This document shows, in pieces, positions 1 through 64,000 of a stretch of DNA of 64,000 nt. The position numbers were made by a program, and so were the translations under genes. The notes under the pieces are model-generated. The model had not been told where the DNA came from. It did not search any database and was given only the letters and a program-made list of their open reading frames with translations. The number at the start of each line of letters is the position of its first letter. Position 1 is the first letter of the stretch. The stretch lies in the IMG/VR virus record IMGVR_UViG_3300024350_000252, positions 174,048-238,047 of that record, one strand, 5' to 3'.

Positions 1-3000
1 GTAACACCGGCAGCACAGATTATTATTTCATCTAGCTATAACGGATCTCCATTGACATTGACTACTGCGTCAGGTTCGATGGGAGTATCAGCTGGTGAAA
101 CTTATTTTGTAGGACAAGCTATTAGATTTAGCGGTACGACATTCGGAAATATACAGACAGGATCAACACCAAAACAAACCTATTGGATCTATTCTGTAGA
201 CGGTCTTAATACTCTAAAGATTTCTACGACACAGTATGGTTCTCCTGTTTCTACTACAGCTACCGGTACTAATGGTCAGTCTACGATCACCGTGACTAGC
301 TTGACTGGTATAGCCTTAGGGTTCCAAGTGACTGGCAATGGTATCGGTAGCGGAGCAACTGTAGTCAGCATAGTAGGCTATGTTGTCACACTCAGTCAAC
401 CTAATACCAGCAATATCACTACAGGAACTGGAGCAATTACATTCAGTTCATATTTTGTACCTCAGACACAGACTGGTTCGATGACTGCTGAAATAGTAGC
501 AGAACCACCAAATGACACATTCTGGGGTAGATTGAATTCAGGCATTAAATGGACTAATTCTTGGGTAACCGACATAGACTATTTCTTAGGTGATGCTGTT
601 CGCTATGGACCAAATAGTTACATCTGTATACAACAACATCATTCATTGACCAGCAACAGACCAGACAATGATGTGACAGGAACTTTCTGGAACTTGTTGG
701 CTAATGGTCAGGAATCATCAGTATTGACCACACAAGGTGATCTAGTTTACTTCGGCGGTTCTGGACCTACAAGATTGCCAATAGGGCAAGATGGTCAAGT
801 GCTGACAGTCAATGGTAATACATTGGCTCCAAATTGGAAGTTCTGGGGCAGCATCGATCAAGTTTATTATGTAGCTACTTCAGGTACAGACAGTGCTTAT
901 CCTATCTATGGTGCTACATTAGACAAACCATGGAAGACTATCAGATATGCTTGCGAACAGATATTAGCAGGACCTAGAAATCCTAATGCTGCTTATCTTA
1001 TAAATGTTAACAGACAGTTCATCCAACGAGAAACTGTAAATTGGATCAACTATCAAATCGCTAACAATATATCTCCTTTCACTACTGGTTTCACTTATGA
1101 TCAAACCAAATGCGAAAGAGATACAGGTTATGTAATCGATGCTTTAGTCTGGGACTTAACACACGGCGGCAATGTGAGATCTAGAGCGGCAGCATTAAGC
1201 TATGTTGGCGGAACATATACTTTATTATCTTCACAGAAAACACAAACCAACGCAGCACTAAATTATGCTATCAATAATGTGTTAGTCGCCGCAGTATTAG
1301 CTAACGCAGCACCTTTCCAAAACTATCAAGTACTAAATGGAGTAGCTGTTGGTTCTCGTATCAATCAAGTTATCAATACAAATTATACTTCAGAAACTGT
1401 ATCATCAGATATTACTGCTTTATTAAAAATAATCACAGATGCTATAACAGCAGGTGTATCTACTAATATTCCTGCTCAGGTACAACCAAATTATACTATC
1501 TTGGCTAAAACTGGAGTATATTATGAAACATTACCTATCGTTGTGCCAGCGTTTACCGCGATAGTAGGAGACGAATTAAGATCTACAAACATACGTCCAG
1601 CTGCTTCGCAAGTAGCTGCTGGTGATGTCACTTACAGTCTAGCAGCATTGGCTTATATCAAGACTATAATCAGCAATGTAGTGACTGGTACCACAGTAAC
1701 TACTAATCAAATCACATATTCACAAGATAAAACACTGCCTTTGGCTACAGGTACTGAAGGAACTACCGTACAGAATCTTGTACAAAATATCATCGACTAT
1801 ATTAATTTCTATATCAATAGCACAGGCAGTGCTCCAGCTATGACTGGTACCAACACACCGGCTAGCACTTACGATCCGTATGCCGCTGCTAGATTGTTAG
1901 AATTGAACAGAAACTTTATCGTAGCTCAAACTAATGCCTATATAGCAGCGACATATCCTGCTTATAGTTACAATGTGGCATCATGTTCTAGGGACGTTAA
2001 TCGTTATATAGATGCTCTTAAATATGATCTAGTCTATACAGGAAATTATAAAACATTAACATACGCAAAACTATATGTCAATGCGGTAACTGGCAGTCTC
2101 TTACAAAATATGTTCTTGGTAAGAAATGCCTGTGGTCTAAGAAATTGTACCGTACAAGGATTGACAGGTACATTAGGATCAGCCAACGCATATGGAACTA
2201 AGAGACCTAGTGCTGGAGCCTATGTCAGCCTAGATCCAGGCTATGGACCAAACGATTCGGATGCTTGGGTAACCACAAGATCTACATATGTACAAAACGT
2301 GACTACATTTGGCACGGCGGCAATCGGTCTTAAGATCGATGGTAATTTACATAACGGTGGCAATAAATCTGTTGTTGCTAACGACTTTACACAGGTCATC
2401 AGCGATGGTATCGGTGTATGGTGTACCAATAATGGGTTGACAGAACTTGTGTCTGTGTTCTCGTATTATGGACACATGGGATACCTAGCAGAAGCTGGTG
2501 GTAAGATACGTGCTACTAACGGTAACTCATCATATGGTGATTACGGTACTGTGTCTGAGGGTGTTGATGCGACAGAAGTTCCGATCACTGCTCAGATTGA
2601 CAATAGAGCATCCGCAGCACAAGTTGGGTTGACAGTACAAAACGGCAATGCTATACAGAGATTAGAATTTACTAATGCTGGTATAAACTATAATAATTCT
2701 GCTACATTTACTTTCAACGGGGCAGGTATTAATGCGGCAGCAGTATTTGACGAAACTAGAGATAATGCTATTTTTGAAGCTAGACAATTACAGTTAGCAG
2801 CAGATGGTTCAGATGGCATGTATGGCGGATCATCATACTATACAGCACAGAACGTTGCCCAGGCGGGCGGTCTATATCAGATCACGCTAGCTGCTACAGA
2901 TAGCCAAACTTCTAGCGGTTATCTGGGAATGAGAATAGTCACTGTATCAGGTACTGGTGCAGCTCAACAGGCTAAGATCATCAACTACAACGCAGGTAAC

Positions 3001-6000
3001 AAGATCGCTCTTGTGGCTAAAGAATCATTCGCAGATATCACAGTTACTGGTAGCACTATCAGTGGTAACACTTTGACTACTACTGCCGCAGAACAAGATA
3101 GATTGTATGCTAACATGCCATTGTATCTTAGCGCAGCTATTGGTGGGTTGAGTGCTAACTCTTTATATTATGTGGTTGGTTCTAGTATCGCTACACCCGG
3201 AACTACTTTCCAAGTTTCAACAGCACCGAGCGGATCTGCTGCTACGATAACAGCTACAACAACAGGACAAAACGTCACATTATATCAAGCAGGTTGGGAA
3301 GGAGCTATCAACGGTACCACTATCACATCACCGGATCCTTCTACATTATATTTGATCGAACCGAGAGTAACATTTGCTGCTCCAGGATTTAAACAAAACG
3401 CTACAGGCACACTACCGACCGTAGCTGTTGGATATAAAGATGGTGTGTTTAGTCAGACAAGATCTACTCATACAGGAGTGTCAGCGAGCGGTGGCGCTGG
3501 TTCAAGCGCAACCTTCAACATTACTAGAGTAGGATTGGTTTATACTGTAACATTAAACAACGGTGGTACGGGCTATGCTGTGGGAAATACTCTAACTATT
3601 TTAGGAACCAGTGTCGACGGTGCTACTCCAAGGAATGACATCACGATAACAGTTACAAAAGTTACAAGTCCTACAGGAGTTATCAGTGCGTTCAGCTCTA
3701 CTGGTTTAGGTAGAGGTGGACAGTTCTTTGCTTTACCAAACAGTGGAGCAACAGGTGCATATTCAAGGGATGGCAGTACATGGACATCTACTACTATCAC
3801 TAACCAATCTTGGGGAACAGTAGCTACTGGTACTATTAGTAACGTGGATTATGTACAAATATTGCCAGGTAGTGGATCGGCTAATTTCCAATACAGCACC
3901 AATGGAGGACAAACGTGGACAAGTTCTACGCTGCCAACTACACAATCATGGACCAGTTCCGCATTTGGTAATGGTGTATTCATGGCAGTGTCCAGCACAT
4001 CTAATACACCTATAACATCATCAAATGGTACGAGCTGGGCTGTTACAGCCGGAAACCTTGGCGCTTTTACTAATTTAGTAGGAGTTGCTTACGGATTGGG
4101 TAGATTTATGGTATTGCCAGGATCAGCAGCTAACACAACAGCATCATACAGTCTCAATAACGGCACTACATTTGTGGCTACGACATTACCTTCCAGCCAG
4201 ACATGGTCTGGTATAGCATATGGTAATGGAAGATTTGTAGCCATAGCGTCAACTAATAGAGCAGGTGCTATCAGCATAGATGGTGTAAACTGGACAGCAG
4301 TAACACTACCGAATGGAACTATGACCAAGATCAGATATGCTCAAGGTCTGTTTATGATGATAACTAGCGGTAGTGCTAATACTGTATGGACATCGCAAGA
4401 TGGTATCAATTGGACTAACAGGACATTTGCTACCAGCGATACGAGAGCATTCCCATTCTTTGGTGATCCAAACAATGTACCAAGCTGGATAGTTCTACCG
4501 TCGAGTGCTACTACTACAGGTATCATAGCAAAAACTGGTGCTACTGCTACAGGCAGAGTTTTAGTAACTAACAACAGTATTTCTCAAACTAGAATCGTTG
4601 AACCTGGTTCGGGATATCCGTTCGGATCTGTAACTAACGTAGGACCTACAACAACTATCACAGTAACCAGCGTATCAGGAACTACTATAACCACTTCAAC
4701 AAACTTGACTACTGCTGGTATACTATCAGATCAACCTATAGTATTCAGCGCAGGATTAGGCAATATCGTCGGCGGCAGTACATATTATGTGTTAACGGCT
4801 AGTGGCACATCGATGACTATTAGCTCTAGCTTACAAGGAACTGCTTTCACTGTAGGCACAGCATCTGGTACTATCACTGGTACTACTGCTAGCGTGATCA
4901 AAGTTGATCAAACTGATAATCTAGTCAATGGTCAACCTGTGAACTTTACCAATTTAGCTGCGGTTGGCTTGTCTACTAATAAAGCATACTATGTGATCAG
5001 CGGTAGTATCACTACTACCAGCTTCAGAGTTTCACAAAATACAGTATCTTCGACAGCGGCAACGCTGACCACACCAGCATCTAGTTTGGTGAATGCTTTT
5101 TATAACGCAGGCGGTGCTATAACTATAACTGATCCGAACCGTGTGTTTGCTGCCCCTATACAAGTAAGAGCTGGATCTAGTGTATTGGCTAATCCTACAT
5201 TTACCAATAGAGGTACTTTATGGACTACAGCTACAACAACAATATCAGGCGACGGTGTTGGAGATATATTCCAACCAGGTCAATATATCTCTATCAAGAA
5301 CATTAGCTCACTGCCAACAGTTGGATCGAATGTGGAATTCGCTTCATTACCGGGACAGTATTTCAAACTAGTTACTACCAGAAACTTGATAGGAACTGGT
5401 CCATATACTGCTACATTCCAGATCAGTCCGTTAATGTCCGTGACAGATTCTCCACCAGATGGCGATGCTATCACTGTAAGAATCAGATATAGCCAAGTGC
5501 GTCTAACTGGACATGATTTTTTGAGCATCGGTACTGGTAACTTTACCAATACAAATTATCCAGGAATACCACTGATCGCTTCTGATTCGGCCAAGCAGAC
5601 CAAAGAGTCCGCCGGAGGTCGCGTGTTCTTTACCAGCACTGACCAAGACGGTAACTTCAACGTTGGTAACTTGTTCTCGGTACAACAGGCTACAGGTACT
5701 GCTACCCTAAATGCTAACGCATTCAATCTAGCAGGACTACAGAGCTTGAGCTTAGGCTCAGTTAACGTGGGAGGTAGCGCAGGCGCTACTATCACTGAAT
5801 TCAGTACAGATCCATATTTCACAGCTAATAGCGATGCTATATTGCCTACTCAACGAGCTATCAAGGCATATGTAGCTTCACAAATTGGTTCTGGATCCAG
5901 TACTTTGAACGTAAATACACTTACTGCTGGTTCGATCTTTGTAAGCGGAAACACCATTACAACCACTACAAACCTCGAAATCAAAGTAACTACAAAATTG

Positions 6001-6057
6001 AATTTCATCAAGGGTGTGGATGGTTATCCAGTGGCCTTGAATTTGTTCTTAACATAA
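1..6057 (+). CDS. Giant tail fibre/virion protein, 5'-truncated: pectin-lyase-like beta-helix, Asp-box propeller and Ig-like repeats
   Basis: Frame 1 is open from base 1, so the TTG at 52 is not the true start. Thr/Gly/Ser-rich. Motifs: YYVATSGTD..GATLDKPWKTIRYAC and KTGVYYETLPIVVP..IVGDELRS (beta-helix); six SxD/NGxxW Asp-boxes; C-terminal SDAILPTQRAIKAYV typical of T4-like structural proteins. Confidence 0.85.
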   Translation, partial: VTPAAQIIISSSYNGSPLTLTTASGSMGVSAGETYFVGQAIRFSGTTFGNIQTGSTPKQTYWIYSVDGLNTLKISTTQYGSPVSTTATGTNGQSTITVTSLTGIALGFQVTGNGIGSGATVVSIVGYVVTLSQPNTSNITTGTGAITFSSYFVPQTQTGSMTAEIVAEPPNDTFWGRLNSGIKWTNSWVTDIDYFLGDAVRYGPNSYICIQQHHSLTSNRPDNDVTGTFWNLLANGQESSVLTTQGDLVYFGGSGPTRLPIGQDGQVLTVNGNTLAPNWKFWGSIDQVYYVATSGTDSAYPIYGATLDKPWKTIRYACEQILAGPRNPNAAYLINVNRQFIQRETVNWINYQIANNISPFTTGFTYDQTKCERDTGYVIDALVWDLTHGGNVRSRAAALSYVGGTYTLLSSQKTQTNAALNYAINNVLVAAVLANAAPFQNYQVLNGVAVGSRINQVINTNYTSETVSSDITALLKIITDAITAGVSTNIPAQVQPNYTILAKTGVYYETLPIVVPAFTAIVGDELRSTNIRPAASQVAAGDVTYSLAALAYIKTIISNVVTGTTVTTNQITYSQDKTLPLATGTEGTTVQNLVQNIIDYINFYINSTGSAPAMTGTNTPASTYDPYAAARLLELNRNFIVAQTNAYIAATYPAYSYNVASCSRDVNRYIDALKYDLVYTGNYKTLTYAKLYVNAVTGSLLQNMFLVRNACGLRNCTVQGLTGTLGSANAYGTKRPSAGAYVSLDPGYGPNDSDAWVTTRSTYVQNVTTFGTAAIGLKIDGNLHNGGNKSVVANDFTQVISDGIGVWCTNNGLTELVSVFSYYGHMGYLAEAGGKIRATNGNSSYGDYGTVSEGVDATEVPITAQIDNRASAAQVGLTVQNGNAIQRLEFTNAGINYNNSATFTFNGAGINAAAVFDETRDNAIFEARQLQLAADGSDGMYGGSSYYTAQNVAQAGGLYQITLAATDSQTSSGYLGMRIVTVSGTGAAQQAKIINYNAGNKIALVAKESFADITVTGSTISGNTLTTTAAEQDRLYANMPLYLSAAIGGLSANSLYYVVGSSIATPGTTFQVSTAPSGSAATITATTTGQNVTLYQAGWEGAINGTTITSPDPSTLYLIEPRVTFAAPGFKQNATGTLPTVAVGYKDGVFSQTRSTHTGVSASGGAGSSATFNITRVGLVYTVTLNNGGTGYAVGNTLTILGTSVDGATPRNDITITVTKVTSPTGVISAFSSTGLGRGGQFFALPNSGATGAYSRDGSTWTSTTITNQSWGTVATGTISNVDYVQILPGSGSANFQYSTNGGQTWTSSTLPTTQSWTSSAFGNGVFMAVSSTSNTPITSSNGTSWAVTAGNLGAFTNLVGVAYGLGRFMVLPGSAANTTASYSLNNGTTFVATTLPSSQTWSGIAYGNGRFVAIASTNRAGAISIDGVNWTAVTLPNGTMTKIRYAQGLFMMITSGSANTVWTSQDGINWTNRTFATSDTRAFPFFGDPNNVPSWIVLPSSATTTGIIAKTGATATGRVLVTNNSISQTRIVEPGSGYPFGSVTNVGPTTTITVTSVSGTTITTSTNLTTAGILSDQPIVFSAGLGNIVGGSTYYVLTASGTSMTISSSLQGTAFTVGTASGTITGTTASVIKVDQTDNLVNGQPVNFTNLAAVGLSTNKAYYVISGSITTTSFRVSQNTVSSTAATLTTPASSLVNAFYNAGGAITITDPNRVFAAPIQVRAGSSVLANPTFTNRGTLWTTATTTISGDGVGDIFQPGQYISIKNISSLPTVGSNVEFASLPGQYFKLVTTRNLIGTGPYTATFQISPLMSVTDSPPDGDAITVRIRYSQVRLTGHDFLSIGTGNFTNTNYPGIPLIASDSAKQTKESAGGRVFFTSTDQDGNFNVGNLFSVQQATGTATLNANAFNLAGLQSLSLGSVNVGGSAGATITEFSTDPYFTANSDAILPTQRAIKAYVASQIGSGSSTLNVNTLTAGSIFVSGNTITTTTNLEIKVTTKLNFIKGVDGYPVALNLFLT

Positions 6058-6070
6058 CGGAGAAAAATAA

Positions 6071-6394
6071 ATGGCAACAGGAGTTTTGGGCACATACGAT
6101 CATACCGCAGGAGCTTGGTTTGCTCTATATACGGTCCCAGCCACTACATTTTCGGTGGTCAGCTTGTCAATGTGTAACAGAAGCAATCAAGCTGTGAACG
6201 TAAGAGTAGCAGTTTCTACAAGTTCAGTTAGCCCTGCTAACGGCGAAATCATCGAATTTGATACAGAAGTATTAGGAAAAGGTGTGCTAGAAAGGACCGG
6301 TATCGTGATGGATGCCGGTAAAGTGCTTCTAGTTTACTCAAATGCTGCGGGCGTTAGCTCGGTAGCATTTGGAATCGAAACATCAACTGTATAA
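6071..6394 (+). CDS. Small virion structural protein (107 aa)
   Basis: SD GGAG; beta-rich LYTVPATTFSVVSLSMCNR..EIIEFDTEV pattern seen beside T4-like fibre genes. Confidence 0.65.
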   Translation: MATGVLGTYDHTAGAWFALYTVPATTFSVVSLSMCNRSNQAVNVRVAVSTSSVSPANGEIIEFDTEVLGKGVLERTGIVMDAGKVLLVYSNAAGVSSVAFGIETSTV

Positions 6395-6420
6395 TAAATA
6401 TAGCATCAGGGGAATAAACA

Positions 6421-6753
6421 ATGGGAAGATATCTTACAACTACAGGAACAGCAGGCAATACGGTCAGAGAGATCTCAGGAGCCTACTCTGCAGTAGTCAA
6501 CGACAGAATTTTAGCTAATACTGCTAGTAGCGGTTTTACTATAACACTGCCTGCTAACAGCACATTATTTTTGAATGATACTATTCAGATCATTGACGTA
6601 GCAGGAAACGCAGCTATTAACAACATCACTATCGCTAGAAACAGCTCTAAGATCAACAATATCGCAGACGATTTCGTGATTGACGTTAACTATGCTGTGA
6701 TCACGTTGATCTATACAGGATCAACATATGGTTGGATCGTAGCCAACGCTTAA
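6421..6753 (+). CDS. Tail-fibre-associated protein (T4 gp34-like module, 110 aa)
   Basis: FTITLPAN..DTIQIIDVAGNAAINNITIARN..ITLIYTGSTYGW motif; ATAAATA late promoter at 6394-6400. Confidence 0.7.
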   Translation: MGRYLTTTGTAGNTVREISGAYSAVVNDRILANTASSGFTITLPANSTLFLNDTIQIIDVAGNAAINNITIARNSSKINNIADDFVIDVNYAVITLIYTGSTYGWIVANA

Positions 6754-6771
6754 TGAAGGATAAAGACGGGT

Positions 6772-7743
6772 ATGCCAACCTCGCTTAAAGCAACTAACGG
6801 TTTTAAAAGTCAGGCTTTCTGGAATCAGGAAACTAATCTAGAAAGAGGGACTATACATGTTTACACCCCAGGTAACGACTTCCAAAGTTTCCCCTGCTGC
6901 GGATGTTTCGTCGCACCTAGCTGTGGTACAGCAGTCATAGAAATCTGGGGAGCTGGCGGAAGCGGTTCTCGTATGTGCTGCTGTGGTGGCGGCATGCCAG
7001 GAAATTCAGGTGCCTATGCCAAAAAGACTATCAGAATGGGCGCAGGCTGTTATATCTATTTCTATGTAGGCATGGCCTGCGGTAACGCAGACTCTTTATG
7101 TTATAGAGGCTGTTCAGAAGCTACCTGTCTATGTTGGTTTGGTAACCAAGGACTTAGTGGCTGTATGTGCGCACAAGGTGGACAGGGCGGTATCAGTTAC
7201 TGTTCTACAGGTACTTCTATGTACTGCTGCTATGCGGCCAATAGTTGGCCAACTACAAACTTAGGCAATGGTTGCGGAATCGTCTGTAATAATTGCTCAG
7301 GATCATATCAAGCATGTGCCTACGGTGGAGACGTTAACCTCTGTAGTAGGATTTCCTGCGTGGTCTATCTAGGCTGCTTGCCCAGCTGCGTATGTAACAT
7401 CAATTGGAGCATGGCTATCCCCGCAGGACAATTTTCAAAATGCGGAGGCTATGTCAGCTACACGACAGAAAATAACCAAGACTACGCTAACTGGGTCGGT
7501 GTAGGACAACATAATCATATCATGGCACTGAATGCTGCCAGTCGTTGGCCACAACAGGGTATGCCATGGGCATACTGCTGGGGGTTTGGCGGTGGTTGCG
7601 GCTGTTACGAAAACGAAGGCTGTACAGGATTTGTTCCACCAGGACATCCTGGAATGGGACCGCTTCCATGTCCAGATGTGAGAGATCATGCTAGAAAAGG
7701 CGGCAGTGGCATGGTAAGAATTAAATTTATACCGGGAACATAA
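6772..7743 (+). CDS. Cys/Gly-rich adhesin-like protein, paralogue 1
   Basis: EIWGAGGSG..GNSGAYAKK and terminal GGSGMVRIKF, a glycine-rich phage adhesin frame; about 33 Cys in 323 aa. Confidence 0.7.
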   Translation: MPTSLKATNGFKSQAFWNQETNLERGTIHVYTPGNDFQSFPCCGCFVAPSCGTAVIEIWGAGGSGSRMCCCGGGMPGNSGAYAKKTIRMGAGCYIYFYVGMACGNADSLCYRGCSEATCLCWFGNQGLSGCMCAQGGQGGISYCSTGTSMYCCYAANSWPTTNLGNGCGIVCNNCSGSYQACAYGGDVNLCSRISCVVYLGCLPSCVCNINWSMAIPAGQFSKCGGYVSYTTENNQDYANWVGVGQHNHIMALNAASRWPQQGMPWAYCWGFGGGCGCYENEGCTGFVPPGHPGMGPLPCPDVRDHARKGGSGMVRIKFIPGT

Positions 7744-7744
7744 G

Positions 7745-8725
7745 ATGCCAACTTCGATTAGAACATGGACACAAACTAGACTAAACTTCATCGCAGATAA
7801 TGAAGAAAACTTAGAACGAGGTTCGATCTATCTGTTCAGCGGTTCTGCTGAAAGAACGAATTTTAGTAACGGTGGTTTTTGCTGGGTAGCACCTGCTACC
7901 GGACAGGCTATCGTAGACATTTGGGGAGCTGGTGGTAGCGGTGCTCGTATGTGCTGCTGCGGTGGCGGTCTTCCGGGCAATCCAGGAGCATTTGCTAGAA
8001 AATGTCTATGTATACAGTCTGGCTGCTGGATCTGCGGATTTACTGGTATGAGCTGCGGCTCACCAGATCTTTGCTTTAGAGGTTGTTCGGAATATTCAGG
8101 TATCTGCTGGCAAGCTAGCGGTACAAACGGTTGTGTATGCGCCCAAGGTGGCCGCGGAGGCACTAGCTACTGTTCTACAGGAACTTCTCTCTATTGCTGT
8201 TTTACAGCTGGTAACTTCTGTACTACACTAATCAACGCTAACTGTGGTGTTGTCTGTAACTATGGTTCAGGCACAGCCAGCTGCTGCGCACAAGCATTCG
8301 GTGGCGACATTAACTGTTTTGGCGGTTTTAGTTGTGTACTTTTCGCAGGTTGTCAACCAAGTTGTCCATGTTCAACAATCTATCACATAGCTACACCTCC
8401 ATACTATTATTCAACATGCGGTGGAGTGATCACTTACACCTCTGAAGGTGATAGCGGAGCAGCTAACTGGTCGGGCGGTACATTGACAGGATACATACAC
8501 GGTATGTCAGTCATGGGTCGTCAACCACATCACGGTACACCTCCAGAGCAATCTTGCTGGACTGGCGGTCGTACATGCGGATGTTACGAAGGTCAAGGAT
8601 GTATTCCTTTTGTACCAGCAGGATTCCCAGGACCTGGTCCTTTGCCTTGCCCAGATGTTCGCGATATGGCATTCCGTGGCGGTCATGGTGCTGTAAGAAT
8701 CAAATTCATAGCCGCAACAGAATAA
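7745..8725 (+). CDS. Cys/Gly-rich adhesin-like protein, paralogue 2
   Basis: Same motifs as paralogue 1 (WGAGGSGARMCCCGGG, CSTGTSLYCC, PCPDVRD, GGHGAVRIKF); about 33 Cys. Confidence 0.7.
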   Translation: MPTSIRTWTQTRLNFIADNEENLERGSIYLFSGSAERTNFSNGGFCWVAPATGQAIVDIWGAGGSGARMCCCGGGLPGNPGAFARKCLCIQSGCWICGFTGMSCGSPDLCFRGCSEYSGICWQASGTNGCVCAQGGRGGTSYCSTGTSLYCCFTAGNFCTTLINANCGVVCNYGSGTASCCAQAFGGDINCFGGFSCVLFAGCQPSCPCSTIYHIATPPYYYSTCGGVITYTSEGDSGAANWSGGTLTGYIHGMSVMGRQPHHGTPPEQSCWTGGRTCGCYEGQGCIPFVPAGFPGPGPLPCPDVRDMAFRGGHGAVRIKFIAATE

Positions 8726-8737
8726 GGTGAAATAAGA

Positions 8738-9721
8738 ATGGCACAATCGCTTAATAGCTTAGTAAGATTAAAAACTCCAGATAGGAATGAAGATAACCTT
8801 GAATTAGGCCAGATCTTTGTGTTCAGTCCTGGCACCATGTATACCAACTTCTGTTATAACGGTGGTTCTGGTTTCTGTTGGAAAGCTCCAGGAACAGGTA
8901 CAGCAGTTATCGAAATGTGGGGAGCTGGTGGTAGCGGTGCTAAGATGTGCTGCTGCGGCGGCGGAACTCCAGGAAATGCAGGTGCTTATGTAAGAAAAAC
9001 TATTTCGGTTAACTCTAGCACATATGTTTGCGGTTGTACCGGATTTTCCTGTGGTAACTCAGACTCATTATGCTATAGAGGTTGCTCAGATCCTTCGGGA
9101 TTAAACTGGGTGAATGGTACTGGTGCGATAGGAGCTACCAGTGGCTGCTTATGTGCCCAAGGTGGTAACGGTGGCCTTAGCTGGTGTTCTACAGGTACTT
9201 CTATGTATTGTTGTATGGGGGCTAGCGGATGGTGTACCACTTATCTAGGTACAGGTTGCGGTGTGGTCTGTAATTACTGTAATGGTATGTGGATTGCCTG
9301 CGGGTTTGGTGGAGACATTAACTGCTGCGGTCGATTCAGCTGTATTACCTATTATGGTTGTCTACCTAGCTGTATTTGTTTGTTCCAATATCATATTGCT
9401 GTACCGGCTAATTTCTTCTCATGCGGTTGCGGTAGTATGGCTAATTTCACAACAGAAAATGATAATAGGCATTCTAACTGGTCAGGCCAAGGTGTTAACC
9501 AACAGATGAACGCATTAGGAGCATTGAGTAGATCGCCGAGACAAGGTATTCCGCAAAGCTACTGCTGGCGTTCAGATCGTAAGTGTGGATGTTATAATAT
9601 GCAGGGCTGTATGAACTATAACCCACCTGGTGTGGGCGGTGTCGGACCAGCTCCGTGCCCAGACGTCCGCGATCACGCTATGCGTGGTGGAATGGGCGCA
9701 GTGCGTATTAGATTCTTTTGA
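8738..9721 (+). CDS. Cys/Gly-rich adhesin-like protein, paralogue 3
   Basis: WGAGGSGAKMCCCGGG, CSTGTSMYCC, PCPDVRD, GGMGAVRIRF; about 33 Cys. Confidence 0.7.
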   Translation: MAQSLNSLVRLKTPDRNEDNLELGQIFVFSPGTMYTNFCYNGGSGFCWKAPGTGTAVIEMWGAGGSGAKMCCCGGGTPGNAGAYVRKTISVNSSTYVCGCTGFSCGNSDSLCYRGCSDPSGLNWVNGTGAIGATSGCLCAQGGNGGLSWCSTGTSMYCCMGASGWCTTYLGTGCGVVCNYCNGMWIACGFGGDINCCGRFSCITYYGCLPSCICLFQYHIAVPANFFSCGCGSMANFTTENDNRHSNWSGQGVNQQMNALGALSRSPRQGIPQSYCWRSDRKCGCYNMQGCMNYNPPGVGGVGPAPCPDVRDHAMRGGMGAVRIRFF

Positions 9722-9742
9722 TAAATAGTTTAGAGGATAAAA

Positions 9743-10393
9743 ATGAGAAAGTTATTTCAAATTACATTGCCCGACGAACCATACAAAACAGCCACTACTA
9801 AAAATCAAAAAGTAGACTGTATGTATGTGGGCCCACGATATATGGTACTTTGTATCGATAATACTACTGATTTAGTAAAATATGTAGGTAGACGTGCTGA
9901 CACGATCGAAGAAGCAGAATTAGATAATCACGTAGAAGATGATCATTATCATGTTTTGCTAGATGCTTCTGTGAATACATTTGAAGCAGCATATCTTACA
10001 GGACAGTACGAACACGGTGAGATAGAGAATTATACCGAAACGTTACCTACAAAAAACGCAGCAGGTGAGTTCGAAACTTATACATATCACTATGATGATT
10101 ACAGAGGTATTATAGGACAGATTTATTGGAATCAGGTTCTTTATTACAATCCTTCAAATAAAACTTTCAAAGAACCCGCAAGAAGAGAACATGCTACTGA
10201 CTGGGATCAAGTAGTAAAAACTACTAAAGATGGGGCTGCTGAAATACGTAAAATGTTAGAAGCTAATGATTATTTTCCAGCTCAATTAGCAGTTATCAAT
10301 GAATATCTAGATTGGGTTGATACTTTTGAAGAAAAGTATGCTGATGTAGATCATTGGAAAGTTCCATTTCCACCATATCCAAACATGGCTTAA
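9743..10393 (+). CDS. Hypothetical protein, possible tail-fibre assembly chaperone
   Basis: Acidic 216 aa directly after the adhesin triplet; C-terminal HWKVPFPPYP resembles the W..P end of fibre chaperones; GATAAATA at 9720-9727 and SD GAGG. Confidence 0.5.
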   Translation: MRKLFQITLPDEPYKTATTKNQKVDCMYVGPRYMVLCIDNTTDLVKYVGRRADTIEEAELDNHVEDDHYHVLLDASVNTFEAAYLTGQYEHGEIENYTETLPTKNAAGEFETYTYHYDDYRGIIGQIYWNQVLYYNPSNKTFKEPARREHATDWDQVVKTTKDGAAEIRKMLEANDYFPAQLAVINEYLDWVDTFEEKYADVDHWKVPFPPYPNMA

Positions 10394-10474
10394 TTTAGTC
10401 TGGACCAGATCTAGGTCGACTGTTACCGTATAGCTAATATATAGTAGCACTCGACCTATATTCTTGGAGACTAA

Positions 10475-11431
10475 ATGGAACAGCAACAACCAACACAGCG
10501 ATCAAAAGCCTTTTTCTTAAATGGCGGCGCTGGCAGAGTTCTATGCTCTATCCCGGCATTAGAAAAATACGAAGAAGAATCAGGGGATAAAGATTTCATC
10601 ATAGTGTGCGAAGGTGGTACGGAAGTGTTCAAAGGACATCCTACACTAGACAGCAGAACATATGACAATTGGCACAAGAATCTTTTTGTAGAAAAAATCA
10701 AAGATCGCGATTGTGTAACACCCGAGCCTTATAGAGTTTGGGAATATTACAATCAAAAATGCGATCTAGCACAGGCATTTGATATCGAAATCAATAGAAA
10801 AGGCATTAGAGAATTACCTAAACCTAATCTAAGATTGAGCAAAGACGAATTGTTAGTAGGTAGACAGCTAATCGCCGACGTCAAGAAAAAAATCAAGAAA
10901 GAAAAAATCATAGTTTTCCAACCATTTGGCCGAGGCATAGACTATGTCGATGGTTCTTTTGTAGATCGTACTAACAGAAGCTTTGAATTTAAAGATGTAA
11001 AATCAATCATACGAAAACTTCAAGAAGCCAATTACGGTGTCGTAATGATGGGAGAAATGCGGCTCGATCTTACCAGCGAAAAACTAAAAGATGATGTAGC
11101 AGCACCAGAAAACACTACCATAAGACAGTGGGCAGCTATCATCAAATACGCAGATCATTTCTTGGGCTGTGACAGTGTGGGTCAACACCTAGCCTATATC
11201 GTAGGCAAACAATCTACTGTAGTATTCGGATCTACATATCCAGTTAACGTGTCTTACCCTAATTGTAAGTACATGAATCTTCTAGATATGGCTGAAGAAA
11301 TAAGAGAATATAGTCCTATCAGGATTACACTAGACGAACGTATTGATAGAAAACTAGAAGGAGTTATGTCCATGACTCCGGAAATTGTTGATTATGTAGT
11401 GAATGCTGTTTTAGGGAAGAAACAAAAATGA
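10475..11431 (+). CDS. GT9-like (heptosyltransferase-type, GT-B fold) glycosyltransferase
   Basis: N-terminal NGGAGRVLCSIPAL and C-terminal AAIIKYADHFLGCDSVGQHLA..STVVFGST match the GT9 pattern. Confidence 0.7.
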   Translation: MEQQQPTQRSKAFFLNGGAGRVLCSIPALEKYEEESGDKDFIIVCEGGTEVFKGHPTLDSRTYDNWHKNLFVEKIKDRDCVTPEPYRVWEYYNQKCDLAQAFDIEINRKGIRELPKPNLRLSKDELLVGRQLIADVKKKIKKEKIIVFQPFGRGIDYVDGSFVDRTNRSFEFKDVKSIIRKLQEANYGVVMMGEMRLDLTSEKLKDDVAAPENTTIRQWAAIIKYADHFLGCDSVGQHLAYIVGKQSTVVFGSTYPVNVSYPNCKYMNLLDMAEEIREYSPIRITLDERIDRKLEGVMSMTPEIVDYVVNAVLGKKQK

Positions 11432-13242
11432 GTGAAAGCAAGAATCCAATGTTAAACACTGGCTGGATCGCAGCCATAGCTAGAGGTCATAATTCAGGTA
11501 TCTGTCTATTCAAAGACGGAGAGATCGTTTTTTCTGCTGAAGAAGAAAGATTTACCAGACAGAAATACGACGGCGGTCCGTATGCTTCGATGATGAAAAT
11601 CAAAGAATACACAGACAAAATCGATTATCTAGTAGTAGCACACACACAAAAATTAAATGAAACTGCGGGTCGTGTTGACTATTCTGGTGATGATGTATAC
11701 ACAGGATTAGCTCGTAAGATGAATCTTATTGATCGAAAAGCTGATTTACATAATCATCCTCAAGTAATTGACCTTAGTTTTATGCATCATAAGCTACACG
11801 CTGCTTGTGCGTTTTATCGTTCGGGATTTGATGATGCTGTAGCATTGATTGTAGATGGTGCCGGTACTTTCATCCAGATGTCTTATGCTAACCAACCTAT
11901 ATGGGTATGGGAAGTAGAAAGTATCGTAGACTGTTCATATCCATCAAAGTTCAAAACTTTGTACAAGCATTATGGTACTAGAGAGCCTATTGCTGGTGCT
12001 ATCGAAACTAGCATTCCGTCTGATCAGTACGGTGAAGTAAATGATTTTCATGCTGCCGTATTATCAGACAGAGCAGGTATCGTTAAGACTTACGAAGCAG
12101 TCACAGAATATTGTGGGTTCAGTGCTATCGAAGCAGGCAAGACTATGGGATTGTTCCCATACGGACAGAAAAACGATAAGATTCCTCCATTGTTTGATTT
12201 TACATCTAAGGTACCCTTATCAAACAGAAATGTTATAGTTCCAGCATATCCTTCGTCTGCTAGAGTCAACGCACAACTATTTGATTATTTGGACGAAGAA
12301 ATTCCAGAAGGAGTAGATCCTACTAAATTACAAAGTCGTAGAGATTTGGCTTATGCTTGTCAAACACAGACTCAAGACCAAGTAGTGAGATTGATACGAA
12401 AAGCTGTAGAAATTAGCGGCAAGAAGAAAGTAGTGATCAGCGGTGGCTATGGTCTTAACTGTGTGGCCAATTATCATTATCTAGAAGCATTGAAAGACGG
12501 GGGTATCGAAATTTATGTAGAACCTATCTCTAACGATGCCGGAACAGCTATGGGAGCAGGACTGATGTTTTGGCATGCCATGACTGACAACACAGACATA
12601 CAGAAACTAGATACCCTTTACCTCGGACCTAAGTACGAATATACACAGGAAGAAATTGCGGAAAAGGTCAAGTACGCAGGTGGCGAGTTGACAGACGCTA
12701 CCAATGAACAAGTAGTAGAACTGCTACGTTCTAAGAATATCGTGACGATCTTCCAAGGTAGATCAGAAAACGGTCCGAGGGCCCTAGGCAATAGAAGTGT
12801 TTTATTTGATCCTACATTTCCAGATGGAAAGGATTTTGTAAACACTGTCAAACGTCGAGAATATTTCCGTCCTTTTGCGGGCAGCATTATACATGATGTT
12901 GTACATGATTGGTTTGATCTGCGCGGCATGGATGAAAGTCCTCACATGATGTATGCTGTAAACTGTAAGCCCGGAATCGCAGAAAAGATACCCAGCATCA
13001 TACACGTAGACGGTACCTGTAGAATACAGACTGTAAAACGTGAGCAAAATCCTCATTATTATGATTTGATCAAGGCTTTTTATACAGCTACAGGAATTCC
13101 TATCCTGTTTAATACCAGCTTTAATTTGGGCGGTGATCCGCTAGTAGAAACACTAGATGATGCTATAGATACCTTGATACGCAGCGATATAGAGTATCTG
13201 TACCTGCCAGAATACGGCAAACTGATCAAAATAGCCAACTGA
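11428..13242 (+). CDS. Carbamoyltransferase, NodU/CmcH/TobZ family (full length, Kae1-like plus YrdC-like domains)
   Basis: EEERFTR, HHKLHAACAF, VDGAG, GKTMGL, GGYGLNCVAN, NDAGTAMGA, GPRALGNRS, KRREYFRPFA, HVDGTCRIQTV, NTSFN; ATGA overlap with the GT gene. Confidence 0.95.
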   Translation: MSESKNPMLNTGWIAAIARGHNSGICLFKDGEIVFSAEEERFTRQKYDGGPYASMMKIKEYTDKIDYLVVAHTQKLNETAGRVDYSGDDVYTGLARKMNLIDRKADLHNHPQVIDLSFMHHKLHAACAFYRSGFDDAVALIVDGAGTFIQMSYANQPIWVWEVESIVDCSYPSKFKTLYKHYGTREPIAGAIETSIPSDQYGEVNDFHAAVLSDRAGIVKTYEAVTEYCGFSAIEAGKTMGLFPYGQKNDKIPPLFDFTSKVPLSNRNVIVPAYPSSARVNAQLFDYLDEEIPEGVDPTKLQSRRDLAYACQTQTQDQVVRLIRKAVEISGKKKVVISGGYGLNCVANYHYLEALKDGGIEIYVEPISNDAGTAMGAGLMFWHAMTDNTDIQKLDTLYLGPKYEYTQEEIAEKVKYAGGELTDATNEQVVELLRSKNIVTIFQGRSENGPRALGNRSVLFDPTFPDGKDFVNTVKRREYFRPFAGSIIHDVVHDWFDLRGMDESPHMMYAVNCKPGIAEKIPSIIHVDGTCRIQTVKREQNPHYYDLIKAFYTATGIPILFNTSFNLGGDPLVETLDDAIDTLIRSDIEYLYLPEYGKLIKIAN

Positions 13243-13267
13243 AAAAAGCCCCGCAAGGGGCTTTTTT
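13242..13267. terminator. Bidirectional rho-independent terminator
   Basis: AAAAAAGCCCC-GCAA-GGGGCTTTTTT. Confidence 0.9.
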
Positions 13268-13311
13268 ATTATGTCCGAAATCAGTTAAATACATAATACA
13301 AGAGAGTGACC

Positions 13312-14859
13312 ATGACTGATTTCAACAAGTTTTTTAACATAGACGTAAAGAACACATTAGGGTTAAAAAACGGGGTGAACTTTAACTATAAAGGGCCCTG
13401 GGTACAGGTCTATGAAAATACAGAACTAGATCGTTGGTATGTTGGTGATTTTGCCAGCGCCAATTATCATATTTCTATCGAATTCAACTCTAACAAAAAA
13501 GAAACATTATCAGTTTTAGTAGTTGCCCGCCCAGGGTATGCCAACTATACAGTTTACGGGCGTGTGGCTATCGACGATGAATTAGTTGATATATCTGCGG
13601 TGGTTAATAATAACCATCTATCTTTGATATTGAATCCAAAAGTAGCAGCATACAAAGGTATGCGAGCAATATTTACAGCCACATATGCTGGTACGTTGAC
13701 CGCACTATCTATACCTGCTACCCCGACATTTTTAGTCCCAGATACTAGTCCAAATTCAGGCAGCGGAACTCCTGGTACCGGCAGTTCGGCTATAGATCTA
13801 ACCAGCATCACTACAGATGTAGTACCTTTAGATACCGGAGTTAAAGACCTAGGCAAAACAGGAAAACGCTGGAGAGATCTTTTCATCAGCGGAAATTTAA
13901 ACATCAATGGCGCTATCATTGGTGCTTCTAACAATGCTGTCGATTTACCAACAGGTAGCACTATCGGCGGATCTACGTTAAAATCTTTTTCTACGGTTTC
14001 GGTAGCAGGACAAAACAGTATAACAACTTCTTTAGTAGGTGACAGTTTTACTATAGCAGCAGGAACTGGTATTTCTTTAACCACCGATTCTATTAATAAA
14101 GTATTAACTATAACCAACACAGGATCCGGCAGCAGCAGTGGTGGAACTACAGTTTCTGCGTCAGGTTTTGGCATCATAGCGGTTTCTGGACAGAACAATG
14201 TGTTGGCTACTAGATCGACAGACTCAGTACAGTTCATAGCCGGTAGTGGTATGACTATTACCACTAACCCTACGAACAAAACGATAACTTTTGTGTCATC
14301 GGGCGGAAGTGGTGGCAGTGGCGGAACAGCAACACAGGCCATAATCAATGAAATCACGACAGGTGAATATCCGATGGTGCTAGCTGCCGGTATCGATCCT
14401 TTGTCTGGCAAGGCTCTTTATGCTAACACAAACTATAAGCTCAATATCGATACCGGCGTATTAAGTGTATCGTCTACTAGTTCTCGATGGGCAGACTTAG
14501 CAGAAAATTATCTAGCTGATCGAGACTATGCTCCGGGTACCGTTGTAGAATTTGGTGGACAATTAGAAATTACCCAAGCTGGCGTAGTATCAAAAAAGAT
14601 AGCAGGAATCATATCAACTAGACCGGCACACCTCATGAATGGAGAATTGAAAGGCGAGTATGTAAAACCTGTAGCACTAGCAGGAAGAGTTCCGTGTAAA
14701 GTAACAGGTAAGGTTAAAAAAGGTGACATGATGGTCAGTGCCGGGGGCGGAAAAGCCAAGGCATCTTCTAATCCCGAAATAGGCTCAGTTATCGGAAAAG
14801 CATTAGAAGATTTTGATGGGGTTGACGGTACGATAGAAGTCGTAGTCGGTAGAATTTGA
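13312..14859 (+). CDS. Tail fibre/spike protein with C-terminal Peptidase-G2-like intramolecular chaperone domain
   Basis: WADLAENY..PGTVVEFGG..AGIIST.PAHLMN..VALAGRVPCKVTG..IGKALEDF; two SGQN..DSxxFxAGxGxxxTT repeats; ATG at 13312 preferred over GTG at 13306. Confidence 0.8.
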   Translation: MTDFNKFFNIDVKNTLGLKNGVNFNYKGPWVQVYENTELDRWYVGDFASANYHISIEFNSNKKETLSVLVVARPGYANYTVYGRVAIDDELVDISAVVNNNHLSLILNPKVAAYKGMRAIFTATYAGTLTALSIPATPTFLVPDTSPNSGSGTPGTGSSAIDLTSITTDVVPLDTGVKDLGKTGKRWRDLFISGNLNINGAIIGASNNAVDLPTGSTIGGSTLKSFSTVSVAGQNSITTSLVGDSFTIAAGTGISLTTDSINKVLTITNTGSGSSSGGTTVSASGFGIIAVSGQNNVLATRSTDSVQFIAGSGMTITTNPTNKTITFVSSGGSGGSGGTATQAIINEITTGEYPMVLAAGIDPLSGKALYANTNYKLNIDTGVLSVSSTSSRWADLAENYLADRDYAPGTVVEFGGQLEITQAGVVSKKIAGIISTRPAHLMNGELKGEYVKPVALAGRVPCKVTGKVKKGDMMVSAGGGKAKASSNPEIGSVIGKALEDFDGVDGTIEVVVGRI

Positions 14860-14889
14860 TCAAATAAATATAGGGCTAGCGGGTAAAAA

Positions 14890-15438
14890 ATGACTACAAA
14901 CAGCAAAAGATTAAGCTCAGATTATGGATTTAAAAGTCCTGGATTTTCTGTAGATTCAAACGGAAACATCACCGGTACCAGTTTAGGTATAAAAGGTGTA
15001 AGTATCATCGATAGCACAGGAGCATTGACATCCAACGTCAAAATTACTTCTATCGAAGTCCTGGGATCTTTACAAAATCTCGATGTCAATGGCAATGTAA
15101 ACATACGTAATGGCAGTGTTTCTAGACTGTCAGTTAACGCAGGAAGAGTAGTGATCAAAAGTGGTACTACTGGCACTATCGACAATATGAATATCGGTAC
15201 TATAACACCTGGAACAGTATCAACATATAATCTCAGTATAGTCAATAATGGCTCTAGTCCAGGTAATCTCAATGTCAGTGGCGCAGATATAGTAGCTAAT
15301 AATGCTACAATTTCGGGTAATATAATTGCCACAGGCTATATCTTGTTAGCCAATAGTCCAACCGCAGCCACTCACGCAGTTAGAAAAGACTATGTGGATT
15401 CTAGCGCGATTACATACGCAGTAGCTTTTGGAGCATAA
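14890..15438 (+). CDS. Fibre-like virion protein (182 aa)
   Basis: C-terminal PTAATHAVRKDYVD fibre motif; ATAAATA at 14864-14870. Confidence 0.65.
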   Translation: MTTNSKRLSSDYGFKSPGFSVDSNGNITGTSLGIKGVSIIDSTGALTSNVKITSIEVLGSLQNLDVNGNVNIRNGSVSRLSVNAGRVVIKSGTTGTIDNMNIGTITPGTVSTYNLSIVNNGSSPGNLNVSGADIVANNATISGNIIATGYILLANSPTAATHAVRKDYVDSSAITYAVAFGA

Positions 15439-15445
15439 GTAAAAG

Positions 15446-18400
15446 ATGGCAAAGAAAAAAATAGACAACTATGTGTTTAGACCGGGTATAGGCTATAACA
15501 GCTATCTATATCCCAATGCTTATGCTTCTCTAAATAACAACTTAAATTTTATACAGGCAGAAGTAACAGCATACTTAGACTACAAAATAGCTCAAGACAC
15601 TGCGGTCAATTTGCTGCCTAATGCTGTAGCACTATTGACTAATAATAGACTTTGGTTAGCCAATGAAATAACAGCCTATATCGCATATAATGTTAGTCAA
15701 GGTACTCCAGGGTTTACTGGTCGAACTTATGATGCTGCTAAATGTACCAGCGACGTATCTAAAGTTATTACCGCATATATAAACGATTTACGATATGGCG
15801 GAAATGAAAATACTATAACGGCTATTTCATATTATTGGGTAGGTTCTGTTCCGCAGATTGCCGGCACAAGATTTTTAGAAATAGCAGGATATACCTATCT
15901 AAAATCTCTGATAGCTAATTATGTGTTTACAAGAACAGCACCTCCCACAGTCTATCAATCAGGAACAGGTCTGACCCAAAACACATCAGGCTCAAATGCT
16001 GAATCATCAGCGGTAACTAAGATGAATGTTCTAACACAGAACACTATCGATGTTATTACTAGCGGATTGGGCAGCTTGCCGGCTACACAGTTAAAGACAG
16101 CTACATTTGCCAACTATACCTATGATTCTCAGTTGTGTATCAGAGATTTAAATTTTGTATTAAATGCCTATCTACATGATATACGTTACGGCGGCAATGA
16201 ACAGACTGTCTATGTTGTAGGATTTTACTGGAACGGTACAGTTGCGCAAGTTAACGGAAGTAGACAACCGGAAATACAAGCACACACCTATGTCTATCAA
16301 TTGATAGCCAATTATATTATTAAAAATCTTCAGACACCTACGCCTTATCAAGGTATAGTACCGCAGGTTATCGTACCGTCGTTGACATACGAAAGTGCGG
16401 CTGGCGCACAAGTCACTTATCTAGGTTCTACACTAGTTTCGGTTATTGCTAATGGGTTGTCTTCTTTACCGTCTATAATTCCAGCTACTAATGGACAGTT
16501 AAAAATACAAGGTAATTACACCTTAAGTGATTTCCTATTAATTACTAATACAACCACTAACACCATTATCTATAACTTTACTAATCCTGCCAACGGCGGT
16601 GTTATAGTTACTAACAGTTCAGAATTTTCTGATCCTATGGTTAACAGTGGCGGCAACTTCCCCGATAATCCTATCACAGATAGTGATTTCCCTCAGTTTA
16701 GGCAGATAACAGATACAGTAACATTCATAGAATTTATATCAGATACTTCATCTATGAGCAGCACAGACAGTCTACAGATATTTGTAGAAGTGCCAGAGCT
16801 TACTGTAAGGCCATACGATTTTGGAACTGATGCTATCGAGCGTATGCGTGTGGCTACACCACAGTCCATGCTTGACGCTGACTTTGAATACGGACTTCAG
16901 CCTACCAAGTGGCAAGCTATAGCTATGGCTAGAGGATACCCTAGCATATACGAAATTCCTGGAACAGATCAGAATCTAATTTCTATTATAACTGATGCTT
17001 CAACAGGCACCAGTGGTGTAGGTGGCAGTCTTATCACTGTTACCACTGCTAGCAATCACGGATTTAGCACAGGACAACCTATAACAGTGAGAGGTCTAGA
17101 TCCTTCTGTGTTTGGTTTTGCTAGAGCAGAAGGTAGTTATATCATCACGGCTGTACCAACGACAAAAAGTTTTTCATATTATGCCAAAGCAAAAGTAGGT
17201 ACTGTTGCCAGCACATCGTTATTAACAACCTATACTAGTGTAAGACAGGGTGGGTTTTTTACCGGAGCTGAAATAGGTACGCCATCTTTTACTGTGCTCA
17301 GCAACGGATCTACAGGTACTGTTACTACAGTATTTGCGACCAATTCTGGCAGTAACAGGTTTGCGTTCACTACCGCAGGTGCTCCATCTATTGGTGCTCC
17401 AATCTCCGGAACTGGTATTCCTACAGGATCACAGATAACCAGTATCGTGGGTTCAGGTGGAGTTATTGTTACTCCTATATTAACTTCAGATTATCTAGCA
17501 GGAGTTTCGGAAATAGATGTTGCTAGTACAGCAAACATTCTCATCGGTGAAGCAGTAAACAATGGTGTAGGCACAGCTATATTTGTCACAGCAATCAACA
17601 ATAATACTTTGACATTCAGCGCACCTTTCCAGGCACCTTTAATAGGAAATACAGTGACTTATTCTACTGTATCAGGCACTAATATTGTTGGAACAGGTAA
17701 TGGTGCTACTTTCAATGTGACTAGGAATTCTACAGTTGATTATACTGTAGCTGTCAACGCAGCCGGTACTGGTTATGCTGTTGGAGATACTATAAAAATC
17801 CTCGGCAGCAATGTAGGTGGAGTCACACCAGTCCACGATTTCTATGTCACTGTTTCTGGATTATCTGGCAGCGGTATACTAACAGTAAACATAACCGGAG
17901 GAGTTGCTAATCCTATTGATAACCAAACTATTTCGGCAGATAACACTGTCTATACGACTGCTAGCACCGGAACTAATGCTGTATTTTCAGTGACACGCGG
18001 AGTATCAGCTTACACCGTTAACATCACCAATGGTGGCAGTGGCTATAGTATCAATGAAACTTTTACAATCTTAGGAACAGCATTTACCTTTGGTGCTACG
18101 ACTGCCAATGATGTTACTATAACAGTAGTAGATGTTTCTGCGTCATACACGGGTGTCAGTGGTACAGTTTCACCAGCAGGTGGTAATGGAGCTACTTTCA
18201 ATGTTACTAGAGTAAACGCAGTCTATACATTGGTCACCTTGGTTAATCCTGGAACTAACTATTCTCTAGGCGATACTATCACTATATTAGGAACAGATCT
18301 AGGTGGTACTACCACGACTAACGATCTTACCATATCAGTGTCAGGAATTGGTGTCACAGGTAATGTGGCGTCATTTACGTTCTCAGGTACAGCCGGCGGG

Positions 18401-21400
18401 ACTGGAGCGGTAGCCACTATCAGTGTCTCAGGCACAGCTAACTCGATCACGACTTATTCGGCTGTTTCTGGAACTAACGTAGAATCACAAGGATCACTAG
18501 CAAGTTTCAACATCACACGACAGACGTCGCTTTACTCTTCGGTCACGCTAGCAACTAATGGTATAGGCTATGCTACTGGAAATAGAATATTAATATTAGG
18601 AACAGCTCTAGGAGGAGCAAGTCCTGCTAACGATCTAGTTATAACTGTCGGTTCTGTCAACGGTGTCGGAGTTATATCTACAGTGTCGTATGATACGGGA
18701 CAAGCAGCAGCAGGTGGCACCACTTTTGCTCTTTATTCTACCATTACATTCAGTGACGTTACATCGCAAGCAGTGCCAGCTAGCACATCTATCAATTATG
18801 CAGCACTGGCTACTATACGTGTTGACTTTGCTAATTACCACGGATTCGTACCAGGTAGCTCGATCATTGTAGCGGTCACTTCAGATAACGGAGTGAACAA
18901 TCACAATCTTGCCGGCGGTAGTTATTTTATTACACAGGTACCAACAGCGACATCGATACAATTTTTTGCTAGAGCAGCGGGAACTATTACAGGCACGATA
19001 CTTGGTAGAGTTTATGCTAGACCCGACAGCTTCTTTGTACACAGACCGTTCGACGGTGGTGTACAGCTAGGCACCAGCGGACCACAACATGGCGCACAGG
19101 CTATACGTCAAAGCAAGAAATATATTCGTTATCAATCAGGTAAAGGTATCATGTATACTACAGGTGCGTTATTCGCGCCCAGTTATACATTACAAAGTGC
19201 TACAGCATCACCTAATGTAGAAGTAGGAACTATACTAACATTTACCACAGACGACACTGATCATGGTCTACAGATAAATGGTAGGATCAGAATATCAGGA
19301 ATAACTACACCTGGTTATGATGGGGATTATGACGTTTATAATATTGTCAACGAAAGAACTTTCCAAGTAGTGTCATTATATAGATTAGGTTCTCAAACAG
19401 CACAGTTAGGTAATGACGCAGTCGTTTCTGTCTTGAACTGGCAAGGTGCTGCTGTTCGAGCAGGCACATTTGACGACCAAAATGGAATTTTTTGGGAATA
19501 CGACGGAGCAAATCTATGGGCAGTACAAAGATCAGCTACCAAACAGCTAGCAGGTACTGTAGCAGCAATACCCAATAGTAATTTAATCACAGGAACTAAC
19601 ACTAGATTTAGAGATCAATTAAAAGCCGGCGATACTCTGGTAATACGTGGTATGACCCATGTAGTGACTTCAGTCGTTGATCAAACTACTATGTATGTAA
19701 CTCCTGATTATCGAGGAGTTAACAACGTAAGCGGAGCTAAGATCTGTGCGGTTACAGAAAAACGTGTTCCACAATATCAATGGAATATCGATAGGCTAGA
19801 TGGTAGAGGTCCTAGCGGATATAAACTAGACATCACAAAGATGCAGATGATCGGATTACAATGGTCATGGTATGGTGCTGGTTTTATCGATTGGATGTTA
19901 AGAGGATCGAACGGTAATTTCATATTCTGCCATAGAATGAGAAATTCCAATGTTAACTACGAAGCATACATGCGAACTGGTAACATGCCTGTTCGTTACG
20001 AAGTACAGAATTATACAAAAAATGCCGCGTTAGCAGCAGATATGACTGCTACACAAAATACCATAGTCTTAGATGATGCTACGACATTTCCTACATTCGG
20101 AACTGTCTATATCGATAATGAATTGATGTACTACAGCGGTAAAACCAATAACACACTGACTGGTGTTACCAGACAAGCTCAACTGAATAATTTTACAGCA
20201 GGAGCAGCAAGAAGTTATACAGCAGGACCTTCTACTACACACAGCACAAGAACCGGAGTAGTACTAGTCAGTAACACCGTAACTCCTCAGATTAGCCACT
20301 GGGGTTCTGCGATGATCACTGATGGAAGATTCGATGAGGATAGAGGATATTTGTTCAGCTATACCAGTTCAGGAACTAGTATTTCCACTACTAAAGTCAC
20401 TGCGTTCTTGATTAGATTGGCTCCTAGCGTTAGTAACGCGGTAGTAGGAGATCTTGGTGATAGAGAGTTGATTAATAGAGCTCAGTTATTGCTACAAGAA
20501 ATTTCTATCACGACAGAAGCTAACGCTTCGGGCGGTGTAGTTATCGAAGGTATATTAAATCCGCAAAACTATCCAACTAACCCCGGCGATATCACTTGGG
20601 GTGGATTGAGTGGTCTGTCACAAGGTGGTCAGCCAAGCTTCGCACAGATCGCTCCTGGTGGTTCTGTAAACTGGAACGGTGGTGCTACTACAACTACTGC
20701 TACGATAACAGTGATTAATCCGATTACTACTACCGTTACTGTGCCTACTGGCACAGCATTCAATAGATCTAGCGGTACCAGTTTCTTCTATGTAACTAAA
20801 ACATCATGGGATACTGCTGGAGCATTCAATGGCATCAATATCAGCGATGGTAAATTTACCACAACCGGTACCAAGGTTTCTAGCGTTACTGCTAGCCCGG
20901 CACCCCAGGCTACCACTTTACCTCTAGTCGTGGGATCGGCTACTATAGCTTTCTCCCAAAGTAATAATCAAAATGTACAATATTTTACACAGACTAGTTG
21001 GCAAAATCTAAACGCAAAGGTCGGATATAGTGTATACACATTAGATAATTCATTCCCATCTGGTACAACTATAACACAGATACAGGGACCTTTTAATTTT
21101 TCAGGAATCAACTATTATCAAGTAACCTTTAGCCAACTGTCTCAGCAGCAGAAAAATCAAGGATCGACTGTACAATTCCAATTTGGTGGCACAGTGAATG
21201 CTGGTACACAGACTCTGTATTTTACACAAAGTTCTTGGGCAGCAAGACCTATAGATACTACCACAGGACAGACCACAAACAGCATTTATTTTACCAACGG
21301 TACTACCATAAGCACAATAGGTAGTTTAGATACGTTTGCTGGGTCTGGATTCTTTCCAGTAACATTTAGTACCGGTACACTCACTTCAGTGGCCGGTGCC

Positions 21401-21964
21401 GCCACTGTGGTGTTTACAGGTACATCATATTATACTATTGGCACTAACTTTGTGTCAACTTCTGCGGTCAACAGCGGACAGACAGTGACATTGGCTGTGT
21501 CATCTCCTAGCGGTAACACATCAGTCGTTTATGTTACTTCTGCGAGCTGGGAAGCTACTGGTGCTACGATCGGTACTTCTGTAGCTGCTACTGAAACTAA
21601 ATTCCCAGCAGGTACGGCGGTATCATCGGTGAGCACATTACAAACATTTAACAGTGTTACTTATTATTCTGTAACATTTACTCAGAGTTCAAATACGGCA
21701 ATCAATGCTGCCGCAACAATTACATTGAGCTTTGGTAATCCAGCTTTTGCTCAGCCAGGAGAAAAAGTATTTTCATTCATTGCTTCTCCGGGTACATCGG
21801 ATAGTTTGGATCTAAGCAGCTTAAAAGAATTGACTGTGACTGCTCTAGGTGGTCGAGGTACATATCCAAACGGTCCAGACGTTTTGGCTATCAACGTTTA
21901 TAAAACATCAGGAACGGCCGTTACTGCTAACTTGATTCTTCGTTGGTCTGAAGCACAAGCCTAA
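15446..21964 (+). CDS. Giant virion structural protein (2172 aa; tail/baseplate-associated)
   Basis: DAIERMRVATPQSMLDADFEYGLQPTKW, RQSKKYIRYQSGKG, WYGAGFI, MRTGNMPVRYEV motifs of T4-like virion proteins; four Ig-like repeats; Thr/Ser-rich. Confidence 0.8.
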   Translation: MAKKKIDNYVFRPGIGYNSYLYPNAYASLNNNLNFIQAEVTAYLDYKIAQDTAVNLLPNAVALLTNNRLWLANEITAYIAYNVSQGTPGFTGRTYDAAKCTSDVSKVITAYINDLRYGGNENTITAISYYWVGSVPQIAGTRFLEIAGYTYLKSLIANYVFTRTAPPTVYQSGTGLTQNTSGSNAESSAVTKMNVLTQNTIDVITSGLGSLPATQLKTATFANYTYDSQLCIRDLNFVLNAYLHDIRYGGNEQTVYVVGFYWNGTVAQVNGSRQPEIQAHTYVYQLIANYIIKNLQTPTPYQGIVPQVIVPSLTYESAAGAQVTYLGSTLVSVIANGLSSLPSIIPATNGQLKIQGNYTLSDFLLITNTTTNTIIYNFTNPANGGVIVTNSSEFSDPMVNSGGNFPDNPITDSDFPQFRQITDTVTFIEFISDTSSMSSTDSLQIFVEVPELTVRPYDFGTDAIERMRVATPQSMLDADFEYGLQPTKWQAIAMARGYPSIYEIPGTDQNLISIITDASTGTSGVGGSLITVTTASNHGFSTGQPITVRGLDPSVFGFARAEGSYIITAVPTTKSFSYYAKAKVGTVASTSLLTTYTSVRQGGFFTGAEIGTPSFTVLSNGSTGTVTTVFATNSGSNRFAFTTAGAPSIGAPISGTGIPTGSQITSIVGSGGVIVTPILTSDYLAGVSEIDVASTANILIGEAVNNGVGTAIFVTAINNNTLTFSAPFQAPLIGNTVTYSTVSGTNIVGTGNGATFNVTRNSTVDYTVAVNAAGTGYAVGDTIKILGSNVGGVTPVHDFYVTVSGLSGSGILTVNITGGVANPIDNQTISADNTVYTTASTGTNAVFSVTRGVSAYTVNITNGGSGYSINETFTILGTAFTFGATTANDVTITVVDVSASYTGVSGTVSPAGGNGATFNVTRVNAVYTLVTLVNPGTNYSLGDTITILGTDLGGTTTTNDLTISVSGIGVTGNVASFTFSGTAGGTGAVATISVSGTANSITTYSAVSGTNVESQGSLASFNITRQTSLYSSVTLATNGIGYATGNRILILGTALGGASPANDLVITVGSVNGVGVISTVSYDTGQAAAGGTTFALYSTITFSDVTSQAVPASTSINYAALATIRVDFANYHGFVPGSSIIVAVTSDNGVNNHNLAGGSYFITQVPTATSIQFFARAAGTITGTILGRVYARPDSFFVHRPFDGGVQLGTSGPQHGAQAIRQSKKYIRYQSGKGIMYTTGALFAPSYTLQSATASPNVEVGTILTFTTDDTDHGLQINGRIRISGITTPGYDGDYDVYNIVNERTFQVVSLYRLGSQTAQLGNDAVVSVLNWQGAAVRAGTFDDQNGIFWEYDGANLWAVQRSATKQLAGTVAAIPNSNLITGTNTRFRDQLKAGDTLVIRGMTHVVTSVVDQTTMYVTPDYRGVNNVSGAKICAVTEKRVPQYQWNIDRLDGRGPSGYKLDITKMQMIGLQWSWYGAGFIDWMLRGSNGNFIFCHRMRNSNVNYEAYMRTGNMPVRYEVQNYTKNAALAADMTATQNTIVLDDATTFPTFGTVYIDNELMYYSGKTNNTLTGVTRQAQLNNFTAGAARSYTAGPSTTHSTRTGVVLVSNTVTPQISHWGSAMITDGRFDEDRGYLFSYTSSGTSISTTKVTAFLIRLAPSVSNAVVGDLGDRELINRAQLLLQEISITTEANASGGVVIEGILNPQNYPTNPGDITWGGLSGLSQGGQPSFAQIAPGGSVNWNGGATTTTATITVINPITTTVTVPTGTAFNRSSGTSFFYVTKTSWDTAGAFNGINISDGKFTTTGTKVSSVTASPAPQATTLPLVVGSATIAFSQSNNQNVQYFTQTSWQNLNAKVGYSVYTLDNSFPSGTTITQIQGPFNFSGINYYQVTFSQLSQQQKNQGSTVQFQFGGTVNAGTQTLYFTQSSWAARPIDTTTGQTTNSIYFTNGTTISTIGSLDTFAGSGFFPVTFSTGTLTSVAGAATVVFTGTSYYTIGTNFVSTSAVNSGQTVTLAVSSPSGNTSVVYVTSASWEATGATIGTSVAATETKFPAGTAVSSVSTLQTFNSVTYYSVTFTQSSNTAINAAATITLSFGNPAFAQPGEKVFSFIASPGTSDSLDLSSLKELTVTALGGRGTYPNGPDVLAINVYKTSGTAVTANLILRWSEAQA

Positions 21965-22003
21965 ATCATTGTATCACTGAACTGGTCATCGATAATTACT
22001 AGC

Positions 22004-23278
22004 ATGATACTAGTAATCGGTGATCTAATCTTAGACGTTTTCCAAAAAGGCAAAAGCCGCAGACTCAGCCCCGAAGCTCCTGTGCCTGTAATAACAGGTA
22101 TGTCGAGAAAAATCTATCCGGGAGGTGCTGCTAATTTAGCACTCAATCTAGCCGACATGGGAATAATAACTACAATCCGTGGACAGCTAGGTCGTGATGA
22201 AGAAGCTTATATATTAGACAATATGATCACACAGCATCCAAATATCAGATCCGCTATAGGATTTCAAGATGATGCTAACACTACTGTAAAAACTAGGATA
22301 ATTGCTAATGGACAGCAGATAGCTAGATTAGACGTAGACGGTATCTATTATCCAATTTCTATATTAGAAGTTTTTGAAAGAGAAGAAATAGAATTTGATA
22401 TAGTTGTAGTCAGCGATTATGATAAAGGTGTTATAGGAGATCTTTCTCAAGAACTTAAAATTTTAAAAGATCGAGGTATACGCACACTCATAGATCCTAA
22501 GAAAGATTTTGATCATTACAAAAATGCTTGGTTGATAAAACCTAATCTAAAAGAGTTTTTTGATTTTGTAGGACCAGCAGAAGATCCAGATCATATGTAT
22601 GATCTAGGTAGTAAAGCTCTTAGAAAATATAATATAGAATATATGTTAGTGACATTAGGTCATCAAGGTATGGCACTGATATCACAACGAGAAATACAAC
22701 ATTTTCCTGCTCTTGAGTGCGATGTTTATGATATCACTGGCGCTGGTGATTCTGCCCTAGCAGGATTAGTCTATGGACTTAATAAAGGAAAGTCTTTAAT
22801 AGACAGTATAGAATTAGCGCAAAAAGCTGCTAGCGTAGCCATTTCACATCATGGTGTTTATAGAGTAACTGAAAAAGAATTAAAAAATAAAACAGTATTT
22901 GCTAATGGTGTCTTCGATATACTACATGCTGGGCATATAAAATTGTTAGAACAAGCACGTAGATTAGGTGATCGATTAATAGTTGGTATCAATTCAGATA
23001 CCAGTGTTAAAAAATTAAAAGGCGATAACCGTCCAATCAACGACGAAAAAACAAGAGCACATACATTAAAACAATTTAGTTGTGTAGATGATGTGATTGT
23101 TTTTGACGAAGATACTCCTTATGACTTGATAAAAAAATTAAAACCTGATATAATAGTCAAGGGAGGCGATTATACTGTAGACCAGGTAGTAGGAAAAGAA
23201 TTGGTAGATGAAGTAGTGATAATACCTCTCGAAGAAGGATACAGTACTACTAAAATAATAGGAAATATAAATGGATAG
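22004..23278 (+). CDS. hldE: Bifunctional heptose-7-phosphate kinase / heptose-1-phosphate adenylyltransferase
   Basis: GDLILD..RLSPEAPVPV..GGAANLA, DITGAGD (PfkB kinase); NGVFDILHAGH..GINSDTSVKKLKG..RPIN (nucleotidyltransferase). Confidence 0.92.
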   Translation: MILVIGDLILDVFQKGKSRRLSPEAPVPVITGMSRKIYPGGAANLALNLADMGIITTIRGQLGRDEEAYILDNMITQHPNIRSAIGFQDDANTTVKTRIIANGQQIARLDVDGIYYPISILEVFEREEIEFDIVVVSDYDKGVIGDLSQELKILKDRGIRTLIDPKKDFDHYKNAWLIKPNLKEFFDFVGPAEDPDHMYDLGSKALRKYNIEYMLVTLGHQGMALISQREIQHFPALECDVYDITGAGDSALAGLVYGLNKGKSLIDSIELAQKAASVAISHHGVYRVTEKELKNKTVFANGVFDILHAGHIKLLEQARRLGDRLIVGINSDTSVKKLKGDNRPINDEKTRAHTLKQFSCVDDVIVFDEDTPYDLIKKLKPDIIVKGGDYTVDQVVGKELVDEVVIIPLEEGYSTTKIIGNING

Positions 23279-23660
23279 GATCACAGGAAAAGTAGATAAA
23301 GGTTGGGGCATGGAATTGATCTGGGCCTCAAATGATGAATATTGCGGAAAGATATTAGTATTCAATAACGCTGGTTCTAAGTTTTCGATGCATTTCCACA
23401 AAGACAAAGACGAAACTTGGTTTGTCAATCAGGGAAGATTTAAAGTGCGTTGGATAGATACTAAGACAGCAGTTTTATACGAAAAAGAACTTAACGAGGG
23501 AGATGTATGGCATAATCCTAGATTACAACCTCATCAGTTAGAAGCTATGGTTGGCAATTCATCTATCACTGAAGTAAGTACAGCCGACAGTCCAGATGAC
23601 AACTATCGTATTATACCCGGAGACAGTCAAGCTGAAATAATGCCCAAGGAAGAAAAATGA
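23271..23660 (+). CDS. Cupin protein (sugar-phosphate isomerase-like)
   Basis: KGWGMELIW..SMHFHKDKDETWFV..QPHQLEA..EVST cupin motifs; overlaps both neighbours. Confidence 0.8.
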   Translation: MDRITGKVDKGWGMELIWASNDEYCGKILVFNNAGSKFSMHFHKDKDETWFVNQGRFKVRWIDTKTAVLYEKELNEGDVWHNPRLQPHQLEAMVGNSSITEVSTADSPDDNYRIIPGDSQAEIMPKEEK

Positions 23661-24523
23661 TCGTAGTTACTGGTGCTGGCGGATTTATCGGATCTAATAT
23701 AGTTCGACGGTTAAACGACCAAGGTCGTGACGATATCATCGTTGTAGATAATGTGATCGATAATCTAAAAGATTGTAAATTCCAAGAACATATTTTGATC
23801 ACGAAATTTTATAGTTTTTTTAAACGCTGGGATCAGGTCGAAATCGTCTATCACGAAGGTGCTGCATCAGATACTACAATACAGATAATGGATGTTTTTT
23901 CTCAGATGAACATCGGTCCTTCTAGATTTCTGCTAGAAAAGAGCAAACATCACGAGTTCTTATTATCAATGGCTTCATCGGCATCTGTTTATGGAAATCA
24001 AAGTAATTTTAAAGAAACAGATGAAATGGATCCTATGTGTCCATATGCTTACAGCAAAGCAGTTATAGATGAAATGATAGACGATGATTTATCTAATGTT
24101 CAGTCATTTAGATATTTTAACGTGTACGGTCCTGCCGAACAGCATAAAAAACATCAGGCTAGCCCAATAACTAAATTTTATCTACAGGCTAAAAAAACAG
24201 GAATGATAGAAATTTTTGAAGGTTCCGAAAATTTCAAAAGAGATTTTGTATGTGTAAATGATTTGATAGATATAAAATTCCGAATGGCAGAAAAGAAAGT
24301 AAAAGGAATTTATAATATCGGTACAGGACAACCAAGATCATTCGCAGAGGTGGCAGAAATAATTGCGAACAAAACTAACGCAGAAATCAAGATCATTCCT
24401 TTCCCTGAAAATCTAAAAAATCAATATCAATCGTATACCTGTGCGGATACAACATTATTGAAATCTGTTATAGGTGAATATCAGTTTACTACTGTCGAAC
24501 AGTACGTTGATAGTCTTGAATAA
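23657..24523 (+). CDS. hldD: ADP-L-glycero-D-manno-heptose 6-epimerase
   Basis: IVVTGAGGFIGSN, HEGAASDT, ASSASVYG, YAYSK, RYFNVYGP, RDFVCVND, YQSYTCAD. Confidence 0.9.
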   Translation: MIVVTGAGGFIGSNIVRRLNDQGRDDIIVVDNVIDNLKDCKFQEHILITKFYSFFKRWDQVEIVYHEGAASDTTIQIMDVFSQMNIGPSRFLLEKSKHHEFLLSMASSASVYGNQSNFKETDEMDPMCPYAYSKAVIDEMIDDDLSNVQSFRYFNVYGPAEQHKKHQASPITKFYLQAKKTGMIEIFEGSENFKRDFVCVNDLIDIKFRMAEKKVKGIYNIGTGQPRSFAEVAEIIANKTNAEIKIIPFPENLKNQYQSYTCADTTLLKSVIGEYQFTTVEQYVDSLE

Positions 24524-24767
24524 AAAATTCAAGATCTTTCTTTGATTCTATTAATTTGAATTTATAAAGATTGTGGTTTTCAAAACCCATCGGTTCGAAT
24601 GCTAGGTTTCCGGCAGATTGATCTAAGTCTCTAGCACAATCTAAAAATCTTTTGTATAGTTTTAGAAAACTATTTTTTGTTTTTTCTTCAGTCAGTGACT
24701 CTAAAAAATTATCGTATTTTGCGCAGTCATTGACATAGTGTATACTATTTCTTATAGACATAGTCAT
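24489..24767 (-). CDS. Hypothetical protein (92 aa)
   Basis: ATGA-coupled to the upstream minus-strand gene; converges on and overlaps hldD by 35 bp. Confidence 0.6.
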   Translation of the reverse strand: MTMSIRNSIHYVNDCAKYDNFLESLTEEKTKNSFLKLYKRFLDCARDLDQSAGNLAFEPMGFENHNLYKFKLIESKKDLEFFIQDYQRTVRQ

Positions 24768-25150
24768 GCTGATTTCTCCATCAACAAAATAGTATCTATC
24801 TTTGTTTGTGTAATCTTGCTAGCTAATGTAGACTTTAAACCGGAATGAAGATTTTTTGGTAATAAGGACATGTTAGCCCAACAAAATGTCTGGTCTGCTT
24901 CTGATATAAATTCTTCTTCTACTAGACAGATATAAGTTGAAAATTCAAAACCTTGATCTTGGCTAAGATACAACTCAATAGGGATCAATCTATAGGCGCT
25001 GCTTTTATACAATGCGATAAGATCTTTTGAATCATCTACAACAGTTGTAGATCTTGAAAATGTTGGCACAGTCCATTTTGAATCATCTAGGATTAACATC
25101 ACTCTAGATGTTTTTTTACTAATAAAAAGTATGCCAGCACGTTTTTGCAT
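24764..25150 (-). CDS. Degenerate Nudix-fold protein
   Basis: RAGILFI..RVMLIL..W start and FCW..LPKNLHSGL end fit a Nudix scaffold, but there is no GX5EX7REUXEEXGU box. Confidence 0.5.
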   Translation of the reverse strand: MQKRAGILFISKKTSRVMLILDDSKWTVPTFSRSTTVVDDSKDLIALYKSSAYRLIPIELYLSQDQGFEFSTYICLVEEEFISEADQTFCWANMSLLPKNLHSGLKSTLASKITQTKIDTILLMEKSA

Positions 25151-25161
25151 ACTATTATGTA

Positions 25162-26616
25162 TCAGGGTTCTAAAATCATTCTCCAGAAACCGGATTGATA
25201 CTCACCTTCGAATGATCTTAGCCACTGTACACCGTCCCACTTGTATTGGATCTTGGTTTTAAGATTTTGTAAGTAACGAATATTTGGATCCTCGGCAGAC
25301 GCAAAGATCACATTCCACCGATTGCCGTTCCACTCTATAATATCGTTGGCATTTGCGACTAAATCTTGATTAGATGTTCCTTTCCAAGCATCAGCACCAT
25401 CAGTATTGATTTCAGATCCTATATCTTCTAGTATAAGATATCTAGTACCTGTTGGAATGTTTGCTTTTCCTTCCCAAAAAGTCAAGGGATTAAATGTTTG
25501 AGGATTGATAATTCCAGTCACATAAGGTATATCAGAATCGTTAGTTGGCAACGTATCCGCAAAGAAGTTGATTACTAGGTAAGTTGGATCAAGCTCGTTG
25601 ATCGTAAATGTACCAACAATTTCATAGCCTGTTTGTTGTAAAAATCTAATTTGGCTGATTCCTGCCTGATATCCGGGATCTCTCTGTAAAATTATTTCCC
25701 AGTTTAATTTTTCACCGCTGTGTACCGGAATGTTTATTAACCCACCTTCGGTAATTTCTGTAGGATCTATTATGCTAAGATAATATTGTCCAGTATCGAC
25801 TCCTGTGACAGCTAGACTAGATAGTAACAATACTTTGAATCTATCAGGAGACAATACTAAACTCTTACCTCCTATATTTGGTTCGTCTGAATTATAAACT
25901 ATATCATTTAAAGTCTTAAGACTACCATCCGAATTCATAACATTCATAACAATACTTTTGACAACGCCTAATTTCTTGACTTTGGCTGGCGGTGAAATAA
26001 ACACAGGCATTTCAAAATCTAATGAACACACATCTATATCCTGTTCCGTGCCTTGAGGTATAGTCCTGCTACTAAAAGAAACATTATTCAGCATCACAGT
26101 GCTCAAACTGGTCCAGTCGATATAGTTGTCTGTGAATTGTACTTCTAGACTAGGGTTGAACAATACTAAAATTTGTTCTAGTATCTGTAGTTTTTGATCA
26201 GTATTACTAGTCCAGATGTCTGCCTTGACAGTCATCTTATATGGAGTAGGCATAAGTCTTTCTACAGTATATCCTCCACCTTGTGCGTTATTGTATTCTA
26301 TAACATTATTTCCGTTTTCATCAGTAACTGTACCGTAATCTCTTTCTCTGATATTAACTTTCGAAACAAAAGATGCATCCGATAATCTTGCTGTGTCTAA
26401 TTCTAATGCGGTGACATAACATGATATTTTAGGTACACTAGGCATCTTATTCTCAGAATTTTCTCTGATAATATTGGCTACCTGTCTGCTTAGATCACCG
26501 TAAGACACTGGTACTTGTTTCAACGTTCCGTCACCGGCTTGATATTTGAAACCGATAAAAATACGCATGAACTGTGTTATGAAACGTCTTATCTGTCCGT
26601 CGTAGAAAAAATCCAT
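25162..26616 (-). CDS. gp15: Tail sheath stabiliser/terminator, T4 gp15-like, C-terminally extended
   Basis: FFYDGQIRRFITQFMRIF..VPVSYG..PTPYK..QILEQILVLFNPS..FEMPVFISPPAKV; adjacent to the neck genes. Confidence 0.75.
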   Translation of the reverse strand: MDFFYDGQIRRFITQFMRIFIGFKYQAGDGTLKQVPVSYGDLSRQVANIIRENSENKMPSVPKISCYVTALELDTARLSDASFVSKVNIRERDYGTVTDENGNNVIEYNNAQGGGYTVERLMPTPYKMTVKADIWTSNTDQKLQILEQILVLFNPSLEVQFTDNYIDWTSLSTVMLNNVSFSSRTIPQGTEQDIDVCSLDFEMPVFISPPAKVKKLGVVKSIVMNVMNSDGSLKTLNDIVYNSDEPNIGGKSLVLSPDRFKVLLLSSLAVTGVDTGQYYLSIIDPTEITEGGLINIPVHSGEKLNWEIILQRDPGYQAGISQIRFLQQTGYEIVGTFTINELDPTYLVINFFADTLPTNDSDIPYVTGIINPQTFNPLTFWEGKANIPTGTRYLILEDIGSEINTDGADAWKGTSNQDLVANANDIIEWNGNRWNVIFASAEDPNIRYLQNLKTKIQYKWDGVQWLRSFEGEYQSGFWRMILEP

Positions 26617-27938
26617 TATTCGTCTGCCTTGGGTCTAAGAGCTTTTGACAGGCTCTGTTTTTCTTTGATAGTTTTACCGTTGATCACGGTAGTTTTTTCG
26701 TTATTAATAAATGTACCTTTTTGGTTCAGTCTTACTTTATCGGTATCAGTAGTGTCAGAGAAACCTGTTTCGCTGACGGTCATCCTTACGTTGTCTGAGT
26801 ATCTGACCCAATTTCTTCCATCGTATCTAAACAATCTCTTAGGAAAGTAATCTGTTCGCAAACAATATTGTCCAGGAACAGGATTAGCTGGAAAATAGAT
26901 ACCGCTGGTAAAAGCAGCACCATTGGGCGGCAGTCCTTCCTCGAGGTACTGTTGATATCCTGGAGCTACAGGGTGTGCTACTATCATGCTGGCATCGTCA
27001 TAAGTTTCTGATGCCGGCACTGTAGTAGTATCAACTGTTTGTAGTGCTATCCTTCCTGTCTCTGGATCTACAGGAACAGTATAATATGTAGTAGTATCAT
27101 ACCCGGCTTTAGGTACATCTAGTTCTGCTTGTTCAAGCACGGCTTGAGTTATACCAAGTTCAGTTTTGTAAGTACTAGTCACATCTCTGAGACTGTCTGC
27201 CAGTTTATAATAATTTGTGTTTGGCGGCGCGATATCTGTTACAGGAGCAGTTACGGTATATTTTTTACCATCTGGACCTGTTACAACATCGCCGATCTGA
27301 TAGGTATAACCAGGACGATACACACCTACATCGCTGTCTGTGTCGGCTATACCGTCTAGTATCTGTTTGAATTCTTGGCTGTCTACCAGTGGAGTACATT
27401 TGGCACGATACAAGTGTGGGTACCAAGTTACTGAAAATCCCTGTGCTGCTCTATTAACTTCTTGAATAACATAAAATCTTTTGAGAGCAAACTTAAGATC
27501 GTTAAGAGCATGATAATCTTTAAGGTGTGGCAATTCTAGTACATCGCCTGGCATAATCTTCCTGCCTAATTTTTCCACAGTATCATTGATGTGGAATGTA
27601 ATGAATACCGTGTCGTTTTGTAAAAATAAACCAAATTGACTGAGATTAAAATCTATATCCTGTATATTGTAATGACCTCGCAAAATGTAAACATTAGGGT
27701 CATATTTTCTATCTCTGTTTTCTAAAAACAGCAAATCTTGTATATGCGTTTCAGGAGTAGAAGTTCCTGTATAATTAGGTAAACTAGGGCTGCTTTCCCC
27801 AGGCAATGGATCTCCAGGACCGGCATATTTGTGTACTAGAACATCCGTACCGCCAACTTGGAACATCTCCCAAATATTGCGGTCAAAAAACTTGTAATCG
27901 TTGCCTTTTTCGGGCTTGTATAAACTGAGTCTTGGCAT
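26616..27938 (-). CDS. gp14: Neck protein, T4 gp14-like
   Basis: DLLFLENRDRKYD..QDIDFNLSQFGLFL..PGDVLELPHL; start moved to ATG at 27938 (MPRLSLY), downstream of GTAAATA at 27946-27952. Confidence 0.75.
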   Translation of the reverse strand: MPRLSLYKPEKGNDYKFFDRNIWEMFQVGGTDVLVHKYAGPGDPLPGESSPSLPNYTGTSTPETHIQDLLFLENRDRKYDPNVYILRGHYNIQDIDFNLSQFGLFLQNDTVFITFHINDTVEKLGRKIMPGDVLELPHLKDYHALNDLKFALKRFYVIQEVNRAAQGFSVTWYPHLYRAKCTPLVDSQEFKQILDGIADTDSDVGVYRPGYTYQIGDVVTGPDGKKYTVTAPVTDIAPPNTNYYKLADSLRDVTSTYKTELGITQAVLEQAELDVPKAGYDTTTYYTVPVDPETGRIALQTVDTTTVPASETYDDASMIVAHPVAPGYQQYLEEGLPPNGAAFTSGIYFPANPVPGQYCLRTDYFPKRLFRYDGRNWVRYSDNVRMTVSETGFSDTTDTDKVRLNQKGTFINNEKTTVINGKTIKEKQSLSKALRPKADE

Positions 27939-27971
27939 AGTATTATATTTACCGCCACGATAAATAACAGT

Positions 27972-28736
27972 ATGAGCCAACTAGATGAAGAAAAACAGAA
28001 GGTCTATGACTATTGTAAGACCATGCTGGGCGACGGCATGATCGACGTCGAACTAGATCCTATACACTATCAAACAGCCCTTGATAGGTCATTAGCTATT
28101 TTTAGGCAAAGATCGGACAATTCTGTAGAAGAATCTTTCGCATATCTAACGCTGGAAATAGACAAAAACGAGTACATACTGCCTAAAGAAATACAGGTAG
28201 TACGTGAAATCTATAGGCGTTCGATAGGTTCTAGATCCGGCGGCGGCACGGGAGGCACAGTATTTGAACCATTCAATCTAGCCTATACAAATACCTATCT
28301 ATTAAGCTCGACAAACATGGGCGGTCTTCTAACTTATGAACTGTTTGCTCAATATCAAGAACGTGTGGGTAAGATGTTCGGTAGCTTCATACAGTTTACA
28401 TGGCATCCACAAACGCACAAACTGACTATACACCAAAGACCGCGTTCTATGGAACAAGTCATGTTATGGGTTTACAATACTCGCCCAGATCATGCTATCT
28501 TGACAGATACGTATGCTAACATATGGATCAAAGATTACACACTAGCTAACTGTAAAATGATGCTAGGACAAGCACGTGAAAAATTCCAAACTATCGCAGG
28601 CCCAGGCGGCGGAACCAGCCTAAACGGGCAAGCATTAAAACAAGAAGCACAAGCAGATATCGAACGACTGACAGCAGAACTGGTCAACTTTGTACCAGGC
28701 ACTGCTATGGCCGGATATACATTCGTTATTGGTTAA
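27972..28736 (+). CDS. gp13: Neck protein, T4 gp13-like
   Basis: LGDGMIDVELDPIHY..WIKDYTLANCKMMLGQAREKF..GPGGGTSLNG. Confidence 0.85.
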   Translation: MSQLDEEKQKVYDYCKTMLGDGMIDVELDPIHYQTALDRSLAIFRQRSDNSVEESFAYLTLEIDKNEYILPKEIQVVREIYRRSIGSRSGGGTGGTVFEPFNLAYTNTYLLSSTNMGGLLTYELFAQYQERVGKMFGSFIQFTWHPQTHKLTIHQRPRSMEQVMLWVYNTRPDHAILTDTYANIWIKDYTLANCKMMLGQAREKFQTIAGPGGGTSLNGQALKQEAQADIERLTAELVNFVPGTAMAGYTFVIG

Positions 28737-28743
28737 ACCACAC

Positions 28744-28772
28744 TTGACAGCAGCATAGACGACCTGTATTAT
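28744..28772 (+). promoter_or_regulatory. Sigma70-type promoter for the dNMP kinase
   Basis: TTGACA-17 nt-TATTAT. Confidence 0.75.
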
Positions 28773-28793
28773 ATACTTTAAACAGGGGGCTCT

Positions 28794-29474
28794 ATGATTA
28801 TAGGTATCTGCGGTTTCATAGGCAGTGGTAAAGACACTATTGCCGACTATCTAGTAAATTTCCATGAATTTAGGCGTGAGAGTTTTGCCAATACTCTCAA
28901 AGATGCGTGTGCGGCTGTGTTTGGCTGGGATCGTACACTGTTAGAAGGAAGAACTAAACAAGCCCGCGAGTGGCGTGAACAGCGCGACGAGTGGTGGAGC
29001 CAACGTCTAGGAATGGATATTACTCCTAGATGGATACTACAATACTGGGGAACTGAGGTTTGCCGCAGGGGTTTCCACGACGATATCTGGATTGCCAGTT
29101 TAGAAAATAAACTGCGTAACAGCAAAGACAATGTTGTTATAAGCGACTGCCGCTTCCCAAACGAAATTACCAGTATCAAGAACGCAGGCGGCAAGATTAT
29201 TTGGGTACAGCGCGGTCCCTTACCGGATTGGTACGATCTTGCTGTTCAAGAAAATGTACACGGCTCTGAAGAAGCTAAGTTTGAATTGATCAAGCGTAAA
29301 GTACACGCCAGCGAAACCAGTTGGGTTGGAACAGATTTTGATGTCATCTTAGACAACAATGGTACTATTGACGAGCTGTATAAACAGGTCAAAAGTCTGG
29401 TGTTAGATCTCCCTGACGCCAACGAACGTTCTCTTTATGTAGGACTCTCTGACAGTTTGCGCATACTGACTTGA
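28794..29474 (+). CDS. gp1: Deoxynucleoside monophosphate kinase (T4 gp1-like)
   Basis: IIGICGFIGSGKDT P-loop, SFANTLKDA, TPRWILQYWGTEVCR, VISDCRFPNE, HASE. Confidence 0.92.
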   Translation: MIIGICGFIGSGKDTIADYLVNFHEFRRESFANTLKDACAAVFGWDRTLLEGRTKQAREWREQRDEWWSQRLGMDITPRWILQYWGTEVCRRGFHDDIWIASLENKLRNSKDNVVISDCRFPNEITSIKNAGGKIIWVQRGPLPDWYDLAVQENVHGSEEAKFELIKRKVHASETSWVGTDFDVILDNNGTIDELYKQVKSLVLDLPDANERSLYVGLSDSLRILT

Positions 29475-29724
29475 GATTGCTAGGGCGGCAATTATCGAGA
29501 TTTTCGTCTATATGATAGACCGCAAAAACTTCTTTGTGAGGAGATTTAAATCCGCATCGATCACACTGAAGTTTCAAACGGTACCCTGCTCTATACCATC
29601 TAGGGATACCGTGATTTTTTCCATGCTTTAGGCAAATTTCACATAGTGACCTATAATAGGTCTTGCCATTTTTATGGTAGTTGACTGCTGCCGGCCTAAA
29701 TCCGCAGCTACAAAGCGGTCTCAT
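29389..29724 (-). CDS. Zn-binding HNH endonuclease-like protein
   Basis: CxC, CxxC, CDRCGF..YHIDENLDNCRPSNLKSVCANC; GGTAAATA 5 nt before the ATG. Confidence 0.75.
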   Translation of the reverse strand: MRPLCSCGFRPAAVNYHKNGKTYYRSLCEICLKHGKNHGIPRWYRAGYRLKLQCDRCGFKSPHKEVFAVYHIDENLDNCRPSNLKSVCANCQRVLHKENVRWRQGDLTPDF

Positions 29725-29830
29725 AAAAATATTTACCCTTTTCTACCCCTTTAGAACTAGTTATAAAGGTACATTTTCTCCAAAACACGCTAAATATTTT
29801 AACAAGATTTAACCTTCAGGAGATAACGGA

Positions 29831-32800
29831 ATGGCCCTTCAATCACCAGGCGTACAGGTTACGGTAGTTAACGAAAGTTACTACACAACAAACACACAGG
29901 GGACAGTACCTCTGTTTGTCGTAGCTACTGCGCAAAACAAGAACAACTCTAGCGGCACAGGTATTGCTGCTGGCACACTAAAAGCAAACGCAGAATCAGT
30001 TTATACAGTAGCTAGTCAAAGAGAGCTATCAGACTATTTTGGAACACCAAAATTCAAGACAGCCATCGACGGCAGTCCGATACACGGTGCTGAACAAAAC
30101 GAATATGGCTTACAAGCAGCATACAGCTTCTTGGGCGTTTCAAATCCTGCTTATATTGTAAGAGCGGATCTAAACCTAAATGAACTAACAGCACAAGATA
30201 AAGCTCCTGGTTCTGAACCAGCAAATGGTCAATGGTGGCTAGATACTGCTAGCACACAATGGGGTATCTTTGAATGGGATTCAACACCCGTTAGATTGAA
30301 TGGCCAAAAATTCGTACACAAAGTACCTACCGTAATCAACGATACTGACGTTGATATGCTAGACGACGTTGGCGGAGTTATGTATCCAAAAGCCAGCGTG
30401 GGCAAGTCAGGAGATTACGCTGTAGTTTCCGCTTCTGATGTGATTAGATATTTTTACAAAGGCACAGATTATACAACTTCAGGTAATCCTATTTCATGGC
30501 AGCTAATCGGTACCAAACAATGGAGAAAGTTTTGGCCAACATTTGTTTCAGCTGGATATAACCCTCCAACAAGTGGTGATATCAGCATAACAATCAATGG
30601 TAGATTAGTAACAGTACCTAACAACAGCACATTAAATGACGTAGTCACTTTGATCAATTCGTTAGTTATCACTGGAGTCAAAGCAGCCAATATTGGTGGA
30701 AATCTAAACTTGTTCGTCACTGACAAGACTGACGATGTAGGCGACTCTACAGACAGTATTTTGATCCTTATGGAGGACAGCACTGTTGGTTCAGTTGCTG
30801 CTTTGTTTGATGTACCAGCAGGCGAATACTTTGGTCCAGAATTGACCATAGCTCCACATACTTCAGTTCCACAGTGGAAGGCCGGAGACTCATATCCAAG
30901 ACCAAGCGGTTCTGTATGGGTTAAATCTACAGATCCAAATCTAGGTGCTAGATACAGGATCAAGAAATATAATTCTTCTACTAAAGCATGGGCAGAAGTG
31001 CGTACAGGCCTAAATGCCACTCCTCAAGCTGCTATCTATGCGTTAGATAGAACAGGTGGCGGAGTTAATATTCCTGTAGATCAAGTATTCGTACAATATA
31101 ACTATTCAGAAGATACTGGATATGATAATACTCCACAAACTACCAGCTTCAAGATTTTCGTAAGAAAGAATGCTGGTGTAAATGCTACAAGTATCACTTC
31201 AGATGCTGTAACTAACCAGCTATCAGCAGGTTCAAAGACTATCTTTATCCGTGAAAGTCTAAAAGGCAGTCCTACACTCGGTCCGGTAACACAGATTAAC
31301 TTTACCGCAGCTGGTAATTCAGCAGATGCTAATGCGATCGCTGTAGCTATCAACTCTTCTTCACTGACCAATATCAGAGCATCTGTTGCATCAGGTAGAT
31401 TGACTATCGTACACACATTAGGTGGCGAATTTAGAATCACTGATACTTCAGGAGCATTGGCTGCGATTGGTTTTACAACATTCAACTATGAAGATGGTTC
31501 AGGTACACCAAATCTATATGCTGTGCCAGCAGGTTCTGTAGTAGACGAAAATGATGTTGAAGTTCTCGAAACTTTCGTAGCATCTAGCTGGTTGCCACTG
31601 GCTGGATCATTGACTGGTTACATTTCTGCTAAGAATGCTCCAGAAGCCGAAGCTAGCGACGGTCAGCTTTGGTATTCGAATGTAGTTAATGAAGTGGATA
31701 TCATGATTCATAACGGAACTACTTGGGTTGGATACCTAGATAGTACTTCACCATACTACAAAGGTTCTTCAAGTCAACAAACAGACCCAAGTGGTCCTAT
31801 CGTAAGTGCTACACGCCCATTGCTACAAAGCGACGGTACAGTATTGGTTACTGGAGACATTTGGATTGATACCAGCGATTTGGAAAATTATCCAGTGATC
31901 TATAGATTTAACAATGATTTATCAGATACTCCTGTAGCAAACAGATGGGTATTGATAGACAACACAGACCATACATCAGAAAATGGTGTATTGTTTGCTG
32001 ATGCTAGAGCAGGAACTACAGGTGGTGATGCTACTACAGCACCATCCGGCACTATCAAAGAATTGTTAGTCAGCAACTTCGTAGATTTCGATGCCCCAGA
32101 TCCAGCACTATATCCACGTGGTATGATGCTATGGAATACACGTCGTAGCGGTTTCAATGTAAAAGTTTATAGACATACTTACGTAGATACCACAGCAGAC
32201 AACATAAGATTCAATGACGAATCGATGGCTCTATACCATAGATCGCGCTGGGTTACAGAATCAGCTGATAAGTTTGGTCGTCATGCTCAGCGTCATGTTG
32301 TAGTAACGGCTCTCAAGAAAGTTATAGCTACTAGCCAGCAGCTAAGGGAAACTGAAGTGAGACAGTTTAACTTGCTAGCTTGCCCAGGCTATCCAGAAGT
32401 ACTACAAAACTTGATCGATCTAAACGCAGATCGTGGCGATACAGCGTTTATCGTTGGTGATTCACCATTCAGATTGCCAGCAGATTCGACTTCATTAACC
32501 AGTTGGGGTACTAACGCAAAAGGCGCAGCAGATAACGATGAAAATTCATTAGTATCTTATGATGCTTATACGGCTGTATTTTATCCAAGCGGATTGACCA
32601 CAGATAACGTGGGCAATTCAGTAGTAGTACCTGCTAGCCACATGATGCTCAAGACTATGGCTGTCAGCGATCAAGTAAGTTACCCATGGTTTGCTCCAGC
32701 AGGTATACGTCGCGGCGCTATTACTAACGCAACATCGGTTGGTTATATCGATAAGACAACCGGATCTTTCAAGACTGTAGCTCTAACAGAAGGACAAAGA

Positions 32801-33229
32801 GATACTCTTTACAATGTTGGGGTTAACCCATTAACATACTTCAACGGTGTTGGACTAGTCAACTATGGTCAAAAGACCCGTGCTAACACAGCTTCTGCGC
32901 TAGATAGGATCAATGTAGCAAGACTTGTGATTTATCTAAGAACACAGCTAAACAAATTAGCAAAACCATATGTGTTTGAGCCAAATGACAAGATCACACG
33001 TGACGAAATCAAGCAGGCAGTTGAAAGTCTATTGTTAGAACTAGTTGGTTTAAGAGCTCTATATGACTATGCCGTTGTTTGTGACGAAACAAACAACACA
33101 CCTGATAGAATCGATCGAAACGAACTGTATGTTGATATTGCTATTGAACCAGTCAAAGCAATTGAGTTCATCTACATTCCATTGAGATTGAAGAACACAG
33201 GAGAAATTCAACAATCCTCGACTAGATAA
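29831..33229 (+). CDS. gp18: Tail sheath protein (1132 aa, with large insertion)
   Basis: MALQSPGVQVTVVNES; C-terminal YPWFAPAG.RRG, NPL..G..NYGQKT..RINVARL..FEPND..TR..NELYVDIAIEP.KAIEFIYI. Confidence 0.95.
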   Translation: MALQSPGVQVTVVNESYYTTNTQGTVPLFVVATAQNKNNSSGTGIAAGTLKANAESVYTVASQRELSDYFGTPKFKTAIDGSPIHGAEQNEYGLQAAYSFLGVSNPAYIVRADLNLNELTAQDKAPGSEPANGQWWLDTASTQWGIFEWDSTPVRLNGQKFVHKVPTVINDTDVDMLDDVGGVMYPKASVGKSGDYAVVSASDVIRYFYKGTDYTTSGNPISWQLIGTKQWRKFWPTFVSAGYNPPTSGDISITINGRLVTVPNNSTLNDVVTLINSLVITGVKAANIGGNLNLFVTDKTDDVGDSTDSILILMEDSTVGSVAALFDVPAGEYFGPELTIAPHTSVPQWKAGDSYPRPSGSVWVKSTDPNLGARYRIKKYNSSTKAWAEVRTGLNATPQAAIYALDRTGGGVNIPVDQVFVQYNYSEDTGYDNTPQTTSFKIFVRKNAGVNATSITSDAVTNQLSAGSKTIFIRESLKGSPTLGPVTQINFTAAGNSADANAIAVAINSSSLTNIRASVASGRLTIVHTLGGEFRITDTSGALAAIGFTTFNYEDGSGTPNLYAVPAGSVVDENDVEVLETFVASSWLPLAGSLTGYISAKNAPEAEASDGQLWYSNVVNEVDIMIHNGTTWVGYLDSTSPYYKGSSSQQTDPSGPIVSATRPLLQSDGTVLVTGDIWIDTSDLENYPVIYRFNNDLSDTPVANRWVLIDNTDHTSENGVLFADARAGTTGGDATTAPSGTIKELLVSNFVDFDAPDPALYPRGMMLWNTRRSGFNVKVYRHTYVDTTADNIRFNDESMALYHRSRWVTESADKFGRHAQRHVVVTALKKVIATSQQLRETEVRQFNLLACPGYPEVLQNLIDLNADRGDTAFIVGDSPFRLPADSTSLTSWGTNAKGAADNDENSLVSYDAYTAVFYPSGLTTDNVGNSVVVPASHMMLKTMAVSDQVSYPWFAPAGIRRGAITNATSVGYIDKTTGSFKTVALTEGQRDTLYNVGVNPLTYFNGVGLVNYGQKTRANTASALDRINVARLVIYLRTQLNKLAKPYVFEPNDKITRDEIKQAVESLLLELVGLRALYDYAVVCDETNNTPDRIDRNELYVDIAIEPVKAIEFIYIPLRLKNTGEIQQSSTR

Positions 33230-33230
33230 G

Positions 33231-33254
33231 ATTTAGGGGATTTATCCCCTAAAT
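33231..33254. other. Perfect hairpin between the sheath and tube genes (pause or processing/stability element)
   Basis: ATTTAGGGGAT-TT-ATCCCCTAAAT with no U-tract; followed by GATAAATA at 33261-33268. Confidence 0.7.
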
Positions 33255-33290
33255 TGGATTGATAAATAATTATAACGGAGCAAAAATAAT

Positions 33291-33932
33291 ATGGCGATTT
33301 CAACACTATCAAAACTAACAGTGCCGTTAGCTTCAGACCAAAGTTCAGCAACTCAAGGTCTGTTGATGCCAAAGCTCAAGTATCGCTTTAGAGTGGTACT
33401 AAGTGGATTTGGTGCTAATGGTTCTGTAGCTACAGAATTAACTAAGCAGGTCGTAGACGTAACTCGTCCTAAGGTCAGCTTTGAAGAAATGGAAATTCCT
33501 ATCTACAACAGCAGAATTTATCTGGCTGGTAGACATCAATGGGAAGCGATCACTTTAAATATCAGAGATGATGCTAGTGGTGCTGTACAGAGACTGTGCG
33601 GTGAGCAGGTACAGAAGCAGTTTGACTTCTTTGAACAGGCATCTGCTGCTTCAGGTCAGGACTATAAATTTACTACCAGAATCGAAATCTTAGATGGTGG
33701 TAACGGCGCACAAACACCAAATGTTCTTGAAACATTTGAAGTATATGGCTGTTTTGTACAAAATATCGATTACGGTGAACTTGCGTATGGTACAAACGAA
33801 GCAGCTCAGATACAGTTGAGCATCAGATATGATAACGCTATCCAGTACAGAGGCGGATCAGTAGATGGCATCGGACGTAACATCGGTGCTAGAACTATCG
33901 GTTCACTAACTACAGGCGGCGGTAATATCTAA
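33291..33932 (+). CDS. gp19: Tail tube protein
   Basis: KYRFRV..VTRPKVSFEE..YLAGRHQWEAITLNIRDD..DY...LSIRYDNA; follows the sheath gene. Confidence 0.9.
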   Translation: MAISTLSKLTVPLASDQSSATQGLLMPKLKYRFRVVLSGFGANGSVATELTKQVVDVTRPKVSFEEMEIPIYNSRIYLAGRHQWEAITLNIRDDASGAVQRLCGEQVQKQFDFFEQASAASGQDYKFTTRIEILDGGNGAQTPNVLETFEVYGCFVQNIDYGELAYGTNEAAQIQLSIRYDNAIQYRGGSVDGIGRNIGARTIGSLTTGGGNI

Positions 33933-33954
33933 AATAATCCGTTGAATTCGCCTT

Positions 33955-33986
33955 AAAAAGCCCAGCTTAAAACCTGGGCTTTTTTT
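33955..33986. terminator. Rho-independent terminator
   Basis: AAAAAGCCCAG-cttaaaac-CTGGGCTTTTTTT. Confidence 0.85.
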
Positions 33987-34002
33987 ATTAATAAATAATG
34001 TT

Positions 34003-35121
34003 ATGGCAAACTATTTCACACGATTCTTAGTCGGTCTAGGACAAGGACTAACAAACCCCAAAGGCAACATGGGGGACTTCCAACATGCATCTAGAGTATT
34101 TGTAGATAATACGTTCCGTCTAGCACCAAGGACTAAATTTACATTTCATGTATACCTTGATATAAATCCTCTAGCTCTACAAGCTTCTAATTGGAAAGCA
34201 CAGCATCATAAAGAAGCAGGAATGTTAGTAAAAACAGCCGACCTTCCTAAATTTACATTACAAACAGAAGTCAAAAATCAGTATAATAAAAAGAAAATAG
34301 TTTACAAAGACATCACATACGATCCAGTTAATATCACGTTCCATGACGATAATCTAGGTCTTATAAATTCTTTATGGGCACAGTATATGGCCTATATCAG
34401 TCCCGATCGACTAAATCCTAGAGCAGCGTATAACGCAAAATCTATTAATGTATATAGATCTACAGGACAAGGATCAGTAACAGCCGACGAAGCCAGGGAT
34501 GGCGCAACTACGACAGGCAGTACTGGGGGCGGATTTGATTTTTATAGATACGGTCTAGACAAGGACGGATACACAGAACCGTTCTTTAGATCGATTACCA
34601 TTTATACATTAGCAAGAAAACGATTCAACAGTTATACGTTGGTTAATCCTATGATAACCTCGTGGACTACTGGTCAGATGGATTATAACCAAAGCAATGG
34701 TATGAACGAAATGACCATGAGCTTACAGTATGAAACTGTTTTTTATGGTTATGGAACTGTCACCAGGGGAGTAGAACCAAATGGCTTTGCTGACCTACAT
34801 TATGACACCGCACCTAGCCCGTTGACTATAGGTGGTGGTGGCACCAGCACTGTTTTTGGACCAAATGGTGTCCTTGGAGGATTATATGGTTCAGGACTCG
34901 CCGGAGCGCAACTGATATTCAGGAATGATTTTGGAAATATCAACGGAACACCAAACTTCTTCGGTGCAGCCATTAATGCTATTAATACCTATAGAAGTCT
35001 TTCTAATATTAACCTCAATACTATCAAGCAAGAAGCTGTAAACATACTAACAGTGCCTAACAATTATGTCAATAATTTAGGACCATTGCCTGGGGTAGTT
35101 ATTAATTCAGGACCAAGATAA
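34003..35121 (+). CDS. Tube-fold baseplate/tail-tube junction protein (gp54/gp48-like)
   Basis: VKTADLPKFTLQTEVKNQYNKK....YDPVNITFHDDN..MTMSLQYE, a gp19-type fold. Confidence 0.65.
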   Translation: MANYFTRFLVGLGQGLTNPKGNMGDFQHASRVFVDNTFRLAPRTKFTFHVYLDINPLALQASNWKAQHHKEAGMLVKTADLPKFTLQTEVKNQYNKKKIVYKDITYDPVNITFHDDNLGLINSLWAQYMAYISPDRLNPRAAYNAKSINVYRSTGQGSVTADEARDGATTTGSTGGGFDFYRYGLDKDGYTEPFFRSITIYTLARKRFNSYTLVNPMITSWTTGQMDYNQSNGMNEMTMSLQYETVFYGYGTVTRGVEPNGFADLHYDTAPSPLTIGGGGTSTVFGPNGVLGGLYGSGLAGAQLIFRNDFGNINGTPNFFGAAINAINTYRSLSNINLNTIKQEAVNILTVPNNYVNNLGPLPGVVINSGPR

Positions 35122-35123
35122 TT

Positions 35124-35504
35124 ATGGCTGAGACTACTTTTAGTAATTTACCACCTGTACCTAAAACAGACAGCACCGCAAGAACTCTCTTGTATTATAA
35201 TAACTATGCGGATAAAGGTCAGGAATATAAAGCCGAAGATGTAGATTCAACTGTAGGTTTTCTAACGTCTAAAGGATTTAGCAATACTGCTGCTACTACT
35301 ACTGCTATGGTTTTGTTGCGTCAAGCCAAAGTAGATCAACTGTCTACATATTCTTTGTTAGAAACACTAAAAGGATTAGACAGTCTTCAATTAAGTTTTC
35401 TAGTTGGTCAGATCCTGAATCAAAATCGTTCACCGACTTCGGCATTGGGATACCGAGCTACTGCTGCTGTACAAACTTATCAGAATAGAAATATATTACC
35501 CTGA
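35124..35504 (+). CDS. Hypothetical protein (126 aa), structural operon
   Basis: Tightly packed between neighbours; coding-like composition. Confidence 0.6.
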   Translation: MAETTFSNLPPVPKTDSTARTLLYYNNYADKGQEYKAEDVDSTVGFLTSKGFSNTAATTTAMVLLRQAKVDQLSTYSLLETLKGLDSLQLSFLVGQILNQNRSPTSALGYRATAAVQTYQNRNILP

Positions 35505-35944
35505 TGCCTAGATTTGCCCAAGGTCACTTTACTATGAAAAACCCCGATAAGTATATCGGGAAAAAAACTCCACTAGCACGTAGCAGTTGGGAGTTTGTTT
35601 TTATGAAAATGCTAGATGAGCATCCAGGTGTACAAAATTGGGCTAGCGAAAGTATACAGATACCCTATAGGGATCCATTAACTGGTAGATATACGATTTA
35701 TGTTCCTGATTTTTTTATAGTTTATGTAGATAAAGATAAAAAGAAACATGCTGAGCTTGTAGAAATAAAACCAGCCAGCCAAACACTAAGAGAAAAAGTG
35801 GGCAAGAGTGTGTTTAATCAAGCACAGTTTATCAAAAATCAAGCCAAATGGGAAGCAGCTAATGCTTGGTGTAGACAGCAAGGGATACGTTTCCGTGTAG
35901 TTAATGAGGGCGATATTTTCCATCAGGGCTCCAAAAAACGATAA
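35504..35944 (+). CDS. gp4: Head completion protein, T4 gp4-like (TnsA-type nuclease fold)
   Basis: KNPDKYIG..RSSWE..WASESIQIPY..YVPDFF..VEIKP..NQAKWEAA..FRVVNE. Confidence 0.85.
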   Translation: MPRFAQGHFTMKNPDKYIGKKTPLARSSWEFVFMKMLDEHPGVQNWASESIQIPYRDPLTGRYTIYVPDFFIVYVDKDKKKHAELVEIKPASQTLREKVGKSVFNQAQFIKNQAKWEAANAWCRQQGIRFRVVNEGDIFHQGSKKR

Positions 35945-35952
35945 GTAATTGT

Positions 35953-36426
35953 ATGACTAAGAAATTAGAAGAATTGTTCAATTTAGAAGAGTCTTTGCCA
36001 GCAAACGTAGAAACACCAGAAGCTAGCAAGGATAATATCACTTCGTTAGAACGCAGCTATAAAGAAGTAGAGCAGATAGCATCTACACTGCCTGCTATTG
36101 ATGATTTAGAAAGCCTAGACGAAAGCGAATTAGATTCGTTAGCTAAAAAAGCAGAAACTGCCTATGACGATCTAATGGATTTGGGCATGAACGTAGAAGT
36201 ACGCTACAGCGGACGTATATTTGAAGTAGCAGGTACTATGCTTAAGAATGCTATAGATGCCAAGGCTGTTAAGATCAATAACAAACTAAAAGCTGTAGAT
36301 CTCAAGCTGAAAAAGCTGAAAATTGACAGAGATTCCGGTGATGAAGAACCGGGCATGATGAATGGGCAAGGATTTGTTATCACTGATCGTAATGCCTTGC
36401 TCAAAAAACTAAGCGGAAAAGAATAA
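35953..36426 (+). CDS. Terminase small subunit-like protein
   Basis: YDDLMDLG..GRIFEVAGTMLKNAIDA helix pair resembles the T4 gp16 core; lies upstream of the large subunit. Confidence 0.55.
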   Translation: MTKKLEELFNLEESLPANVETPEASKDNITSLERSYKEVEQIASTLPAIDDLESLDESELDSLAKKAETAYDDLMDLGMNVEVRYSGRIFEVAGTMLKNAIDAKAVKINNKLKAVDLKLKKLKIDRDSGDEEPGMMNGQGFVITDRNALLKKLSGKE

Positions 36427-36434
36427 ATATGAGT

Positions 36435-37010
36435 ATGAAATCACTAAAAGACTATCTTACAGAAAGCCAAAAAACTTACAGTTTCCGTATCAAAGTAGCT
36501 GGTAAGTATAATGAAGGTTTCGTTGAAGCTGCTAAACAGGCTATGAGCAAGTATGGTTGCGCAAAGTTTGAAAAAGTCAGCGATATTCCTATTGCTAACA
36601 AGCATTTGGATTTTCCACAGCTAGAAAATATAGATGTGTCTGTATACGAAACTGATTGTACATATCCTGTAACACCTATCGAAATTTCTGCGTTACTACA
36701 CGAAGTAACTAAAATCCCAGAAGTGTATTTCAAAGTTAGAAACCTAGGTGATACTACAGACATCTATATTCCTGTAGATGCGCAAAAGAGTGGTAAAGCT
36801 CTATTAGATGATCCAGAATACAAAGAACATCCCAAGTTTGCTTCAAAAGATTACTTCGGTGATGATTTCAACAGATCGTTCTTGAAAGACCTAGCCAAGC
36901 AAAGCAAGGCACAGAAAAAAGAAATAGGCCAGAACGAAGAATACAAATTACCAAAAACTAAAGCAGATAAGGCAGGTGTATCTAGTCCTATCTCAAGGAG
37001 TCCTAGATGA
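36435..37010 (+). CDS. Hypothetical protein, probable head-internal protein
   Basis: Start moved to ATG at 36435 (5 nt after ATAAATA), giving MKSLKDYLTE, similar to the T4 capsid-targeting leader. Confidence 0.6.
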   Translation: MKSLKDYLTESQKTYSFRIKVAGKYNEGFVEAAKQAMSKYGCAKFEKVSDIPIANKHLDFPQLENIDVSVYETDCTYPVTPIEISALLHEVTKIPEVYFKVRNLGDTTDIYIPVDAQKSGKALLDDPEYKEHPKFASKDYFGDDFNRSFLKDLAKQSKAQKKEIGQNEEYKLPKTKADKAGVSSPISRSPR

Positions 37011-37525
37011 ATTTCAACGAATTATACAAGAAGATAGCAGACTTAGATCAGCCAGTCTCTGAACAGAAAGTAGACGAGTGCGGTGAAATGCCCTCGATGC
37101 AATCTTCGATGGATCAGCCATCAGTTAGCGTCAATCTTAATGCTAGAGGTTTAGACAATATCGAGCATTTGATGGCATTGTTTACTAAAGTCAATCCTGA
37201 CATGATGCCAAAAGGTGATGCTCCGATGCCAAAGATGGTCGATCCGGCAGCTCACATGTCCAGTCTAAAGCAAAAGCTATTCGGTGACGGTGAAGAAATG
37301 GATGCTGAAGAAGATGCCGCCGGTGGATTTGATTCTGCTTCAACCGCTCCTGATGAGAAAGTAGCAGATTTTACAGCCGCTATACCAGCAGGCGATGATT
37401 TCCATAAAGAAAAGAAAATGTATCCTAGAGCACAACCAGGAGATAATCCACGTGCTATGGAAAGCCTAGTAGACAAGATCAAAGAACAACTATTAGCTGA
37501 TCTACAAAGTCATAAAAATCAATAA
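37007..37525 (+). CDS. Hypothetical acidic low-complexity protein (172 aa)
   Basis: ATGA overlap with the upstream gene; helical N- and C-termini around a disordered middle. Confidence 0.65.
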   Translation: MNFNELYKKIADLDQPVSEQKVDECGEMPSMQSSMDQPSVSVNLNARGLDNIEHLMALFTKVNPDMMPKGDAPMPKMVDPAAHMSSLKQKLFGDGEEMDAEEDAAGGFDSASTAPDEKVADFTAAIPAGDDFHKEKKMYPRAQPGDNPRAMESLVDKIKEQLLADLQSHKNQ

Positions 37526-37540
37526 AGATTTAAAAATACC

Positions 37541-37568
37541 AAATAGGCCCATTAGGGCCTATTTTTTT
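37541..37568. terminator. Rho-independent terminator
   Basis: AAATAGGCCC-atta-GGGCCTATTT-TTTT. Confidence 0.85.
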
Positions 37569-37582
37569 CATTAAATATAGTC

Positions 37583-39172
37583 ATGAGTAAAAGTTTAGAT
37601 GGCGTATTAATCAAGAAGGCGCATAAGCCGGAAAGATATACTCTCGAAGAAGTCAAACACCTAGAAGCATGTTTAGATCCGATAGACGGACCATTATACT
37701 TCTGTAAGAACTTCTTAAAGATTCAACATCCGACTAAAGGTTCTATTCCTTTCGAACCTTACGAGTATCAAGAAGAATTAATACGTGCTTATCATAATCA
37801 TACCTACACGATAGCGATGTTGCCGCGTCAGATGGGTAAAACTACCTGTGCTAGCGGTTATCTACTTTGGTATACAATGTTTGTACCTGAAGCACAGGTA
37901 CTAATTGCTGCCCACAAATACACAGGTGCGCAAGATATCATGAATCGTTATCGCTATGGTTACGAAAATCTTCCTGATTTTATACGTGCTGGTGTATATT
38001 CATATAACAGAAATACTATCGAATTCGACAATGGCGCACGTATACAAGCAACTACAACGACAGAAAACACAGGTCGTGGTAAATCTCTTTCGCTAATATA
38101 CTGCGACGAGTTTGCGTTCGTACAACCTCCAGAAAAAGCCAAAGAGTTCTGGACTGCTTTATCACCAACATTGTCAACGGGTGGTAAGTGTATTATCACA
38201 TCAACACCAAATTCAGACGAAGATCAGTTTGCTATGATCTGGACTGAAGCTAACAAAAAATTCGACGAGTATGGTAACGAAAGAGAAGTAGGCACTAACG
38301 GATTCTACCCATACTTTGCTCCATGGAGCGAACATCCGGATCGTGATGAAGAATGGGCTAAGGTAGAACGTGCCAAGATTGGTGAAGAGCGTTTCCGTCG
38401 TGAATTTGACTGCGAGTTCTTGATCTTTGATGAAACACTGATCAACGCAGTAAAATTAACTGAGCTTAAAGGTGTAGACCCTATAATGACTATGGGTCAA
38501 ACACGTTGGTACAAAGATATCGATCCTCGTTGTACCTATCTCGTAGCACTAGACCCTAGTTTGGGTACAGGCGGCGACTATGGTGCTATCCAAGTATTTG
38601 AAATGCCTACTATGGAGCAGGTCGCAGAATGGCGTCATAATTTAACTCCGATACAGGCACAAGTTAAGCATATGCGAGAAATCATAAAATATATCGCAGA
38701 ACGCGGTGAAGAAAAAGGTGGAGCATCTCCACAGATCTATTACAGTGTTGAAAACAATACACTAGGTGAAGCAGCTCTAGTAGTGATCAATGATTTAGGT
38801 GAAGAAAATTTCCGAGGATTATTTTTAAGTGAACCCATCCGTAAAGGTCATGTGCGTAAGTTCCGTAAAGGGTTTAACACTACGCATCGCACTAAAATCT
38901 CTGCTTGTGCTATATTCAAAAATCTGATAGAAACACACAGGATGAAAATATTCTCTAAACCGTTAATATCTGAGCTAAAAACGTTCGTAGCACACGGTGT
39001 AGGGTTTGGAGCTAAAACGGGTGAGCACGACGACTTAGTTTCAGCTATGCTATTAATCATACGCATGGCGGGCATACTCAGTGATTGGGATCCGCAGATC
39101 TATGAAAAAATGACGGAACAGCTCACTGAAGATCAATTGCCTATGCCTATCTTTGTAAGTACAGGATTCTGA
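37583..39172 (+). CDS. gp17: Terminase large subunit
   Basis: Walker A LPRQMGKTT, Walker B IYCDEFAF, ITSTPN, RFRREFDCEF, RNase-H-like ALDPSLGTGGDY and HDDLV. Confidence 0.97.
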   Translation: MSKSLDGVLIKKAHKPERYTLEEVKHLEACLDPIDGPLYFCKNFLKIQHPTKGSIPFEPYEYQEELIRAYHNHTYTIAMLPRQMGKTTCASGYLLWYTMFVPEAQVLIAAHKYTGAQDIMNRYRYGYENLPDFIRAGVYSYNRNTIEFDNGARIQATTTTENTGRGKSLSLIYCDEFAFVQPPEKAKEFWTALSPTLSTGGKCIITSTPNSDEDQFAMIWTEANKKFDEYGNEREVGTNGFYPYFAPWSEHPDRDEEWAKVERAKIGEERFRREFDCEFLIFDETLINAVKLTELKGVDPIMTMGQTRWYKDIDPRCTYLVALDPSLGTGGDYGAIQVFEMPTMEQVAEWRHNLTPIQAQVKHMREIIKYIAERGEEKGGASPQIYYSVENNTLGEAALVVINDLGEENFRGLFLSEPIRKGHVRKFRKGFNTTHRTKISACAIFKNLIETHRMKIFSKPLISELKTFVAHGVGFGAKTGEHDDLVSAMLLIIRMAGILSDWDPQIYEKMTEQLTEDQLPMPIFVSTGF

Positions 39173-39183
39173 TAAATATTAAC

Positions 39184-40842
39184 ATGGAAGATAATGTCAA
39201 AAGCGTAGCCACTGATTTATTCTACAAAGTTAGAAGCCGTTTTTCTGGCTTAAAACTAGGGAAAGAAACCGGTGAAGTAACAATAAATCCCGAAGAAGCT
39301 GTATTTTTCGACTTTGATTATATGGAGGGCGAAAACCCATTAGGACACGTGAGTGTGAGCCTAGCAGAGCCCGGAAGCATGAAAGTCTATTATAGTACAG
39401 GTATCACAGAATCAATGAACCCTTTACAGAAAAACAATTGGTATGATTTTCTTAGAGGTTTAAGAGAATTTGCTAAACGCAGATTGATGACTTTTGACAC
39501 CAGAGATATCACAAAAGATTATCTAGACAAGAGAGACTTCGCTTTCTTGTCTCAGTACTCAAACAATTCACAGGTCGGAGAATCGGTTATGAAAGAAGGA
39601 ATGTATGGTAGCTCAAAGACTAGCTATCAAAAATTAGAAAATACGAAATTAATCGTCAAGCACAGTAAACAAGTAGACGAAAATTCTCCAGGTTCAAGGA
39701 CCAGGAATATCGTAGGACTGTTCATCGAAAACAGCGCAGGAGAAAGATTCAAATATCCTTTCATCCATTTAGCTGGAGCGAGAGCGATGCAACGTCATGT
39801 ACAAGAAGGTGGTTTGCCTTATGATCCAATTGGCAAGCATATCGTAGGCATCAGTGAACAAATAGCACAATTGAAAAATTTCAATAACTATGTAACAAAA
39901 AACAATCTAATCACAGTAGAAACTATCAACATCATGGATAGGAGCAAAGGCGCACTTGACAAGTTGAGAGAAGAGATACAAAAACTATCGAGAAAATCTT
40001 ATTACGAGCAATTCAAGACTAACTTTAAAGAATCTTCTCTACAAGAAATTCCAGAGGATGTAATCGAAGATCTAACAAATAAATTCACAGTAAAGAATTT
40101 CAAAGAAGATATCAAATCCGTGTTTCCTATCATTTATAACTTGATGCAAGAGGAAAACGGTTTAGGCTATGACGACATAGTCGCAATTGATTTAGTAGAT
40201 CAAGACGAGCCAGTACAAGAAGAAACACATGAGTATGTTTCTAACTTTGACAAGTTTGAATCATGGGTATTCAACCTAGGTGAAGAAAGTGCTATACTCA
40301 GCACAGACGAAGATGAAAGATCGGCTGCTGTAACCAAACTGGGTGAATTGATCAATCAACATTTTCCAGCAGGCACCGATGGCACTAACGCTATAGAGGC
40401 ATTAAATGGTATCATCGATGATCCAGGCCTAAACAGTCAGATCAAGGCTGCTGCCAAGCAAGATCCAGATGCGTGTGTAAGACCATTAGTATACGAGTGG
40501 TTACAACAACATGCTCCTGAGATAGTCAACGAACTAGATTTTGGTGATATGGAGCAGCCACAAGAATCTCAAGAAGAAGAACCAGAACAAGAAGAACCAG
40601 AAACCACAGAATCTTATACTGTGAAAGATTTGGCAGAATTCATTGGTTCATTCTACGATAAAGAAGCAGGCGCATTTCCTAAAGGCCCAGAAGGTGTATC
40701 AATCATGGTAGGCAAAAAGTTTGGCGAAAGAGCTGAACAGATCGCAAGAAAGATGGTCGAAAGAATGGCTCCTCAGCAAACACATGAAAAGAATCCACAA
40801 CTAGCAGAACTGTCAAGAATTAAATCATTGGCAGGCATCTAA
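39184..40842 (+). CDS. Hypothetical protein (552 aa), late-expressed, acidic C-terminal half
   Basis: Long clean ORF; GATAAATA 5 nt before the ATG; ends LAELSRIKSLAGI. Confidence 0.75.
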   Translation: MEDNVKSVATDLFYKVRSRFSGLKLGKETGEVTINPEEAVFFDFDYMEGENPLGHVSVSLAEPGSMKVYYSTGITESMNPLQKNNWYDFLRGLREFAKRRLMTFDTRDITKDYLDKRDFAFLSQYSNNSQVGESVMKEGMYGSSKTSYQKLENTKLIVKHSKQVDENSPGSRTRNIVGLFIENSAGERFKYPFIHLAGARAMQRHVQEGGLPYDPIGKHIVGISEQIAQLKNFNNYVTKNNLITVETINIMDRSKGALDKLREEIQKLSRKSYYEQFKTNFKESSLQEIPEDVIEDLTNKFTVKNFKEDIKSVFPIIYNLMQEENGLGYDDIVAIDLVDQDEPVQEETHEYVSNFDKFESWVFNLGEESAILSTDEDERSAAVTKLGELINQHFPAGTDGTNAIEALNGIIDDPGLNSQIKAAAKQDPDACVRPLVYEWLQQHAPEIVNELDFGDMEQPQESQEEEPEQEEPETTESYTVKDLAEFIGSFYDKEAGAFPKGPEGVSIMVGKKFGERAEQIARKMVERMAPQQTHEKNPQLAELSRIKSLAGI

Positions 40843-40846
40843 CAAC

Positions 40847-40873
40847 TAGGGCACTTCGGTGCCCTATCTTTTT
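40847..40873 (+). terminator. Rho-independent terminator with UUCG tetraloop
   Basis: TAGGGCAC-TTCG-GTGCCCTA-TCTTTTT. Confidence 0.9.
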
Positions 40874-40893
40874 GGCGAAATTCCTGTAAACTT

Positions 40894-40922
40894 TTTACGC
40901 AGTAAAACGTTCTATATATAAC
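40894..40922 (+). promoter_or_regulatory. Candidate sigma70/early-type promoter for the secreted microprotein
   Basis: TTTACG-17 nt-TATAAC. Confidence 0.5.
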
Positions 40923-40959
40923 ACAGATAGTTTTCTGTGTCTTTTAAAAGGAATTTCAT

Positions 40960-41157
40960 ATGAAATCGATCGTAGCATTATTCGCATCACTAGCATTCGC
41001 ATCTGTAGCACTAGCCGCAGAACCAGCTAAGAAAGAAGAAAAGAAGGTAGAAGCCAAGCCAGCAGCCGCAGCACCCGCAGCTAAAGACGCTAAGGCCCCA
41101 GCCGCTAAAAGCGATACCAAGCCTGCTGATAAAAAAGCCGAAGCTCCTAAGAAGTAA
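40960..41157 (+). CDS. Small secreted Ala/Lys/Pro-rich protein with Sec signal peptide (65 aa)
   Basis: MKSIVALFASLAFASVALA|AEP (AxA cleavage site); low-complexity mature part; SD AGGA. Confidence 0.75.
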   Translation: MKSIVALFASLAFASVALAAEPAKKEEKKVEAKPAAAAPAAKDAKAPAAKSDTKPADKKAEAPKK

Positions 41158-41359
41158 TCCAACAAGAAGGTCACTCATCGTCAACGGAGATGATCTAGGT
41201 TATCTAATAGACGATGAGGATCTGCTGTCAGGATACAGAACTCCTGAACTAGTCAAAAGAAAAAAATCAGAAGATGATGATCTTTCAGATTACGTTAGAT
41301 GGAGATTGTTCTTAGCAAGGCAACTGGCTTTGTTAAAGTACCGAGAAAAGTGGACATGA
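41051..41359 (+). CDS. Unannotated 102-codon open frame (+1 relative to the 40960 ORF) with no canonical start
   Basis: Open from after TAG at 41048-41050 to TGA at 41357-41359; 3' part reads GDDLGYLIDDEDLL..DDDLSDYVRWRLFLARQLALLKYREKWT; fills an otherwise empty 200-bp gap. Confidence 0.5.
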   Translation, partial: KPSQQPQHPQLKTLRPQPLKAIPSLLIKKPKLLRSNPTRRSLIVNGDDLGYLIDDEDLLSGYRTPELVKRKKSEDDDLSDYVRWRLFLARQLALLKYREKWT

Positions 41360-41396
41360 GCCACTTTTCTTTTGGTAGAAAAAAATCACAATTAAG

Positions 41397-41425
41397 TTGA
41401 CTTTACTAAATAAAACACGCATACT
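41397..41425 (+). promoter_or_regulatory. Sigma70-type promoter with embedded late promoter, upstream of gp32
   Basis: TTGACT-17 nt-CATACT; CTAAATA lies inside the spacer. Confidence 0.55.
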
Positions 41426-41477
41426 AACACTATGCGCAAGGCATACATTTTAAGGCATATAAAGGAGGCAAATTAAA

Positions 41478-42464
41478 ATGGCTACACTAGCAGAAATCCG
41501 TGCTAAACTTCAAGAAGCACAATCACGCCAAGGCGGCACATCTACAGGCGGCGGCGACAACGCAATTTACCCCCACTGGAATATGGAAGAAGGCAAGGAA
41601 GCCACTGTTCGATTCTTACCGGACGGTGATCCTAACAACACATTCTTCTGGGCAGAACGTGCGATGATCAAGCTGCCATTCGCAGGCATTAAAGGTGACA
41701 CTTCCAGTAAGCCAGTTACTGTACAAGTTCCCTGTGTTGAGATGTGGAATGAAACCTGTCCAATCCTAAGCGAAGTACGTGGTTGGTTTAAGGACAAGGC
41801 TCTAGAAGATATGGGCCGTAAGTATTGGAAGAAGCGTTCTTATATCTTCCAAGGTTTCGTTGTTAAGAGTCCTATCGCTGAAGATACGACACCAGCAAAT
41901 CCGATCCGCCGATTTATTATCGGTCCTCAGATCTTTACGATCATCCGTTCAGCATTGATGGATCCAGAACTCAACGAACTGCCAACTGATTTCTTACATG
42001 GTGTGGATTTCCGCATCGCTAAGACTTCTAAGGGCGGGTATGCTGACTACTCTACTTCTAAGTGGAGCCGTAATGAACGTGCTCTATCTCCAGAAGAATC
42101 GGCTGCTATCGAAGCAAATGGCTTGTTCAATCTAAAAGACTTCTTGCCCAAGAAGCCAACAGATGTTGAACTCAAGGTCATGAAAGAAATGTTCGAAGCA
42201 TCAGTTGACGGTGAAGCATACGACATGGATCGTTGGGGTCAATATTTCAAACCAGCCGGCATGAGCCAGCAAACTGGTGATCCATTGAAGCAAAATGGTG
42301 CGGCTCAGGCAGCAACAACACAAGCATCTGAAGATTATGATGATGAGCCAACACAGGCTGCTCCTGCGGCTAAGGCAGCACCTGCTCCTACTAACACTAA
42401 TTCTGAATCAGCAAGTCGCGCACAAGATATCTTGGCGATGATTCGTAACCGTCAGAAGCAGTAA
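41478..42464 (+). CDS. gp32: Single-stranded DNA-binding protein
   Basis: ATVRFLP..CPI..WKKRSY..NPIRRFIIGPQIF..GVDFRI.KTSKGGYADYSTS; acidic flexible tail; SD GGAGG. Confidence 0.93.
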   Translation: MATLAEIRAKLQEAQSRQGGTSTGGGDNAIYPHWNMEEGKEATVRFLPDGDPNNTFFWAERAMIKLPFAGIKGDTSSKPVTVQVPCVEMWNETCPILSEVRGWFKDKALEDMGRKYWKKRSYIFQGFVVKSPIAEDTTPANPIRRFIIGPQIFTIIRSALMDPELNELPTDFLHGVDFRIAKTSKGGYADYSTSKWSRNERALSPEESAAIEANGLFNLKDFLPKKPTDVELKVMKEMFEASVDGEAYDMDRWGQYFKPAGMSQQTGDPLKQNGAAQAATTQASEDYDDEPTQAAPAAKAAPAPTNTNSESASRAQDILAMIRNRQKQ

Positions 42465-42472
42465 TAACACGG

Positions 42473-42511
42473 CTCGGGCCTCTGAGACATAGTTCTTACG
42501 CCCGAGTTTTT
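42473..42511 (+). terminator. Probable terminator with long loop
   Basis: CTCGGGC..20 nt..GCCCGAG-TTTTT. Confidence 0.55.
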
Positions 42512-42528
42512 CATCTAGGAGATTAATA

Positions 42529-42720
42529 ATGGCAAAACTAACAAAACTAGCAAAAGTCAGTGAATCTATCACTATCAATCGTTATGACAACGCATGGATG
42601 GTTGAAATTGGTGGACGTGACAAGAAAGAAGATTGGAAAAATACTAAGACAGTATGTAATACTGAACAAGAGTTAGTTGATCTAATCAAAGAATATAATA
42701 CGATGGAGTTGGATAATTGA
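42529..42720 (+). CDS. Hypothetical protein (63 aa)
   Basis: SD AGGAG; 1-nt gap to uvsX. Confidence 0.75.
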   Translation: MAKLTKLAKVSESITINRYDNAWMVEIGGRDKKEDWKNTKTVCNTEQELVDLIKEYNTMELDN

Positions 42721-42721
42721 T

Positions 42722-43795
42722 ATGGCTAATAAACCGTTTGACGTTTCAAAATTTAGAAAAAATCTAACAAAGAGTATCGACGGTCTTAGCATTGGCTTCA
42801 ACGATCCGACGGATTGGATTTCAACTGGCAACTATGCCTTGAACTATCTTATCAGTGGCGATTTCAACAGAGGCGTGCCATTAGGCAAAGTCACTGTGTT
42901 CGCAGGTGAATCAGGCGCAGGTAAAAGTTTTATCTGTTCTGGTAATCTTGTACGTCACGCACAAGAACAAGGTATATTTGTAGTTCTCGTCGACAGCGAA
43001 AATGCTCTAGACGAAAATTGGTTGAAAGCATTGAACGTAGATACCAGCGAAGAAAAACTACTCAAACTCAACATGGCTATGATCGATGATGTTGCTAAGA
43101 CTATCAACGAGTTCATGTCAGAATACAAAGCTATGCCCGATGGTGATCGACCAAAGGTATTGTTTGTTATCGACAGTCTAGGTATGTTGTTGACTCCAAC
43201 TGATGTTAATCAGTTTGAAGCAGGTGATTTGAAAGGTGACATGGGTCGTAAACCTAAGGCACTGACAGCACTTGTTCGTAACTGTGTTAATATGTTTGGC
43301 AGTCATAATGTTGGCCTAGTAGCAACTAATCATACATACGCAAGTCAAGACATGTTCGATCCTGACGACAAGATTTCAGGTGGGCAGGGTTTTATCTATG
43401 CGTCAAGCATTGTAGTTGCTATGAAAAAGCTCAAGCTCAAAGAAGATGATGATGGCAACAAGATTTCAGAAGTTAGAGGTATCCGTGCCGCATGTAAGAT
43501 CATGAAGACACGTTATGCTAAACCTTTTGAATCAGTACAGGTAAAAATTCCTTACGAAACAGGTATGAATCCATATAGTGGACTGGTCGACTTGTTTGAA
43601 GCTAAAGGTATGCTCAAGAAAGAAGGAAATGCTTTGGCCTATACAACCAGCGATGGCGAGATCATCAAACAGTTCCGTAAGGCTTGGGAAAAGAATGAGA
43701 AAGAAGGTCTAGACAAAATCATGGAAGACATTTCAAATCATGGCGAAAAATCCGTTTCAGAGATAATTACAACTGTTGAAACGGAGACTATCTAA
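42722..43795 (+). CDS. uvsX: RecA-like recombinase UvsX
   Basis: WISTGNYALN..GKVTVFAGESGAGKS, VDSENALD, VIDSLG, TNHTY, GGQG..YASSIV, KTRYAKPF. Confidence 0.95.
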   Translation: MANKPFDVSKFRKNLTKSIDGLSIGFNDPTDWISTGNYALNYLISGDFNRGVPLGKVTVFAGESGAGKSFICSGNLVRHAQEQGIFVVLVDSENALDENWLKALNVDTSEEKLLKLNMAMIDDVAKTINEFMSEYKAMPDGDRPKVLFVIDSLGMLLTPTDVNQFEAGDLKGDMGRKPKALTALVRNCVNMFGSHNVGLVATNHTYASQDMFDPDDKISGGQGFIYASSIVVAMKKLKLKEDDDGNKISEVRGIRAACKIMKTRYAKPFESVQVKIPYETGMNPYSGLVDLFEAKGMLKKEGNALAYTTSDGEIIKQFRKAWEKNEKEGLDKIMEDISNHGEKSVSEIITTVETETI

Positions 43796-43797
43796 CC

Positions 43798-44052
43798 ATG
43801 AAAGAAGACCTGATTGCTGATCTTTGGACCACGCTTGTCGAATTTATTCCTGAAAAACAAAAGAAGGAAGCCGCACAGAATTTTGTAGATATACTATTAG
43901 ACTATGGTATCAAAGAATCTGTGTTAGATGATTTGCTAGGCGTTGATCCGTATCTCGATCAAGCTATTGATTATGTCGCAGACGAAAAAGGCTACGATGA
44001 CAGTGAAGAAGACTATCACGACGATGACGATTCTTACGATGACGAGGACTAA
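43798..44052 (+). CDS. Hypothetical acidic protein (84 aa)
   Basis: Packed between uvsX and uvsY; Asp-rich tail. Confidence 0.7.
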   Translation: MKEDLIADLWTTLVEFIPEKQKKEAAQNFVDILLDYGIKESVLDDLLGVDPYLDQAIDYVADEKGYDDSEEDYHDDDDSYDDED

Positions 44053-44507
44053 TGAATTGGTACGATAAAATATCCAAAGATATTTCTAATATCCCAGATG
44101 CTGTAGCTTATTTTGAATCTGAGCTACAGCAAGCAAGGATAGAATGTAAGATCTTTGGAAACATCGAAAAGGCTTCGGCATCTATGCCTGGTATAGTAGA
44201 AAATCGCTTTGGTCAATTACAAGAGATCGAAGCGATTCTCGAATACCTTAATATAGAGTTACGTCGACTAAAAAGTCAACATTTTAGAAAATATCTTGAA
44301 AACTATCAACGTGCTTTGTCATCTAGAGACTGTGAAAAGTTTGTAGACGGCGAAGCAGACGTTGTAGATTTTGAAAAGATTATCAATGAATTTGCTCTAC
44401 TACGCAACAAATGGTTAGGTATTACCAAAGCACTTGATCAGAAACAATGGCAATTGACTAATATAGTCAAACTCAGAATTGCCGGCATGGAAGACGCCAC
44501 TCTGTAA
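44052..44507 (+). CDS. uvsY: Recombination mediator UvsY
   Basis: KYLENYQRALSSRDCEKFVDGE..KWLGITKALDQKQWQLTNIVKLRIAGMEDA; position after uvsX. Confidence 0.85.
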   Translation: MNWYDKISKDISNIPDAVAYFESELQQARIECKIFGNIEKASASMPGIVENRFGQLQEIEAILEYLNIELRRLKSQHFRKYLENYQRALSSRDCEKFVDGEADVVDFEKIINEFALLRNKWLGITKALDQKQWQLTNIVKLRIAGMEDATL

Positions 44508-44525
44508 TACCACAAAAACATAGCA

Positions 44526-44533
44526 TATAAATA
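44526..44533 (+). promoter_or_regulatory. T4-type late promoter (perfect consensus)
   Basis: TATAAATA-ttgct-ATG (44539). Confidence 0.85.
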
Positions 44534-44538
44534 TTGCT

Positions 44539-45297
44539 ATGAAAATAGTTTTAGTAACAGGTGGTTTTGATCCGATACATTCCGGACACATCTCATATCT
44601 CAAATCCGCAAAATCTCTAGGAGACAAACTGGTCGTTGGACTAAACAGCGACAGTTGGTTGGCCAGAAAGAAAGGCGCTGCGTTCATGCCCATAGAAGAA
44701 CGCAAAGTTATTCTTAAAGCTATCAAGCCTGTAGATTATGTTTTAGAATTTAATGATACTGATGGCACAGCATTAGATGCTATCCGAAAGACTAGGTTAA
44801 ATTTTCCCGGAGATAGTATAATATTCGCCAATGGCGGGGATAGAACCAAAGATAATATTCCAGAAATGACTACTGACGATTACGATACTACATTCGTTTT
44901 CGGAGTAGGCGGTGATGATAAGAAAAATTCCAGCAGCTGGATATTACAAGAGTGGAAAGCACCGAAGACCGAACGTCCATGGGGATATTATCGTGTGTTA
45001 CACGAAATTCCCGGAACAAAGGTAAAAGAACTTACAGTCAATCCTGGACAAAGTCTCAGTATGCAAAAACATCAGTCAAGGGCAGAATACTGGCACGTAG
45101 CATCGGGTTCGTGTGTGGTAAATGCCATCATGGCCAGCGGATATGTTTTACCTTCTAAAACTTTAGAACAACATGACGAATATAAAGTACCTCTAGGGGA
45201 ATGGCATCAATTGACAAATCCTTTTGATGAACCTTGTAAGATCGTAGAAATACAGTATGGCGAGCGATGTGTAGAAGAAGACATTGAAAGAAAATGA
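44539..45297 (+). CDS. Cytidylyltransferase-like domain fused to a mannose-6-phosphate-isomerase-type cupin
   Basis: TGGFDPIHSGH, GLNSD..RKKG, FANGGDR; ERPWGYY..KELTVNPGQSLSMQKH..RAEYWHV..IVEIQYG...EEDIER. Confidence 0.88.
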   Translation: MKIVLVTGGFDPIHSGHISYLKSAKSLGDKLVVGLNSDSWLARKKGAAFMPIEERKVILKAIKPVDYVLEFNDTDGTALDAIRKTRLNFPGDSIIFANGGDRTKDNIPEMTTDDYDTTFVFGVGGDDKKNSSSWILQEWKAPKTERPWGYYRVLHEIPGTKVKELTVNPGQSLSMQKHQSRAEYWHVASGSCVVNAIMASGYVLPSKTLEQHDEYKVPLGEWHQLTNPFDEPCKIVEIQYGERCVEEDIERK

Positions 45298-46094
45298 AAG
45301 ATTGGATTTTCTTAAGCAAAGATGGCCAAGATGAATATATCAATATGTTTGCCAAAGGATGTGGATCAGAATCCGTAAACACAGAAGACTTTGATTATGA
45401 TTCTAGCGATCTTCCTATAGTTCTAAGAGGCATTCTAAAACACAAGATAATGAAACGCTGTTGGGAAGATCGAAGAGACTTTTACTATGTAGATACCGGA
45501 TATTTTGGCAACGAACGCACTACAAATAATCCTAACGGTTGGAAATATTGGCACAGGATAGTTAAAAACAATCTTCAACATGGGGAAATAATATCAAGGC
45601 CAGATGATAGATTTCGCAGGTTCGGAAAAAAATTCCAACCGTGGAAAAAGACCGGTAAGAAAATACTAATAGCTAAACCAGATGTCAAACCTTGTAAATT
45701 TTACGGTGTAGATCTAGAACAATGGACTACTGATACTATAGCAGAGATCAAAAAACACACAGACAGGCCTGTAGAGGTTCGTGAAAGAGCACCCAAGCGT
45801 ATTGATAGAATAAAGACATCTACGTTACAACAAGCATTAGATGATGATGTATTTGCTCTAGTAACATTTAACAGTGTAGCTGCTGTAGAAAGCATATTTC
45901 ACGGAATACCTGCGTTTACTTTAGCTCCTGCTAATGCTGCTAGCCCTGTTAGTTTACAAGACATTAGCCAAATAGAAAAACCCTACTATCCAGACAGCGA
46001 TAAATTATATGCGTGGGCCTGTCATCTAGCTTATGGTCAGTTCCATGTGTCGGAATTAAAAAATGGTGCGGCTAGGGAGATGTTAAATGCCTGA
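45294..46094 (+). CDS. Capsule-synthesis (KpsS/KpsC-like) glycosyltransferase
   Basis: YYVDTGYF..IKKHTDRPVEVR..LVTFNSVAAVESIFHGIPAF..W..HLAYGQF. Confidence 0.6.
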   Translation: MKDWIFLSKDGQDEYINMFAKGCGSESVNTEDFDYDSSDLPIVLRGILKHKIMKRCWEDRRDFYYVDTGYFGNERTTNNPNGWKYWHRIVKNNLQHGEIISRPDDRFRRFGKKFQPWKKTGKKILIAKPDVKPCKFYGVDLEQWTTDTIAEIKKHTDRPVEVRERAPKRIDRIKTSTLQQALDDDVFALVTFNSVAAVESIFHGIPAFTLAPANAASPVSLQDISQIEKPYYPDSDKLYAWACHLAYGQFHVSELKNGAAREMLNA

Positions 46095-47532
46095 AATGAT
46101 CAAGGTATTTGTAGGTTTTGATTCTAGAGAAGAAATCGCCTACGAAGTCTGTAAACATTCAATTTTAAAACACAATAAGAACGTAAAAGTTTCTCCGTTG
46201 AAACAAGACCATCTAAGAAGATTGGGATTATATTGGAGACCAACTGATCCGTTATCAAGCACCGAATTTACCTTTACAAGATTCTTAGTACCGGCACTTT
46301 GTAACTATCAAGGCTGGGCAGTTTTTTGTGATTGCGATTTTATATGGACTGAAGACATTGCCAATTTACTAGCCAAGGCTGATCCTAAGTATGCTGTGAT
46401 GTGTGTACATCATGACTACACTGTAAAAAATACAGTCAAGATGGATGGAAAAGAACAGACTATCTATCCTAGGAAAAACTGGAGTTCGATGGTGTTATTC
46501 AACTGCGGACATCCATCTAATCGAACATTAACCGCAGATTTAGTTAATAAAGAAACGGGCAAGTATCTACATAGATTTGGTTGGTTAAAAGATGAAGAGA
46601 TTGGCGAAATATCTCATGAATGGAATTGGTTAGTTGGTGTATATTCTGAATCAACTGGCGGAAAACCTAGAGCTATACATTATACAGAAGGCGGCCCGTG
46701 GTTCGATAATTATAGAACTTGTGAATATGCTGATGTATGGAATAACTATCTTCTATCGTATTCGTTAGATATCATACAAAAGGATAAACAAGCAGACATT
46801 GATATTCCTATAACATGGGTCACAAGTCTTAGTAGAGAATATTGGAACATAATTGCCGAAGCCACATTGCCTACATGGAGTAATCTCCCTGGACAGGTAG
46901 TATTTGTTTGGGACGATAAACCAAAAGATCTAGGATTTGGTTACAATTTTATGTTCAGCAAAGACGTATGTCCGGATTCCGATCCTTGGATACGAGAAAA
47001 GATGGGTTCTTACAAGTCTGACAGATTTTGGAAAAAGAGCCGTGTACAAGTATGGGCAGCACGTAAATTTAAAGGTCTAGTAGTTTGGTTAGATGCCGAT
47101 ATATCTGTTAAGAACAATATTGATCTTGATACCGCTATTAAACTTTTACATCCCAGAGAAAAAGTATGTGGTATATTAGATTGTGGCGGCGAATGGGACG
47201 TTGACACTGGGCTCGTTACTTTTAATACTGACCACGTAGCTATACACGACTTTATCAGCAAGTATTCATTGATGTGGTACAATGGGCAGATATCTACACT
47301 TCCTCAACCTTATGACCATTATGCTATGAGTAAATTGAGAAATAGCATAGCAATGAAAACATACGTGTTACCTAAGGAACAATGGAGAGAAACCCCAACT
47401 GAAAACATAAACAGATCAGCTATGCGTAATAGCATTTTCGATTATCACTTCGAACATCACTTAGGTATAGAAAATAAAGATGAAGTTCGTAGTAAATTTA
47501 GACAAATACCTTTAGTGAGTAGCAAACAATGA
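46087..47532 (+). CDS. Two-domain glycosyltransferase fusion (GT8-like plus GT-A)
   Basis: VFVGFDSRE..STEFTFTRFLVP..FCDCDF..YPRKNWSS..WNWLVG..IHYTEGGPW; second domain FWKK..VVWLDAD..GLVTFN. Confidence 0.8.
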   Translation: MPEMIKVFVGFDSREEIAYEVCKHSILKHNKNVKVSPLKQDHLRRLGLYWRPTDPLSSTEFTFTRFLVPALCNYQGWAVFCDCDFIWTEDIANLLAKADPKYAVMCVHHDYTVKNTVKMDGKEQTIYPRKNWSSMVLFNCGHPSNRTLTADLVNKETGKYLHRFGWLKDEEIGEISHEWNWLVGVYSESTGGKPRAIHYTEGGPWFDNYRTCEYADVWNNYLLSYSLDIIQKDKQADIDIPITWVTSLSREYWNIIAEATLPTWSNLPGQVVFVWDDKPKDLGFGYNFMFSKDVCPDSDPWIREKMGSYKSDRFWKKSRVQVWAARKFKGLVVWLDADISVKNNIDLDTAIKLLHPREKVCGILDCGGEWDVDTGLVTFNTDHVAIHDFISKYSLMWYNGQISTLPQPYDHYAMSKLRNSIAMKTYVLPKEQWRETPTENINRSAMRNSIFDYHFEHHLGIENKDEVRSKFRQIPLVSSKQ

Positions 47533-48446
47533 AAGTAGTTTGTTATATCTCAGCAATCCCGCCTAACAATAAAAATCAAGAAAAGAAAGATCTACATGTT
47601 CTTTTTGATCAAGGAGTTAAAACGATCGGTGACGAATCATTTTTGATGCATGGCACACAGATAATGGACTGTGATGTAGCATTACTACAAGGATGGGTAC
47701 ATGAAGGTTCTAAAAATGCTCCACACTTAAGATTGCGACAGGGAGTGATAGATCATCAACGCAATACAGGAAAGCATGTATTAATAGCTGATAGCAATCT
47801 TTTCCTTTATACCGACAAAGACAATCCTTTACATTATCTCAGATACAGTTTCGATGGCGTTTTTCCTACAACAGGAATTTATTTTGATAGAACGGTAGAT
47901 CCTTCAAGATGGCAACAGATTAAAAGAGATCACAAAATAGATATCAAAGACTGGAAAACAGATGGTGAATATATTCTTATTTGTACTCAAAGAAATGGCG
48001 GATGGAGCATGGGGTCTTTTGCTGTAACCAGCTGGTTAGATATGATAATCAGAGAAATACGACGGTATACTGATAGACCTATAGTAGTAAGAGGACATCC
48101 TGGAGACAGAAACACTGCGATATATCTAAAAGATTATGATCCAAGGTATACTTTAAGTAAAAATCCTAGTATACTAGATGATTTTAAAAATGCTAAAGCA
48201 GTTATCACTTATAATAGCAGTCCAGGCGTGGCTGCTGCTATAGAAGGTATTCCAGTTTTTGTAACAGACGATATGGCACAGAATAGTCAAGCATATGCTG
48301 TAGCAAATACTAACCTTTCGATGATAGAAAATCCCATCATGACTAATAATCGACAAGCATGGATCGAAAAAATCTGTATGAGTCACTGGAATTTTGAAGA
48401 ACTTAGGTCAGGTAAGGCCTGGGCACATTTTAAACAGTATGTCTGA
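47529..48446 (+). CDS. Capsule-synthesis (KpsS/KpsC-like) glycosyltransferase, paralogue
   Basis: IRRYTDRPIVVRGHPGD..VITYNSSPGVAAAIEGIPVF..HWNFEELRSG. Confidence 0.6.
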   Translation: MKVVCYISAIPPNNKNQEKKDLHVLFDQGVKTIGDESFLMHGTQIMDCDVALLQGWVHEGSKNAPHLRLRQGVIDHQRNTGKHVLIADSNLFLYTDKDNPLHYLRYSFDGVFPTTGIYFDRTVDPSRWQQIKRDHKIDIKDWKTDGEYILICTQRNGGWSMGSFAVTSWLDMIIREIRRYTDRPIVVRGHPGDRNTAIYLKDYDPRYTLSKNPSILDDFKNAKAVITYNSSPGVAAAIEGIPVFVTDDMAQNSQAYAVANTNLSMIENPIMTNNRQAWIEKICMSHWNFEELRSGKAWAHFKQYV

Positions 48447-49107
48447 CGCTATAACAAAATTAAATTTAGAATTTAGAGAAAGTAAAGCCCACGGCGGCAG
48501 TTGGCTTTGGCCTAACGACGACACGGTAGCTTGGTCATACCTTAATAAAGCAGCACATAGACATTTGCCCCACAAGATTTCTCAATTTTGTGATAGAAAA
48601 TCATTGGTTATACAAGCAGGTGGTAACGCAGGTCTATATCCTAAACAATATGCTTCCTTATTCCAACAGGTAATAACTATAGAACCAGATTATAGAAACT
48701 TTTTTTGTCTTTGTTACAATGTTCCTGATGCTAATGTATTCAAATTCCAAGCATGTCTTGGTGATAGCAACAAGATGTTAGGATTAGATTACAATCCTCG
48801 ATGGAATAATGAAAACCGAGGAGCGATGAAAGTATCTAGTTCTGGTATCATTCCACAAATAACCATCGACAGTTTCAATCTAGCACCGGATCTAATACAT
48901 CTTGACATAGAAGGTTACGAAGGATTTGCTCTCAACGGTGCTATTGATACCATTACCAAACACAAACCATTGATAGTGCTAGAAACGAATGGTTCAGGGG
49001 ATGAATATGGATGGCCGCAGAACAAAATTGATGAATTATTGTTTTCTTTAGGTTATAAAATTCTAGAAAACTGGGGTCATGATACGGTGTACAAAAATGA
49101 AACGTGA
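48439..49107 (+). CDS. FkbM-family SAM-dependent methyltransferase
   Basis: VIQAGGNAGLYP..IEPD..ITIDSF..PDLIHLDIEGYE..ALNGA..TI..HKPLIVLE; start moved to ATG at 48439. Confidence 0.88.
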   Translation: MSDAITKLNLEFRESKAHGGSWLWPNDDTVAWSYLNKAAHRHLPHKISQFCDRKSLVIQAGGNAGLYPKQYASLFQQVITIEPDYRNFFCLCYNVPDANVFKFQACLGDSNKMLGLDYNPRWNNENRGAMKVSSSGIIPQITIDSFNLAPDLIHLDIEGYEGFALNGAIDTITKHKPLIVLETNGSGDEYGWPQNKIDELLFSLGYKILENWGHDTVYKNET

Positions 49108-49768
49108 TATTTTATGGGTTACTGGATTTAGCGAGAGTTATTATAATGCTGTAGGAAAAATTACCTTAGGCACATGGAATTTTCTCACTAACGATCACAT
49201 ATTTTTTAGCGAAAGTCGTATTTCTCATAAAGGTACGATTTATATCGGCGAAGAAATGAAAAATTATCATCCAGATTTACAAAATAAGATTTTTAATGAA
49301 AGTAAAAAGACATATAAATTTTTCAAGAAAGCATTTTGTATCTGGTATGCTCTAAAAAACTATCAAGACAAGTATAAGTCTATTATTTGGTTAGACACAG
49401 ATGTGTTAGTTAAAAAACCTTTTGATGTAAATGAATTTTTACCAAACCAAGATCAGATTTTTTCTACTATCATCCACGGACAACATGGCTGCGACTCGGG
49501 TTTCGTAGCATTTAACACTGATTATCCAGATTTTGACAAATTTGTCGACGAATATATCGATTACTATTTGTCAGGTAGGATATATCAGATGCACAATCCA
49601 TGGGATGCTTATATCCTCGAAGACTTTTCTAAAAGGATGCCAGTAAAAAATCTATTTTCTGGTAAGCCCTCTAAAGAAGATTGCGGATTCCAAAACACTT
49701 TGTTAGATCCTTATCTCGATCATTACTGGGGAAAGAAAGGAAAAATAGAATTGGAGTCTAAATCATGA
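49097..49768 (+). CDS. GT-A fold nucleotide-diphospho-sugar transferase
   Basis: FFKKAF..IIWLDTDV..CDSGFVAFN..WDAY; start moved to ATG at 49097. Confidence 0.7.
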   Translation: MKRDILWVTGFSESYYNAVGKITLGTWNFLTNDHIFFSESRISHKGTIYIGEEMKNYHPDLQNKIFNESKKTYKFFKKAFCIWYALKNYQDKYKSIIWLDTDVLVKKPFDVNEFLPNQDQIFSTIIHGQHGCDSGFVAFNTDYPDFDKFVDEYIDYYLSGRIYQMHNPWDAYILEDFSKRMPVKNLFSGKPSKEDCGFQNTLLDPYLDHYWGKKGKIELESKS

Positions 49769-50499
49769 AATATACCGTAAAATGGTCGGGATTAGCTGAT
49801 TCGAAATACTATGAATATATTGCTAAATTTTGTTTACCTTCATGGACAATGTTGCCAGGAGAAAAATTCGTCATTCATGATGGCAACTTGATCAACATAC
49901 CAGGTATCAATGTAGTACCATGGGAAGGAATACCCAACGAACAGTCAAAATTTATCGCCAATCAGCCTAAGAAGAAACCTTGGAACTTCTGGCGGAAGAT
50001 GCAGAGCCAAGTACACGCAGTAAGAACACAAAAAGATTGCGATTTTTTGGTTTTGTTAGACACCGACATCGAAGTTTTTGATTTTAATGCGAAATTATTT
50101 TCACAAGAGTTAGAAAATTTACTAACATCGGGGCTAGTATGGGCTACTGGTCAATCTCAATTGAGAAAATTAGATGCCGGTTTCATCATCATTAACATGA
50201 AACACCCATCCAGAGAACAGTTGATAAACGATTATGAAGATATTTGGGAATCTGGTAAAATTTATACACTAGAAAAAGGCTACGATGGAGATGCTGTCGA
50301 AAGTCTTTTTGAAAAATATCCTTCATACAGATTAAAAAACAGAGATTACGGGTCTGGCCTACATGTTTACGATCTAGGAGTGATACATTGGGGTAGCAAA
50401 CTACCAAAAGAACTAAGAGCTGCGTGGCAAGGAGATGCTAAAAGTCTTCTTGATAAAAGATTATCAGAGATAGTGATCAAAGAATATAAAAATCGCTAA
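49765..50499 (+). CDS. GT-A fold nucleotide-diphospho-sugar transferase
   Basis: FWRK..VLLDTDI..DAGFIIIN..YDGD. Confidence 0.65.
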   Translation: MKYTVKWSGLADSKYYEYIAKFCLPSWTMLPGEKFVIHDGNLINIPGINVVPWEGIPNEQSKFIANQPKKKPWNFWRKMQSQVHAVRTQKDCDFLVLLDTDIEVFDFNAKLFSQELENLLTSGLVWATGQSQLRKLDAGFIIINMKHPSREQLINDYEDIWESGKIYTLEKGYDGDAVESLFEKYPSYRLKNRDYGSGLHVYDLGVIHWGSKLPKELRAAWQGDAKSLLDKRLSEIVIKEYKNR

Positions 50500-51305
50500 G
50501 ACACCCAATAGCTTTCTTGTCTGTTTACCCTAAGATCAGTGATTTTGCTTTTTCCTAAGTCTTTTCTAGCACCTTTTAAATGATCTAGGTAAGCTCCCCA
50601 AGCAGAATTTATCAAAGGATGACCTTCACCTTTGATCAAACCTCTACTCCAATCGTGTTGTTTGAGAAAAGGCATCCTTAACCTAACGTCATCAAAAACA
50701 AAACTGTCATGCCACTCTGTAAGACGGAAAATTCCGGTCTCTGCGTGGTCATACATCCTTTGAAATTCTCTTAAAAAATCTAATGTTTGGAGATTTTTAA
50801 GATTCATAGAATACAACCCACATTCGGACCATTTATTTTCTCTACCTAAAAAACATATGTCTTGTTCTTTTGGTATCAATTGTTCAATAGCTACTAAATT
50901 TATGGGACTATGACATATTGTGTCAGCATCCATCCATAATAAAATGTCACTTTCACAGTTTTTAGCACAATGAAATATAGCATAGACCTTATGACTGAAT
51001 CTTACAGCATCCCATCTAAAGCCTATACCGGGCTGTTTACCACCTTTACCGATCGGACCTGTAGCAAGGTTTCCTGTAGCTCGTGGATCATCTTTCCATT
51101 TTTGTTTGAAGGAAACTAATTCAGGACTGCTAGAGTGTAAATCACGTACTACAAGGTTTTTTGCCTGTTCAACTACTTGGCAGTTTTCACTATATGCGTA
51201 CAGCGTAACTTCTTCGGGCCAATTTTTTATAAAACTATTGATCATGTTTCGGCCATATTTTTCATAGCCGGATTGATTGAATGTAGTAACCACGGAAATT
51301 TTCAT
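50496..51305 (-). CDS. GT-A fold nucleotide-diphospho-sugar transferase
   Basis: VVTTFN..WDAVRFSHKV..LWMDADT..ECGLY..EWHDSFVFD..DHLKG; stop codon overlaps the stop of the convergent gene. Confidence 0.8.
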   Translation of the reverse strand: MKISVVTTFNQSGYEKYGRNMINSFIKNWPEEVTLYAYSENCQVVEQAKNLVVRDLHSSSPELVSFKQKWKDDPRATGNLATGPIGKGGKQPGIGFRWDAVRFSHKVYAIFHCAKNCESDILLWMDADTICHSPINLVAIEQLIPKEQDICFLGRENKWSECGLYSMNLKNLQTLDFLREFQRMYDHAETGIFRLTEWHDSFVFDDVRLRMPFLKQHDWSRGLIKGEGHPLINSAWGAYLDHLKGARKDLGKSKITDLRVNRQESYWVS

Positions 51306-51310
51306 ATTGA

Positions 51311-51318
51311 TATTTATA
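51311..51318 (-). promoter_or_regulatory. T4-type late promoter (perfect consensus)
   Basis: Minus strand TATAAATA-tcaat-ATG (51305). Confidence 0.85.
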
Positions 51319-51378
51319 GATGGTAAAAAAGTGAATTTTTTTCTTGATCTTTGAGGTCAGAGAAGTTAATATTATATA

Positions 51379-52566
51379 ATGATCTCAACACAACCTATCG
51401 ATAAAATCTTTGAGGACTTTGCCAACAGTGTGGTGTTCGGAAACATCCGTGTGGACACCGCAGATGAAAGTCCTGTTTATAGTTTTCATACGGTTGTCAC
51501 ACAAAATACCCCATTAACTAAGAAACAGAGTCTCTATGTTTTGAGGTTATTGAGGAAGTATCAGACACCCTACGAACAATACAGTAAAAAATCTATCACA
51601 CATGCTTTGGCCAATCCTACATGGACACATCCATTTAGAGAATTAGATCCTAGCAAGAAAATCTATGTGGAAGAAATTGGAAAAATCACCTGGATTTTTG
51701 CTAAATTTCCATATGCCCTTAAAGAAGAATTTGCCAAGGAATTCAAGGTGTATGGAAAGATGATGTGGGATCCTGAGACCAAATCACAGAGAGCAAGATT
51801 GTATGACATCAATGTCGTACATCTTCATAGTTTTGGTCAAAAACATGGTTTTGAATTCGATGAAAAATTCCAAAATCTTGTAGAATCGGTTGAAGAAATA
51901 TGGCAACGTGAAAATGAAATCACACGCTCATGTATAGTCGAAAGTGACCATGTCAAGCTGATTAATGCTACAGAATCAGCTCAGGAATATTTTGACAAGA
52001 ATAAGAAAAACAGCTTAAAATCTGACCTATTTTTAGCCAGAATGTTAGGTCACAAATTTATCACTGATAAAACACAAAATAGAATAGAAACACTGTGCTC
52101 AAAGAAAAAATCTAAATTTTGGTTTCGAGATATCAATGTTCTCATGTCAGTGGTTAAAGACCTAGACCATCACCCTGTTTTGATATTTTTAGATAGAACC
52201 ACCGATGTAGTTGACTATGCTAAAAAGTTTGTAGAAGCAGGAATAAATGCCGGGATACCAAATGAATATTTCCGAATTCTTTTTAGATTCAAGAACGATG
52301 AAGAACAGGGTCAACGGTTTAACGAATGGATCAAAGAAAACAATCTCGGCGGTGAAGTCGAAACTGGCAAGATATTCATTTGCCAACACAAACCACCAAA
52401 ATGGATGATTAAGTCTAATTTACAGCCATCTTTACTGATAAGTAATACACTCAATCCGCATACAAATACATCAACCATTTCAATGATCAACCAGCACCAC
52501 ACTGTGTTTTACGTTGGTAACATCAGACCCACTGTGTCGAAGGAGACTGAAGTTGTCCATTTGTAA
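51379..52566 (+). CDS. Hypothetical protein (395 aa)
   Basis: Long clean ORF coupled to uvsW; no recognisable motif. Confidence 0.75.
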   Translation: MISTQPIDKIFEDFANSVVFGNIRVDTADESPVYSFHTVVTQNTPLTKKQSLYVLRLLRKYQTPYEQYSKKSITHALANPTWTHPFRELDPSKKIYVEEIGKITWIFAKFPYALKEEFAKEFKVYGKMMWDPETKSQRARLYDINVVHLHSFGQKHGFEFDEKFQNLVESVEEIWQRENEITRSCIVESDHVKLINATESAQEYFDKNKKNSLKSDLFLARMLGHKFITDKTQNRIETLCSKKKSKFWFRDINVLMSVVKDLDHHPVLIFLDRTTDVVDYAKKFVEAGINAGIPNEYFRILFRFKNDEEQGQRFNEWIKENNLGGEVETGKIFICQHKPPKWMIKSNLQPSLLISNTLNPHTNTSTISMINQHHTVFYVGNIRPTVSKETEVVHL

Positions 52567-54010
52567 ACTAATCATTAAAGACGAAGTCAATGTAAAGATA
52601 GAAGGACTCGCTTTAGAAACTAGACGTAAGCTGGCTAATAAATTCAAGATTGATGTACCGTGGGCACGTTATCAACCGGCATATAGATTAGGCCGGTGGG
52701 ACGGTACCGTAGCTTTCTTCGGCATAGGAGGCACAGGCTATATGTGCCATATCGAAGAAATCGTAGAAGTATTAACCAATGACGGCTATGAAATAGAAAT
52801 AGAAGATCAAAGACAGCACCTGGATCTTAAGTTTACTAAAGTCACCGAAAACTACTGGGCAGACAAAGGAAAGGTATGGCCCAAAGGACATAGGTTTGAA
52901 GGAGAACCTATCGTGCTACGTGATTATCAATATGATGCTGTCAACAAGTTCTTAGAGAATCCACAATGCTTACAAGAAATCGCAACAGGTGCGGGTAAAA
53001 CTATTACAACAGCAACACTCAGTCATTGTTGTGAGCCATATGGTAGAACTGTAGTCATCGTACCTAACAAATCACTCGTCGAACAGACAGAAGAAGACTT
53101 TCGCAATGTCGGGCTCGATGTAGGCGTCTATTACGGTGATCGAAAAGAATTAGGAAAGACTCACACTATCTGTACTTGGCAGAGTCTAAATGTATTAGAT
53201 AAGAAAAGTCATGATGCTGAAGAAGCATTGACTTTGAAAGAATTCTTCCATGATGTCGTAGCAGTCATCGTCGATGAAGTACACATGGCTAAAGCCGAAG
53301 TGTTAAAAAACATATTAACACAAGACTTGGCAAACTGTCCTATACGTTGGGGATTAACTGGAACCATACCAAAAGAAAAATTTGAATTTGTCAGCATATT
53401 AGCTGCTATAGGACCAGTTATCAATCGTATCACTGCGCATGATCTACAACAGAAAGATGTTCTAGCTCAATGTCATGTGGAAGTACTACAGACCATAGAA
53501 ATCAAAGAATTTCGTTCTTATCCTGAAGAACTGAAATACCTAGTCACAGATCCTGTTAGGATTGACTGGGTAGCTGAAAAAATAAAAAACATAGCTGCTA
53601 CAGGAAATACACTGGTGCTCATAGACCGAATAGAGACCGGAGACAAGCTGTGTGAAAGAATACCAGAAGCTGTGTTTATCAGCGGAAAGGTCAAAACAAA
53701 AGATAGGAAAGAAGAATACGATGAGGTACAATCTGTGGATGATAAGATCATTATTGCTACTTATGGTGTTGCCGCCGTTGGGATTAACATTCCTCGCATT
53801 TTTAATCTTATTCTTATTGAACCAGGCAAATCTTTTGTAAGAGTAATACAAAGTATTGGACGAGGAATCCGCAAAGCAGAAGATAAAGATTTTGTCCAGA
53901 TATGGGACATCACTGGCGGTACGAAATATGCTAAACGTCACTTAACTGAACGTAAAAAGTTTTACAAGGATGCTCACTATCCTTTTAATATAACCAAGGT
54001 AACAATATGA
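52553..54010 (+). CDS. uvsW: SF2 DNA helicase UvsW
   Basis: LRDYQ, EIATGAGKT, VIVDEVH, GLTGT, IATYGVAAVGINIP, QSIGRGIR; start moved to TTG at 52553 with SD AGGAG. Confidence 0.93.
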   Translation: MSICKLIIKDEVNVKIEGLALETRRKLANKFKIDVPWARYQPAYRLGRWDGTVAFFGIGGTGYMCHIEEIVEVLTNDGYEIEIEDQRQHLDLKFTKVTENYWADKGKVWPKGHRFEGEPIVLRDYQYDAVNKFLENPQCLQEIATGAGKTITTATLSHCCEPYGRTVVIVPNKSLVEQTEEDFRNVGLDVGVYYGDRKELGKTHTICTWQSLNVLDKKSHDAEEALTLKEFFHDVVAVIVDEVHMAKAEVLKNILTQDLANCPIRWGLTGTIPKEKFEFVSILAAIGPVINRITAHDLQQKDVLAQCHVEVLQTIEIKEFRSYPEELKYLVTDPVRIDWVAEKIKNIAATGNTLVLIDRIETGDKLCERIPEAVFISGKVKTKDRKEEYDEVQSVDDKIIIATYGVAAVGINIPRIFNLILIEPGKSFVRVIQSIGRGIRKAEDKDFVQIWDITGGTKYAKRHLTERKKFYKDAHYPFNITKVTI

Positions 54011-54513
54011 GAATTTTAACTTTAAACAACACATCATTTGATCTGAATGAACTACCAGAAGACGTAGAAGAAGATACAAGATTTTCGGTACTAGACAATT
54101 CAACACCTAGTGAACCCGATTTCTTTTTTGTTCCTCTTATCTTTCTTGAATCATTTAATGCTCCTGCTATCGTACTAAAGATAGGTGGGCATGAAGTACA
54201 AATGCCGTTAGATTGGAGCATGGTAGTAGGCGATAAAGAATGTGGAGCAGATCCAGAAGTACTACCATTAACTAGTCTAAATGAACGAGGATTTGACGCA
54301 TTAATATTCAATCCTATTAAAGGATTCAAGGTAGAATACGCACCAGTTGAAATTGTCAATATCTATCAAGACGTCAAATGGTATTTCCCTAAGATGAAAA
54401 ACAATCAACTATTGACGGTGCCTATTCGTGAAGGGATCAATCCGCCGTGTGCTTATTTTGTCAAAGAAATTTCTAGACAGAGCGAGATAGTCCAGATAGA
54501 TAAAATTTTATGA
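54007..54513 (+). CDS. Hypothetical beta-rich protein (168 aa)
   Basis: ATGA overlap with uvsW; weak Hint-fold resemblance (see findings). Confidence 0.7.
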   Translation: MRILTLNNTSFDLNELPEDVEEDTRFSVLDNSTPSEPDFFFVPLIFLESFNAPAIVLKIGGHEVQMPLDWSMVVGDKECGADPEVLPLTSLNERGFDALIFNPIKGFKVEYAPVEIVNIYQDVKWYFPKMKNNQLLTVPIREGINPPCAYFVKEISRQSEIVQIDKIL

Positions 54514-54770
54514 TACCAGGAACAGATTTTTCTAGAAGATACTGGGGTCAAAACTACGATCATTTCGAACGTGTCGCTGCGTGGGGCGAAGAGTTTTTCT
54601 GGCTTCCAAAGCGTTGTTATGTTACCAAAAAGCTTCTATGGCTAGTGACAGCATATCGAGGCGTAGCGATGTACACTGGACCAGGGGAGGCCGTCGTAGA
54701 GTTTCGTTTTTATTCTAAAGAGTCATTCATGATGAAAGCCTTGCGAGGAGAACTAAGGTGGGATCATTAA
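54510..54770 (+). CDS. Hypothetical protein (86 aa)
   Basis: ATGA-coupled; Trp/aromatic-rich. Confidence 0.65.
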   Translation: MIPGTDFSRRYWGQNYDHFERVAAWGEEFFWLPKRCYVTKKLLWLVTAYRGVAMYTGPGEAVVEFRFYSKESFMMKALRGELRWDH

Positions 54771-55018
54771 AACCAGGAGCGACTTATGTCTATGAACGTG
54801 TAGACGACACAATATATGCCCGTGAGCTAGGCGCTGATCCAAAAGATCGTTTTGTGATTGGCTATGATTATAAAATACGTCAAGAAGTAGAAAATAGATT
54901 TAGGCCGTTTAAGTGGGTCGATATGATGCGTGAAGCAAGACATAACGAAGCTTTACAAAAAGCCATAGACCATGCTATACTAATATATGAGTTAAGCAGA
55001 AAATACGATGCCAAATAA
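54758..55018 (+). CDS. Hypothetical protein (86 aa)
   Basis: GTG start with SD GGAG/AAGG; overlaps both neighbours. Confidence 0.65.
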   Translation: MGSLKPGATYVYERVDDTIYARELGADPKDRFVIGYDYKIRQEVENRFRPFKWVDMMREARHNEALQKAIDHAILIYELSRKYDAK

Positions 55019-55487
55019 ACATATAGACCTTTTCAAAGACATGATACCCGCAGTAGACATGGGTCTTAAAGACCTGTGGGAAGTCGCGTCGGAGGAAGGT
55101 CGTAAAGAAATCAAAGGTGATTTGTGGAATCTTAATCGTTATATCAGCAGTGTCAAATCCAATAACAGAGAATTACAAGAACACTATCTTATATTGGTTA
55201 ATGAACTATATAACAAAAACTATGCTTCGGCTAGTAAACATCCTAAACTGATGTGGTTGCTATTATGTTCTTGTCATCACGAAAGCAAGAAAACACATTT
55301 CCACGAATGGATACCTTTAAAAAGGACTAGCGATAATAAAAATATAAAATTATTGATGGACATTTATCCTACTGCCAAAGTCGAAGATCTAGAATTATTG
55401 TCTAAGATTTTAGGTGCTAAAGGACTGAGGCAGTTGGCTAGAGATCATGGATACAATGACAAACAAATCAAAGACCTTAAGCTATAG
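55008..55487 (+). CDS. Clamp-loader small subunit-like protein (T4 gp62-like)
   Basis: LNRYISS..VNELYN..KLMWLLL..HEWIPLK pattern and size fit gp62. Confidence 0.5.
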   Translation: MPNKHIDLFKDMIPAVDMGLKDLWEVASEEGRKEIKGDLWNLNRYISSVKSNNRELQEHYLILVNELYNKNYASASKHPKLMWLLLCSCHHESKKTHFHEWIPLKRTSDNKNIKLLMDIYPTAKVEDLELLSKILGAKGLRQLARDHGYNDKQIKDLKL

Positions 55488-56151
55488 TTGCGGCTACTGC
55501 GGAAAGTCTTTTACCAAAGAAAAAACATTGGCAGTACATGTCTGTGAAAAGAAACGCAGGCATATGAGTCGTGGTGAAAAACATGTACAGGCTGCTTTGA
55601 TCGCATTTCAAAAGTTTTATGAGATAGCGACTAGAAGTAAAAATAAAACATTTGATGAGTTTGTAGACAGCCCATATTACAATGCCTTTGTTAAGTTTGG
55701 CAGTTTCTTGGTAAATGCTAATCCTATATATCCTGAAAGATTTATCGAATGGGTTATAAAAAGTGGTATTAAACTTGATCACTGGTGTCGTGATGAATTA
55801 TACGATCAATACGTTTGCGAACTGATAAAAACTGAACCAGCAGACGGTGCTATACAACGAACTATCGCTACCATGATAGATTGGGCCAATGATAATCAAG
55901 CACAATGGGAACATTATTTTCTTTATGTGAATACTAATAGAGCCACTAAGCATATTAAAGAAGGGCTAATCAGTCCTTGGGTATTGCTTAACTGTTCCGG
56001 TGGAAAGTCACTTTTAAAGAAATTAAATAACGAGCAGATAGAAATAATATCGCCTATACTAGATCCAGATCACTGGAGAAACAGATTTAGGAATTTACCA
56101 GCCGATTTAGAATTAGTAAAAGAACTAATTAAAGAAGCAAAAATATTATGA
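55447..56151 (+). CDS. C2H2-type zinc-finger protein (234 aa)
   Basis: YSCGYCGKSFTKEKTLAVHVCEKKRRH at the N-terminus. Confidence 0.7.
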   Translation: MDTMTNKSKTLSYSCGYCGKSFTKEKTLAVHVCEKKRRHMSRGEKHVQAALIAFQKFYEIATRSKNKTFDEFVDSPYYNAFVKFGSFLVNANPIYPERFIEWVIKSGIKLDHWCRDELYDQYVCELIKTEPADGAIQRTIATMIDWANDNQAQWEHYFLYVNTNRATKHIKEGLISPWVLLNCSGGKSLLKKLNNEQIEIISPILDPDHWRNRFRNLPADLELVKELIKEAKIL

Positions 56152-56375
56152 CAAAGAAAAAAACACAAGTCGAAAATCAAATAGAAGAACTAGCAGAAAA
56201 TGAAGAATTTATTTCGGAAAGAGATGATCTTGATATCGAAGTAAGATTAGGAGAAGATAATTCAGTCATGGTAAGGTTTACAGGATTTGAGGATGAAGAA
56301 GAAGCAGACGAGTATGCTCAATTCTTAGCTGAAAACTTACCACTATTGCTATTTGAAACTACAAGGTTACAATAA
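56148..56375 (+). CDS. Hypothetical acidic protein (75 aa)
   Basis: ATGA/TAATG-coupled to both neighbours. Confidence 0.65.
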   Translation: MTKKKTQVENQIEELAENEEFISERDDLDIEVRLGEDNSVMVRFTGFEDEEEADEYAQFLAENLPLLLFETTRLQ

Positions 56376-56959
56376 TGCCAGATATAGACATAGACTTCGC
56401 TGATAGAAACAAAGCATTAGCTGTGTTAAAACATGTGCGAGCCAGCCGCTTTGATAAAAAAGAGCAGAAATTAGTTCCGCATAATACCGGAGTCTATTTC
56501 CATTCTGTGCCTAAGTATAGTAAAGATAATCTATGTTCGTTAGAATATGAATCAGCAGAAGAATTAGGATTTTTTAAAATAGATTTTCTTAATGTAGGTA
56601 TCTATGAAGGTGTAAGAAGTGAAGAGCATCTCATACAACTAATGGAGACTGAACCACTATGGGATCTACTAGAGCAAGACGACTTTACCCAACTCCTATT
56701 CCATGTGAATGGGCATGGGTCTATTCTGAGGAAAAGCAAACCAAAGTCTATAGAGCAATTGGCAGCAGTACTAGCGATGATCCGTCCCGCGAAGAGGAAT
56801 TTGATTGGGAAGGATTGGACGACGATTATGAACGAGGTTTGGACTAAACCTGACAATGATGAGTATTATTTCAAGAAGTCACACGCTATCGCTTATGCTA
56901 CAGCAGTAGTAGTACAGATGAATCTTATCTGTGAAAATATCAGCTACGAGTTCAGTTGA
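56375..56959 (+). CDS. Minimal DNA polymerase III alpha (DnaE)-like protein, palm/finger remnants only (194 aa)
   Basis: PDIDIDF, HNTGV, KIDFLNV, LAMIRP and FKKSHAIAYA appear in the DnaE order. Confidence 0.8.
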   Translation: MPDIDIDFADRNKALAVLKHVRASRFDKKEQKLVPHNTGVYFHSVPKYSKDNLCSLEYESAEELGFFKIDFLNVGIYEGVRSEEHLIQLMETEPLWDLLEQDDFTQLLFHVNGHGSILRKSKPKSIEQLAAVLAMIRPAKRNLIGKDWTTIMNEVWTKPDNDEYYFKKSHAIAYATAVVVQMNLICENISYEFS

Positions 56960-57331
56960 TTATTTGGCTTTTCTAACTAATGTGATACTTTTTCTTTTGA
57001 TTCTTTTAGTGATTATGTCGTTAAGGCTAGTTACTGGTCCAAATAACACTTTGACATCTTTGGTGGAAAAATTTCTAATAATGTAACGGAAGGGCAACAT
57101 ATCTTTGTTCATAAAGATATTGATAGGAATTAATCTGTTAGATTCCCACCACCACTGTTCTCCTAGTTCTAAAAACTTGGCTTTTTGATCTTCTGTGTGG
57201 ATCAACCCGTAGTCATAGAAACTGGTAACTTGTGAGTCTTGATTTATTAGTATTCCTACGTATTCGTGATCTATATAATTGATCACTGTTATAAAAGGAA
57301 AATTTTGTTGTAAATGCTCGCTTATTCTCAT
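56960..57331 (-). CDS. Hypothetical protein (123 aa)
   Basis: Clean ORF abutting the mini-dnaE stop; minus-strand TATAAATA at 57380-57387. Confidence 0.75.
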   Translation of the reverse strand: MRISEHLQQNFPFITVINYIDHEYVGILINQDSQVTSFYDYGLIHTEDQKAKFLELGEQWWWESNRLIPINIFMNKDMLPFRYIIRNFSTKDVKVLFGPVTSLNDIITKRIKRKSITLVRKAK

Positions 57332-57361
57332 CGATAAATATGTTTCATACTGGGACTAATC

Positions 57362-58165
57362 ATGCAACTAAATCCGTGTTATTTATATCCAAATAAGATA
57401 GACGTTTACACAAATCTCGAGTCCTGGACTGACAGGAGGCAACGTAAAGTGTATCAAAGAACATTCAAAACTTACCGCGGTTGTGATAATAGATTAGACC
57501 TTCAGGTTAGAAACGGTGATGAAAAACCTAGAAACATTTCAGGGTACACCGCCGTCTTCAATATAGTAGTTATCGACAGTAACGAATTGATTTTACAAAA
57601 AGACTGTGAAATATTAGACGCTACTACAGGTAAGATTTATGTTCGTATCACTGAAACAGAAATGCTAACTCTGACGCAGGGTTCATATCTATTTTCTGTA
57701 TATCTACAAGATGCCAACGGTGTTAAGACTCCTTTATACGGTGATAGCCAATATGGTGCTATAGGTAGATTAGAAGTAGTAGCAGACATGGTAGGTGGTC
57801 CTGTTGCTAGCCAAACTATCAACACTTTCAGTTATCTAGGTCCCGACATACACGGCGATCCTACAGATGTTTACTTCAGCGAAATAGTAGATGCCAAACC
57901 GCAATTCAATAATAACTCCGGACTACACACTTTCGCATTTTATATGACTAACTATTCGGGTGTCGTAACTATACAGGGCACTTTAGAAAATTCTGATAAC
58001 ATATTCGATTGGTGTGACGTTGAAACTATCAACTTCAATGATAGCGGTATCGCTTATGCCAATATCACAGGTATATGGAGCCGTCTAAGAATCAAACATA
58101 TGCCTACACTAGATAGGTTCGGAAATCCTTTAGGGACTATTGACAAAGTATTGTACAGATATTAA
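57362..58165 (+). CDS. Virion protein with BppU-N-like Ig domain
   Basis: LDLQVRNGD.KP.NISGYTAVF..TGKIYVRIT..GSYLFSV pattern; GATAAATA at 57333-57340. Confidence 0.5.
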   Translation: MQLNPCYLYPNKIDVYTNLESWTDRRQRKVYQRTFKTYRGCDNRLDLQVRNGDEKPRNISGYTAVFNIVVIDSNELILQKDCEILDATTGKIYVRITETEMLTLTQGSYLFSVYLQDANGVKTPLYGDSQYGAIGRLEVVADMVGGPVASQTINTFSYLGPDIHGDPTDVYFSEIVDAKPQFNNNSGLHTFAFYMTNYSGVVTIQGTLENSDNIFDWCDVETINFNDSGIAYANITGIWSRLRIKHMPTLDRFGNPLGTIDKVLYRY

Positions 58166-58168
58166 AAT
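58140..58168 (+). promoter_or_regulatory. Sigma70-type promoter for the primase, 6 nt before the ATG
   Basis: TTGACA-17 nt-TAAAAT-gtacta-ATG; no SD. Confidence 0.75.
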
Positions 58169-58174
58169 GTACTA

Positions 58175-59203
58175 ATGAGTCAGGTAGTCGAACTATTTAG
58201 AAAACACTTACCACCTAGAGCTAAACGTACACCCAGCGGCTGGATGAGCTTTAATGCTGTCTGTTGCCATAATAGAGGTGAAAGCCATGATGATCGCAAA
58301 AGAGGTGGGGTGTTATTCAGCGAAGGTTTTACCTATCACTGTTTTAACTGCGGATTCTCAGCTAGTTGGAAACCAGGCAGACCTGTAAGCCAAAAACTAA
58401 GAAATCTAATGACATGGTTGGGTGCTCCCGACGATGATATCAACAAAATGGTCTTTGAAGCCATGAAGACCGAAGCACCTGACTACACGCCCGAAGCACA
58501 TCCTATATTTGCTCGTTTTCCGGAGAAGCAGTTACCTGAAGGCAGCATGACTATCAGCGATTGGATAGAAGCAGAAGTAGATGACGCAGAAGTACAGGAA
58601 AAACTAGCACAGGTAGTAGACTATCTTATACAGCGTGGGTTCGATCCATTAGACAAAAACTTCTGGTGGAGTCCGGCAGATGGATTCAAAGATCGACTGG
58701 TCATACCTTTCTTGTATGACAGTAAAACTGTAGGCTATACAGCACGTAAAGTCACTAATGGTAAGCCCAAATATCTATCAGACCAAAGTCCTCATTTTGT
58801 TTTCAATATCGATTCAGTCACTGAAGATCAGAGATATGTATTTGTATGTGAAGGACCGTTTGACGCACTCAGTCTAGGCGGCATAGCATTACTACACAAC
58901 GAAATCAGTGATGAGCAAGCAAGGCTGATCAACAAGCTGAACAAGACTGTGATAGTGGTGCCTGATCAAGATGAGCCTGGTTTAAAGTTAATCGCTGATG
59001 CTGAAAAGAATGGCTACCATGTGGCATTTCCTAACTGGGAACAGGGCATAAAAGATGCTGCCGACGCTGTGGAAAAATATGGCTCTATTTTCGTCATTAC
59101 AGACGCTATCAATACCGCAGTAGCGGGTAGTGTCAAGATACAGCTATATAAGAAGAAATTAGAAAAACAGCTGAAAAATCCTACGCTACAGGGGTCGCTA
59201 TGA
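58175..59203 (+). CDS. gp61: DNA primase (Zn ribbon plus TOPRIM), T4 gp61-like
   Basis: FNAVCCH..YHCFNCG; RLVIPF..GYTAR..PKYL; VCEGPFDAL; VPDQDEPG; KDAADA. Confidence 0.9.
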   Translation: MSQVVELFRKHLPPRAKRTPSGWMSFNAVCCHNRGESHDDRKRGGVLFSEGFTYHCFNCGFSASWKPGRPVSQKLRNLMTWLGAPDDDINKMVFEAMKTEAPDYTPEAHPIFARFPEKQLPEGSMTISDWIEAEVDDAEVQEKLAQVVDYLIQRGFDPLDKNFWWSPADGFKDRLVIPFLYDSKTVGYTARKVTNGKPKYLSDQSPHFVFNIDSVTEDQRYVFVCEGPFDALSLGGIALLHNEISDEQARLINKLNKTVIVVPDQDEPGLKLIADAEKNGYHVAFPNWEQGIKDAADAVEKYGSIFVITDAINTAVAGSVKIQLYKKKLEKQLKNPTLQGSL

Positions 59204-59249
59204 CGGTTTTTTCAGCATCAAAATAAAATATGGCATTCTAGGAGAGTAT

Positions 59250-59342
59250 ATGTTTAGACTGTTTAAAAAGATCGCTGACTGGTATAAGTGGAGGAAACGG
59301 ATCAAAGAACTGCGCAAGCGTGATCCGTTTATCTACAAATGA
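59250..59342 (+). CDS. 30-aa basic peptide MFRLFKKIADWYKWRKRIKELRKRDPFIYK (below the ORF-track cutoff)
   Basis: SD AGGAGAG; stop overlaps the next start (ATGA); the ELRKRDPFIYK ending is one I recall from small T4-like phage ORFs. Confidence 0.75.
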   Translation: MFRLFKKIADWYKWRKRIKELRKRDPFIYK

Positions 59343-60301
59343 TCTATTGGGGCATAAACGCACTAAATCATGGCAGCAGTATCGCTGTAGTGGGCGGTGC
59401 TAAAAATCTCACATTGATCACAGATCAAAACGATAGGCTCAGCAGCAGCATGGTCACAGAAGCGATCAATGCCAGCCACTATCGAGGACCCGAGCGTATA
59501 TTTTGGTATGAACGCCCCTGGGTCAAAAAGTTCCGTCAATTGTACGCAGGACAGTATAAAGAATTCTGGGATCGGTCTGTGCTGCCTAGGCGCCATGTCA
59601 ATGATCTAAACATACGCTATGCTCCTATCACATACACACCGCATCATGCCAGCCATGCGGCCGCAGGCTATTACACATCACCATTCAATCACTGTGCTGT
59701 GGTAGTACTAGATGCTATAGGTGAATTTGAATGCGCCAGTATCTGGGAAGGTCGGCATGGCGAATTGACCAAACTATGGAGCAAGAGCTATCCCAACAGT
59801 TTGGGTCTATTTTATTCTGCGTTCACTGAACTGTTGGGCATGAAACCCATACGTGATGAATATCTACTACAGCAGTTGAGTGAGCAGGGCAACAGATACA
59901 AGCACAGTCATCTGATCGAAAGTTACTTTGACAACAGCCTTTCTGACCCTATAGAAGCTCGTGTGAACTTCCATCTAGGTGTGCCTGATTGGCCTTTTGA
60001 AATACGTGAATCAGATCGAGCAGACATAGCTGCTGGCGTACAGGAAGTGTTTGAAAACCAAGTGATGGATGTCATGCTGCTGGCCAAACGACTGACCAAG
60101 GCAGACTGTCTAGTCTATATGGGCGGCTGTGCTTTCAACAGCTTGGCCAACCAACGTGTGGTAGAACCTCTGTTTCCCTATCGTTGGAGCACACCTAATC
60201 CGGGCGATGCTTACAGCAGCCTAGGTGCTGTGCTTTACCATACTAAACATAGAGTGATACTGGAAAAACCTCTTGTAAAACATCTAGAGGTCAGTGTATA
60301 A
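59339..60301 (+). CDS. Carbamoyltransferase, N-terminal (Kae1-like) domain only
   Basis: HHASHAAAGYY, VVLDAIGE, SLGLFYSAFT..LG, MGGCAFNS.AN, PGDAYSSLGA; ends before the YrdC-like domain. Confidence 0.85.
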   Translation: MIYWGINALNHGSSIAVVGGAKNLTLITDQNDRLSSSMVTEAINASHYRGPERIFWYERPWVKKFRQLYAGQYKEFWDRSVLPRRHVNDLNIRYAPITYTPHHASHAAAGYYTSPFNHCAVVVLDAIGEFECASIWEGRHGELTKLWSKSYPNSLGLFYSAFTELLGMKPIRDEYLLQQLSEQGNRYKHSHLIESYFDNSLSDPIEARVNFHLGVPDWPFEIRESDRADIAAGVQEVFENQVMDVMLLAKRLTKADCLVYMGGCAFNSLANQRVVEPLFPYRWSTPNPGDAYSSLGAVLYHTKHRVILEKPLVKHLEVSV

Positions 60302-60308
60302 TAATATT

Positions 60309-61736
60309 ATGATTAAGAATTACGATTACGATGTACAAAAACTATATCTAGAGATCATGCTCACAGACGCAGAGACTTTCGTGCGTTGCCAGGGCATATT
60401 TGACGCTAGCCTGTTTGATAGACGTTTACAGGAACCAGCAGAGTTTATTAAAACCTATACAGAACAGTATTCTGTGCTGCCAGATGCTGCCATGGTCAAT
60501 GCGGCCTGTAAGACAGAACTGGCACCTGTAGCAGATCTCAAAGATGGACACATAGATTGGTTCATGGATGACTTTGAACAGTTTATACGACACAAGAGCC
60601 TAGAACGTGCCATAATCAAATCCGCGGATCTGCTGGAAAAGAATGACTATGGTGCTGTGGAAGTCATGATCAAAGAAGCTGTACAGATCGGTCTTGCTCG
60701 CGACATGGGCACTGACTATTTCGCAGATCCCCGTGCTCGACTGATGGGACTCAAAGACAAGAATGGACAGGTCAGTACAGGTTGGAGCAGCCTAGATCGC
60801 AAACTGTTTGGCGGCATGAATCGCGGAGAGCTGAATATCTTCGCAGGTGGTTCAGGCGCAGGCAAAAGTCTGTTCCTAGCCAACTTGGGCGTGAACTGGG
60901 CCTTGAACGGCTTGAATGTGGTTTATCTAACGCTGGAACTTTCAGAAGCATTGGTCAGTATGCGCATCGATAGTATGCTGACAGGCATCACTACCAAAGA
61001 GATCTTCAAGCAGATCGATGACGTGGAAATGAAAGTGCGTATCATAGGCAAGAAATCCGGGCGTTTCCAAGTCAAGTACATGCCCTCAGGCAAGACTGCC
61101 AATGACATACGTGCTTATCTAAAAGAGTATGAAATACAAATGGGCCAGAAAGTGGATGTGCTACTGGTAGACTATCTGGATCTGCTCATGCCCATTTCCA
61201 AGAAGATCTCGCCCGCAGATCTCTTTATCAAGGACAAGTTTGTCAGTGAAGAACTGCGTAACTTGGCCATGGAAAAGCAGTGCGTGTTCGTCACAGCCGC
61301 ACAGTTGAATCGGGGTGCTGTAGAAGAAGTAGAGTTTGATCACAGCCATATTTCAGGTGGACTTAGCAAGATACAGACAGCAGATAACGTGTTTGGTATC
61401 TTTACGTCACGTGCCATGCGTGAGCGTGGACGCTATCAGATACAGCTGATGAAGACTCGTTCGTCTAGCGGTGTTGGACAGAAGCTGGATCTAGAGTTTG
61501 ACATAGACACTCTGCGCATCAGTGACCTGCCCGAAGATCAGCAGACTGCGGATAACAGTCCCAGAACTGGCAGCATCATACAGCAGATCAAGAGCCGAGG
61601 CAGCACAGTGGTCGATGAGGACGGTGTAGTCACAGAAGATCCCACCCGAGGCGCAGAAGTGGGCCGTAGCCGTGCCATAGTGGAAAGTACCAAGTTGAGG
61701 CAGTTTATCAACGGACTGACAGAAGATGAAGCATGA
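60309..61736 (+). CDS. gp41: Replicative DnaB-like helicase
   Basis: STGWSSLD..GG..GELNIFAGGSGAGKS, YLTLEL, LLVDYLDL, SEELRNLA, TAAQLNR, QLMKTR; ATG at 60309 preferred over GTG at 60294. Confidence 0.95.
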   Translation: MIKNYDYDVQKLYLEIMLTDAETFVRCQGIFDASLFDRRLQEPAEFIKTYTEQYSVLPDAAMVNAACKTELAPVADLKDGHIDWFMDDFEQFIRHKSLERAIIKSADLLEKNDYGAVEVMIKEAVQIGLARDMGTDYFADPRARLMGLKDKNGQVSTGWSSLDRKLFGGMNRGELNIFAGGSGAGKSLFLANLGVNWALNGLNVVYLTLELSEALVSMRIDSMLTGITTKEIFKQIDDVEMKVRIIGKKSGRFQVKYMPSGKTANDIRAYLKEYEIQMGQKVDVLLVDYLDLLMPISKKISPADLFIKDKFVSEELRNLAMEKQCVFVTAAQLNRGAVEEVEFDHSHISGGLSKIQTADNVFGIFTSRAMRERGRYQIQLMKTRSSSGVGQKLDLEFDIDTLRISDLPEDQQTADNSPRTGSIIQQIKSRGSTVVDEDGVVTEDPTRGAEVGRSRAIVESTKLRQFINGLTEDEA

Positions 61737-61956
61737 TCGTGTGGAACTGTTTTCTTGGTATCAACAGCAGACAGATACCATAGACGTGCCCTGGGACAGG
61801 GTAGAACAGGCCCTGGGCGATCGCTGGCAGTGGCTACAGCAGCAGCCCCGTCATACCTGCCAAGTCATGGTGGAAAACACACTGGAACAGTATCGTTTGG
61901 TAGCGGAATTTTATCAGGATCAAAAGCTAGCTGAGTATCACTGCTGTTTCGCATAA
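61726..61956 (+). CDS. Hypothetical protein (76 aa)
   Basis: Overlaps the helicase stop; Gln/Trp-rich. Confidence 0.55.
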   Translation: MKHDRVELFSWYQQQTDTIDVPWDRVEQALGDRWQWLQQQPRHTCQVMVENTLEQYRLVAEFYQDQKLAEYHCCFA

Positions 61957-61964
61957 ATATACTC

Positions 61965-62345
61965 ATGAGAGCACATGAATTTATCACTGAAGCTGTACGC
62001 GGCCGTGTACCCCAGGATCTCGTGGACAAAAGCCAGGGTTCTGTCAAACTGACACGCGACACGGGCGGCTACGATCGAGCTTATCATATGAATCGACTGA
62101 TGATGGCCATGGCCATGTCAGATGGGGGTCGAGGCCCTGTGGACATGGACGCAGCTTCATGGTACGAAAAATACAACATCATGTTTCCCTACACAGATCT
62201 AGAAGCTGCCATGGTCAATCAGGCTATCGCTACCATACCCACAGATACCAAGGGCGTGATCGCCCGAGGTAAATCAGTGGAAAATCCCGGCACTAACAAG
62301 ACCAGTCCAGTGGCCCAACAGAAAAAGAATCGTTACGGAGTATAA
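61965..62345 (+). CDS. Hypothetical protein, probable head-internal protein
   Basis: N-terminal MRAHEFITE; CATAAATA 5 nt before the ATG. Confidence 0.7.
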   Translation: MRAHEFITEAVRGRVPQDLVDKSQGSVKLTRDTGGYDRAYHMNRLMMAMAMSDGGRGPVDMDAASWYEKYNIMFPYTDLEAAMVNQAIATIPTDTKGVIARGKSVENPGTNKTSPVAQQKKNRYGV

Positions 62346-62346
62346 C

Positions 62347-63036
62347 ATGTGGTTGAGAGAAGTCACGCCCGCAGCAGCAGAAGTACAGATACATCGCGAG
62401 CTAAATCCCCGTCTGTGGGAAAACGGCTATCTCAAAACTGACGTAGCAGAACGGCTGCTGAAAATAGCTCGTGCTTTCGAAGAGTTCGTGGGCGTGGATT
62501 TTTCAGTCAAAGACATCACACTGACGGGATCTAACGCAGGCTACACATATACAGCACACTCTGATCTAGATCTACATCTCATAGTGGAAGGTCCTTTCAC
62601 AGAAGCTCAAGCAGAACTGTACAAGGCCAAGCGACAGGTATGGCAGCAGGAGCATGATCTAGCCATAGAAGGATCGCCTGTAGAATGTTATATACAGGAC
62701 AGCAGAGAACCTCACTACAGCCAAGGACAGTATTCGATCATAAACCGTCGTTGGATACGACAGCCCTCAAAGACACGCCCCAGCTTAGATGATGCTGCTA
62801 TAGATGCTAAAACTCGTGACTTTGCCATGATAGCACTACAGGTATTACAGTCAGGTGACAGAGAGCTACTAAAGAAGTACAGAGAACGGTTAAGCAAACT
62901 GCGCAGAGCAGGACTGGCTCGTGCTGGCGAATGGAGCACAGAAAACTATGTGTTCAAGAATCTACGCAAGCTGGGCATCATCGATCAAATCGGCGAACGA
63001 GAACGCGAACTGCTGGATCAAGAGTTGAGCAACTAG
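62347..63036 (+). CDS. Pol-beta superfamily nucleotidyltransferase
   Basis: TLTGSNAGYTY..SDLDLHL (hGS..DxD) and VECYIQ; C-terminal helical domain. Confidence 0.85.
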   Translation: MWLREVTPAAAEVQIHRELNPRLWENGYLKTDVAERLLKIARAFEEFVGVDFSVKDITLTGSNAGYTYTAHSDLDLHLIVEGPFTEAQAELYKAKRQVWQQEHDLAIEGSPVECYIQDSREPHYSQGQYSIINRRWIRQPSKTRPSLDDAAIDAKTRDFAMIALQVLQSGDRELLKKYRERLSKLRRAGLARAGEWSTENYVFKNLRKLGIIDQIGERERELLDQELSN

Positions 63037-63081
63037 CGCGAAGCGCGGCGCGGTTTTTTTGCTAAGACTGCGCGAAGCGCA
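63036..63081. repeat. Two copies of GCGCGAAGCGC (GAA-loop mini-hairpins)
   Basis: Copies at 63036-63046 and 63070-63080 (the second extends to TGCGC-GAA-GCGCA); T7 run at 63054-63060 between them. Confidence 0.85.
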
Positions 63082-63160
63082 CAGCGGTAGCGATCAAACG
63101 GTAAGCAAGATCTTGCGTCCCTTGGCAGCAACAGTCATTCACAGTAATTAACACAGTCGC

Positions 63161-63379
63161 TTACAGCGGGCGATCTAATCGATCATGCCGTTTCTTGGCG
63201 GCGACCAAACGACGATAAAAGTCATTGAGTCTTATGCGATCGTATTGGAATACTTGTGCTAGATAGCTGGTCATGAAACCACGTGCCCATTGGCTGTGTA
63301 ATAGTTCGTTATCAGGATAGGGACTGGCTGCTAGCAGCAGTTTTTCTAGATAGTCACGTGTTTCTCGAAGATCGCTCAT
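63161..63379 (-). CDS. Hypothetical protein (72 aa)
   Basis: Helical coding-like sequence; minus-strand GTAAATA upstream. Confidence 0.6.
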   Translation of the reverse strand: MSDLRETRDYLEKLLLAASPYPDNELLHSQWARGFMTSYLAQVFQYDRIRLNDFYRRLVAAKKRHDRLDRPL

Positions 63380-63386
63380 GGTATAA

Positions 63387-63401
63387 TATTTACGGTAAAT
63401 A
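63387..63401. promoter_or_regulatory. Palindromic bidirectional late promoter
   Basis: TATTTAC-G-GTAAATA between divergent genes. Confidence 0.65.
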
Positions 63402-63430
63402 CTGTCTAGATGTGATATCTAGGAGTAACT

Positions 63431-63616
63431 ATGACAGAAACACACAAGAGAACTATAGCAAGAGCTGTATGCTGGCGTATTGTAGCTACAGCGATCACAG
63501 CAGCATATACAGGTATCGGTGGCGCTATAATCATTAACATTTGGATGACCCTAGCGCATTACATACATGAACGCTTATGGTTACGAGTCAATTGGGGTAG
63601 GCGACAAGAGCTTTAA
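63431..63616 (+). CDS. DUF2061-like small membrane protein
   Basis: ETHKRTIARAVCWR..T..HYIHERLW..NWG; SD AGGAG. Confidence 0.8.
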   Translation: MTETHKRTIARAVCWRIVATAITAAYTGIGGAIIINIWMTLAHYIHERLWLRVNWGRRQEL

Positions 63617-63629
63617 TAGCTCTTTTTTT
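63606..63629 (+). terminator. Probable terminator
   Basis: AAGAGCT-ttaat-AGCTCTT-TTTTT. Confidence 0.7.
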
Positions 63630-63812
63630 ATGGCATCCGAAAAGGGTCCTACAGGGTAAAAAATCGCCCGCGTAAAAAATTATAGGGAAGTACTTGAATT
63701 TTCATGATGGTGATTTGCTACCCCTGCCTGTTGTATTTTTGCAACACACGCATACGCTACTAGCCCCCCACCCCCCTGATGGTGGCCGACTGTTGCCGAC
63801 CACCTGCTGACC

Positions 63813-63998
63813 TCACATGCTCCAGAACAGTTCTGTGCTAGGATCGCAGCTACGGGGAGTGTCACGTGCTATCCTGACCCACTCACCGGTCATCAGGTTC
63901 CGGACCAGCTTGGTATCAGATCCCTCTAGCTCGTTCTCAGCAGCAGTGTAGATAGCATAGATGTGATCGCGTATCTCAGCCTGCGTGGCCTTGCTCAA
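63813..63998 (-). CDS. Small phage protein, probably 5'-truncated by the window edge
   Basis: C-terminal VRNLMTG..RI.RDTP.SCDPS.E.FWSM, a motif I recall from small phage ORFs; the frame runs off the window. Confidence 0.7.
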   Translation of the reverse strand: MSKATQAEIRDHIYAIYTAAENELEGSDTKLVRNLMTGEWVRIARDTPRSCDPSTELFWSM

Positions 63999-64000
63999 GC

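What the first reader, a model, noticed from the sequence alone, without database searches (positions are those of the whole stretch)
21991..61967. Late promoters sit exactly 5 nt before start codons: apparent systematic leaderless late mRNAs
Seen: a TAAATA box or one-mismatch variant, then 5 nt, then ATG with no SD, at 12 genes: 22004 (GATAATTA), 25150- (GATACATA), 27972, 29724-, 34003, 35953 (GATAAGTA), 36435, 37583 (terminase), 39184, 44539, 51305- and 61965. A second class (6421, 9743, 14890, sheath 29831, tube 33291, 63431) has the same box, a longer leader and mostly an SD. The primase sigma70 promoter also ends 6 nt before its ATG. Known: the T4 late TATAAATA box lies at about -13 to -6, so +1 would be the A of ATG; T4 late mRNAs are normally leadered. 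Inference: two-tier expression (leadered for high-copy structural proteins, leaderless for others), a host clue (taxa rich in leaderless mRNA), or independence from SD-based initiation during host shut-off.
Basis: partly seen in the sequence, partly recalled or inferred. Interest (0 to 1): 0.75.

Follow-up and report, generated by a model that had tools for sequence, protein, structure and literature searches.

The report
Late promoters fused to start codons
In this uncultivated river jumbo phage and hundreds of aquatic relatives, about a third of the T4-type late promoters (and a few ordinary early promoters) sit so close to the ATG that the mRNA can have no ribosome-binding leader. This implies a conserved, gene-specific use of leaderless translation that has not been described for this promoter type.

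Summary
In the window TAAATA-N5-ATG occurs 9 times against 1.5 expected. In the 238-kb record 16 of only 92 TAAATA boxes lie exactly 5 nt, and 5 more lie 4 nt, before an ATG.

- **Promoter type:** the phage encodes a gp55-type late sigma, and the boxes have no -35 element. The T4 geometry (box at -13 to -6) puts +1 on the A of ATG.
- **Early promoters:** four TTGACA-N17-TATAAT promoters, including the primase one, end exactly 6 nt before an ATG. That is the leaderless spacing for that promoter class.
- **Sequence signatures:** these genes lack a Shine-Dalgarno (SD) sequence, always start with ATG and carry a pyrimidine at -1.
- **Conservation:** in 78 freshwater relatives the architecture is held gene by gene, while the spacer sequence drifts.
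- **Other late genes:** capsid, sheath and tube keep leaders with strong SD.
- **Range:** a marine sister clade uses 5-8 nt. The cultured relatives PA5oct, CBB, Atu_ph07 and Phosso, and T4 itself, show no such fusion.
- **RNA evidence:** metatranscriptome contigs place transcript ends within about 25 nt of the predictions. One contig reaches 6 nt upstream of an ATG.

Verdict: near-certain promoter-to-start fusion, probable leaderless or very short-leader mRNAs, and a new variant of a known strategy.

The parts
27961..27974 (+). Late box TAAATA, N5, then ATG of the head-tail adaptor-like gene 27972..28736
   Evidence: PHROG head-tail adaptor Ad2. 18 of 18 orthologues are of the leaderless type.
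29722..29735 (-). Late box, N5, then ATG of the HNH-like gene 29389..29724, in a divergent intergenic region facing the sheath promoter
   Evidence: 38 of 38 orthologues are of the leaderless type. RNA contigs end at 29706, 29706 and 29730. No run covers 29731-29816.
33992..34005 (+). Late box, N5, then ATG of the second tube-like gene 34003..35121, directly after a terminator
   Evidence: Terminator at 33955-33984. 55 of 55 orthologues are of the leaderless type. RNA contig depth falls about 4- to 14-fold across the terminator.
35942..35955 (+). Variant box TAAGTA, N5, then ATG of the small-terminase-like gene 35953..36426
   Evidence: The variant is conserved in 63 of 63 orthologues, mostly at N4.
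36424..36437 (+). Late box, N5, then ATG of the virion protein gene 36435..37010. The TAA of the box is the stop codon of the upstream gene.
   Evidence: 62 of 66 orthologues are of the leaderless type. Relatives lack the alternative ATG at 36429.
37572..37585 (+). Late box, N5, then ATG of the large terminase gene 37583..39172, directly after a terminator hairpin and T-run
   Evidence: 74 of 77 orthologues are of the leaderless type (N4 to N6), with 29 distinct upstream 22-mers.
39173..39186 (+). Late box, N5, then ATG of the virion structural gene 39184..40842
   Evidence: 69 of 70 orthologues are of the leaderless type.
44528..44541 (+). Late box, N5, then ATG of the nucleotidyltransferase-like gene 44539..45297
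   Evidence: 27 of 30 orthologues are of the leaderless type.
51303..51316 (-). Late box, N5, then ATG of gene 50496..51305, in a divergent intergenic region
   Evidence: Independent public assemblies call the same start, giving the identical 269-aa product.
61954..61967 (+). Late box, N5, then ATG of gene 61965..62345
21993..22006 (+). Variant TAATTA, N5, then ATG of gene 22004..23278 (also readable as GATAAT-N7-ATG). Promoter class is uncertain.
   Evidence: One distant homologue has TAACTA-N5-ATG and another has TTGACA-N17-TATAAT-N6-ATG.
25148..25161 (-). Variant TACATA, N5, then ATG of gene 24764..25150. Unverified.
   Evidence: No relatives were examined.
58140..58177 (+). Sigma70-type promoter TTGACA-N17-TAAAAT, N6, then ATG of the DNA primase gene 58175..59203
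   Evidence: PHROG DNA primase, E 9e-33.
29791..29833 (+). Leadered late promoter of the sheath gene: box 29791-29796, predicted +1 at 29802, SD CAGGAG, ATG 29831
   Evidence: RNA contigs begin at 29817 or 29825 in 4 of 4 runs. The SD is conserved in 39 orthologues.
33263..33293 (+). Leadered late promoter of the tail tube gene: box 33263-33268, SD ACGGAG, ATG 33291
   Evidence: The SD is conserved in relatives.
33955..33984 (+). Intrinsic terminator that ends the sheath-tube transcript
   Evidence: RNA contigs end at 33943-33957 in 4 of 4 runs.
6395..6423 (+). Leadered late box before gene 6421
9722..9745 (+). Leadered late box before gene 9743
14865..14892 (+). Leadered late box before gene 14890
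63396..63433 (+). Leadered late box before gene 63431 (SD TAGGAG)

Best explanation
**Promoter (shown unless marked).** The TAAATA core, with family consensus (A)TAAATA(T), is the -10-type element of late promoters. It is read by host RNA polymerase core carrying the phage's gp55-family sigma. That the sigma is encoded and that no -35 element exists are shown. That it binds these boxes is inferred from T4.

**Fusion to the start codon.** At about 20 of roughly 50-55 such promoters in this record, the box has been placed 5 nt (sometimes 4) before the ATG. In the T4 geometry the box occupies -13 to -6, so transcription would start on the A of ATG or within a nucleotide of it. The mRNA would then carry no leader, or one too short to hold a Shine-Dalgarno site. 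Four sigma70-type early promoters do the same with the 6-nt spacing proper to a -12 to -7 hexamer.

**Translation (inferred).** Translation would start by recognition of the 5'-terminal AUG by ribosomes carrying initiator tRNA. This route is generally less efficient than SD-led initiation.

**Role (inferred).** The phage keeps SD-led leaders for its highest-copy proteins (capsid, sheath, tube). It uses promoter-to-ATG fusion for lower-copy late genes and some early genes. Each such gene gets its own compact transcription unit, often terminator-box-ATG with no spare base.

**Evolution (shown).** The arrangement is a stable, gene-specific trait of a large uncultivated aquatic clade related to PA5oct and Rak2-type jumbo phages.
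For: 1. **Spacing spike.** The window has 9 sites against 1.5 expected. The record has N5 = 16 and N4 = 5 of 92 boxes. In 78 freshwater relatives 344 of 925 boxes lie at N5, and 334 of those open at least 60 codons. A complete 364-kb relative has 15 sites at N5 and 11 at N4 among 40 hits at N2-9.
2. **Two promoter classes, each at its own leaderless spacing.** Late boxes sit at N5. TTGACA-N17-TATAAT promoters sit at N6 in 4 cases, with none at spacings 4, 5 or 7-18. The T4 box spans -13 to -6.
3. **Late sigma.** A gp55-type sigma lies at genome 131352-132215: tblastn E 2e-6 and PHROG 'sigma factor for late transcription' E 1.5e-77. There is no -35 conservation, and the spacer is 65-70% A+T.
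4. **No SD.** Mean anti-SD duplex energy is -0.3 kcal/mol for the fused genes and -4.5 for the other genes (p = 4e-8). All 22 fused starts are ATG, and no GTG or TTG follows a box at N5 with a long frame.
5. **Pyrimidine at -1.** It is found in 16 of 18 fused genes against 80 of 196 others (p = 9e-5). This is a start-site signature, not a translational one.
6. **Gene-by-gene conservation with a drifting spacer.** Leaderless-type orthologues number 69 of 70, 55 of 55, 62 of 66, 38 of 38, 18 of 18, 27 of 30 and 74 of 77. SD-led neighbours score 0 of about 60 each. Entropy is 0 in the box, 1.1-1.4 bits at -5 to -2, and 0.44 at -1. Codon periodicity begins at codon 2.
7. **RNA contigs from 4 river metatranscriptomes.**
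   - The sheath-tube transcript runs from 15-23 nt after the predicted +1 to the predicted terminator.
   - The 86 nt between the end of the 29724- transcript (29730) and the first sheath-transcript contig (29817) are silent in all runs.
   - Coverage of the 29724- gene stops at or within 6 nt of its ATG.
8. **High-copy genes are SD-led.** This holds for capsid, sheath and tube.
Against: - No start site is mapped at nucleotide resolution.
- One contig (run X26) reaches 29730, 6 nt upstream of the 29724 ATG and into the last base of the box. A transcript starting exactly at the A would not give this.
- One contig (run X22) starts 25 nt upstream of the 34003 ATG. This may be terminator read-through.
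- No gp33 homologue was found, and only a doubtful gp45 hit. The T4 start-site geometry may therefore not transfer exactly.
- The marine sister clade uses N5 to N8. Strict +1 = A therefore cannot hold everywhere, and very short leaders are likely there.
- The host, and its capacity for leaderless translation, are unknown.
- No phage IF1, IF3, S1 or S21 was found in the 238-kb fragment.
Confidence: 0.7

Rival explanations
1. The boxes are late promoters, but the working mRNAs are not leaderless. Transcripts come mainly from upstream promoters or terminator read-through, or start a few to some tens of nucleotides upstream. The ATGs would then be used internally by SD-independent initiation (A/U-rich, S1-dependent, or stop-start coupling). 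The tight spacing would reflect genome compaction.
For: - The X26 contig reaches 6 nt upstream of the 29724 ATG, and the X22 contig starts 25 nt upstream of the 34003 ATG.
- Several fused sites lie right after the stop codon of an upstream co-directional gene (36435, 39184, 44539, 61965).
- The marine clade tolerates N5 to N8.
Against: - Compaction alone does not predict a single preferred spacing that differs by one nucleotide between the two promoter classes, exactly as their start-site geometry does.
- It does not predict a pyrimidine at -1.
- It does not predict fusion in divergent intergenic regions, or after terminators and tRNAs, where nothing can be coupled.
- No alternative promoter is predicted upstream of 29724-.
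- The region upstream of that box is silent in 4 of 4 runs.
Confidence: 0.18
2. The A/T-rich hexamer acts in the RNA as a translation signal at a fixed distance from AUG. It would be a non-SD ribosome or S1 binding site rather than a promoter.
For: - The distance to the ATG is fixed and SD is absent.
- A/U-rich enhancers of translation are known in bacteria (general knowledge).
Against: - The identical box drives SD-led genes from 14-40 nt upstream, where it cannot be at a fixed distance.
- The box is depleted genome-wide like a promoter word.
- A cognate gp55-type sigma is encoded.
- Sigma70-type promoters with a -35 element show the same fusion at N6.
- RNA contigs do not cover the box of the sheath promoter, or the region upstream of the 29724- box.
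Confidence: 0.05
3. Chance, composition or wrongly chosen start codons.
For: The three one-mismatch variants, and some one-mismatch hits elsewhere in the record, could be chance.
Against: - No shuffle out of 100 reaches the observed count.
- The family-wide spike is 344 at N5.
- The ATG is invariant, and codon periodicity begins at codon 2.
- tblastn alignments reach residue 1 in 80 of 80 terminase loci.
- Independent assemblies call the same start.
Confidence: 0.02

Closest known systems
Bacteriophage T4 late promoters (TATAAATA, gp55/gp33/gp45)
   Same: - The core box is the same and there is no -35 element.
- The segment downstream of the box is A/T-rich.
- A gp55-family sigma is encoded.
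- The boxes precede structural and late genes.
   Different: - T4 shows no box-to-ATG fusion: 4 hits at N0-12 against 9 in the control. Its late mRNAs are leadered.
- Here the conserved core is 6-7 nt, not 8.
- The sigma is 287 aa, with an N-terminal extension.
- No gp33 homologue was found.
Thermus phages phiYS40 and Lalka27a
   Same: [quoted passage not shown] A phage-specific late -10 element is involved (preprint 10.64898/2026.04.20.719267, citing Sevostyanova et al. 2007).
   Different: - There, most transcripts are leaderless, and the host phylum is itself rich in leaderless mRNA (PMC12340547).
- Here only about a third of late promoters, and roughly 10% of genes, are fused.
- The promoter type is T4-like.
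- SD-led genes coexist in the same late class.
Host -10 motif adjacent to ORFs in Deinococcus-Thermus (PMC12340547)
   Same: [quoted passage not shown] A separate class of genes has GGAG ribosome-binding sites.
   Different: That is a cellular, sigma-A-dependent genome-wide pattern. Here it is viral and mostly gp55-type. The cellular bins that hold relatives show little or no comparable signal.
PA5oct, CBB/GAP32 (Rak2-like), Atu_ph07 and Phosso jumbo phages
   Same: - They are the nearest cultured relatives by terminase (46-54% aa).
- They share the predicted ATAAATA late motif and a gp55-like sigma.
- They share the synteny of sheath, tube, tube-like protein, terminase and virion genes.
   Different: Their late boxes sit 20-40 nt upstream with clear SD sites. 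They show little excess of ATAAATA-N5-ATG: 8 against 4 in the control, 2 against 0, 5 against 2, and 0 against 0.

Membership tests
T4-type late transcription (gp55-dependent promoters) | A gp55-family sigma is encoded | tested here: met
   tblastn with T4 gp55, E 2e-6. PHROG 12791 'sigma factor for late transcription', E 1.5e-77, and PHROG 234, E 3e-24.
T4-type late transcription (gp55-dependent promoters) | A conserved TATAAATA-like box without a -35 element, followed by an A/T-rich segment | tested here: met
   48 boxes were aligned. Information content is confined to (A)TAAATA(T), with none at -35, and the next 5 nt are 65-70% A+T. The first T of the T4 octamer is not conserved.
T4-type late transcription (gp55-dependent promoters) | The box lies at -13 to -6 relative to the mapped start site | tested here: inconclusive
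   RNA contigs start 21-29 nt after the sheath box and stop 0-24 nt from the 29724- box. The resolution is too coarse to decide.
T4-type late transcription (gp55-dependent promoters) | gp33 co-activator and gp45 sliding clamp | tested here: inconclusive
   tblastn with T4 gp33 gives a best E of 1.1, and gp45 a best E of 0.49. A gp44 clamp-loader homologue is present (E 4e-27). Both proteins are small and divergent, and the record is about 67% complete.
Leaderless mRNA | The primary 5' end lies on, or within a few nt of, the start codon | tested here: inconclusive
   Only contig ends are available. They lie at 29706, 29706 and 29730 for the ATG at 29724, and at 34025-34085 (once 33978) for the ATG at 34003. 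Read-level mapping is not possible with these tools.
Leaderless mRNA | The promoter -10 element lies at the fixed start-site distance from the start codon | tested here: met
   N5 (N4) for late boxes and N6 for sigma70 hexamers
Leaderless mRNA | No Shine-Dalgarno sequence, and an AUG start | tested here: met
   Duplex energy is -0.3 against -4.5 kcal/mol. 22 of 22 starts are ATG.
Leaderless mRNA | Translation starts at the 5'-terminal AUG | not testable with these tools
   There is only indirect support: the ATG is invariant, and codon-position periodicity begins at codon 2 across relatives.
phiYS40-type phage strategy (most middle and late transcripts leaderless) | The majority of phage transcripts are leaderless | tested here: not met
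   About 20 of roughly 50-55 late boxes, and 4 of 22 sigma70-type promoters that have an ORF-opening ATG within 150 nt, are fused. Capsid, sheath and tube are SD-led.

The most novel reading that the evidence does not exclude
A very large, uncultivated aquatic clade of jumbo phages has evolved promoter-to-start-codon fusion as a heritable, gene-specific way to set translation level, built on gp55-type late promoters. More than 500 IMG/VR relatives matched each of the two terminase queries. Cultured relatives on Pseudomonas, Agrobacterium and enterobacteria lack the fusion. This would mean one of two things. Either the unknown hosts (possibly streamlined freshwater or marine proteobacteria) translate leaderless mRNA far better than textbook proteobacteria. 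Or the phage supplies a helper, for example the tRNA(CAT) with a 1:72 mismatch in its 28-tRNA array.
Probability: 0.2. Interest if true: 0.8.

Novelty: new variant of a known kind. Interest (0 to 1): 0.6.

Why it matters
- **For T4-type transcription.** If the start sites are confirmed, T4-type late transcription can be coupled directly to SD-independent translation. Full-text searches found no paper that links TATAAATA-type promoters or jumbo phages with systematic leaderless mRNAs.
- **For annotation.** It gives a simple sequence rule (box-N5-ATG) for start codons and transcription units in hundreds of environmental jumbo-phage contigs.
- **For expression control.** It offers a natural two-tier expression design: SD-led for capsid, sheath and tube, and fused for low-copy genes.
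- **For host biology.** It gives a handle on the translation biology of an abundant but unknown aquatic host.
- **For gene callers.** Callers that expect an SD may misplace starts in this clade.

Tried and rejected
- **RNA contigs in JGI metagenome contigs.** An exact 26-mer just inside gene 34003 found only one 354,650-bp DNA contig.
- **The look-up of encoding contigs for the 51305- protein.** It returned only long DNA contigs of 229-253 kb, with no transcript contigs.
- **Host assignment.**
  - The genome-contig scan found relatives binned with Polynucleobacter, Betaproteobacteria TMED41 and Crocinitomicaceae MAGs. These are inconsistent, and binning is weak evidence.
  - TATAAT-N6-ATG in those MAGs gave 25 against 18, 30 against 12 and 68 against 60 in the control. 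That is no clear leaderless signature, and phage contigs in the bins may contribute.
- **Phage-encoded translation factors.** IF3_C, IF1, S1 and S21 are absent from the 238-kb fragment.
- **5' coding-region features.** Folding energy and A-content of the 5' coding region do not differ between the classes.
- **Whole-record pattern search on the 354-kb contig.** The record is not held.
- **Sigma70-type fusion in relatives' late regions.** There are too few such promoters there to say anything.
- **Rejected readings.**
  - The ATG as part of the promoter consensus: leadered boxes have no ATG at +1.
  - An upstream sigma70 promoter for 29724-: none is predicted.


Full report
**What the sequence is.** The window is the last 64 kb of a 238,047-bp, 40% G+C virus record.
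- It comes from a river metagenome series. DNA and metatranscriptome runs of many samples hold it.
- CheckV rates it 67% complete. A 354,650-bp contig carries an identical 26-mer, and a complete relative is 363,943 bp. The full genome is therefore probably about 355 kb.
- By terminase the nearest cultured phages are Pseudomonas phage PA5oct (54% aa), then Phosso, Atu_ph07 and the Rak2-like CBB/GAP32 group. Gene order around the sheath, tube, second tube-like protein, terminase and virion genes matches PA5oct.

**The observation.**
- Exact TAAATA-N5-ATG occurs 9 times in the window, against 1.47 +/- 1.34 in dinucleotide shuffles (0 of 100 reach 9).
- In the whole record TAAATA is a rare word: 92 copies on both strands, against about 347 expected from composition.
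- Sixteen boxes lie exactly 5 nt, and five lie 4 nt, before an ATG. Spacings 0-3 and 6-14 hold 0-3 each. A second hump at 15-29 nt is the leadered class.
- Fourteen of the sixteen N5 ATGs open frames of at least 60 codons, and most are the first ATG of the frame.
- No GTG or TTG with a long frame follows a box at N5.

**What the box is.**
- The record encodes a gp55-family late sigma at genome 131352-132215 (tblastn E 2e-6; PHROG 'sigma factor for late transcription' E 1.5e-77).
- Forty-eight aligned boxes show information only in (A)TAAATA(T). Nothing is conserved at -35, and the next 5 nt are 65-70% A+T. This is how T4 late promoters are described (PMC2988020).
- The same ATAAATA motif and a gp55-like sigma were predicted for CBB and GAP32 (PMC5259590).
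- In T4 the first T of the octamer is -13, so the box ends at -6. With N5, +1 is therefore the A of ATG.

**A second, independent promoter class gives the same answer.**
- Among 65 TTGACA-N16-18-TATAAT-like sites, four have the -10 hexamer exactly 6 nt before an ATG that opens a long frame. None has it at 4, 5 or 7-18 nt.
- A hexamer at -12 to -7 followed by 6 nt again puts +1 on the A.
- The two classes differ by one nucleotide in spacing, in the direction their start-site geometries predict. This is hard to explain by anything other than selection on the position of the transcript 5' end. It also shows that the habit is not restricted to late genes.

**Sequence signatures of the fused genes.**
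- They have no Shine-Dalgarno (SD) sequence. Mean anti-SD duplex energy is -0.3 kcal/mol (n = 18), against -4.5 for the other 229 genes and -1.7 for random positions (p = 4e-8).
- The base at -1 is T or C in 16 of 18, against 80 of 196 other genes, where A dominates (p = 9e-5). This fits the pyrimidine(-1)/purine(+1) preference of RNA polymerase, which is general knowledge.
- Folding energy and A-content of the first 40 nt do not differ between the classes.

**Conservation.** A terminase scan of IMG/VR found 572 relatives. The 78 non-identical loci among the 80 best kept (83-88% aa) total 1.14 Mb.
- In them 344 of 925 boxes are at N5, and 334 of those open long frames. N4 has 31 and N6 has 15.
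- The architecture is held gene by gene.

| Gene (ATG position in the window) | Leaderless-type orthologues |
|---|---|
| 39184 | 69 of 70 |
| 34003 | 55 of 55 |
| 36435 | 62 of 66 |
| 29724- | 38 of 38 |
| 27972 | 18 of 18 |
| 44539 | 27 of 30 |
| Terminase 37583 | 74 of 77 |
| 35953 (variant TAAGTA) | 63 of 63 |

- Neighbouring genes 35504, 37007, 41478, 42722, 43798 and others show the fusion in no orthologue, out of 48 to 64 each. Sheath and tube keep CAGGAG-type SD sites.
- Across distinct sequences, entropy is 0 in the box, 1.1-1.4 bits at -5 to -2, 0.44 at -1 and 0 in the ATG. From codon 2 on it is 0.56, 0.41 and 1.11 for codon positions 1, 2 and 3. The spacer length is therefore under selection while its sequence is not, and the ATG is a translated start.
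- Three relatives have replaced the terminase promoter by an SD-led junction. The two solutions are therefore interchangeable in evolution.
- A marine sister clade (terminase 66% aa, 80 loci) has boxes at N5 (140), N6 (153), N7 (99) and N8 (85) before long frames. That means no leader or a very short one.
- PA5oct, Phosso, Atu_ph07, CBB and T4 show no such enrichment, and their late genes are leadered with SD. The fusion is a derived trait of the aquatic clades.

**Which genes.**
- Fused: head-tail adaptor, second tube-like protein, small-terminase-like protein, large terminase, several virion proteins, an HNH-like protein, two nucleotidyltransferase-like proteins, a kinase-like protein and unknowns.
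- Leadered with SD: sheath, tube, baseplate parts, giant proteins, and the head-gene operon that carries the Gp23-family major capsid gene (AAGGAG).
It does not fit the idea that late translation has become independent of SD.

**RNA evidence (contigs of four metatranscriptomes, no strand information).**
- A single contig runs from 29817 or 29825 to 33943-33957 in all four runs. It begins 15-23 nt after the predicted sheath +1 (29802) and ends at the predicted terminator (33955-33984).
- Depth then drops from 10-36 to about 1-7 over gene 34003.
- No run covers 29731-29816, the stretch between the end of the 29724- transcript and the first sheath-transcript contig. DNA carry-over is therefore low, and neither gene has a long leader.
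- For the 29724- gene, contigs end at 29706 (twice) and at 29730. The last is 6 nt upstream of the ATG, on the final base of the box. A transcript starting exactly on the A would not give this.
- For 34003, contigs start at 34025, 34039 and 34085, and once at 33978. The last lies inside the terminator and may be read-through.
- Promoter and terminator positions are thus borne out to within about 25 nt. The single-nucleotide claim is untested, and one datum speaks against strictness. Any start between the box and the ATG still leaves no room for an SD.

**Mechanism and rivals.**
- I take promoter-to-start fusion as shown.
- Leaderless or near-leaderless mRNAs, translated from the 5'-proximal AUG, are the most likely consequence (0.7).
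- The main rival is that transcripts from upstream carry these ATGs internally and use SD-independent initiation (0.18). It fails to explain the class-specific spacing, the pyrimidine at -1, and the fusion after terminators and tRNAs and in divergent regions.
- A purely translational role of the hexamer (0.05) and chance (0.02) are contradicted by the data above.

**Comparison with the known.**
- Leaderless phage mRNAs are known: phiYS40 and Lalka27a of Thermus and lambda cI (general knowledge).
- Host -10 motifs adjacent to ORFs are described for Deinococcus-Thermus (PMC12340547).
- T4-type late promoters are textbook.
- Full-text searches found no paper combining the two. The PA5oct transcriptome paper reports only sigma70-like promoters.
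- I file this as a new variant of a known kind.

**Limits.**
- The host is unknown.
- The record is a fragment.
- My gene calls are heuristic. They dropped the 29724- frame, which overlaps a convergent gene by 86 nt but has weak HNH matches and conserved orthologues.
- Relatives are not independent samples.
- The 22004 and 25150- variants are unverified.

Noticed in passing
genome 122-9870 (outside the window; locus L089): An array of 28 tRNA genes. Late boxes abut the 3' ends of two of them (box-N5-ATG at genome 885 and 4069). tRNA number 21 (7707-7781, anticodon CAT) has an A1:A72 mismatch and two of the three G-C pairs typical of bacterial initiator tRNAs. It is a possible phage initiator-like tRNA, which would be relevant to leaderless initiation.
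   Followed up: partly
whole record; L185; G004: The 238-kb record is probably about two thirds of a genome of about 355 kb. CheckV gives 67%, a 354,650-bp contig carries an identical 26-mer, and a complete relative is 363,943 bp.
   Followed up: partly
window 33469-33828 (tail tube gene): In two metatranscriptomes a contig matches only about 21-23 nt on each side and replaces 358 nt with 361 other letters. A co-occurring, expressed variant of the tube gene has a divergent central segment.
   Followed up: no
window 27936-27951 (-) and 63377-63392 (-): There are two further near-fused sites at N7 (TAAATA-N7-ATG), each in a back-to-back pair of divergent late boxes. The 26616..27980 frame probably starts at the ATG at 27938 rather than the TTG at 27980. 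The other site opens the 72-aa frame 63161..63379.
   Followed up: partly
genome 28357/28375, 34796/34802, 138591/138616, 231382/231432, 237439/237443: Late boxes often occur as overlapping or adjacent divergent pairs, so that one short A/T-rich stretch serves both strands.
   Followed up: no
genome 61364-61412 (locus L092): TAAATA-N4-ATG opens only a 12-codon frame just upstream of a 382-aa SD-led gene. It may be a leaderless mini-ORF or a chance ATG in a leader.
   Followed up: no
genome 131352-132215 (locus L095): The gp55-like sigma is 287 aa, about 100 aa longer than T4 gp55. T4 gp55 matches only its C-terminal half, residues 158-261 in PHROG 234. No gp33 homologue was found. The extension might take over a gp33-like role.
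   Followed up: no
window 28794-29724: The + gene 28794..29474 and the HNH-like - gene 29389..29724 converge and overlap by 86 nt. One RNA contig spans 29279-29730.
   Followed up: no
window 1-6057, 15446-21964, 29831-33229; genome 107317-122142: Very large genes: frames of 4,941 aa, 2,172 aa and at least 2,018 aa, and an unusually long tail sheath of 1,132 aa.
   Followed up: no
loci L006, L022, L052: Three relatives have lost the terminator-box-ATG unit before the terminase gene. They use an SD-led or overlapping junction instead, which shows that the two architectures can replace each other.
   Followed up: partly

What the first reader, a model, noticed from the sequence alone, without database searches (positions are those of the whole stretch)
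22004..24523. Late-expressed ADP-heptose operon (hldE-cupin-hldD) inside the structural region
Seen: three overlapping genes behind a late-type box, wedged between virion genes; gmhA and gmhB are not in this window; a cupin sits between hldE and hldD. Known: HldE and HldD make ADP-L-glycero-D-manno-heptose for LPS core and protein heptosylation. Inference: late timing argues for a donor for virion decoration (GT9-like gene at 10475) or host LPS remodelling. The cupin may yield a non-standard heptose isomer or replace a missing step.
Basis: partly seen in the sequence, partly recalled or inferred. Interest (0 to 1): 0.62.

Follow-up and report, generated by a model that had tools for sequence, protein, structure and literature searches.

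The report
Phage ADP-heptose genes with cupin isomerase
A giant marine phage carries, inside its tail-fibre and neck gene block, the genes for making the sugar donor ADP-heptose. The small cupin gene among them most likely replaces the usual first enzyme of that pathway (GmhA), a substitution I did not find described, and it recurs in hundreds of phages and in many tiny archaea and bacteria.

Summary
Window 22004-24523 has three translationally coupled genes: a fused HldE-like heptose-7-P kinase/adenylyltransferase, a 129-aa metal cupin, and an HldD-like 6-epimerase with all four catalytic residues. They lie between a 2172-aa virion protein and the neck genes. There is no late box directly upstream. 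The phage's late-type motif (TAAATA) sits at 13286 and 14865, so the trio is probably the tail of a late structural transcript.

No GmhA or GmhB is found in the 238-kb record or in a complete 364-kb relative.

The cupin is always present in this cassette: 80 of 80 related viral loci, every cultured cyanomyovirus that has the cassette, and about 39 of 77 cellular loci. A GmhA-type isomerase is essentially never present, while the phosphatase slot is filled by several unrelated HAD enzymes. The cyanophage gene annotated 'phosphoheptose isomerase' is in fact such a HAD phosphatase.

The cupin's relatives pass the Pfam phosphomannose-isomerase model, and its profile best matches D-lyxose/mannose isomerases. 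I conclude it is a cupin-type sedoheptulose-7-P isomerase (inferred, not assayed).

The block 6071-24523 (fibre genes, GT9-like transferase, carbamoyltransferase, heptose genes, giant virion protein) is gene-for-gene syntenic with cyanophage S-CAM1. This favours decoration of virion fibres.

The parts
22004..23278 (+). [quoted passage not shown]
   Evidence: Pfam PfkB 9.6e-30 and CTP_transf_like 1.7e-24. NF008454 HldE scores 393.5 bits, below its cut-off of 521. TIGR02199 scores 182.7, above its cut-off of 181.5. PDB HldA 4e84 matches at 6.5e-36 with GAGD kept; HldC 5x9q matches at 2.7e-30 with HxGH kept.
23271..23660 (+). 129-aa single-domain metal cupin; proposed sedoheptulose-7-P / D-glycero-D-manno-heptose-7-P isomerase (GmhA analogue)
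   Evidence: Cupin_1 and Cupin_2 match; phrog_7851 at 2.6e-33. H41, H43, E48 and H88 are invariant in 31 relatives. The model has pLDDT 78.8. It is present in 80 of 80 viral cassettes, while E. coli GmhA-like genes are found in none. Relatives pass PF01050. The profile matches D-lyxose isomerase 2y0o at 2e-9.
23657..24523 (+). HldD-like ADP-glycero-manno-heptose 6-epimerase (288 aa)
   Evidence: TIGR02197 scores 258.2 bits against a cut-off of 274.6. E. coli HldD 1eq2 matches at 1.4e-53 over residues 1-283, with Ser116, Tyr140, Lys144 and Lys178 aligned to identical residues.
10475..11431 (+). GT9-like glycosyltransferase, probable ADP-heptose-dependent heptosyltransferase
   Evidence: PF01075 at 2.8e-4 (20.7 bits, cut-off 22). 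TIGR02201 heptosyltransferase III at 2.2e-5. phrog_8954 at 1e-135. Many relatives carry PF01075. The best fold matches are GT9 3tov, WaaC, WaaF and TibC (model pLDDT 63). The gene is present in 5 of 5 related phage records.
11428..13242 (+). NodU/CmcH-type O-carbamoyltransferase
   Evidence: Carbam_trans_C 1.9e-56 and Carbam_trans_N 2.2e-26, both above their cut-offs. phrog_1601 'Nol-like carbamoyltransferase' at 1.8e-167. It is 50% identical to the S-CAM1 gene that lies beside the heptose genes.
13286..13291 (+). Late-type motif TAAATA, preceded by a terminator-like hairpin, 15 nt before the 517-aa gene
14865..14870 (+). Late-type motif (AAATAAATATAG), 20 nt before the 182-aa gene; the last such box before a gene start upstream of hldE
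   Evidence: Gaps from here to hldD are 7 nt, 39 nt and overlaps, with no terminator-like site in the gaps.
13306..15438 (+). Two fibre-like genes (517 aa and 182 aa) that lead the transcription unit
   Evidence: Weak PHROG tail-fibre matches. The 182-aa protein shares its N-terminus with the gene beside the giant protein in L004.
15446..21964 (+). Giant 2172-aa Thr/Gly/Ser-rich virion structural protein; candidate acceptor of the glycan
   Evidence: phrog_5838 'virion structural protein' at 1e-248. S+T content is 23.7%. It is 45-49% identical to the S-CAM1 and S-CAM3 virion structural protein that also adjoins the heptose genes. A homologue lies within 10 kb of the cupin in 71 of 80 viral loci.
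52..10393 (+). Upstream part of the syntenic fibre module: a 2001-aa tail fibre, two ~108-aa proteins, three Gly/Cys-rich ~325-aa paralogues and a 216-aa protein
   Evidence: phrog_9851 tail fibre at 5.6e-107. One-to-one matches to S-CAM1 h228, h227, h226-h224 and h223.
24489..24767 (-). 92-aa ORF, convergent; its 3' end overlaps the hldD 3' end by 35 nt; function unknown
   Evidence: Also called as a gene in L010.
24764..25150 (-). 128-aa NUDIX-derived protein that has lost the Nudix box
   Evidence: 39% identical to the C-terminal half of the L004 NUDIX hydrolase. The alignment shows the G-x5-E-x7-REIxEEIG box deleted. No Pfam hit.
25162..28736 (.). Neck genes: gp15 tail-sheath stabiliser (-), gp14-position virion protein (-) and gp13 adaptor (+)
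   Evidence: PF16724 at 7.9e-26; phrog_11591 and phrog_211; PF26809.

Best explanation
The three genes are the core of a self-contained phage pathway that makes ADP-L-glycero-beta-D-manno-heptose from the pentose-phosphate intermediate sedoheptulose-7-phosphate.

Proposed steps:
1. The cupin, a His/His/Glu/His metal enzyme related to phosphomannose and D-lyxose isomerases, converts sedoheptulose-7-P to D-glycero-D-manno-heptose-7-P. It stands in for the SIS-fold enzyme GmhA (inferred).
2. The HldE kinase domain makes the beta-1,7-bisphosphate (by homology).
3. The 7-phosphate is removed. In this phage that must be done by a host enzyme or by an unidentified phosphatase. Its nearest relatives carry a small HAD phosphatase exactly between the cupin and hldD, and other relatives carry GmhB-like or NT5C-like HADs there.
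4. The HldE transferase domain makes ADP-D,D-heptose (by homology).
5. HldD epimerises C6'' (by homology, catalytic residues intact).

The genes have no late box of their own. They are most likely transcribed as the tail of a late structural operon that starts at the boxes at 13286 and 14865. The donor is then used by the GT9-like heptosyltransferase at 10475, and the sugar is probably O-carbamoylated by the neighbouring carbamoyltransferase. The most likely acceptor is a virion fibre protein of the same module, such as the 2172-aa protein. This last step is the least certain.
For: Enzyme identities and catalytic residues.

Cupin as the isomerase:
(a) Pathway hole.
- In 80 related viral loci the counts are cupin 80, HldD 80, transferase 78, kinase 77 and E. 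coli GmhA-like 0.
- The phosphatase next to the cupin varies: GmhB-like in 19 loci, small HAD in 11, an NT5C-like HAD in L079.
- A GmhA HMM finds nothing in any viral locus or in the own genome.
- TIGR00441 is absent from the complete genomes of S-SSM7, Sf-FS3, P-TIM68 and the 364-kb relative G001.
(b) The cyanophage 'phosphoheptose isomerase' is a HAD phosphatase. It matches PDB 9iqw at 2.4e-15 and TIGR01689, carries the DxDxT motif and has no SIS signal. Those cassettes therefore hold kinase, phosphatase, transferase, epimerase and cupin: five genes for five steps.
(c) 62 of 81 picocyanobacterial genomes have no GmhA-like match, so many cyanophage hosts cannot supply the step.
(d) In 77 cellular loci found through the cupin alone, 39 carry HldA- or HldC-type genes, 26 of these also carry a HAD phosphatase, and tblastn with E. 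coli GmhA found none (a GmhA HMM found one weak SIS, in L162). Seven have kinase, transferase and phosphatase but no HldD-like gene.
(e) Chemistry.
- The metal ligands H41, H43, E48 and H88 are invariant in the viral clade; H43, E48 and H88 stay invariant in the phage-plus-cellular alignment A5, where H41 is Gln in L119/L127.
- Relatives L119 and L127 pass PF01050 MannoseP_isomer and carry the PMI-like Gln at position 41.
- Atlas neighbours carry PF01050 and Lyx_isomer.
- The A5 profile's best full-length PDB matches are D-lyxose/mannose isomerases, at 2e-9 and 2.7e-6.

Late and structural context:
- TAAATA statistics and positions.
- Tight spacing with no terminator in the gaps.
- In the other gene order the cassette follows gp15 on the same strand.
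- Contigs from RNA libraries bridge the giant/hldE junction and the stretch from the hldE end through the cupin into hldD.

Virion target:
- Gene-for-gene synteny of 6071-24523 with S-CAM1.
- The closest homologues of the giant protein are exactly those that adjoin heptose genes.
- The GT9-like gene is 50-54% identical between phages of very different hosts and is present in 5 of 5 related records.
Against: - No assay exists, so the cupin's substrate is inferred.
- Fold comparison cannot separate isomerases from other cupins. The CapF C3-epimerase domain has Z 14.3, KdgF 14.1, cPGI 12.2 and PMI 12.0.
- The window's own cupin does not reach PF01050.
- One cellular locus, L162, holds both the cupin and a weak GmhA-like SIS protein.
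- 12 of 29 cupin-bearing genomes have sub-threshold SIS proteins elsewhere.
- About half of the cellular cupin loci show no heptose genes nearby, for example Marinoscillum, where the cupin is 62% identical.
- This phage lacks any cassette phosphatase, so it is not fully self-sufficient.
- One third of its genome is unseen.
- There is no late box directly before hldE.
- The RNA evidence is contigs only, without strand or level, and DNA carry-over is possible.
- Nothing shows that any virion protein is glycosylated.
- The host is unknown.
Confidence: 0.5

Rival explanations
1. The cupin acts after activation, on ADP-heptose. It would be a metal-dependent epimerase or keto-isomerase working with the HldD-like SDR, as the CapF cupin domain or WbuC-type cupins do, and would produce a non-standard heptose isomer. 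The sedoheptulose-7-P isomerase step would be supplied by the host.
For: The best VIA fold match is the CapF cupin domain, at Z 14.3. There is a weak WbuC-family hit at 2.2e-4. The cupin lies beside the SDR gene here. 19 of 81 picocyanobacteria, and 12 of 29 cupin-bearing genomes, do have GmhA-like proteins. L162 has the cupin and a SIS protein together.
Against: The Z scores are tied with isomerases. CapF is a weaker and partial sequence-profile match (2e-4) than D-lyxose isomerase (2e-9, full length). Seven cellular operons have cupin, kinase, transferase and phosphatase but no HldD-like SDR. Cassettes that bother to encode the most dispensable step, the phosphatase, never encode GmhA. Most cyanophage hosts lack GmhA.
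Confidence: 0.2
2. The pathway is as in the best explanation, but the heptose is put on the infected cell's envelope (LPS core or another surface glycan) to block superinfection or to prevent progeny being trapped on debris. It would not go on the virion.
For: GT9 enzymes characterised so far are mostly LPS-core heptosyltransferases, and WaaC and WaaF are among the best fold matches. Cyanophage literature files these genes under LPS synthesis. Carbamoylated heptose occurs in the Pseudomonas LPS core (from memory, not tested here).
Against: The transferase is 50-54% identical between phages of picocyanobacteria and this non-cyanophage jumbo phage. That fits a phage-encoded acceptor better than host envelopes that differ. 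The genes are embedded in, and move together with, fibre and virion genes in two gene orders. The operon looks late, which is a poor time for changing the envelope. TibC, a protein heptosyltransferase, is also among the fold matches.
Confidence: 0.3
3. ADP-heptose is the donor for glycosylating phage DNA, a hypermodified base that protects against restriction.
For: Phage GT-B transferases commonly glycosylate DNA (reviewed in PMC12619734). A dNMP kinase gene lies nearby at 28794-29474.
Against: No thymidylate-synthase-family hydroxymethylase is found in the 238-kb record or in the complete 364-kb relative. The genes sit in the structural block, not the replication block. The linkage is to fibre genes.
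Confidence: 0.05
4. The cupin is an oxygenase, as its database name 'cysteine dioxygenase' implies. It would be unrelated to heptose synthesis, or would oxidise the glycan or a protein side chain.
For: The PHROG and RefSeq name. Quercetinases and oxalate decarboxylases are among the sequence and fold matches. Several 2OG oxygenases sit in the cyanophage clusters.
Against: Those matches reflect only the shared metal-cupin core. The gene is strictly linked to kinase and transferase genes across viruses, archaea and bacteria. Relatives belong to PF01050. Cysteine dioxygenase itself is only a low-ranked fold match, at rank 42.
Confidence: 0.05

Closest known systems
Bacterial ADP-L-glycero-beta-D-manno-heptose pathway (GmhA, HldE or HldA/HldC, GmhB, HldD) of Gram-negative LPS core synthesis
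   Same: A fused PfkB kinase plus cytidylyltransferase-type adenylyltransferase, 36% identical to Salmonella RfaE. An HldD with identical catalytic residues. A GT9-like transferase as the consumer.
   Different: There is no SIS-fold GmhA; a 129-aa metal cupin occupies that place. This phage has no GmhB. The genes are shorter than the bacterial ones and fall below the NCBIfam equivalog cut-offs, except for HldE domain II. They are embedded in a virion gene block.
Heptose 'LPS' auxiliary gene cluster of T4-like cyanophages (S-CAM1, S-CAM3, S-SSM7, Sf-FS3, P-SSM2, P-TIM68, S-SM2, SynMITS9220M01)
   Same: The same protein families (phrog_8133, 7878, 7851, 540, 8954 and 1601). The same neighbours: a fibre, small proteins, Cys-rich paralogues, a giant virion protein and gp13-15. 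Gene-for-gene synteny with S-CAM1.
   Different: In cyanophages the kinase and the transferase are separate genes and a small HAD phosphatase is present. Here they are fused and the phosphatase is missing. The carrier here is a ~355-kb jumbo myovirus whose sheath is closest to those of phages Phosso, PA5oct and Atu_ph07, and it has no psbA. The published annotations call the phosphatase 'phosphoheptose isomerase' and the cupin 'cysteine dioxygenase' or 'nucleotidyltransferase'.
Cupin-type sugar and sugar-phosphate aldose-ketose isomerases: type II phosphomannose isomerase domain (PF01050), minimal Thermococcus PMIs (7zvy, 7zvm), D-lyxose/D-mannose isomerase (2y0o, 7nzo), cupin phosphoglucose isomerase (1qxj)
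   Same: A single small cupin barrel with a His(Gln)-x-His...Glu...His metal site. Substrates with manno or lyxo configuration at C2/C3, as in D-glycero-D-manno-heptose. Relatives pass PF01050. Profile matches at 2e-9 to 6e-4.
   Different: The window's protein itself is below every specific family threshold. The proposed seven-carbon phosphosugar substrate is, as far as my literature searches reached, not described for any cupin.
CapF (Cap5F) C-terminal cupin domain and WbuC-family cupins of nucleotide-sugar pathways
   Same: A metal-binding cupin that works next to an SDR enzyme in a surface-glycan pathway. It is the best VIA fold score, at 14.3.
   Different: CapF is fused to its SDR and acts on a UDP-4-keto sugar. 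Here the cupin tracks with the kinase and the transferase rather than with the SDR, and the sequence-profile match is weaker.
Virion glycosylation in mycobacteriophages (Freeman et al. 2023, PMC10527164, as cited in PMC12619734) and protein heptosylation of autotransporters by TibC/Aah
   Same: Transferase genes placed beside the structural genes they modify. TibC is a GT9-fold enzyme that uses ADP-heptose on Ser/Thr-rich fibrous proteins, and it is among the fold matches.
   Different: No glycan has been shown on any virion of this phage group. Mycobacteriophages use host-made donors, whereas here the phage brings the donor pathway itself.

Membership tests
HldE (bifunctional heptose-7-P kinase / heptose-1-P adenylyltransferase) | N-terminal PfkB/ribokinase-fold kinase with the GAGD catalytic motif | tested here: met
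   PfkB at 9.6e-30. The alignment to HldA 4e84 keeps GAGD.
HldE (bifunctional heptose-7-P kinase / heptose-1-P adenylyltransferase) | C-terminal cytidylyltransferase-fold domain with HxGH | tested here: met
   TIGR02199 scores 182.7, above its cut-off of 181.5. HAGH aligns to HRGH of HldC 5x9q.
HldE (bifunctional heptose-7-P kinase / heptose-1-P adenylyltransferase) | Whole-protein equivalog score (NF008454 at least 521 bits; domain I TIGR02198 at least 345) | tested here: not met
   393.5 and 259.8 bits. It is a divergent, shortened member, and function is inferred from motifs.
HldD (ADP-glycero-manno-heptose 6-epimerase) | SDR fold with Ser116, Tyr140, Lys144 and the second base Lys178 (E. 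coli numbering) | tested here: met
   All four residues are identical in the alignment to 1eq2, at 1.4e-53.
HldD (ADP-glycero-manno-heptose 6-epimerase) | Equivalog score (TIGR02197 at least 274.6) | tested here: not met
   258.2 bits, just below the cut-off.
GmhA (SIS-fold sedoheptulose-7-P isomerase) | SIS domain (PF13580 / TIGR00441) | tested here: not met
   There is no match anywhere in the 238-kb record. The cupin has a different fold. If it does the same reaction it is an analogue, not a member.
Type II phosphomannose isomerase cupin (PF01050) | Pfam gathering score | tested here: inconclusive
   The window's cupin has no PF01050 hit at E<0.01. Relatives L119 and L127, at 39-41% identity, score 32.1 and 27.5 against a cut-off of 23.6. 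13-36% of members of neighbouring Atlas clusters carry it.
Type II phosphomannose isomerase cupin (PF01050) | Metal site Gln/His-x-His ... Glu ... His | tested here: met
   H41, H43, E48 and H88 are invariant in the viral clade; across phage plus cellular relatives (A5) H43, E48 and H88 stay invariant and H41 is nearly so. Position 41 is Gln in the PF01050-positive relatives.
Type II phosphomannose isomerase cupin (PF01050) | Aldose-ketose isomerase activity on a phosphosugar | not testable with these tools
   This needs an enzyme assay.
Glycosyltransferase family 9 (heptosyltransferases) | PF01075 gathering score | tested here: not met
   20.7 bits against a cut-off of 22. Many relatives at 70-77% identity do carry PF01075 in precomputed hits.
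Glycosyltransferase family 9 (heptosyltransferases) | GT-B fold closest to WaaC, WaaF or TibC | tested here: met
   The top Foldseek hits are 3tov (GT9, 5e-8), WaaC, WaaF and TibC. The model has only pLDDT 63 and TM 0.31-0.37.
NodU/CmcH O-carbamoyltransferases | Carbam_trans_N plus Carbam_trans_C above their cut-offs | tested here: met
   93.6 bits (cut-off 24) and 190.7 bits (cut-off 27).
T4-type late promoter in front of hldE | TATAAATA, or this phage's TAAATA core, within the upstream gap | tested here: not met
   The 39-nt gap holds only ATAATTA. Exact boxes lie at 13286 and 14865.

The most novel reading that the evidence does not exclude
A previously unrecognised class of sedoheptulose-7-phosphate isomerase, built on a ~120-aa metal cupin instead of the SIS fold, completes the ADP-heptose pathway. 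It would operate in a large clade of marine and estuarine jumbo phages, in T4-like cyanophages, and in many DPANN archaea and Patescibacteria. In the phages the pathway feeds a heptosyltransferase and a carbamoyltransferase that coat giant virion fibre proteins with (carbamoyl-)heptose. That would be the first case of a phage bringing the whole donor pathway for glycosylating its own particle.
Probability: 0.3. Interest if true: 0.8.

Novelty: new variant of a known kind. Interest (0 to 1): 0.62.

Why it matters
1. It would add a non-homologous enzyme for the first committed step of heptose synthesis. Genome annotation currently uses GmhA to score that step as 'present' or 'absent'. Heptose pathways in DPANN archaea, Patescibacteria and phages are therefore being missed or called incomplete.

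2. It corrects two names that have propagated through cyanophage genomes and AMG catalogues. 'Phosphoheptose isomerase/gmhA' is a HAD phosphatase, and 'cysteine dioxygenase' is the likely isomerase. One of these genes has even been used as a marker 'gmhA' AMG in ocean surveys (PMC9238414).

3. The module is abundant. More than 2000 protein clusters (90% identity) related to the cupin turn up in public metagenomes, and contigs identical to this region are present in riverine RNA libraries.

4. Because the module is tied to fibre genes, it gives a testable handle on whether marine myoviruses glycosylate their adsorption apparatus. That bears on host range, stability and particle stickiness in the sea.

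5. Cultured carriers (S-CAM1, S-SSM7, P-SSM2) make all of this directly testable.

Tried and rejected
- Exact T4 late box TATAAATA: only 3 copies in 64 kb, fewer than chance, and none near hldE.
- Sigma-70-like and terminator scans of 9.5-28.5 kb: promoter-like sites are not above shuffles (53 against 60). A strong-looking TTGATA-17-TATAAT at 23126-23154 inside hldE cannot be told from chance.
- gmhA, gmhB and small-HAD searches in the own record: nothing. The only find is a distant NT5C-like HAD at C1:65180-65605, outside the window and of unknown role.
- PDB sequence searches with the GT9-like protein and its profile: no hits. Only the fold search worked.
- Foldseek and VIA on the cupin: they confirm a metal cupin but cannot separate functions.
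- Marinoscillum pacificum homologue (62% identical): an orphan beside radical-SAM and methyltransferase genes, which says nothing on function.
- HldE-bearing huge phages and a faecal contig (L179-L181): no GmhA and no cupin within reach, so uninformative.
- Genome-wide GmhA exclusivity in cupin-bearing cellular genomes: not clean. 17 of 29 have none and 12 have sub-threshold SIS proteins. I therefore claim exclusivity only at operon level.
- Cyanophage identity of the window: rejected. There is no psbA and the sheath is closest to those of phages Phosso, PA5oct and Atu_ph07.
- DNA-glycosylation route: no ThyA-family hydroxymethylase.
- Literature: no paper links a cupin to sedoheptulose-7-P isomerisation, or cyanophage heptose genes to carbamoyltransferase or virion glycans.
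- The 'moraphage' paper (PMC12619734) does not mention heptose and was not shown to be this lineage.
- Not used: the large representative-protein search (the word search and family scans were enough), complex prediction (an enzyme-substrate pair is not a suitable question for it), and any non-standard genetic code.

Full report
**What the window is.** The window is the last 64 kb of a 238,047-bp IMG/VR virus record that CheckV rates 67% complete. The same proteins occur on contigs of 354-367 kb. The tail sheath is about 45% identical to those of the jumbo myoviruses Phosso, PA5oct and Atu_ph07. No psbA is found here or in a complete 364-kb relative. The carrier is therefore an uncultured jumbo myovirus of about 355 kb and not a cyanophage. 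Contigs identical to the region occur in riverine metatranscriptome libraries.

**The observation.**
- Three ORFs lie exactly where stated: 22004-23278 (424 aa), 23271-23660 (129 aa) and 23657-24523 (288 aa).
- They overlap as ATGGATAG and ATGA, and purine-rich ribosome sites lie just upstream of both internal starts.
- The first ORF is a fused PfkB kinase plus cytidylyltransferase-type domain.
  - The NCBIfam HldE equivalog scores 393.5 bits, below its 521 cut-off.
  - The domain II model scores 182.7 bits, above its 181.5 cut-off.
  - It aligns to the solved HldA kinase with GAGD kept and to the solved HldC transferase with HxGH kept.
- The third ORF aligns end to end with E. coli HldD at 1.4e-53, and Ser116, Tyr140, Lys144 and Lys178 are all conserved.
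- The middle ORF is a single cupin barrel.
- Upstream, after a 39-nt gap, ends a 2172-aa Thr/Gly/Ser-rich protein of the PHROG family 'virion structural protein'.
- Downstream and convergent lie a 92-aa ORF, a NUDIX remnant, gp15 and a gp14-position virion protein, followed by gp13 on the + strand.
- So 'three overlapping genes wedged between virion genes' is correct.

**The late box.**
- The gap before hldE reads ATCATTGTATCACTGAACTGGTCATCGATAATTACTAGC. It holds no TATAAATA.
- I derived the phage's own candidate late motif. ATAAATA and TAAATAT are the most enriched words in non-coding stretches upstream of genes, with 16-17 genes against about 0.4-0.5 expected.
- TAAATA is strongly avoided overall in the window, with 28 copies against 76 expected.
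- Its copies fall 5-40 nt before the starts of structural genes: sheath 29791; 33263; 33992; 37572; 39173; gp13 27961.
- Upstream of hldE on the + strand, the boxes that precede a gene start are at 13286, right after a terminator-like hairpin, and at 14865. A further copy at 15531 lies inside the giant gene.
- From there to the end of hldD the genes are 7 and 39 nt apart or overlap, and no terminator-like site falls in the gaps.
- In the other gene order found in relatives, the heptose genes follow gp15 on the same strand.
- Late expression is thus a reasonable inference from operon structure. It does not follow from a box in front of hldE.
- RNA-library contigs bridge 20500-22304 and 23177-24325. 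That is compatible with read-through but proves nothing about strand, level or timing.

**The cassette is known, but two genes are mislabelled.**
- In cultured phages the cupin occurs only in T4-like cyanomyoviruses (35 records). There it always lies beside the heptose kinase, transferase and epimerase genes.
- In S-SSM7 and Sf-FS3 the cluster also lies next to gp13-15.
- Published notes list these genes as LPS-related host-like genes (PMC7378029).
- The cyanophage gene called 'phosphoheptose isomerase' (about 111 aa) gives no SIS or GmhA signal at all.
  - It matches a solved 'capsule biosynthesis protein' at 2.4e-15 and the EcbF/BcbF capsule phosphatase and HAD-IIIA models, and it has a DxDxT motif.
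  - It is a HAD phosphatase, that is, the GmhB analogue.
- The cupin itself is variously annotated 'cysteine dioxygenase' or 'nucleotidyltransferase'.

**What the cupin is.** The evidence comes in four parts.

*(i) Pathway bookkeeping in viruses.*
- In 80 viral loci retrieved with the cupin alone, the counts were: cupin 80, HldD 80, transferase 78, kinase 77 and E. coli-type GmhA 0.
- An HMM built from five GmhA sequences found nothing in 87 viral loci or in the own genome, although it recovered its positive controls.
- TIGR00441 is absent from the complete genomes of S-SSM7, Sf-FS3, P-TIM68 and the complete 364-kb relative.
- The phosphatase position next to the cupin, in contrast, is filled by different HADs in different sublineages:
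  - GmhB-like in 19 loci;
  - the small EcbF-type HAD in 11;
  - an NT5C-like HAD in the 364-kb phage;
  - a 233-aa unknown protein in 24;
  - nothing in this phage and its twin L011.
- A cassette that repeatedly recruits the most dispensable enzyme, never carries GmhA and always carries the cupin is most simply read as having the cupin in the isomerase role.

*(ii) What the hosts can supply.* 62 of 81 picocyanobacterial genomes show no GmhA-like match.

*(iii) Cellular genomes.*
- Of 77 cellular loci found through the cupin, 39 carry HldA- or HldC-type genes and 28 carry both.
- Of those 39, 26 also carry a HAD phosphatase and 18 carry an HldD-like gene.
- tblastn with E. coli GmhA finds none within about 8 kb, and the five-seed GmhA HMM finds only the weak SIS protein of L162.
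- A typical operon is cupin-hldD-kinase-gmhB-transferase. These operons occur in Woesearchaeota, Nanoarchaeota, Patescibacteria and others.
- Seven full sets lack an HldD-like gene. The cupin therefore follows the core pathway rather than the SDR.

*(iv) Chemistry.*
- H41, H43, E48 and H88 are invariant.
- Two Chloroflexota relatives pass Pfam's phosphomannose-isomerase C-terminal model, and they carry Gln at position 41 as PMIs do.
- Neighbouring Atlas clusters carry PF01050 and Lyx_isomer.
- A profile of phage plus cellular cupins finds D-lyxose/D-mannose isomerases as its best full-length solved matches: 2y0o at 2e-9 and 7nzo at 2.7e-6. Thermococcus PMIs score near 5e-4 and CapF scores 2e-4.
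- D-mannose, D-lyxose and D-glycero-D-manno-heptose share the C2/C3 configuration that such enzymes handle.

*Caveats.*
- Structure comparison alone is not discriminating. CapF scores Z 14.3, KdgF 14.1, cPGI 12.2 and PMI 12.0.
- One MAG locus, L162, has both the cupin and a weak SIS protein, alongside an HddA-type kinase. This may be two parallel pathways.
- 12 of 29 cupin-bearing genomes have sub-threshold SIS proteins elsewhere.
- About half of the cellular cupins, including a 62%-identical one in Marinoscillum, have no heptose genes nearby.
- I put the isomerase assignment at about 0.6.

**Conservation.** Within the jumbo clade the cupin is the slowest-evolving gene of the neighbourhood.
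- Between this phage and the L004 lineage it is 71% identical. HldE and HldD are 41-42% identical and gp15 is 47%.
- More than 2000 protein clusters related to the cupin turned up in metagenomes; the 120 best listed are 70-80% identical.

**Where the sugar goes.**
- The gene at 10475 is a real GT9-like protein.
  - It has sub-threshold PF01075 and heptosyltransferase III hits, and many close relatives carry PF01075.
  - The best fold matches are a GT9 protein, WaaC, WaaF and the protein heptosyltransferase TibC (the model has moderate confidence).
- It overlaps a NodU/CmcH carbamoyltransferase gene.
- Both genes lie beside the heptose genes in S-CAM1, S-CAM3, S-SSM7, Sf-FS3 and P-SSM2, and the GT9-like gene is present in 5 of 5 related jumbo-phage records.
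- The whole stretch 6071-24523 matches S-CAM1 gene for gene: two ~108-aa proteins, three Gly/Cys-rich paralogues, a ~220-aa protein, the transferase (54%), the carbamoyltransferase (50%), the heptose genes and the giant virion protein (45%), followed by the neck genes.
- The closest homologues of the giant protein (48-53%) are exactly those that adjoin heptose genes. More distant ones (35%) occur in cyanophages that did not appear in the cupin search.
- In 71 of 80 viral loci the giant gene is within 10 kb of the cupin, in two different gene orders.
- A transferase this conserved across phages of unrelated hosts, travelling with fibre genes in an operon that looks late, points to a phage-encoded acceptor.
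- I therefore favour heptosylation, and probably O-carbamoylation, of virion fibre proteins, at about 0.4-0.45. Remodelling of the host envelope is the main alternative, at about 0.3.
- DNA glycosylation is unlikely. No thymidylate-synthase-family hydroxymethylase is present.

**What is special to this phage.** Its closest relatives (gp15 62% identical; for example L019) have the same order, kinase, transferase, cupin, small HAD and hldD. Here the HAD is missing and hldD starts inside the cupin's stop codon. The dephosphorylation step must therefore come from the host, from an unrelated phage enzyme, or from the unseen third of the genome.

**Novelty and verdict.**
- The gene set is a known kind of auxiliary cassette, so the headline 'phage ADP-heptose operon' is not new.
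- Three things appear new, as far as the searchable literature shows:
  - a cupin reading as the GmhA replacement;
  - its spread to DPANN and CPR heptose operons;
  - the recognition that the module is part of a conserved fibre-glycosylation block shared by jumbo phages and cyanomyoviruses.
- These conclusions rest on comparative genomics and homology, and none has been tested at the bench.

Noticed in passing
window 6772-9721 (+): Three tandem paralogues of 323-327 aa with 17% Gly and exactly 33 Cys each (10%). They have no Pfam family. Homologues h224-h226 lie at the same place in cyanophage S-CAM1. Their function is unknown; they could be disulfide- or metal-rich fibre accessories.
   Followed up: partly
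window 24764-25150 (-): A 128-aa protein homologous to the NUDIX hydrolase that precedes HldE in 76 of 80 related loci. The Nudix box (G-x5-E-x7-REIxEEIG) has been deleted. The same dead form is conserved (63% identical) in the complete 364-kb relative, so it is kept for some non-catalytic role.
   Followed up: partly
L002 9356-9691 (S-SSM7 gp130), L003 9137-9475 (P-TIM68), L094 11159-11482 (S-CAM1): Genes annotated 'phosphoheptose isomerase' in RefSeq cyanophage genomes are small HAD phosphatases and not GmhA. The label has been carried into AMG marker lists as 'gmhA' (PMC9238414).
   Followed up: yes
window-wide; e.g. 13286, 14865, 27961, 29791, 33263, 33992, 37572, 39173, 44528: TAAATA is nearly three-fold depleted in the window. 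The surviving copies sit just upstream of gene starts, mostly of structural genes. This looks like a T4-like late promoter core in a jumbo phage that is only distantly T4-like.
   Followed up: partly
window 24489-24523: The 3' ends of hldD (+) and the 92-aa ORF (-) overlap by 35 nt with no terminator-like hairpin. Convergent transcripts would therefore collide or pair.
   Followed up: no
window 23126-23154 (+): A near-consensus sigma-70-like site (TTGATA, 17 nt, TG-TATAAT) lies inside the 3' part of hldE, about 115 nt before the cupin start. Such sites are not more frequent than chance in this region, so its meaning is open.
   Followed up: no
L119 6390-8363 and L127 6363-8348 (Chloroflexota MAGs): Here the cupin is the C-terminal domain of ~660-aa proteins whose first ~540 residues match no Pfam family.
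   Followed up: no
L162 5565-12361 (Acidimicrobiaceae MAG): One locus combines a beta-type set (PfkB kinase, HldC-like transferase, cupin) with an alpha-type set (HddA-like GHMP kinase, a weak GmhA-like SIS protein, a HAD-transferase fusion) and several SDRs. This may be two heptose pathways side by side.
   Followed up: partly
L004 7303-8004 and 23 other viral loci: A 233-aa protein with only a faint DUF6065 match sits between the epimerase and the cupin in one sublineage, where other sublineages have a phosphatase. It might be yet another phosphatase, or a different accessory.
   Followed up: no
window 44539-45297 (+): A 252-aa ORF whose N-terminal part resembles the cytidylyltransferase domain of HldE (37% over 113 aa). 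It is preceded by the only + strand TATAAATA in the window. It is probably an NMN-type adenylyltransferase rather than a heptose gene.
   Followed up: no
L096/L097 (Neomarinimicrobiota MAG), L095/L101 (Crocinitomicaceae MAG): Contigs binned into bacterial MAGs carry the full phage arrangement (gp15, NUDIX, HldE, cupin, giant protein). They are jumbo-phage contigs mis-binned with, or co-occurring with, those bacteria. This is a weak hint to hosts at best.
   Followed up: no

What the first reader, a model, noticed from the sequence alone, without database searches (positions are those of the whole stretch)
44526..51318. Eight-gene glycosylation island between uvsY and uvsW, bracketed by two perfect convergent late promoters
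Seen: nucleotidyltransferase-cupin, two KpsS/C-like GTs, a GT8/GT-A fusion, an FkbM methyltransferase and three GT-A genes. The plus and minus units meet at overlapping stops (50496-99), and TATAAATA lies at both outer ends. Known: uvsY and uvsW are neighbours in T4; DNA-modifying GTs are expressed before replication. Inference: late timing points to a complex methylated glycan on the virion or on the host surface, not DNA glucosylation.
Basis: partly seen in the sequence, partly recalled or inferred. Interest (0 to 1): 0.6.

Follow-up and report, generated by a model that had tools for sequence, protein, structure and literature searches.

The report
Late-expressed sugar-chain island in river phage
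An uncultivated giant river phage carries, between two recombination genes, a swappable eight-gene kit for building a complex methylated sugar chain; the kit sits behind the promoter type that also precedes the virus's particle genes, but what the sugar chain is attached to is still unknown.

Summary
Eight ORFs (44539-51305) form a seven-gene plus-strand operon and one convergent minus-strand gene with overlapping stops. Exact TATAAATA boxes lie 5 nt before both outer ATGs.

They are a nucleotidyltransferase-cupin fusion, two WbbB/KpsC-like GT-B paralogues, a GT8-like/GT-A fusion, an FkbM methyltransferase and three more GT-A paralogues. The best fold match of the modelled GT-A paralogue (o6) is the chlorovirus capsid-glycosylating enzyme A64R.

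ATAAATA is the late-promoter core of this phage. It is depleted overall but 28-fold enriched upstream of genes, including baseplate, tail-fibre and tail-tube genes. It is conserved before the island operon in 59 of 77 relatives.

The island is an accessory insert. Most relatives have only one gene between uvsY and uvsW. Other islands swap in GT25, epimerases, and pyruvyl-, sulfo- and methyltransferases, and one relative has KdsA/KdsB nearby.

No island protein has a membrane segment, and no exporter, flippase or lipid-carrier initiating enzyme was recognised. No ThyA-type, TET/JBP, C5-methylase or TGT gene was found in six partial genomes.

I favour a cytoplasmic glycan line acting on virion proteins (0.4). 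Host LPS or lipid remodelling (0.27) and DNA glycosylation (0.12) remain open. LPS-like gene clusters in aquatic T4-like phages are already described, so this is a new variant of a known kind.

The parts
44526..44533 (+). T4-type late promoter box TATAAATA, 5 nt before the o1 ATG, which predicts a leaderless mRNA
   Evidence: Sequence. ATAAATA is 28-fold enriched upstream of ORFs and precedes virion genes. It is conserved before o1 homologues in 59 of 77 distinct upstream regions, against 0 of 120 for uvsY (examples).
44539..45297 (+). o1: cytidylyl/adenylyl-transferase-like domain (HxGH motif) fused to a type II phosphomannose-isomerase cupin. Predicted function is sugar-phosphate isomerisation and NDP-sugar activation.
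   Evidence: Pfam PF01467 at 1.4e-14, PF01050 at 4.1e-20, PF07883. NCBIfam rfaE_dom_II at 1e-20 and GMP_PMI at 4e-18, both below the equivalog cut-offs. phrog_7878. PDB cytidylyltransferases. Present in 37 of 39 related islands.
45294..46094 (+). o2: GT-B paralogue of o4. WbbB/KpsC-like by paralogy, but it lacks the His of the HP motif.
   Evidence: BLASTP of o2 against o4 gives 1.6e-12. Alignment A2. No Pfam family.
46087..47532 (+). o3: fusion of a GT8-like GT-A (about residues 1-235, DXD in FCDCDF) with an A64R-like GT-A domain (about residues 240-481)
   Evidence: phrog_28018 at 4.6e-58. Pfam GT8 at 18.7 bits, below the 24.3 cut-off. tblastn matches to phage genes annotated as glycosyltransferases. 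Atlas: 26 of 30 hits carry GT8. The C-terminal half is paralogous to o6, o7 and o8. The two halves are separate genes in relatives.
47529..48446 (+). o4: WbbB/KpsC-like GT-B, a putative CMP-ulosonic acid (Kdo) transferase
   Evidence: AF2 model with pLDDT 89.7. The listed Foldseek matches down to rank 23 are all beta-Kdo transferases. VIA-align Z is 14.0-11.5 for WbbB, KpsC and KrkA, against 10.4 or less for other GT-B proteins. VRxHPG and NSS motifs align to WbbB residues 255-311. More than 3166 clusters of homologues exist in metagenomes.
48439..49107 (+). o5: FkbM-family SAM methyltransferase. The longest ORF starts at TTG 48394; ATG 48439 is the more likely start.
   Evidence: Pfam PF05050 at 40.8 bits against a cut-off of 22.7. 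TIGR01444 at 48.8 bits against 37.7. phrog_8156. Gene call of 222 aa on an identical contig.
49097..49768 (+). o6: A64R-like GT-A glycosyltransferase. The longest ORF starts at 49079.
   Evidence: AF2 model with pLDDT 92.8. Foldseek top match is PBCV-1 A64R (2p6w) at 2.3e-7, followed by a chondroitin synthase complex and a GT6 enzyme, then GT8 glycogenins. DXD is invariant. A profile against PDB gives only 2p6w, at E 0.28.
49765..50499 (+). o7: A64R-like GT-A paralogue, last gene of the plus-strand operon
   Evidence: Paralogy with o3C (1e-12) and o6 (2e-11). Alignment A1.
50496..51305 (-). o8: A64R-like GT-A paralogue on the minus strand. Its stop overlaps the o7 stop. It is the most conserved GT-A of the island type.
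   Evidence: Paralogy. Weak Pfam GT2_3 hit. Homologues at 41-64% identity in all 39 complete related islands.
51311..51318 (-). T4-type late promoter box TATAAATA (minus strand), 5 nt before the o8 ATG
   Evidence: Sequence. In relatives the minus-strand unit starts with an extra 132-aa gene, which is preceded by ATAAATA in 23 of 27 distinct upstream regions.

Best explanation
The island is an accessory, horizontally exchangeable glycan-assembly line of an uncultivated riverine T4-superfamily jumbo phage.

Shown:
- There are eight genes in two convergent units, each behind this clade's late-promoter box.
- All products are soluble.
- The families are a sugar-phosphate isomerase/nucleotidyltransferase fusion, a GT8-like GT-A, four GT-A paralogues whose modelled member (o6) matches A64R best, two GT-B paralogues whose best structural relatives are the CMP-Kdo-dependent WbbB/KpsC enzymes, and an FkbM methyltransferase.

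Inferred mechanism:
- Late in infection, together with the structural proteins, the enzymes work in the cytoplasm.
- o1 activates a mannose- or heptose-type sugar.
- The WbbB/KpsC-like enzymes add Kdo-type ulosonic acid from CMP-Kdo supplied by the host. One relative carries its own KdsA and KdsB.
- The GT-A enzymes extend the chain and FkbM O-methylates it.
- The acceptor I consider most likely is one or more virion proteins (capsid, decoration or fibre proteins). This would parallel chloroviruses, mimiviruses and mycobacteriophages, and would give a strain-variable acidic, methylated glycan coat.

The acceptor is the inferred and least certain step.
For: - Gene families and folds.
- Late-promoter class: ATAAATA is depleted overall (13 against 23 expected). 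Thirty of 40 sites lie within 60 nt upstream of ORFs. These ORFs include baseplate wedge and hub, tape measure, tail fibres, tail tube, head-tail adaptor and virion proteins.
- Promoter conservation: 59 of 77 upstream regions of o1 homologues, against 0 of 120 (uvsY), 0 of 104 (uvsX) and 0 of 68 (gp32). For the minus-strand unit the figure is 23 of 27.
- Cytoplasmic, carrier-independent design: no hydrophobic segment in any island protein. The variable island genes of relatives that were scanned gave no exporter, flippase, polymerase or initiating phosphoglycosyltransferase family.
- Kdo link: KdsA and KdsB, plus SAM synthetase, lie 4-5 kb from uvsW in relative G005.
- Virion parallels: the best fold match of the modelled GT-A paralogue o6 is the capsid-glycosylating A64R. 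Caulobacter phage CcrPW has the same trio (o4-like, GT8-like, FkbM) directly after a tail protein gene and before the lysozyme gene. Pelagimyophages keep such glycosyltransferases inside the tail-fibre 'host recognition cluster' (PMC7029224). Giant viruses encode Kdo pathways, methyltransferases and GT clusters for virion glycans (PMC9614988).
- Against DNA as acceptor: no ThyA-family, TET/JBP, C5-MT or TGT gene in the partial genomes searched.
- Expression in nature is plausible: contigs from four riverine metatranscriptomes cover the island.
Against: - No acceptor has been identified and no glycoprotein signal can be read from sequence.
- All the enzyme families (GT8, GT25, RfaE-like, Kdo-transferase-like) are classic LPS-core and capsule families that act on lipid-linked acceptors at the inner membrane. 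They could use host MsbA/Lpt for export, so the lack of exporters does not exclude a host-surface target.
- Fold similarity to A64R is modest (TM about 0.6, 13% identity), and GT6, GT8 and chondroitin synthase structures score nearly as well.
- o4 and o2 are not sequence members of Capsule_synth, and the catalytic Asp could not be checked.
- Virion glycosylation in phages of Gram-negative bacteria has no established precedent that I know of.
- No terminator lies between uvsY and o1. In relative G005 o1 starts 8 nt after uvsY without its own promoter, so expression is not necessarily late only.
- The metatranscriptome evidence consists of assembled contigs, which cannot show strand, ends or level and may contain DNA.
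Confidence: 0.4

Rival explanations
1. Host envelope remodelling. The enzymes act at the cytoplasmic face of the inner membrane on lipid A-core, on undecaprenyl-linked O-antigen or capsule intermediates, or on a lyso-phosphatidylglycerol poly-Kdo linker. Host MsbA/Lpt or ABC transporters carry the product to the surface. This would change receptors, giving superinfection exclusion or less loss of progeny on cell debris.
For: - The families are those of LPS core and capsule synthesis: GT8-like, an RfaE-domain-II-like nucleotidyltransferase, WbbB/KpsC-like GT-B, and GT25, pyruvyl transferase and UDP-glucose dehydrogenase in relatives.
- LPS-core type synthesis needs no phage-encoded flippase.
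- This is the published interpretation for similar clusters in pelagimyophages and cyanomyophages (PMC7029224).
- Hypervariability resembles that of O-antigen and capsule loci.
Against: - Dedicated late promoters shared with virion genes fit poorly with exclusion functions, which in T4 are early (own knowledge).
- No membrane-anchoring segment is present in any island protein.
- No initiating transferase, acyltransferase or transporter family was found among the variable island genes of relatives that were scanned.
- A strictly lytic jumbo phage has little time for newly made LPS to replace the existing surface, although latent periods in slow-growing river bacteria may be long.
Confidence: 0.27
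2. DNA hypermodification. The glycosyltransferases decorate a modified base in phage DNA with an oligosaccharide before packaging, as an anti-restriction measure.
For: - Phage DNA glycans can contain heptose, Kdo, uronic acids and up to trisaccharides. Their gene clusters contain cytidylyltransferases and lie next to replication genes. About 65% of such GT contigs have no recognisable base-modifying neighbour (bioRxiv 10.1101/2023.12.21.572611).
- Group transfer onto DNA typically occurs late (PMC13326640).
- The island lies among the recombination genes gp32, uvsX, uvsY and uvsW.
- Presence, absence and hypervariability fit an arms race with restriction systems.
Against: - No ThyA-family enzyme (the known route to 5hmC, 5hmU and 5hoC nucleotides) was found in G000 or in five island-bearing relatives. 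These contigs are 42-79% complete and extend to different sides of the island.
- No TET/JBP was found (the control never rang, so this result is weak). No C5-methyltransferase and no TGT/DpdA were found. ThyX is present.
- Seven GT domains plus O-methylation here, and pyruvylation and sulfation in relatives, exceed any DNA glycan described.
- The proteins are near neutral in charge.
- The phage assembles fully from 18 riverine DNA libraries, which is weak evidence.
Confidence: 0.12
3. The two TATAAATA boxes are chance AT-rich matches, and the genes are expressed only by read-through from the uvsX/uvsY transcripts, with middle timing.
For: TATAAATA occurs no more often than chance in the window (3 against 6.15 expected). 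No terminator lies between uvsY and o1. One metatranscriptome contig spans the uvsY-o1 junction.
Against: - Genome-wide positional enrichment of ATAAATA, combined with its overall depletion.
- The site is conserved in 59 of 77 relatives at protein identities of 50-70%, but is never found before uvsY, uvsX or gp32.
- The minus-strand gene o8 cannot be reached by read-through from uvsY.
- In run X22 the contig that covers uvsY ends at 44498 at depth 19.9, while the island is covered at 2-6.
Confidence: 0.05

Closest known systems
LPS-like glycosyltransferase/AMG clusters of aquatic T4-like myophages (pelagimyophage 'host recognition cluster'; P-SSM2-type cyanophage LPS genes)
   Same: Hypervariable clusters of GT8, rfaE-like, UDP-glucose dehydrogenase and methyltransferase genes in T4-superfamily phages of aquatic bacteria, with no function demonstrated (PMC7029224). 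Pelagibacter phage Mosig carries o4-like and GT8-like homologues next to methyl- and sulfotransferases.
   Different: Here the cluster is a discrete insert between uvsY and uvsW, not part of the tail-fibre region. It is driven by its own conserved late promoters. It is built around 2-6 WbbB/KpsC-like paralogues and A64R-like GT-A enzymes. The phage belongs to a lineage whose UvsX is closest to Rak2/GAP32/CBB/Atu_ph07-type jumbo phages.
Chlorovirus PBCV-1 A064R and the virus-encoded capsid glycosylation machinery; Kdo and glycan clusters of giant viruses (CroV, Fadolivirus, Mimivirus)
   Same: Soluble virus-encoded GT-A enzymes plus methyltransferases build strain-variable methylated glycans on virion proteins in the cytoplasm. 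Multi-domain GT fusions occur. Kdo pathways are encoded by some of these viruses (PMC9614988). A64R domain 1 is the best structural match of o6.
   Different: Sequence identity is about 13% and the profile E-value is 0.28, so this is a fold-level resemblance only. The hosts are bacteria rather than algae or protists. No glycan structure or acceptor is known here.
Retaining beta-Kdo transferases WbbB (GT99) and KpsC/KpsS (GT107)
   Same: GT-B-type fold with the best Z-scores (14.0-13.0). The VRxHPG and NSS motifs align to the CMP-binding region of WbbB. Several paralogues per locus recall the dual KpsC domains with different linkage specificities. KdsA and KdsB lie nearby in a relative.
   Different: No significant sequence-family hit. 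The proteins are shorter. o2 lacks the His of the HP motif. The nucleophile Asp has not been verified. The natural acceptors of WbbB and KpsC are lipid-linked, whereas no membrane association is evident here.
Phage DNA-glycan biosynthetic gene clusters (5hmC/5hoC-dependent GTs; RB69/DLP3 arabinosylation)
   Same: GT clusters with a nucleotidyltransferase, located among DNA-metabolism genes. The sugars include heptose and Kdo, and they act late.
   Different: No base-hydroxylating enzyme was found. There are many more GT domains, plus O-methyl, pyruvyl and sulfo decoration. The GT-B enzymes resemble Kdo transferases rather than the T4 beta-GT/BshA type.
Mycobacteriophage virion glycosylation
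   Same: Phage-encoded glycosyltransferases thought to be expressed with the structural genes and to glycosylate capsid and tail proteins (own knowledge of Freeman et al. 2023; mentioned in PMC11256854).
   Different: Those phages carry one to a few GT genes inside the structural operon of siphoviruses of Actinobacteria. There is no Kdo-type enzyme and no comparable island.

Membership tests
T4-type late promoter (gp55 class) | TATAAATA box at about -10, no -35 element required | tested here: met
   Exact 8-mers at 44526-44533 (+) and 51311-51318 (-).
T4-type late promoter (gp55 class) | The motif precedes late (virion) genes throughout the genome | tested here: met
   Thirty of 40 ATAAATA sites lie within 60 nt upstream of ORFs, a 28-fold enrichment. 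The downstream genes include baseplate, hub, tape measure, tail fibre, tail tube, adaptor and virion proteins. The motif is depleted elsewhere.
T4-type late promoter (gp55 class) | Dependence on the phage sigma factor gp55, with gp33 and gp45, and measured late timing | not tested
   gp55 and gp33 homologues were not searched for. Timing cannot be measured with these tools, and the metatranscriptome data are contigs only.
GT99/GT107 retaining beta-Kdo transferases (WbbB, KpsC, KpsS) | Characteristic GT-B-derived fold | tested here: met
   o4 model: the listed Foldseek matches down to rank 23 are all WbbB, KpsC or KrkA. VIA-align Z is 14.0 (rmsd 4.2 over 249 residues), against 10.4 or less for other GT-B proteins. 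o2 is included only through its paralogy with o4.
GT99/GT107 retaining beta-Kdo transferases (WbbB, KpsC, KpsS) | HP motif and Ser-Ser motif of the CMP-binding site | tested here: inconclusive
   o4 and its orthologues have VRxHPG and NSS(P/V)G, which align to WbbB residues 255-311. o2-type paralogues have RAP/REK in place of HP.
GT99/GT107 retaining beta-Kdo transferases (WbbB, KpsC, KpsS) | Sequence-family membership (Pfam Capsule_synth PF05159 or a significant match to WbbB/KpsC) | tested here: not met
   No Pfam hit even at E 10, apart from a sub-threshold DUF6716 hit. The profile against PDB gives WbbB only at E 1.5.
GT99/GT107 retaining beta-Kdo transferases (WbbB, KpsC, KpsS) | Catalytic Asp nucleophile and use of CMP-beta-Kdo | not testable with these tools
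   No residue-level structural alignment was available. Indirect support comes from KdsA and KdsB near the island of relative G005.
GT8 (retaining GT-A; o3 N-terminal half) | Pfam PF01501 above the gathering score; DXD motif | tested here: inconclusive
   18.7 bits against a cut-off of 24.3. DXD is present (DCD). phrog_28018 at 4.6e-58. Atlas: 26 of 30 named hits carry GT8. In a relative the separate gene gets a weak GT8 hit.
A64R-like GT-A (o3 C-terminal half, o6, o7, o8) | GT-A Rossmann-like fold with DXD | tested here: met
   o6 model with pLDDT 92.8. 2p6w is the top hit at 2.3e-7 with TM 0.59-0.63. D100 and D102 are invariant in the 15-sequence alignment. The sequence-level link is not significant (E 0.28).
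FkbM methyltransferase (o5) | Pfam PF05050 and TIGR01444 above their cut-offs | tested here: met
   40.8 bits against 22.7, and 48.8 bits against 37.7.
Cytidylyltransferase-like nucleotidyltransferase plus type II PMI cupin (o1) | PF01467 with an HxGH motif; PF01050/PF07883 cupin | tested here: met
   All three are above their cut-offs. HSGH lies at residues 14-17. No equivalog (HldE, TagD, ManC) reaches its cut-off, so the substrate is open.
Phage DNA glycosyl-hypermodification cluster | An enzyme that creates a hydroxylated or otherwise reactive base (ThyA homologue, or C5-MT plus TET/JBP, or DpdA) | tested here: not met
   PF00303, PF12851, PF00145 and PF01702 are absent from G000 (67% complete) and from four to five island-bearing relatives of 42-79% completeness. 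The TET control did not ring, and the genomes are incomplete.
Cell-surface polysaccharide locus (O-antigen or capsule type) | Initiating phosphoglycosyltransferase, flippase/polymerase or ABC exporter; membrane proteins | tested here: not met
   No hydrophobic 19-residue window above 1.4 in any island protein. None of these families was found among the island genes here or among the variable island genes of relatives that were scanned.

The most novel reading that the evidence does not exclude
An abundant clade of freshwater jumbo phages coats its own particles with a strain-variable, bacterial-type acidic glycan that contains oligo-Kdo and is O-methylated, and in relatives also pyruvylated or sulfated. 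The glycan would be built in the cytoplasm by a new phage-specific branch of the WbbB/KpsC Kdo-transferase fold, and expressed from leaderless late mRNAs. This would be the first Kdo-glycosylated virus particle and a bacterial-phage counterpart of giant-virus glycan coats.
Probability: 0.25. Interest if true: 0.8.

Novelty: new variant of a known kind. Interest (0 to 1): 0.5.

Why it matters
Glycan gene clusters in aquatic T4-like phages are usually filed as 'LPS auxiliary metabolic genes' that alter the host surface, and this has never been tested. Three things make the question testable here.

- The clade is very abundant. More than 600 IMG/VR contigs encode close UvsY relatives, and the o4 family has more than 3000 protein clusters.
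- The island has a clear presence/absence polymorphism at a fixed site.
- It has conserved, dedicated late promoters, which argue for a role at the time of particle assembly.

If the acceptor is the virion, phage particles would carry strain-specific bacterial-type glycans. That would bear on adsorption, grazing, stickiness to particles and serology. If the acceptor is DNA or LPS, the island would extend those known systems to Kdo-rich, heavily decorated glycans. The WbbB/KpsC-like paralogues are also a large, unannotated enzyme family of possible use for Kdo glycoengineering.

Tried and rejected
- blastn of the 8 kb region against 50,697 phage records gave no match (one search failed on length).
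- Single-sequence phmmer of o3 and o4 against PDB gave nothing.
- Pfam and NCBIfam gave nothing significant for o2, o4, o6, o7 and o9. A permissive Pfam scan of ten KpsC-like paralogues gave only sub-threshold DUF6716 hits (one search failed on a coordinate slip).
- The sigma-70 promoter and terminator scan did not differ from shuffles, and showed no terminator at the uvsY-o1 junction or at the convergent junction.
- Searches for base-modification enzymes (ThyA family, TET/JBP, C5-MT, TGT) were negative. The TET control rang nowhere, so that result carries little weight.
- KdsA and KdsB are absent from this contig and from three of four relatives.
- Two loci from the look-up of encoding contigs (L016, L017) could not be searched as whole records.
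- Laying metatranscriptome contigs could not give transcript ends, strand or level.
- Literature searches found no report of leaderless T4-type late mRNAs, of KpsC-like enzymes in phages, or of glycosylation in Colossusvirus phages.

Full report
**What the window is.** The window is the last 64 kb of a 238,047-bp IMG/VR viral contig. The contig has 40% G+C and CheckV rates it 67% complete. Identical copies of the o4 protein occur on many metagenome contigs, the longest 354,650 bp. The source is riverine: 18 DNA libraries hold the island completely and 6 metatranscriptomes hold part of it. The phage belongs to the T4 superfamily, with gp32-like, UvsX, UvsY and UvsW genes. Its UvsX is closest, at 60-67% identity, to those of Rak2/GAP32/CBB/Atu_ph07-type jumbo phages. 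No cultured phage matches at the DNA level.

**Check of the observation.** The eight ORFs, their strands and their overlaps are as described. The o1-o7 genes overlap by 4-11 nt, which suggests translational coupling. The o7 and o8 stops overlap at 50496-50499. TATAAATA lies at 44526-44533 (+) and 51311-51318 (-), each 5 nt before the ATG. The more likely starts are 48439 for o5 and 49097 for o6. One more gene, o9 (51379-52566, no family), separates the island from uvsW.

**Are the promoters real?** Counting does not show it. TATAAATA occurs 3 times in the window against 6.15 expected, and ATAAATA 13 times against 23 expected.
- Position does show it. Of the 40 ATAAATA sites in the contig, 30 lie within 60 nt upstream of a predicted start. 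That makes it the most enriched upstream 7-mer, at 28-fold.
- The genes behind these sites include baseplate wedge and hub, tape measure, tail fibres, tail tube, head-tail adaptor and other virion proteins.
- The overall depletion, together with this placement, fits selection against stray late promoters.
- Comparison settles it for the island. Among relatives whose proteins are 50-75% identical, ATAAATA lies within 60 nt upstream of the o1 homologue in 59 of 77 distinct upstream regions. It is never found upstream of uvsY (0 of 120), uvsX (0 of 104) or gp32 (0 of 68).
- The minus-strand unit in relatives starts with an extra 132-aa gene. That gene is preceded by the box in 23 of 27 regions.
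- Two cautions apply. No terminator separates uvsY from o1. In one relative o1 follows uvsY directly, without its own box.

**What the genes are.**
- o1 joins a cytidylyl/adenylyl-transferase-like domain (HxGH motif; best models are RfaE domain II and TagD) to a type II phosphomannose-isomerase cupin. No equivalog cut-off is reached, so the sugar is open. A mannose- or heptose-type NDP-sugar is my inference.
- o2 and o4 are paralogues. The o4 model (pLDDT 89.7) matches the retaining beta-Kdo transferases WbbB, KpsC and KrkA in all the listed Foldseek matches down to rank 23. VIA-align gives Z 14.0-11.5 for these, against 10.4 or less for generic GT-B enzymes. A family profile aligns VRxHPG and NSS to the CMP-binding region of WbbB. 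There is no significant sequence-family membership, and o2 lacks the His of the HP motif. I therefore call these WbbB/KpsC-like by fold and motif, not members of GT99 or GT107.
- The N-terminal half of o3 is GT8-like.
- The C-terminal half of o3, together with o6, o7 and o8, forms a paralogous set with an invariant DXD. The o6 model (pLDDT 92.8) is a GT-A fold. Its best match is domain 1 of PBCV-1 A64R, the capsid-glycosylating enzyme (2.3e-7), followed by a chondroitin synthase complex, a GT6 enzyme and then GT8 glycogenins.
- o5 is an FkbM methyltransferase.
- None of the proteins has a membrane segment, and all are near neutral in charge.

**Is it an island?** Yes.
- Among 47 relatives (UvsY 83-89% identical) with a complete uvsY-uvsW interval, 33 have only 1.2-1.3 kb there, holding an o9-like gene. 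Six have 2 kb, and eight have 6.8-11 kb glycan islands.
- In 39 further islands of 7.3-13.4 kb, the constant parts are o1 (37 of 39), the GT8-like gene (39 of 39), 2-6 WbbB/KpsC-like paralogues and the o8-like gene (39 of 39). FkbM (8 of 39) and the o6/o7 type (1-3 of 39) are variable.
- Other islands carry GT25, GT2, GT17-like, NAD-dependent epimerase/dehydratases, UDP-glucose dehydrogenase, polysaccharide pyruvyl transferase, sulfotransferase and several SAM methyltransferases.
- One relative encodes KdsA, KdsB and SAM synthetase 4-5 kb beyond uvsW. This ties the WbbB/KpsC-like enzymes to Kdo supply.
- The island here has 36.9% G+C against 40.0% for the genome.
- The trio of o4-like, GT8-like and FkbM genes also occurs directly after a tail protein gene in Caulobacter phage CcrPW. 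In Pelagibacter phage Mosig, o4-like and GT8-like genes lie next to methyl- and sulfotransferases.

**What is the acceptor?** This is the open step, and three targets are possible.

*DNA.* Recent work shows phage DNA glycans with heptose, Kdo, uronic acids and up to three sugars. It also shows that such transfers occur late. Late timing alone therefore does not exclude DNA. However, no ThyA-family enzyme, TET/JBP, C5-methyltransferase or TGT was found in this contig or in four to five island-bearing relatives. Those contigs extend to different sides of the island: G000 has about 218 kb upstream of it and G004 about 112 kb downstream. ThyX is present. Seven GT domains with methyl, pyruvyl and sulfo decoration also go beyond any known DNA glycan. 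I give this option 0.12.

*Host envelope.* The enzyme families are those of LPS core and capsule synthesis, and core-type synthesis needs no phage-encoded exporter. This is also the published reading for pelagimyophage clusters. Against it stand the late promoters shared with virion genes and the lack of any membrane association. I give this option 0.27.

*Virion proteins.* Several points fit: co-expression with structural genes, a soluble carrier-independent design, the A64R match, the tail-module location in CcrPW, the tail-fibre-cluster location in pelagimyophages, and the giant-virus precedents for virus-encoded Kdo, methyl and pyruvyl glycans on particles. Nothing demonstrates it, and I know of no precedent in phages of Gram-negative bacteria. 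I give this option 0.40. The remaining probability goes to chance promoters (0.05) and to targets not considered.

**Expression in nature.** Contigs from four riverine metatranscriptomes lie over the island at 99% identity or more. In one run the contig covering uvsY ends at 44498 at depth 19.9, while the island is covered at 2-6. This uneven cover would be unexpected from contaminating DNA alone, though the tool warns that contig depth cannot rank genes. These are assembled contigs, so strand, transcript ends and levels are not shown.

**Novelty.** Hypervariable LPS-like glycosyltransferase clusters in aquatic T4-like phages are already described, with untested functions. New here are:
- the fixed insertion site between uvsY and uvsW, with a presence/absence polymorphism;
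- the conserved, dedicated late promoters;
- the multi-copy WbbB/KpsC-like family, with more than 3166 homologous clusters, all unannotated;
- the A64R-like GT-A paralogues.

I rate this a new variant of a known kind, with interest 0.5.

**Side observation.** The late-promoter core is followed by the start codon either 4-5 nt later (11 of 40 sites here; 52 of 158 in relatives have the ATG 4-6 nt later) or 15-30 nt later. Composition-matched control 7-mers give 2-24 such sites out of 265-449. With T4-type spacing, the first class would place the A of the ATG at +1, giving leaderless late mRNAs. Both island promoters belong to this class. I found no report of this.

Noticed in passing
Whole contig. 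Window examples: 27960, 33991, 39172, 44527, 61953 (+) and 51317 (-): The distance from the late-promoter core ATAAATA to the ORF start codon is bimodal. It is 4-5 nt in 11 of 40 sites here (52 of 158 in relatives have the ATG 4-6 nt later), or 15-30 nt with room for a Shine-Dalgarno sequence. Control 7-mers give 2-24 such sites out of 265-449. The short class predicts leaderless late mRNAs, which I could not find reported for T4-type phages.
   Followed up: partly
Window, both strands: ATAAATA is under-represented (13 sites against 23 +/- 5 in shuffles; all 100 shuffles have at least 13). All 13 sites were assigned a same-strand ORF start within 50 nt downstream. This suggests selection against stray late promoters.
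   Followed up: partly
Relative G005 (IMG/VR contig of L174): G005:C1:8902-12557, held in L179: Four to five kb downstream of uvsW this relative carries a Vut_1/YhhQ-like transporter, SAM synthetase, a KdsA-type Kdo-8-P synthase and a KdsB-type CMP-sugar synthetase in a row. The region beyond uvsW is thus a second variable, glycan-related region. L016 likewise has FkbM, cupin and methyltransferase genes after uvsW.
   Followed up: partly
Window 51379-52566 (+): o9 is a 395-aa protein with no Pfam, PHROG or NCBIfam hit. It overlaps the uvsW start and is kept between uvsY and uvsW in nearly all relatives, but at only 20-35% identity. It is the only gene in that interval in island-less relatives. 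It may be a fast-evolving partner of UvsW.
   Followed up: no
Window 40847-40866 (+): A strong intrinsic-terminator-like hairpin (8 bp stem, GC-rich, T tract) lies right after the 552-aa virion protein gene. It separates the late structural block from the gp32-uvsX-uvsY block.
   Followed up: no
Window 57334-57340 (+) and 57380-57386 (-); contig positions 138590 (+) and 138617 (-): Pairs of late-promoter boxes lie back to back on opposite strands within about 30-50 nt. They drive divergent genes, one of which is the baseplate hub with the tape-measure-like gene opposite.
   Followed up: no
Contig G000:C1:87779-88357 (L005): The phage encodes a flavin-dependent thymidylate synthase (ThyX, 8e-47). 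No ThyA-family protein was found.
   Followed up: partly
Six relatives with a 2.0 kb uvsY-uvsW interval (L019, L077, L078, L088, L089, L094): These relatives lack the island at this site but carry an o1 homologue (61-65% identity) elsewhere within 10 kb. The glycan genes can therefore sit at other positions in the genome.
   Followed up: no
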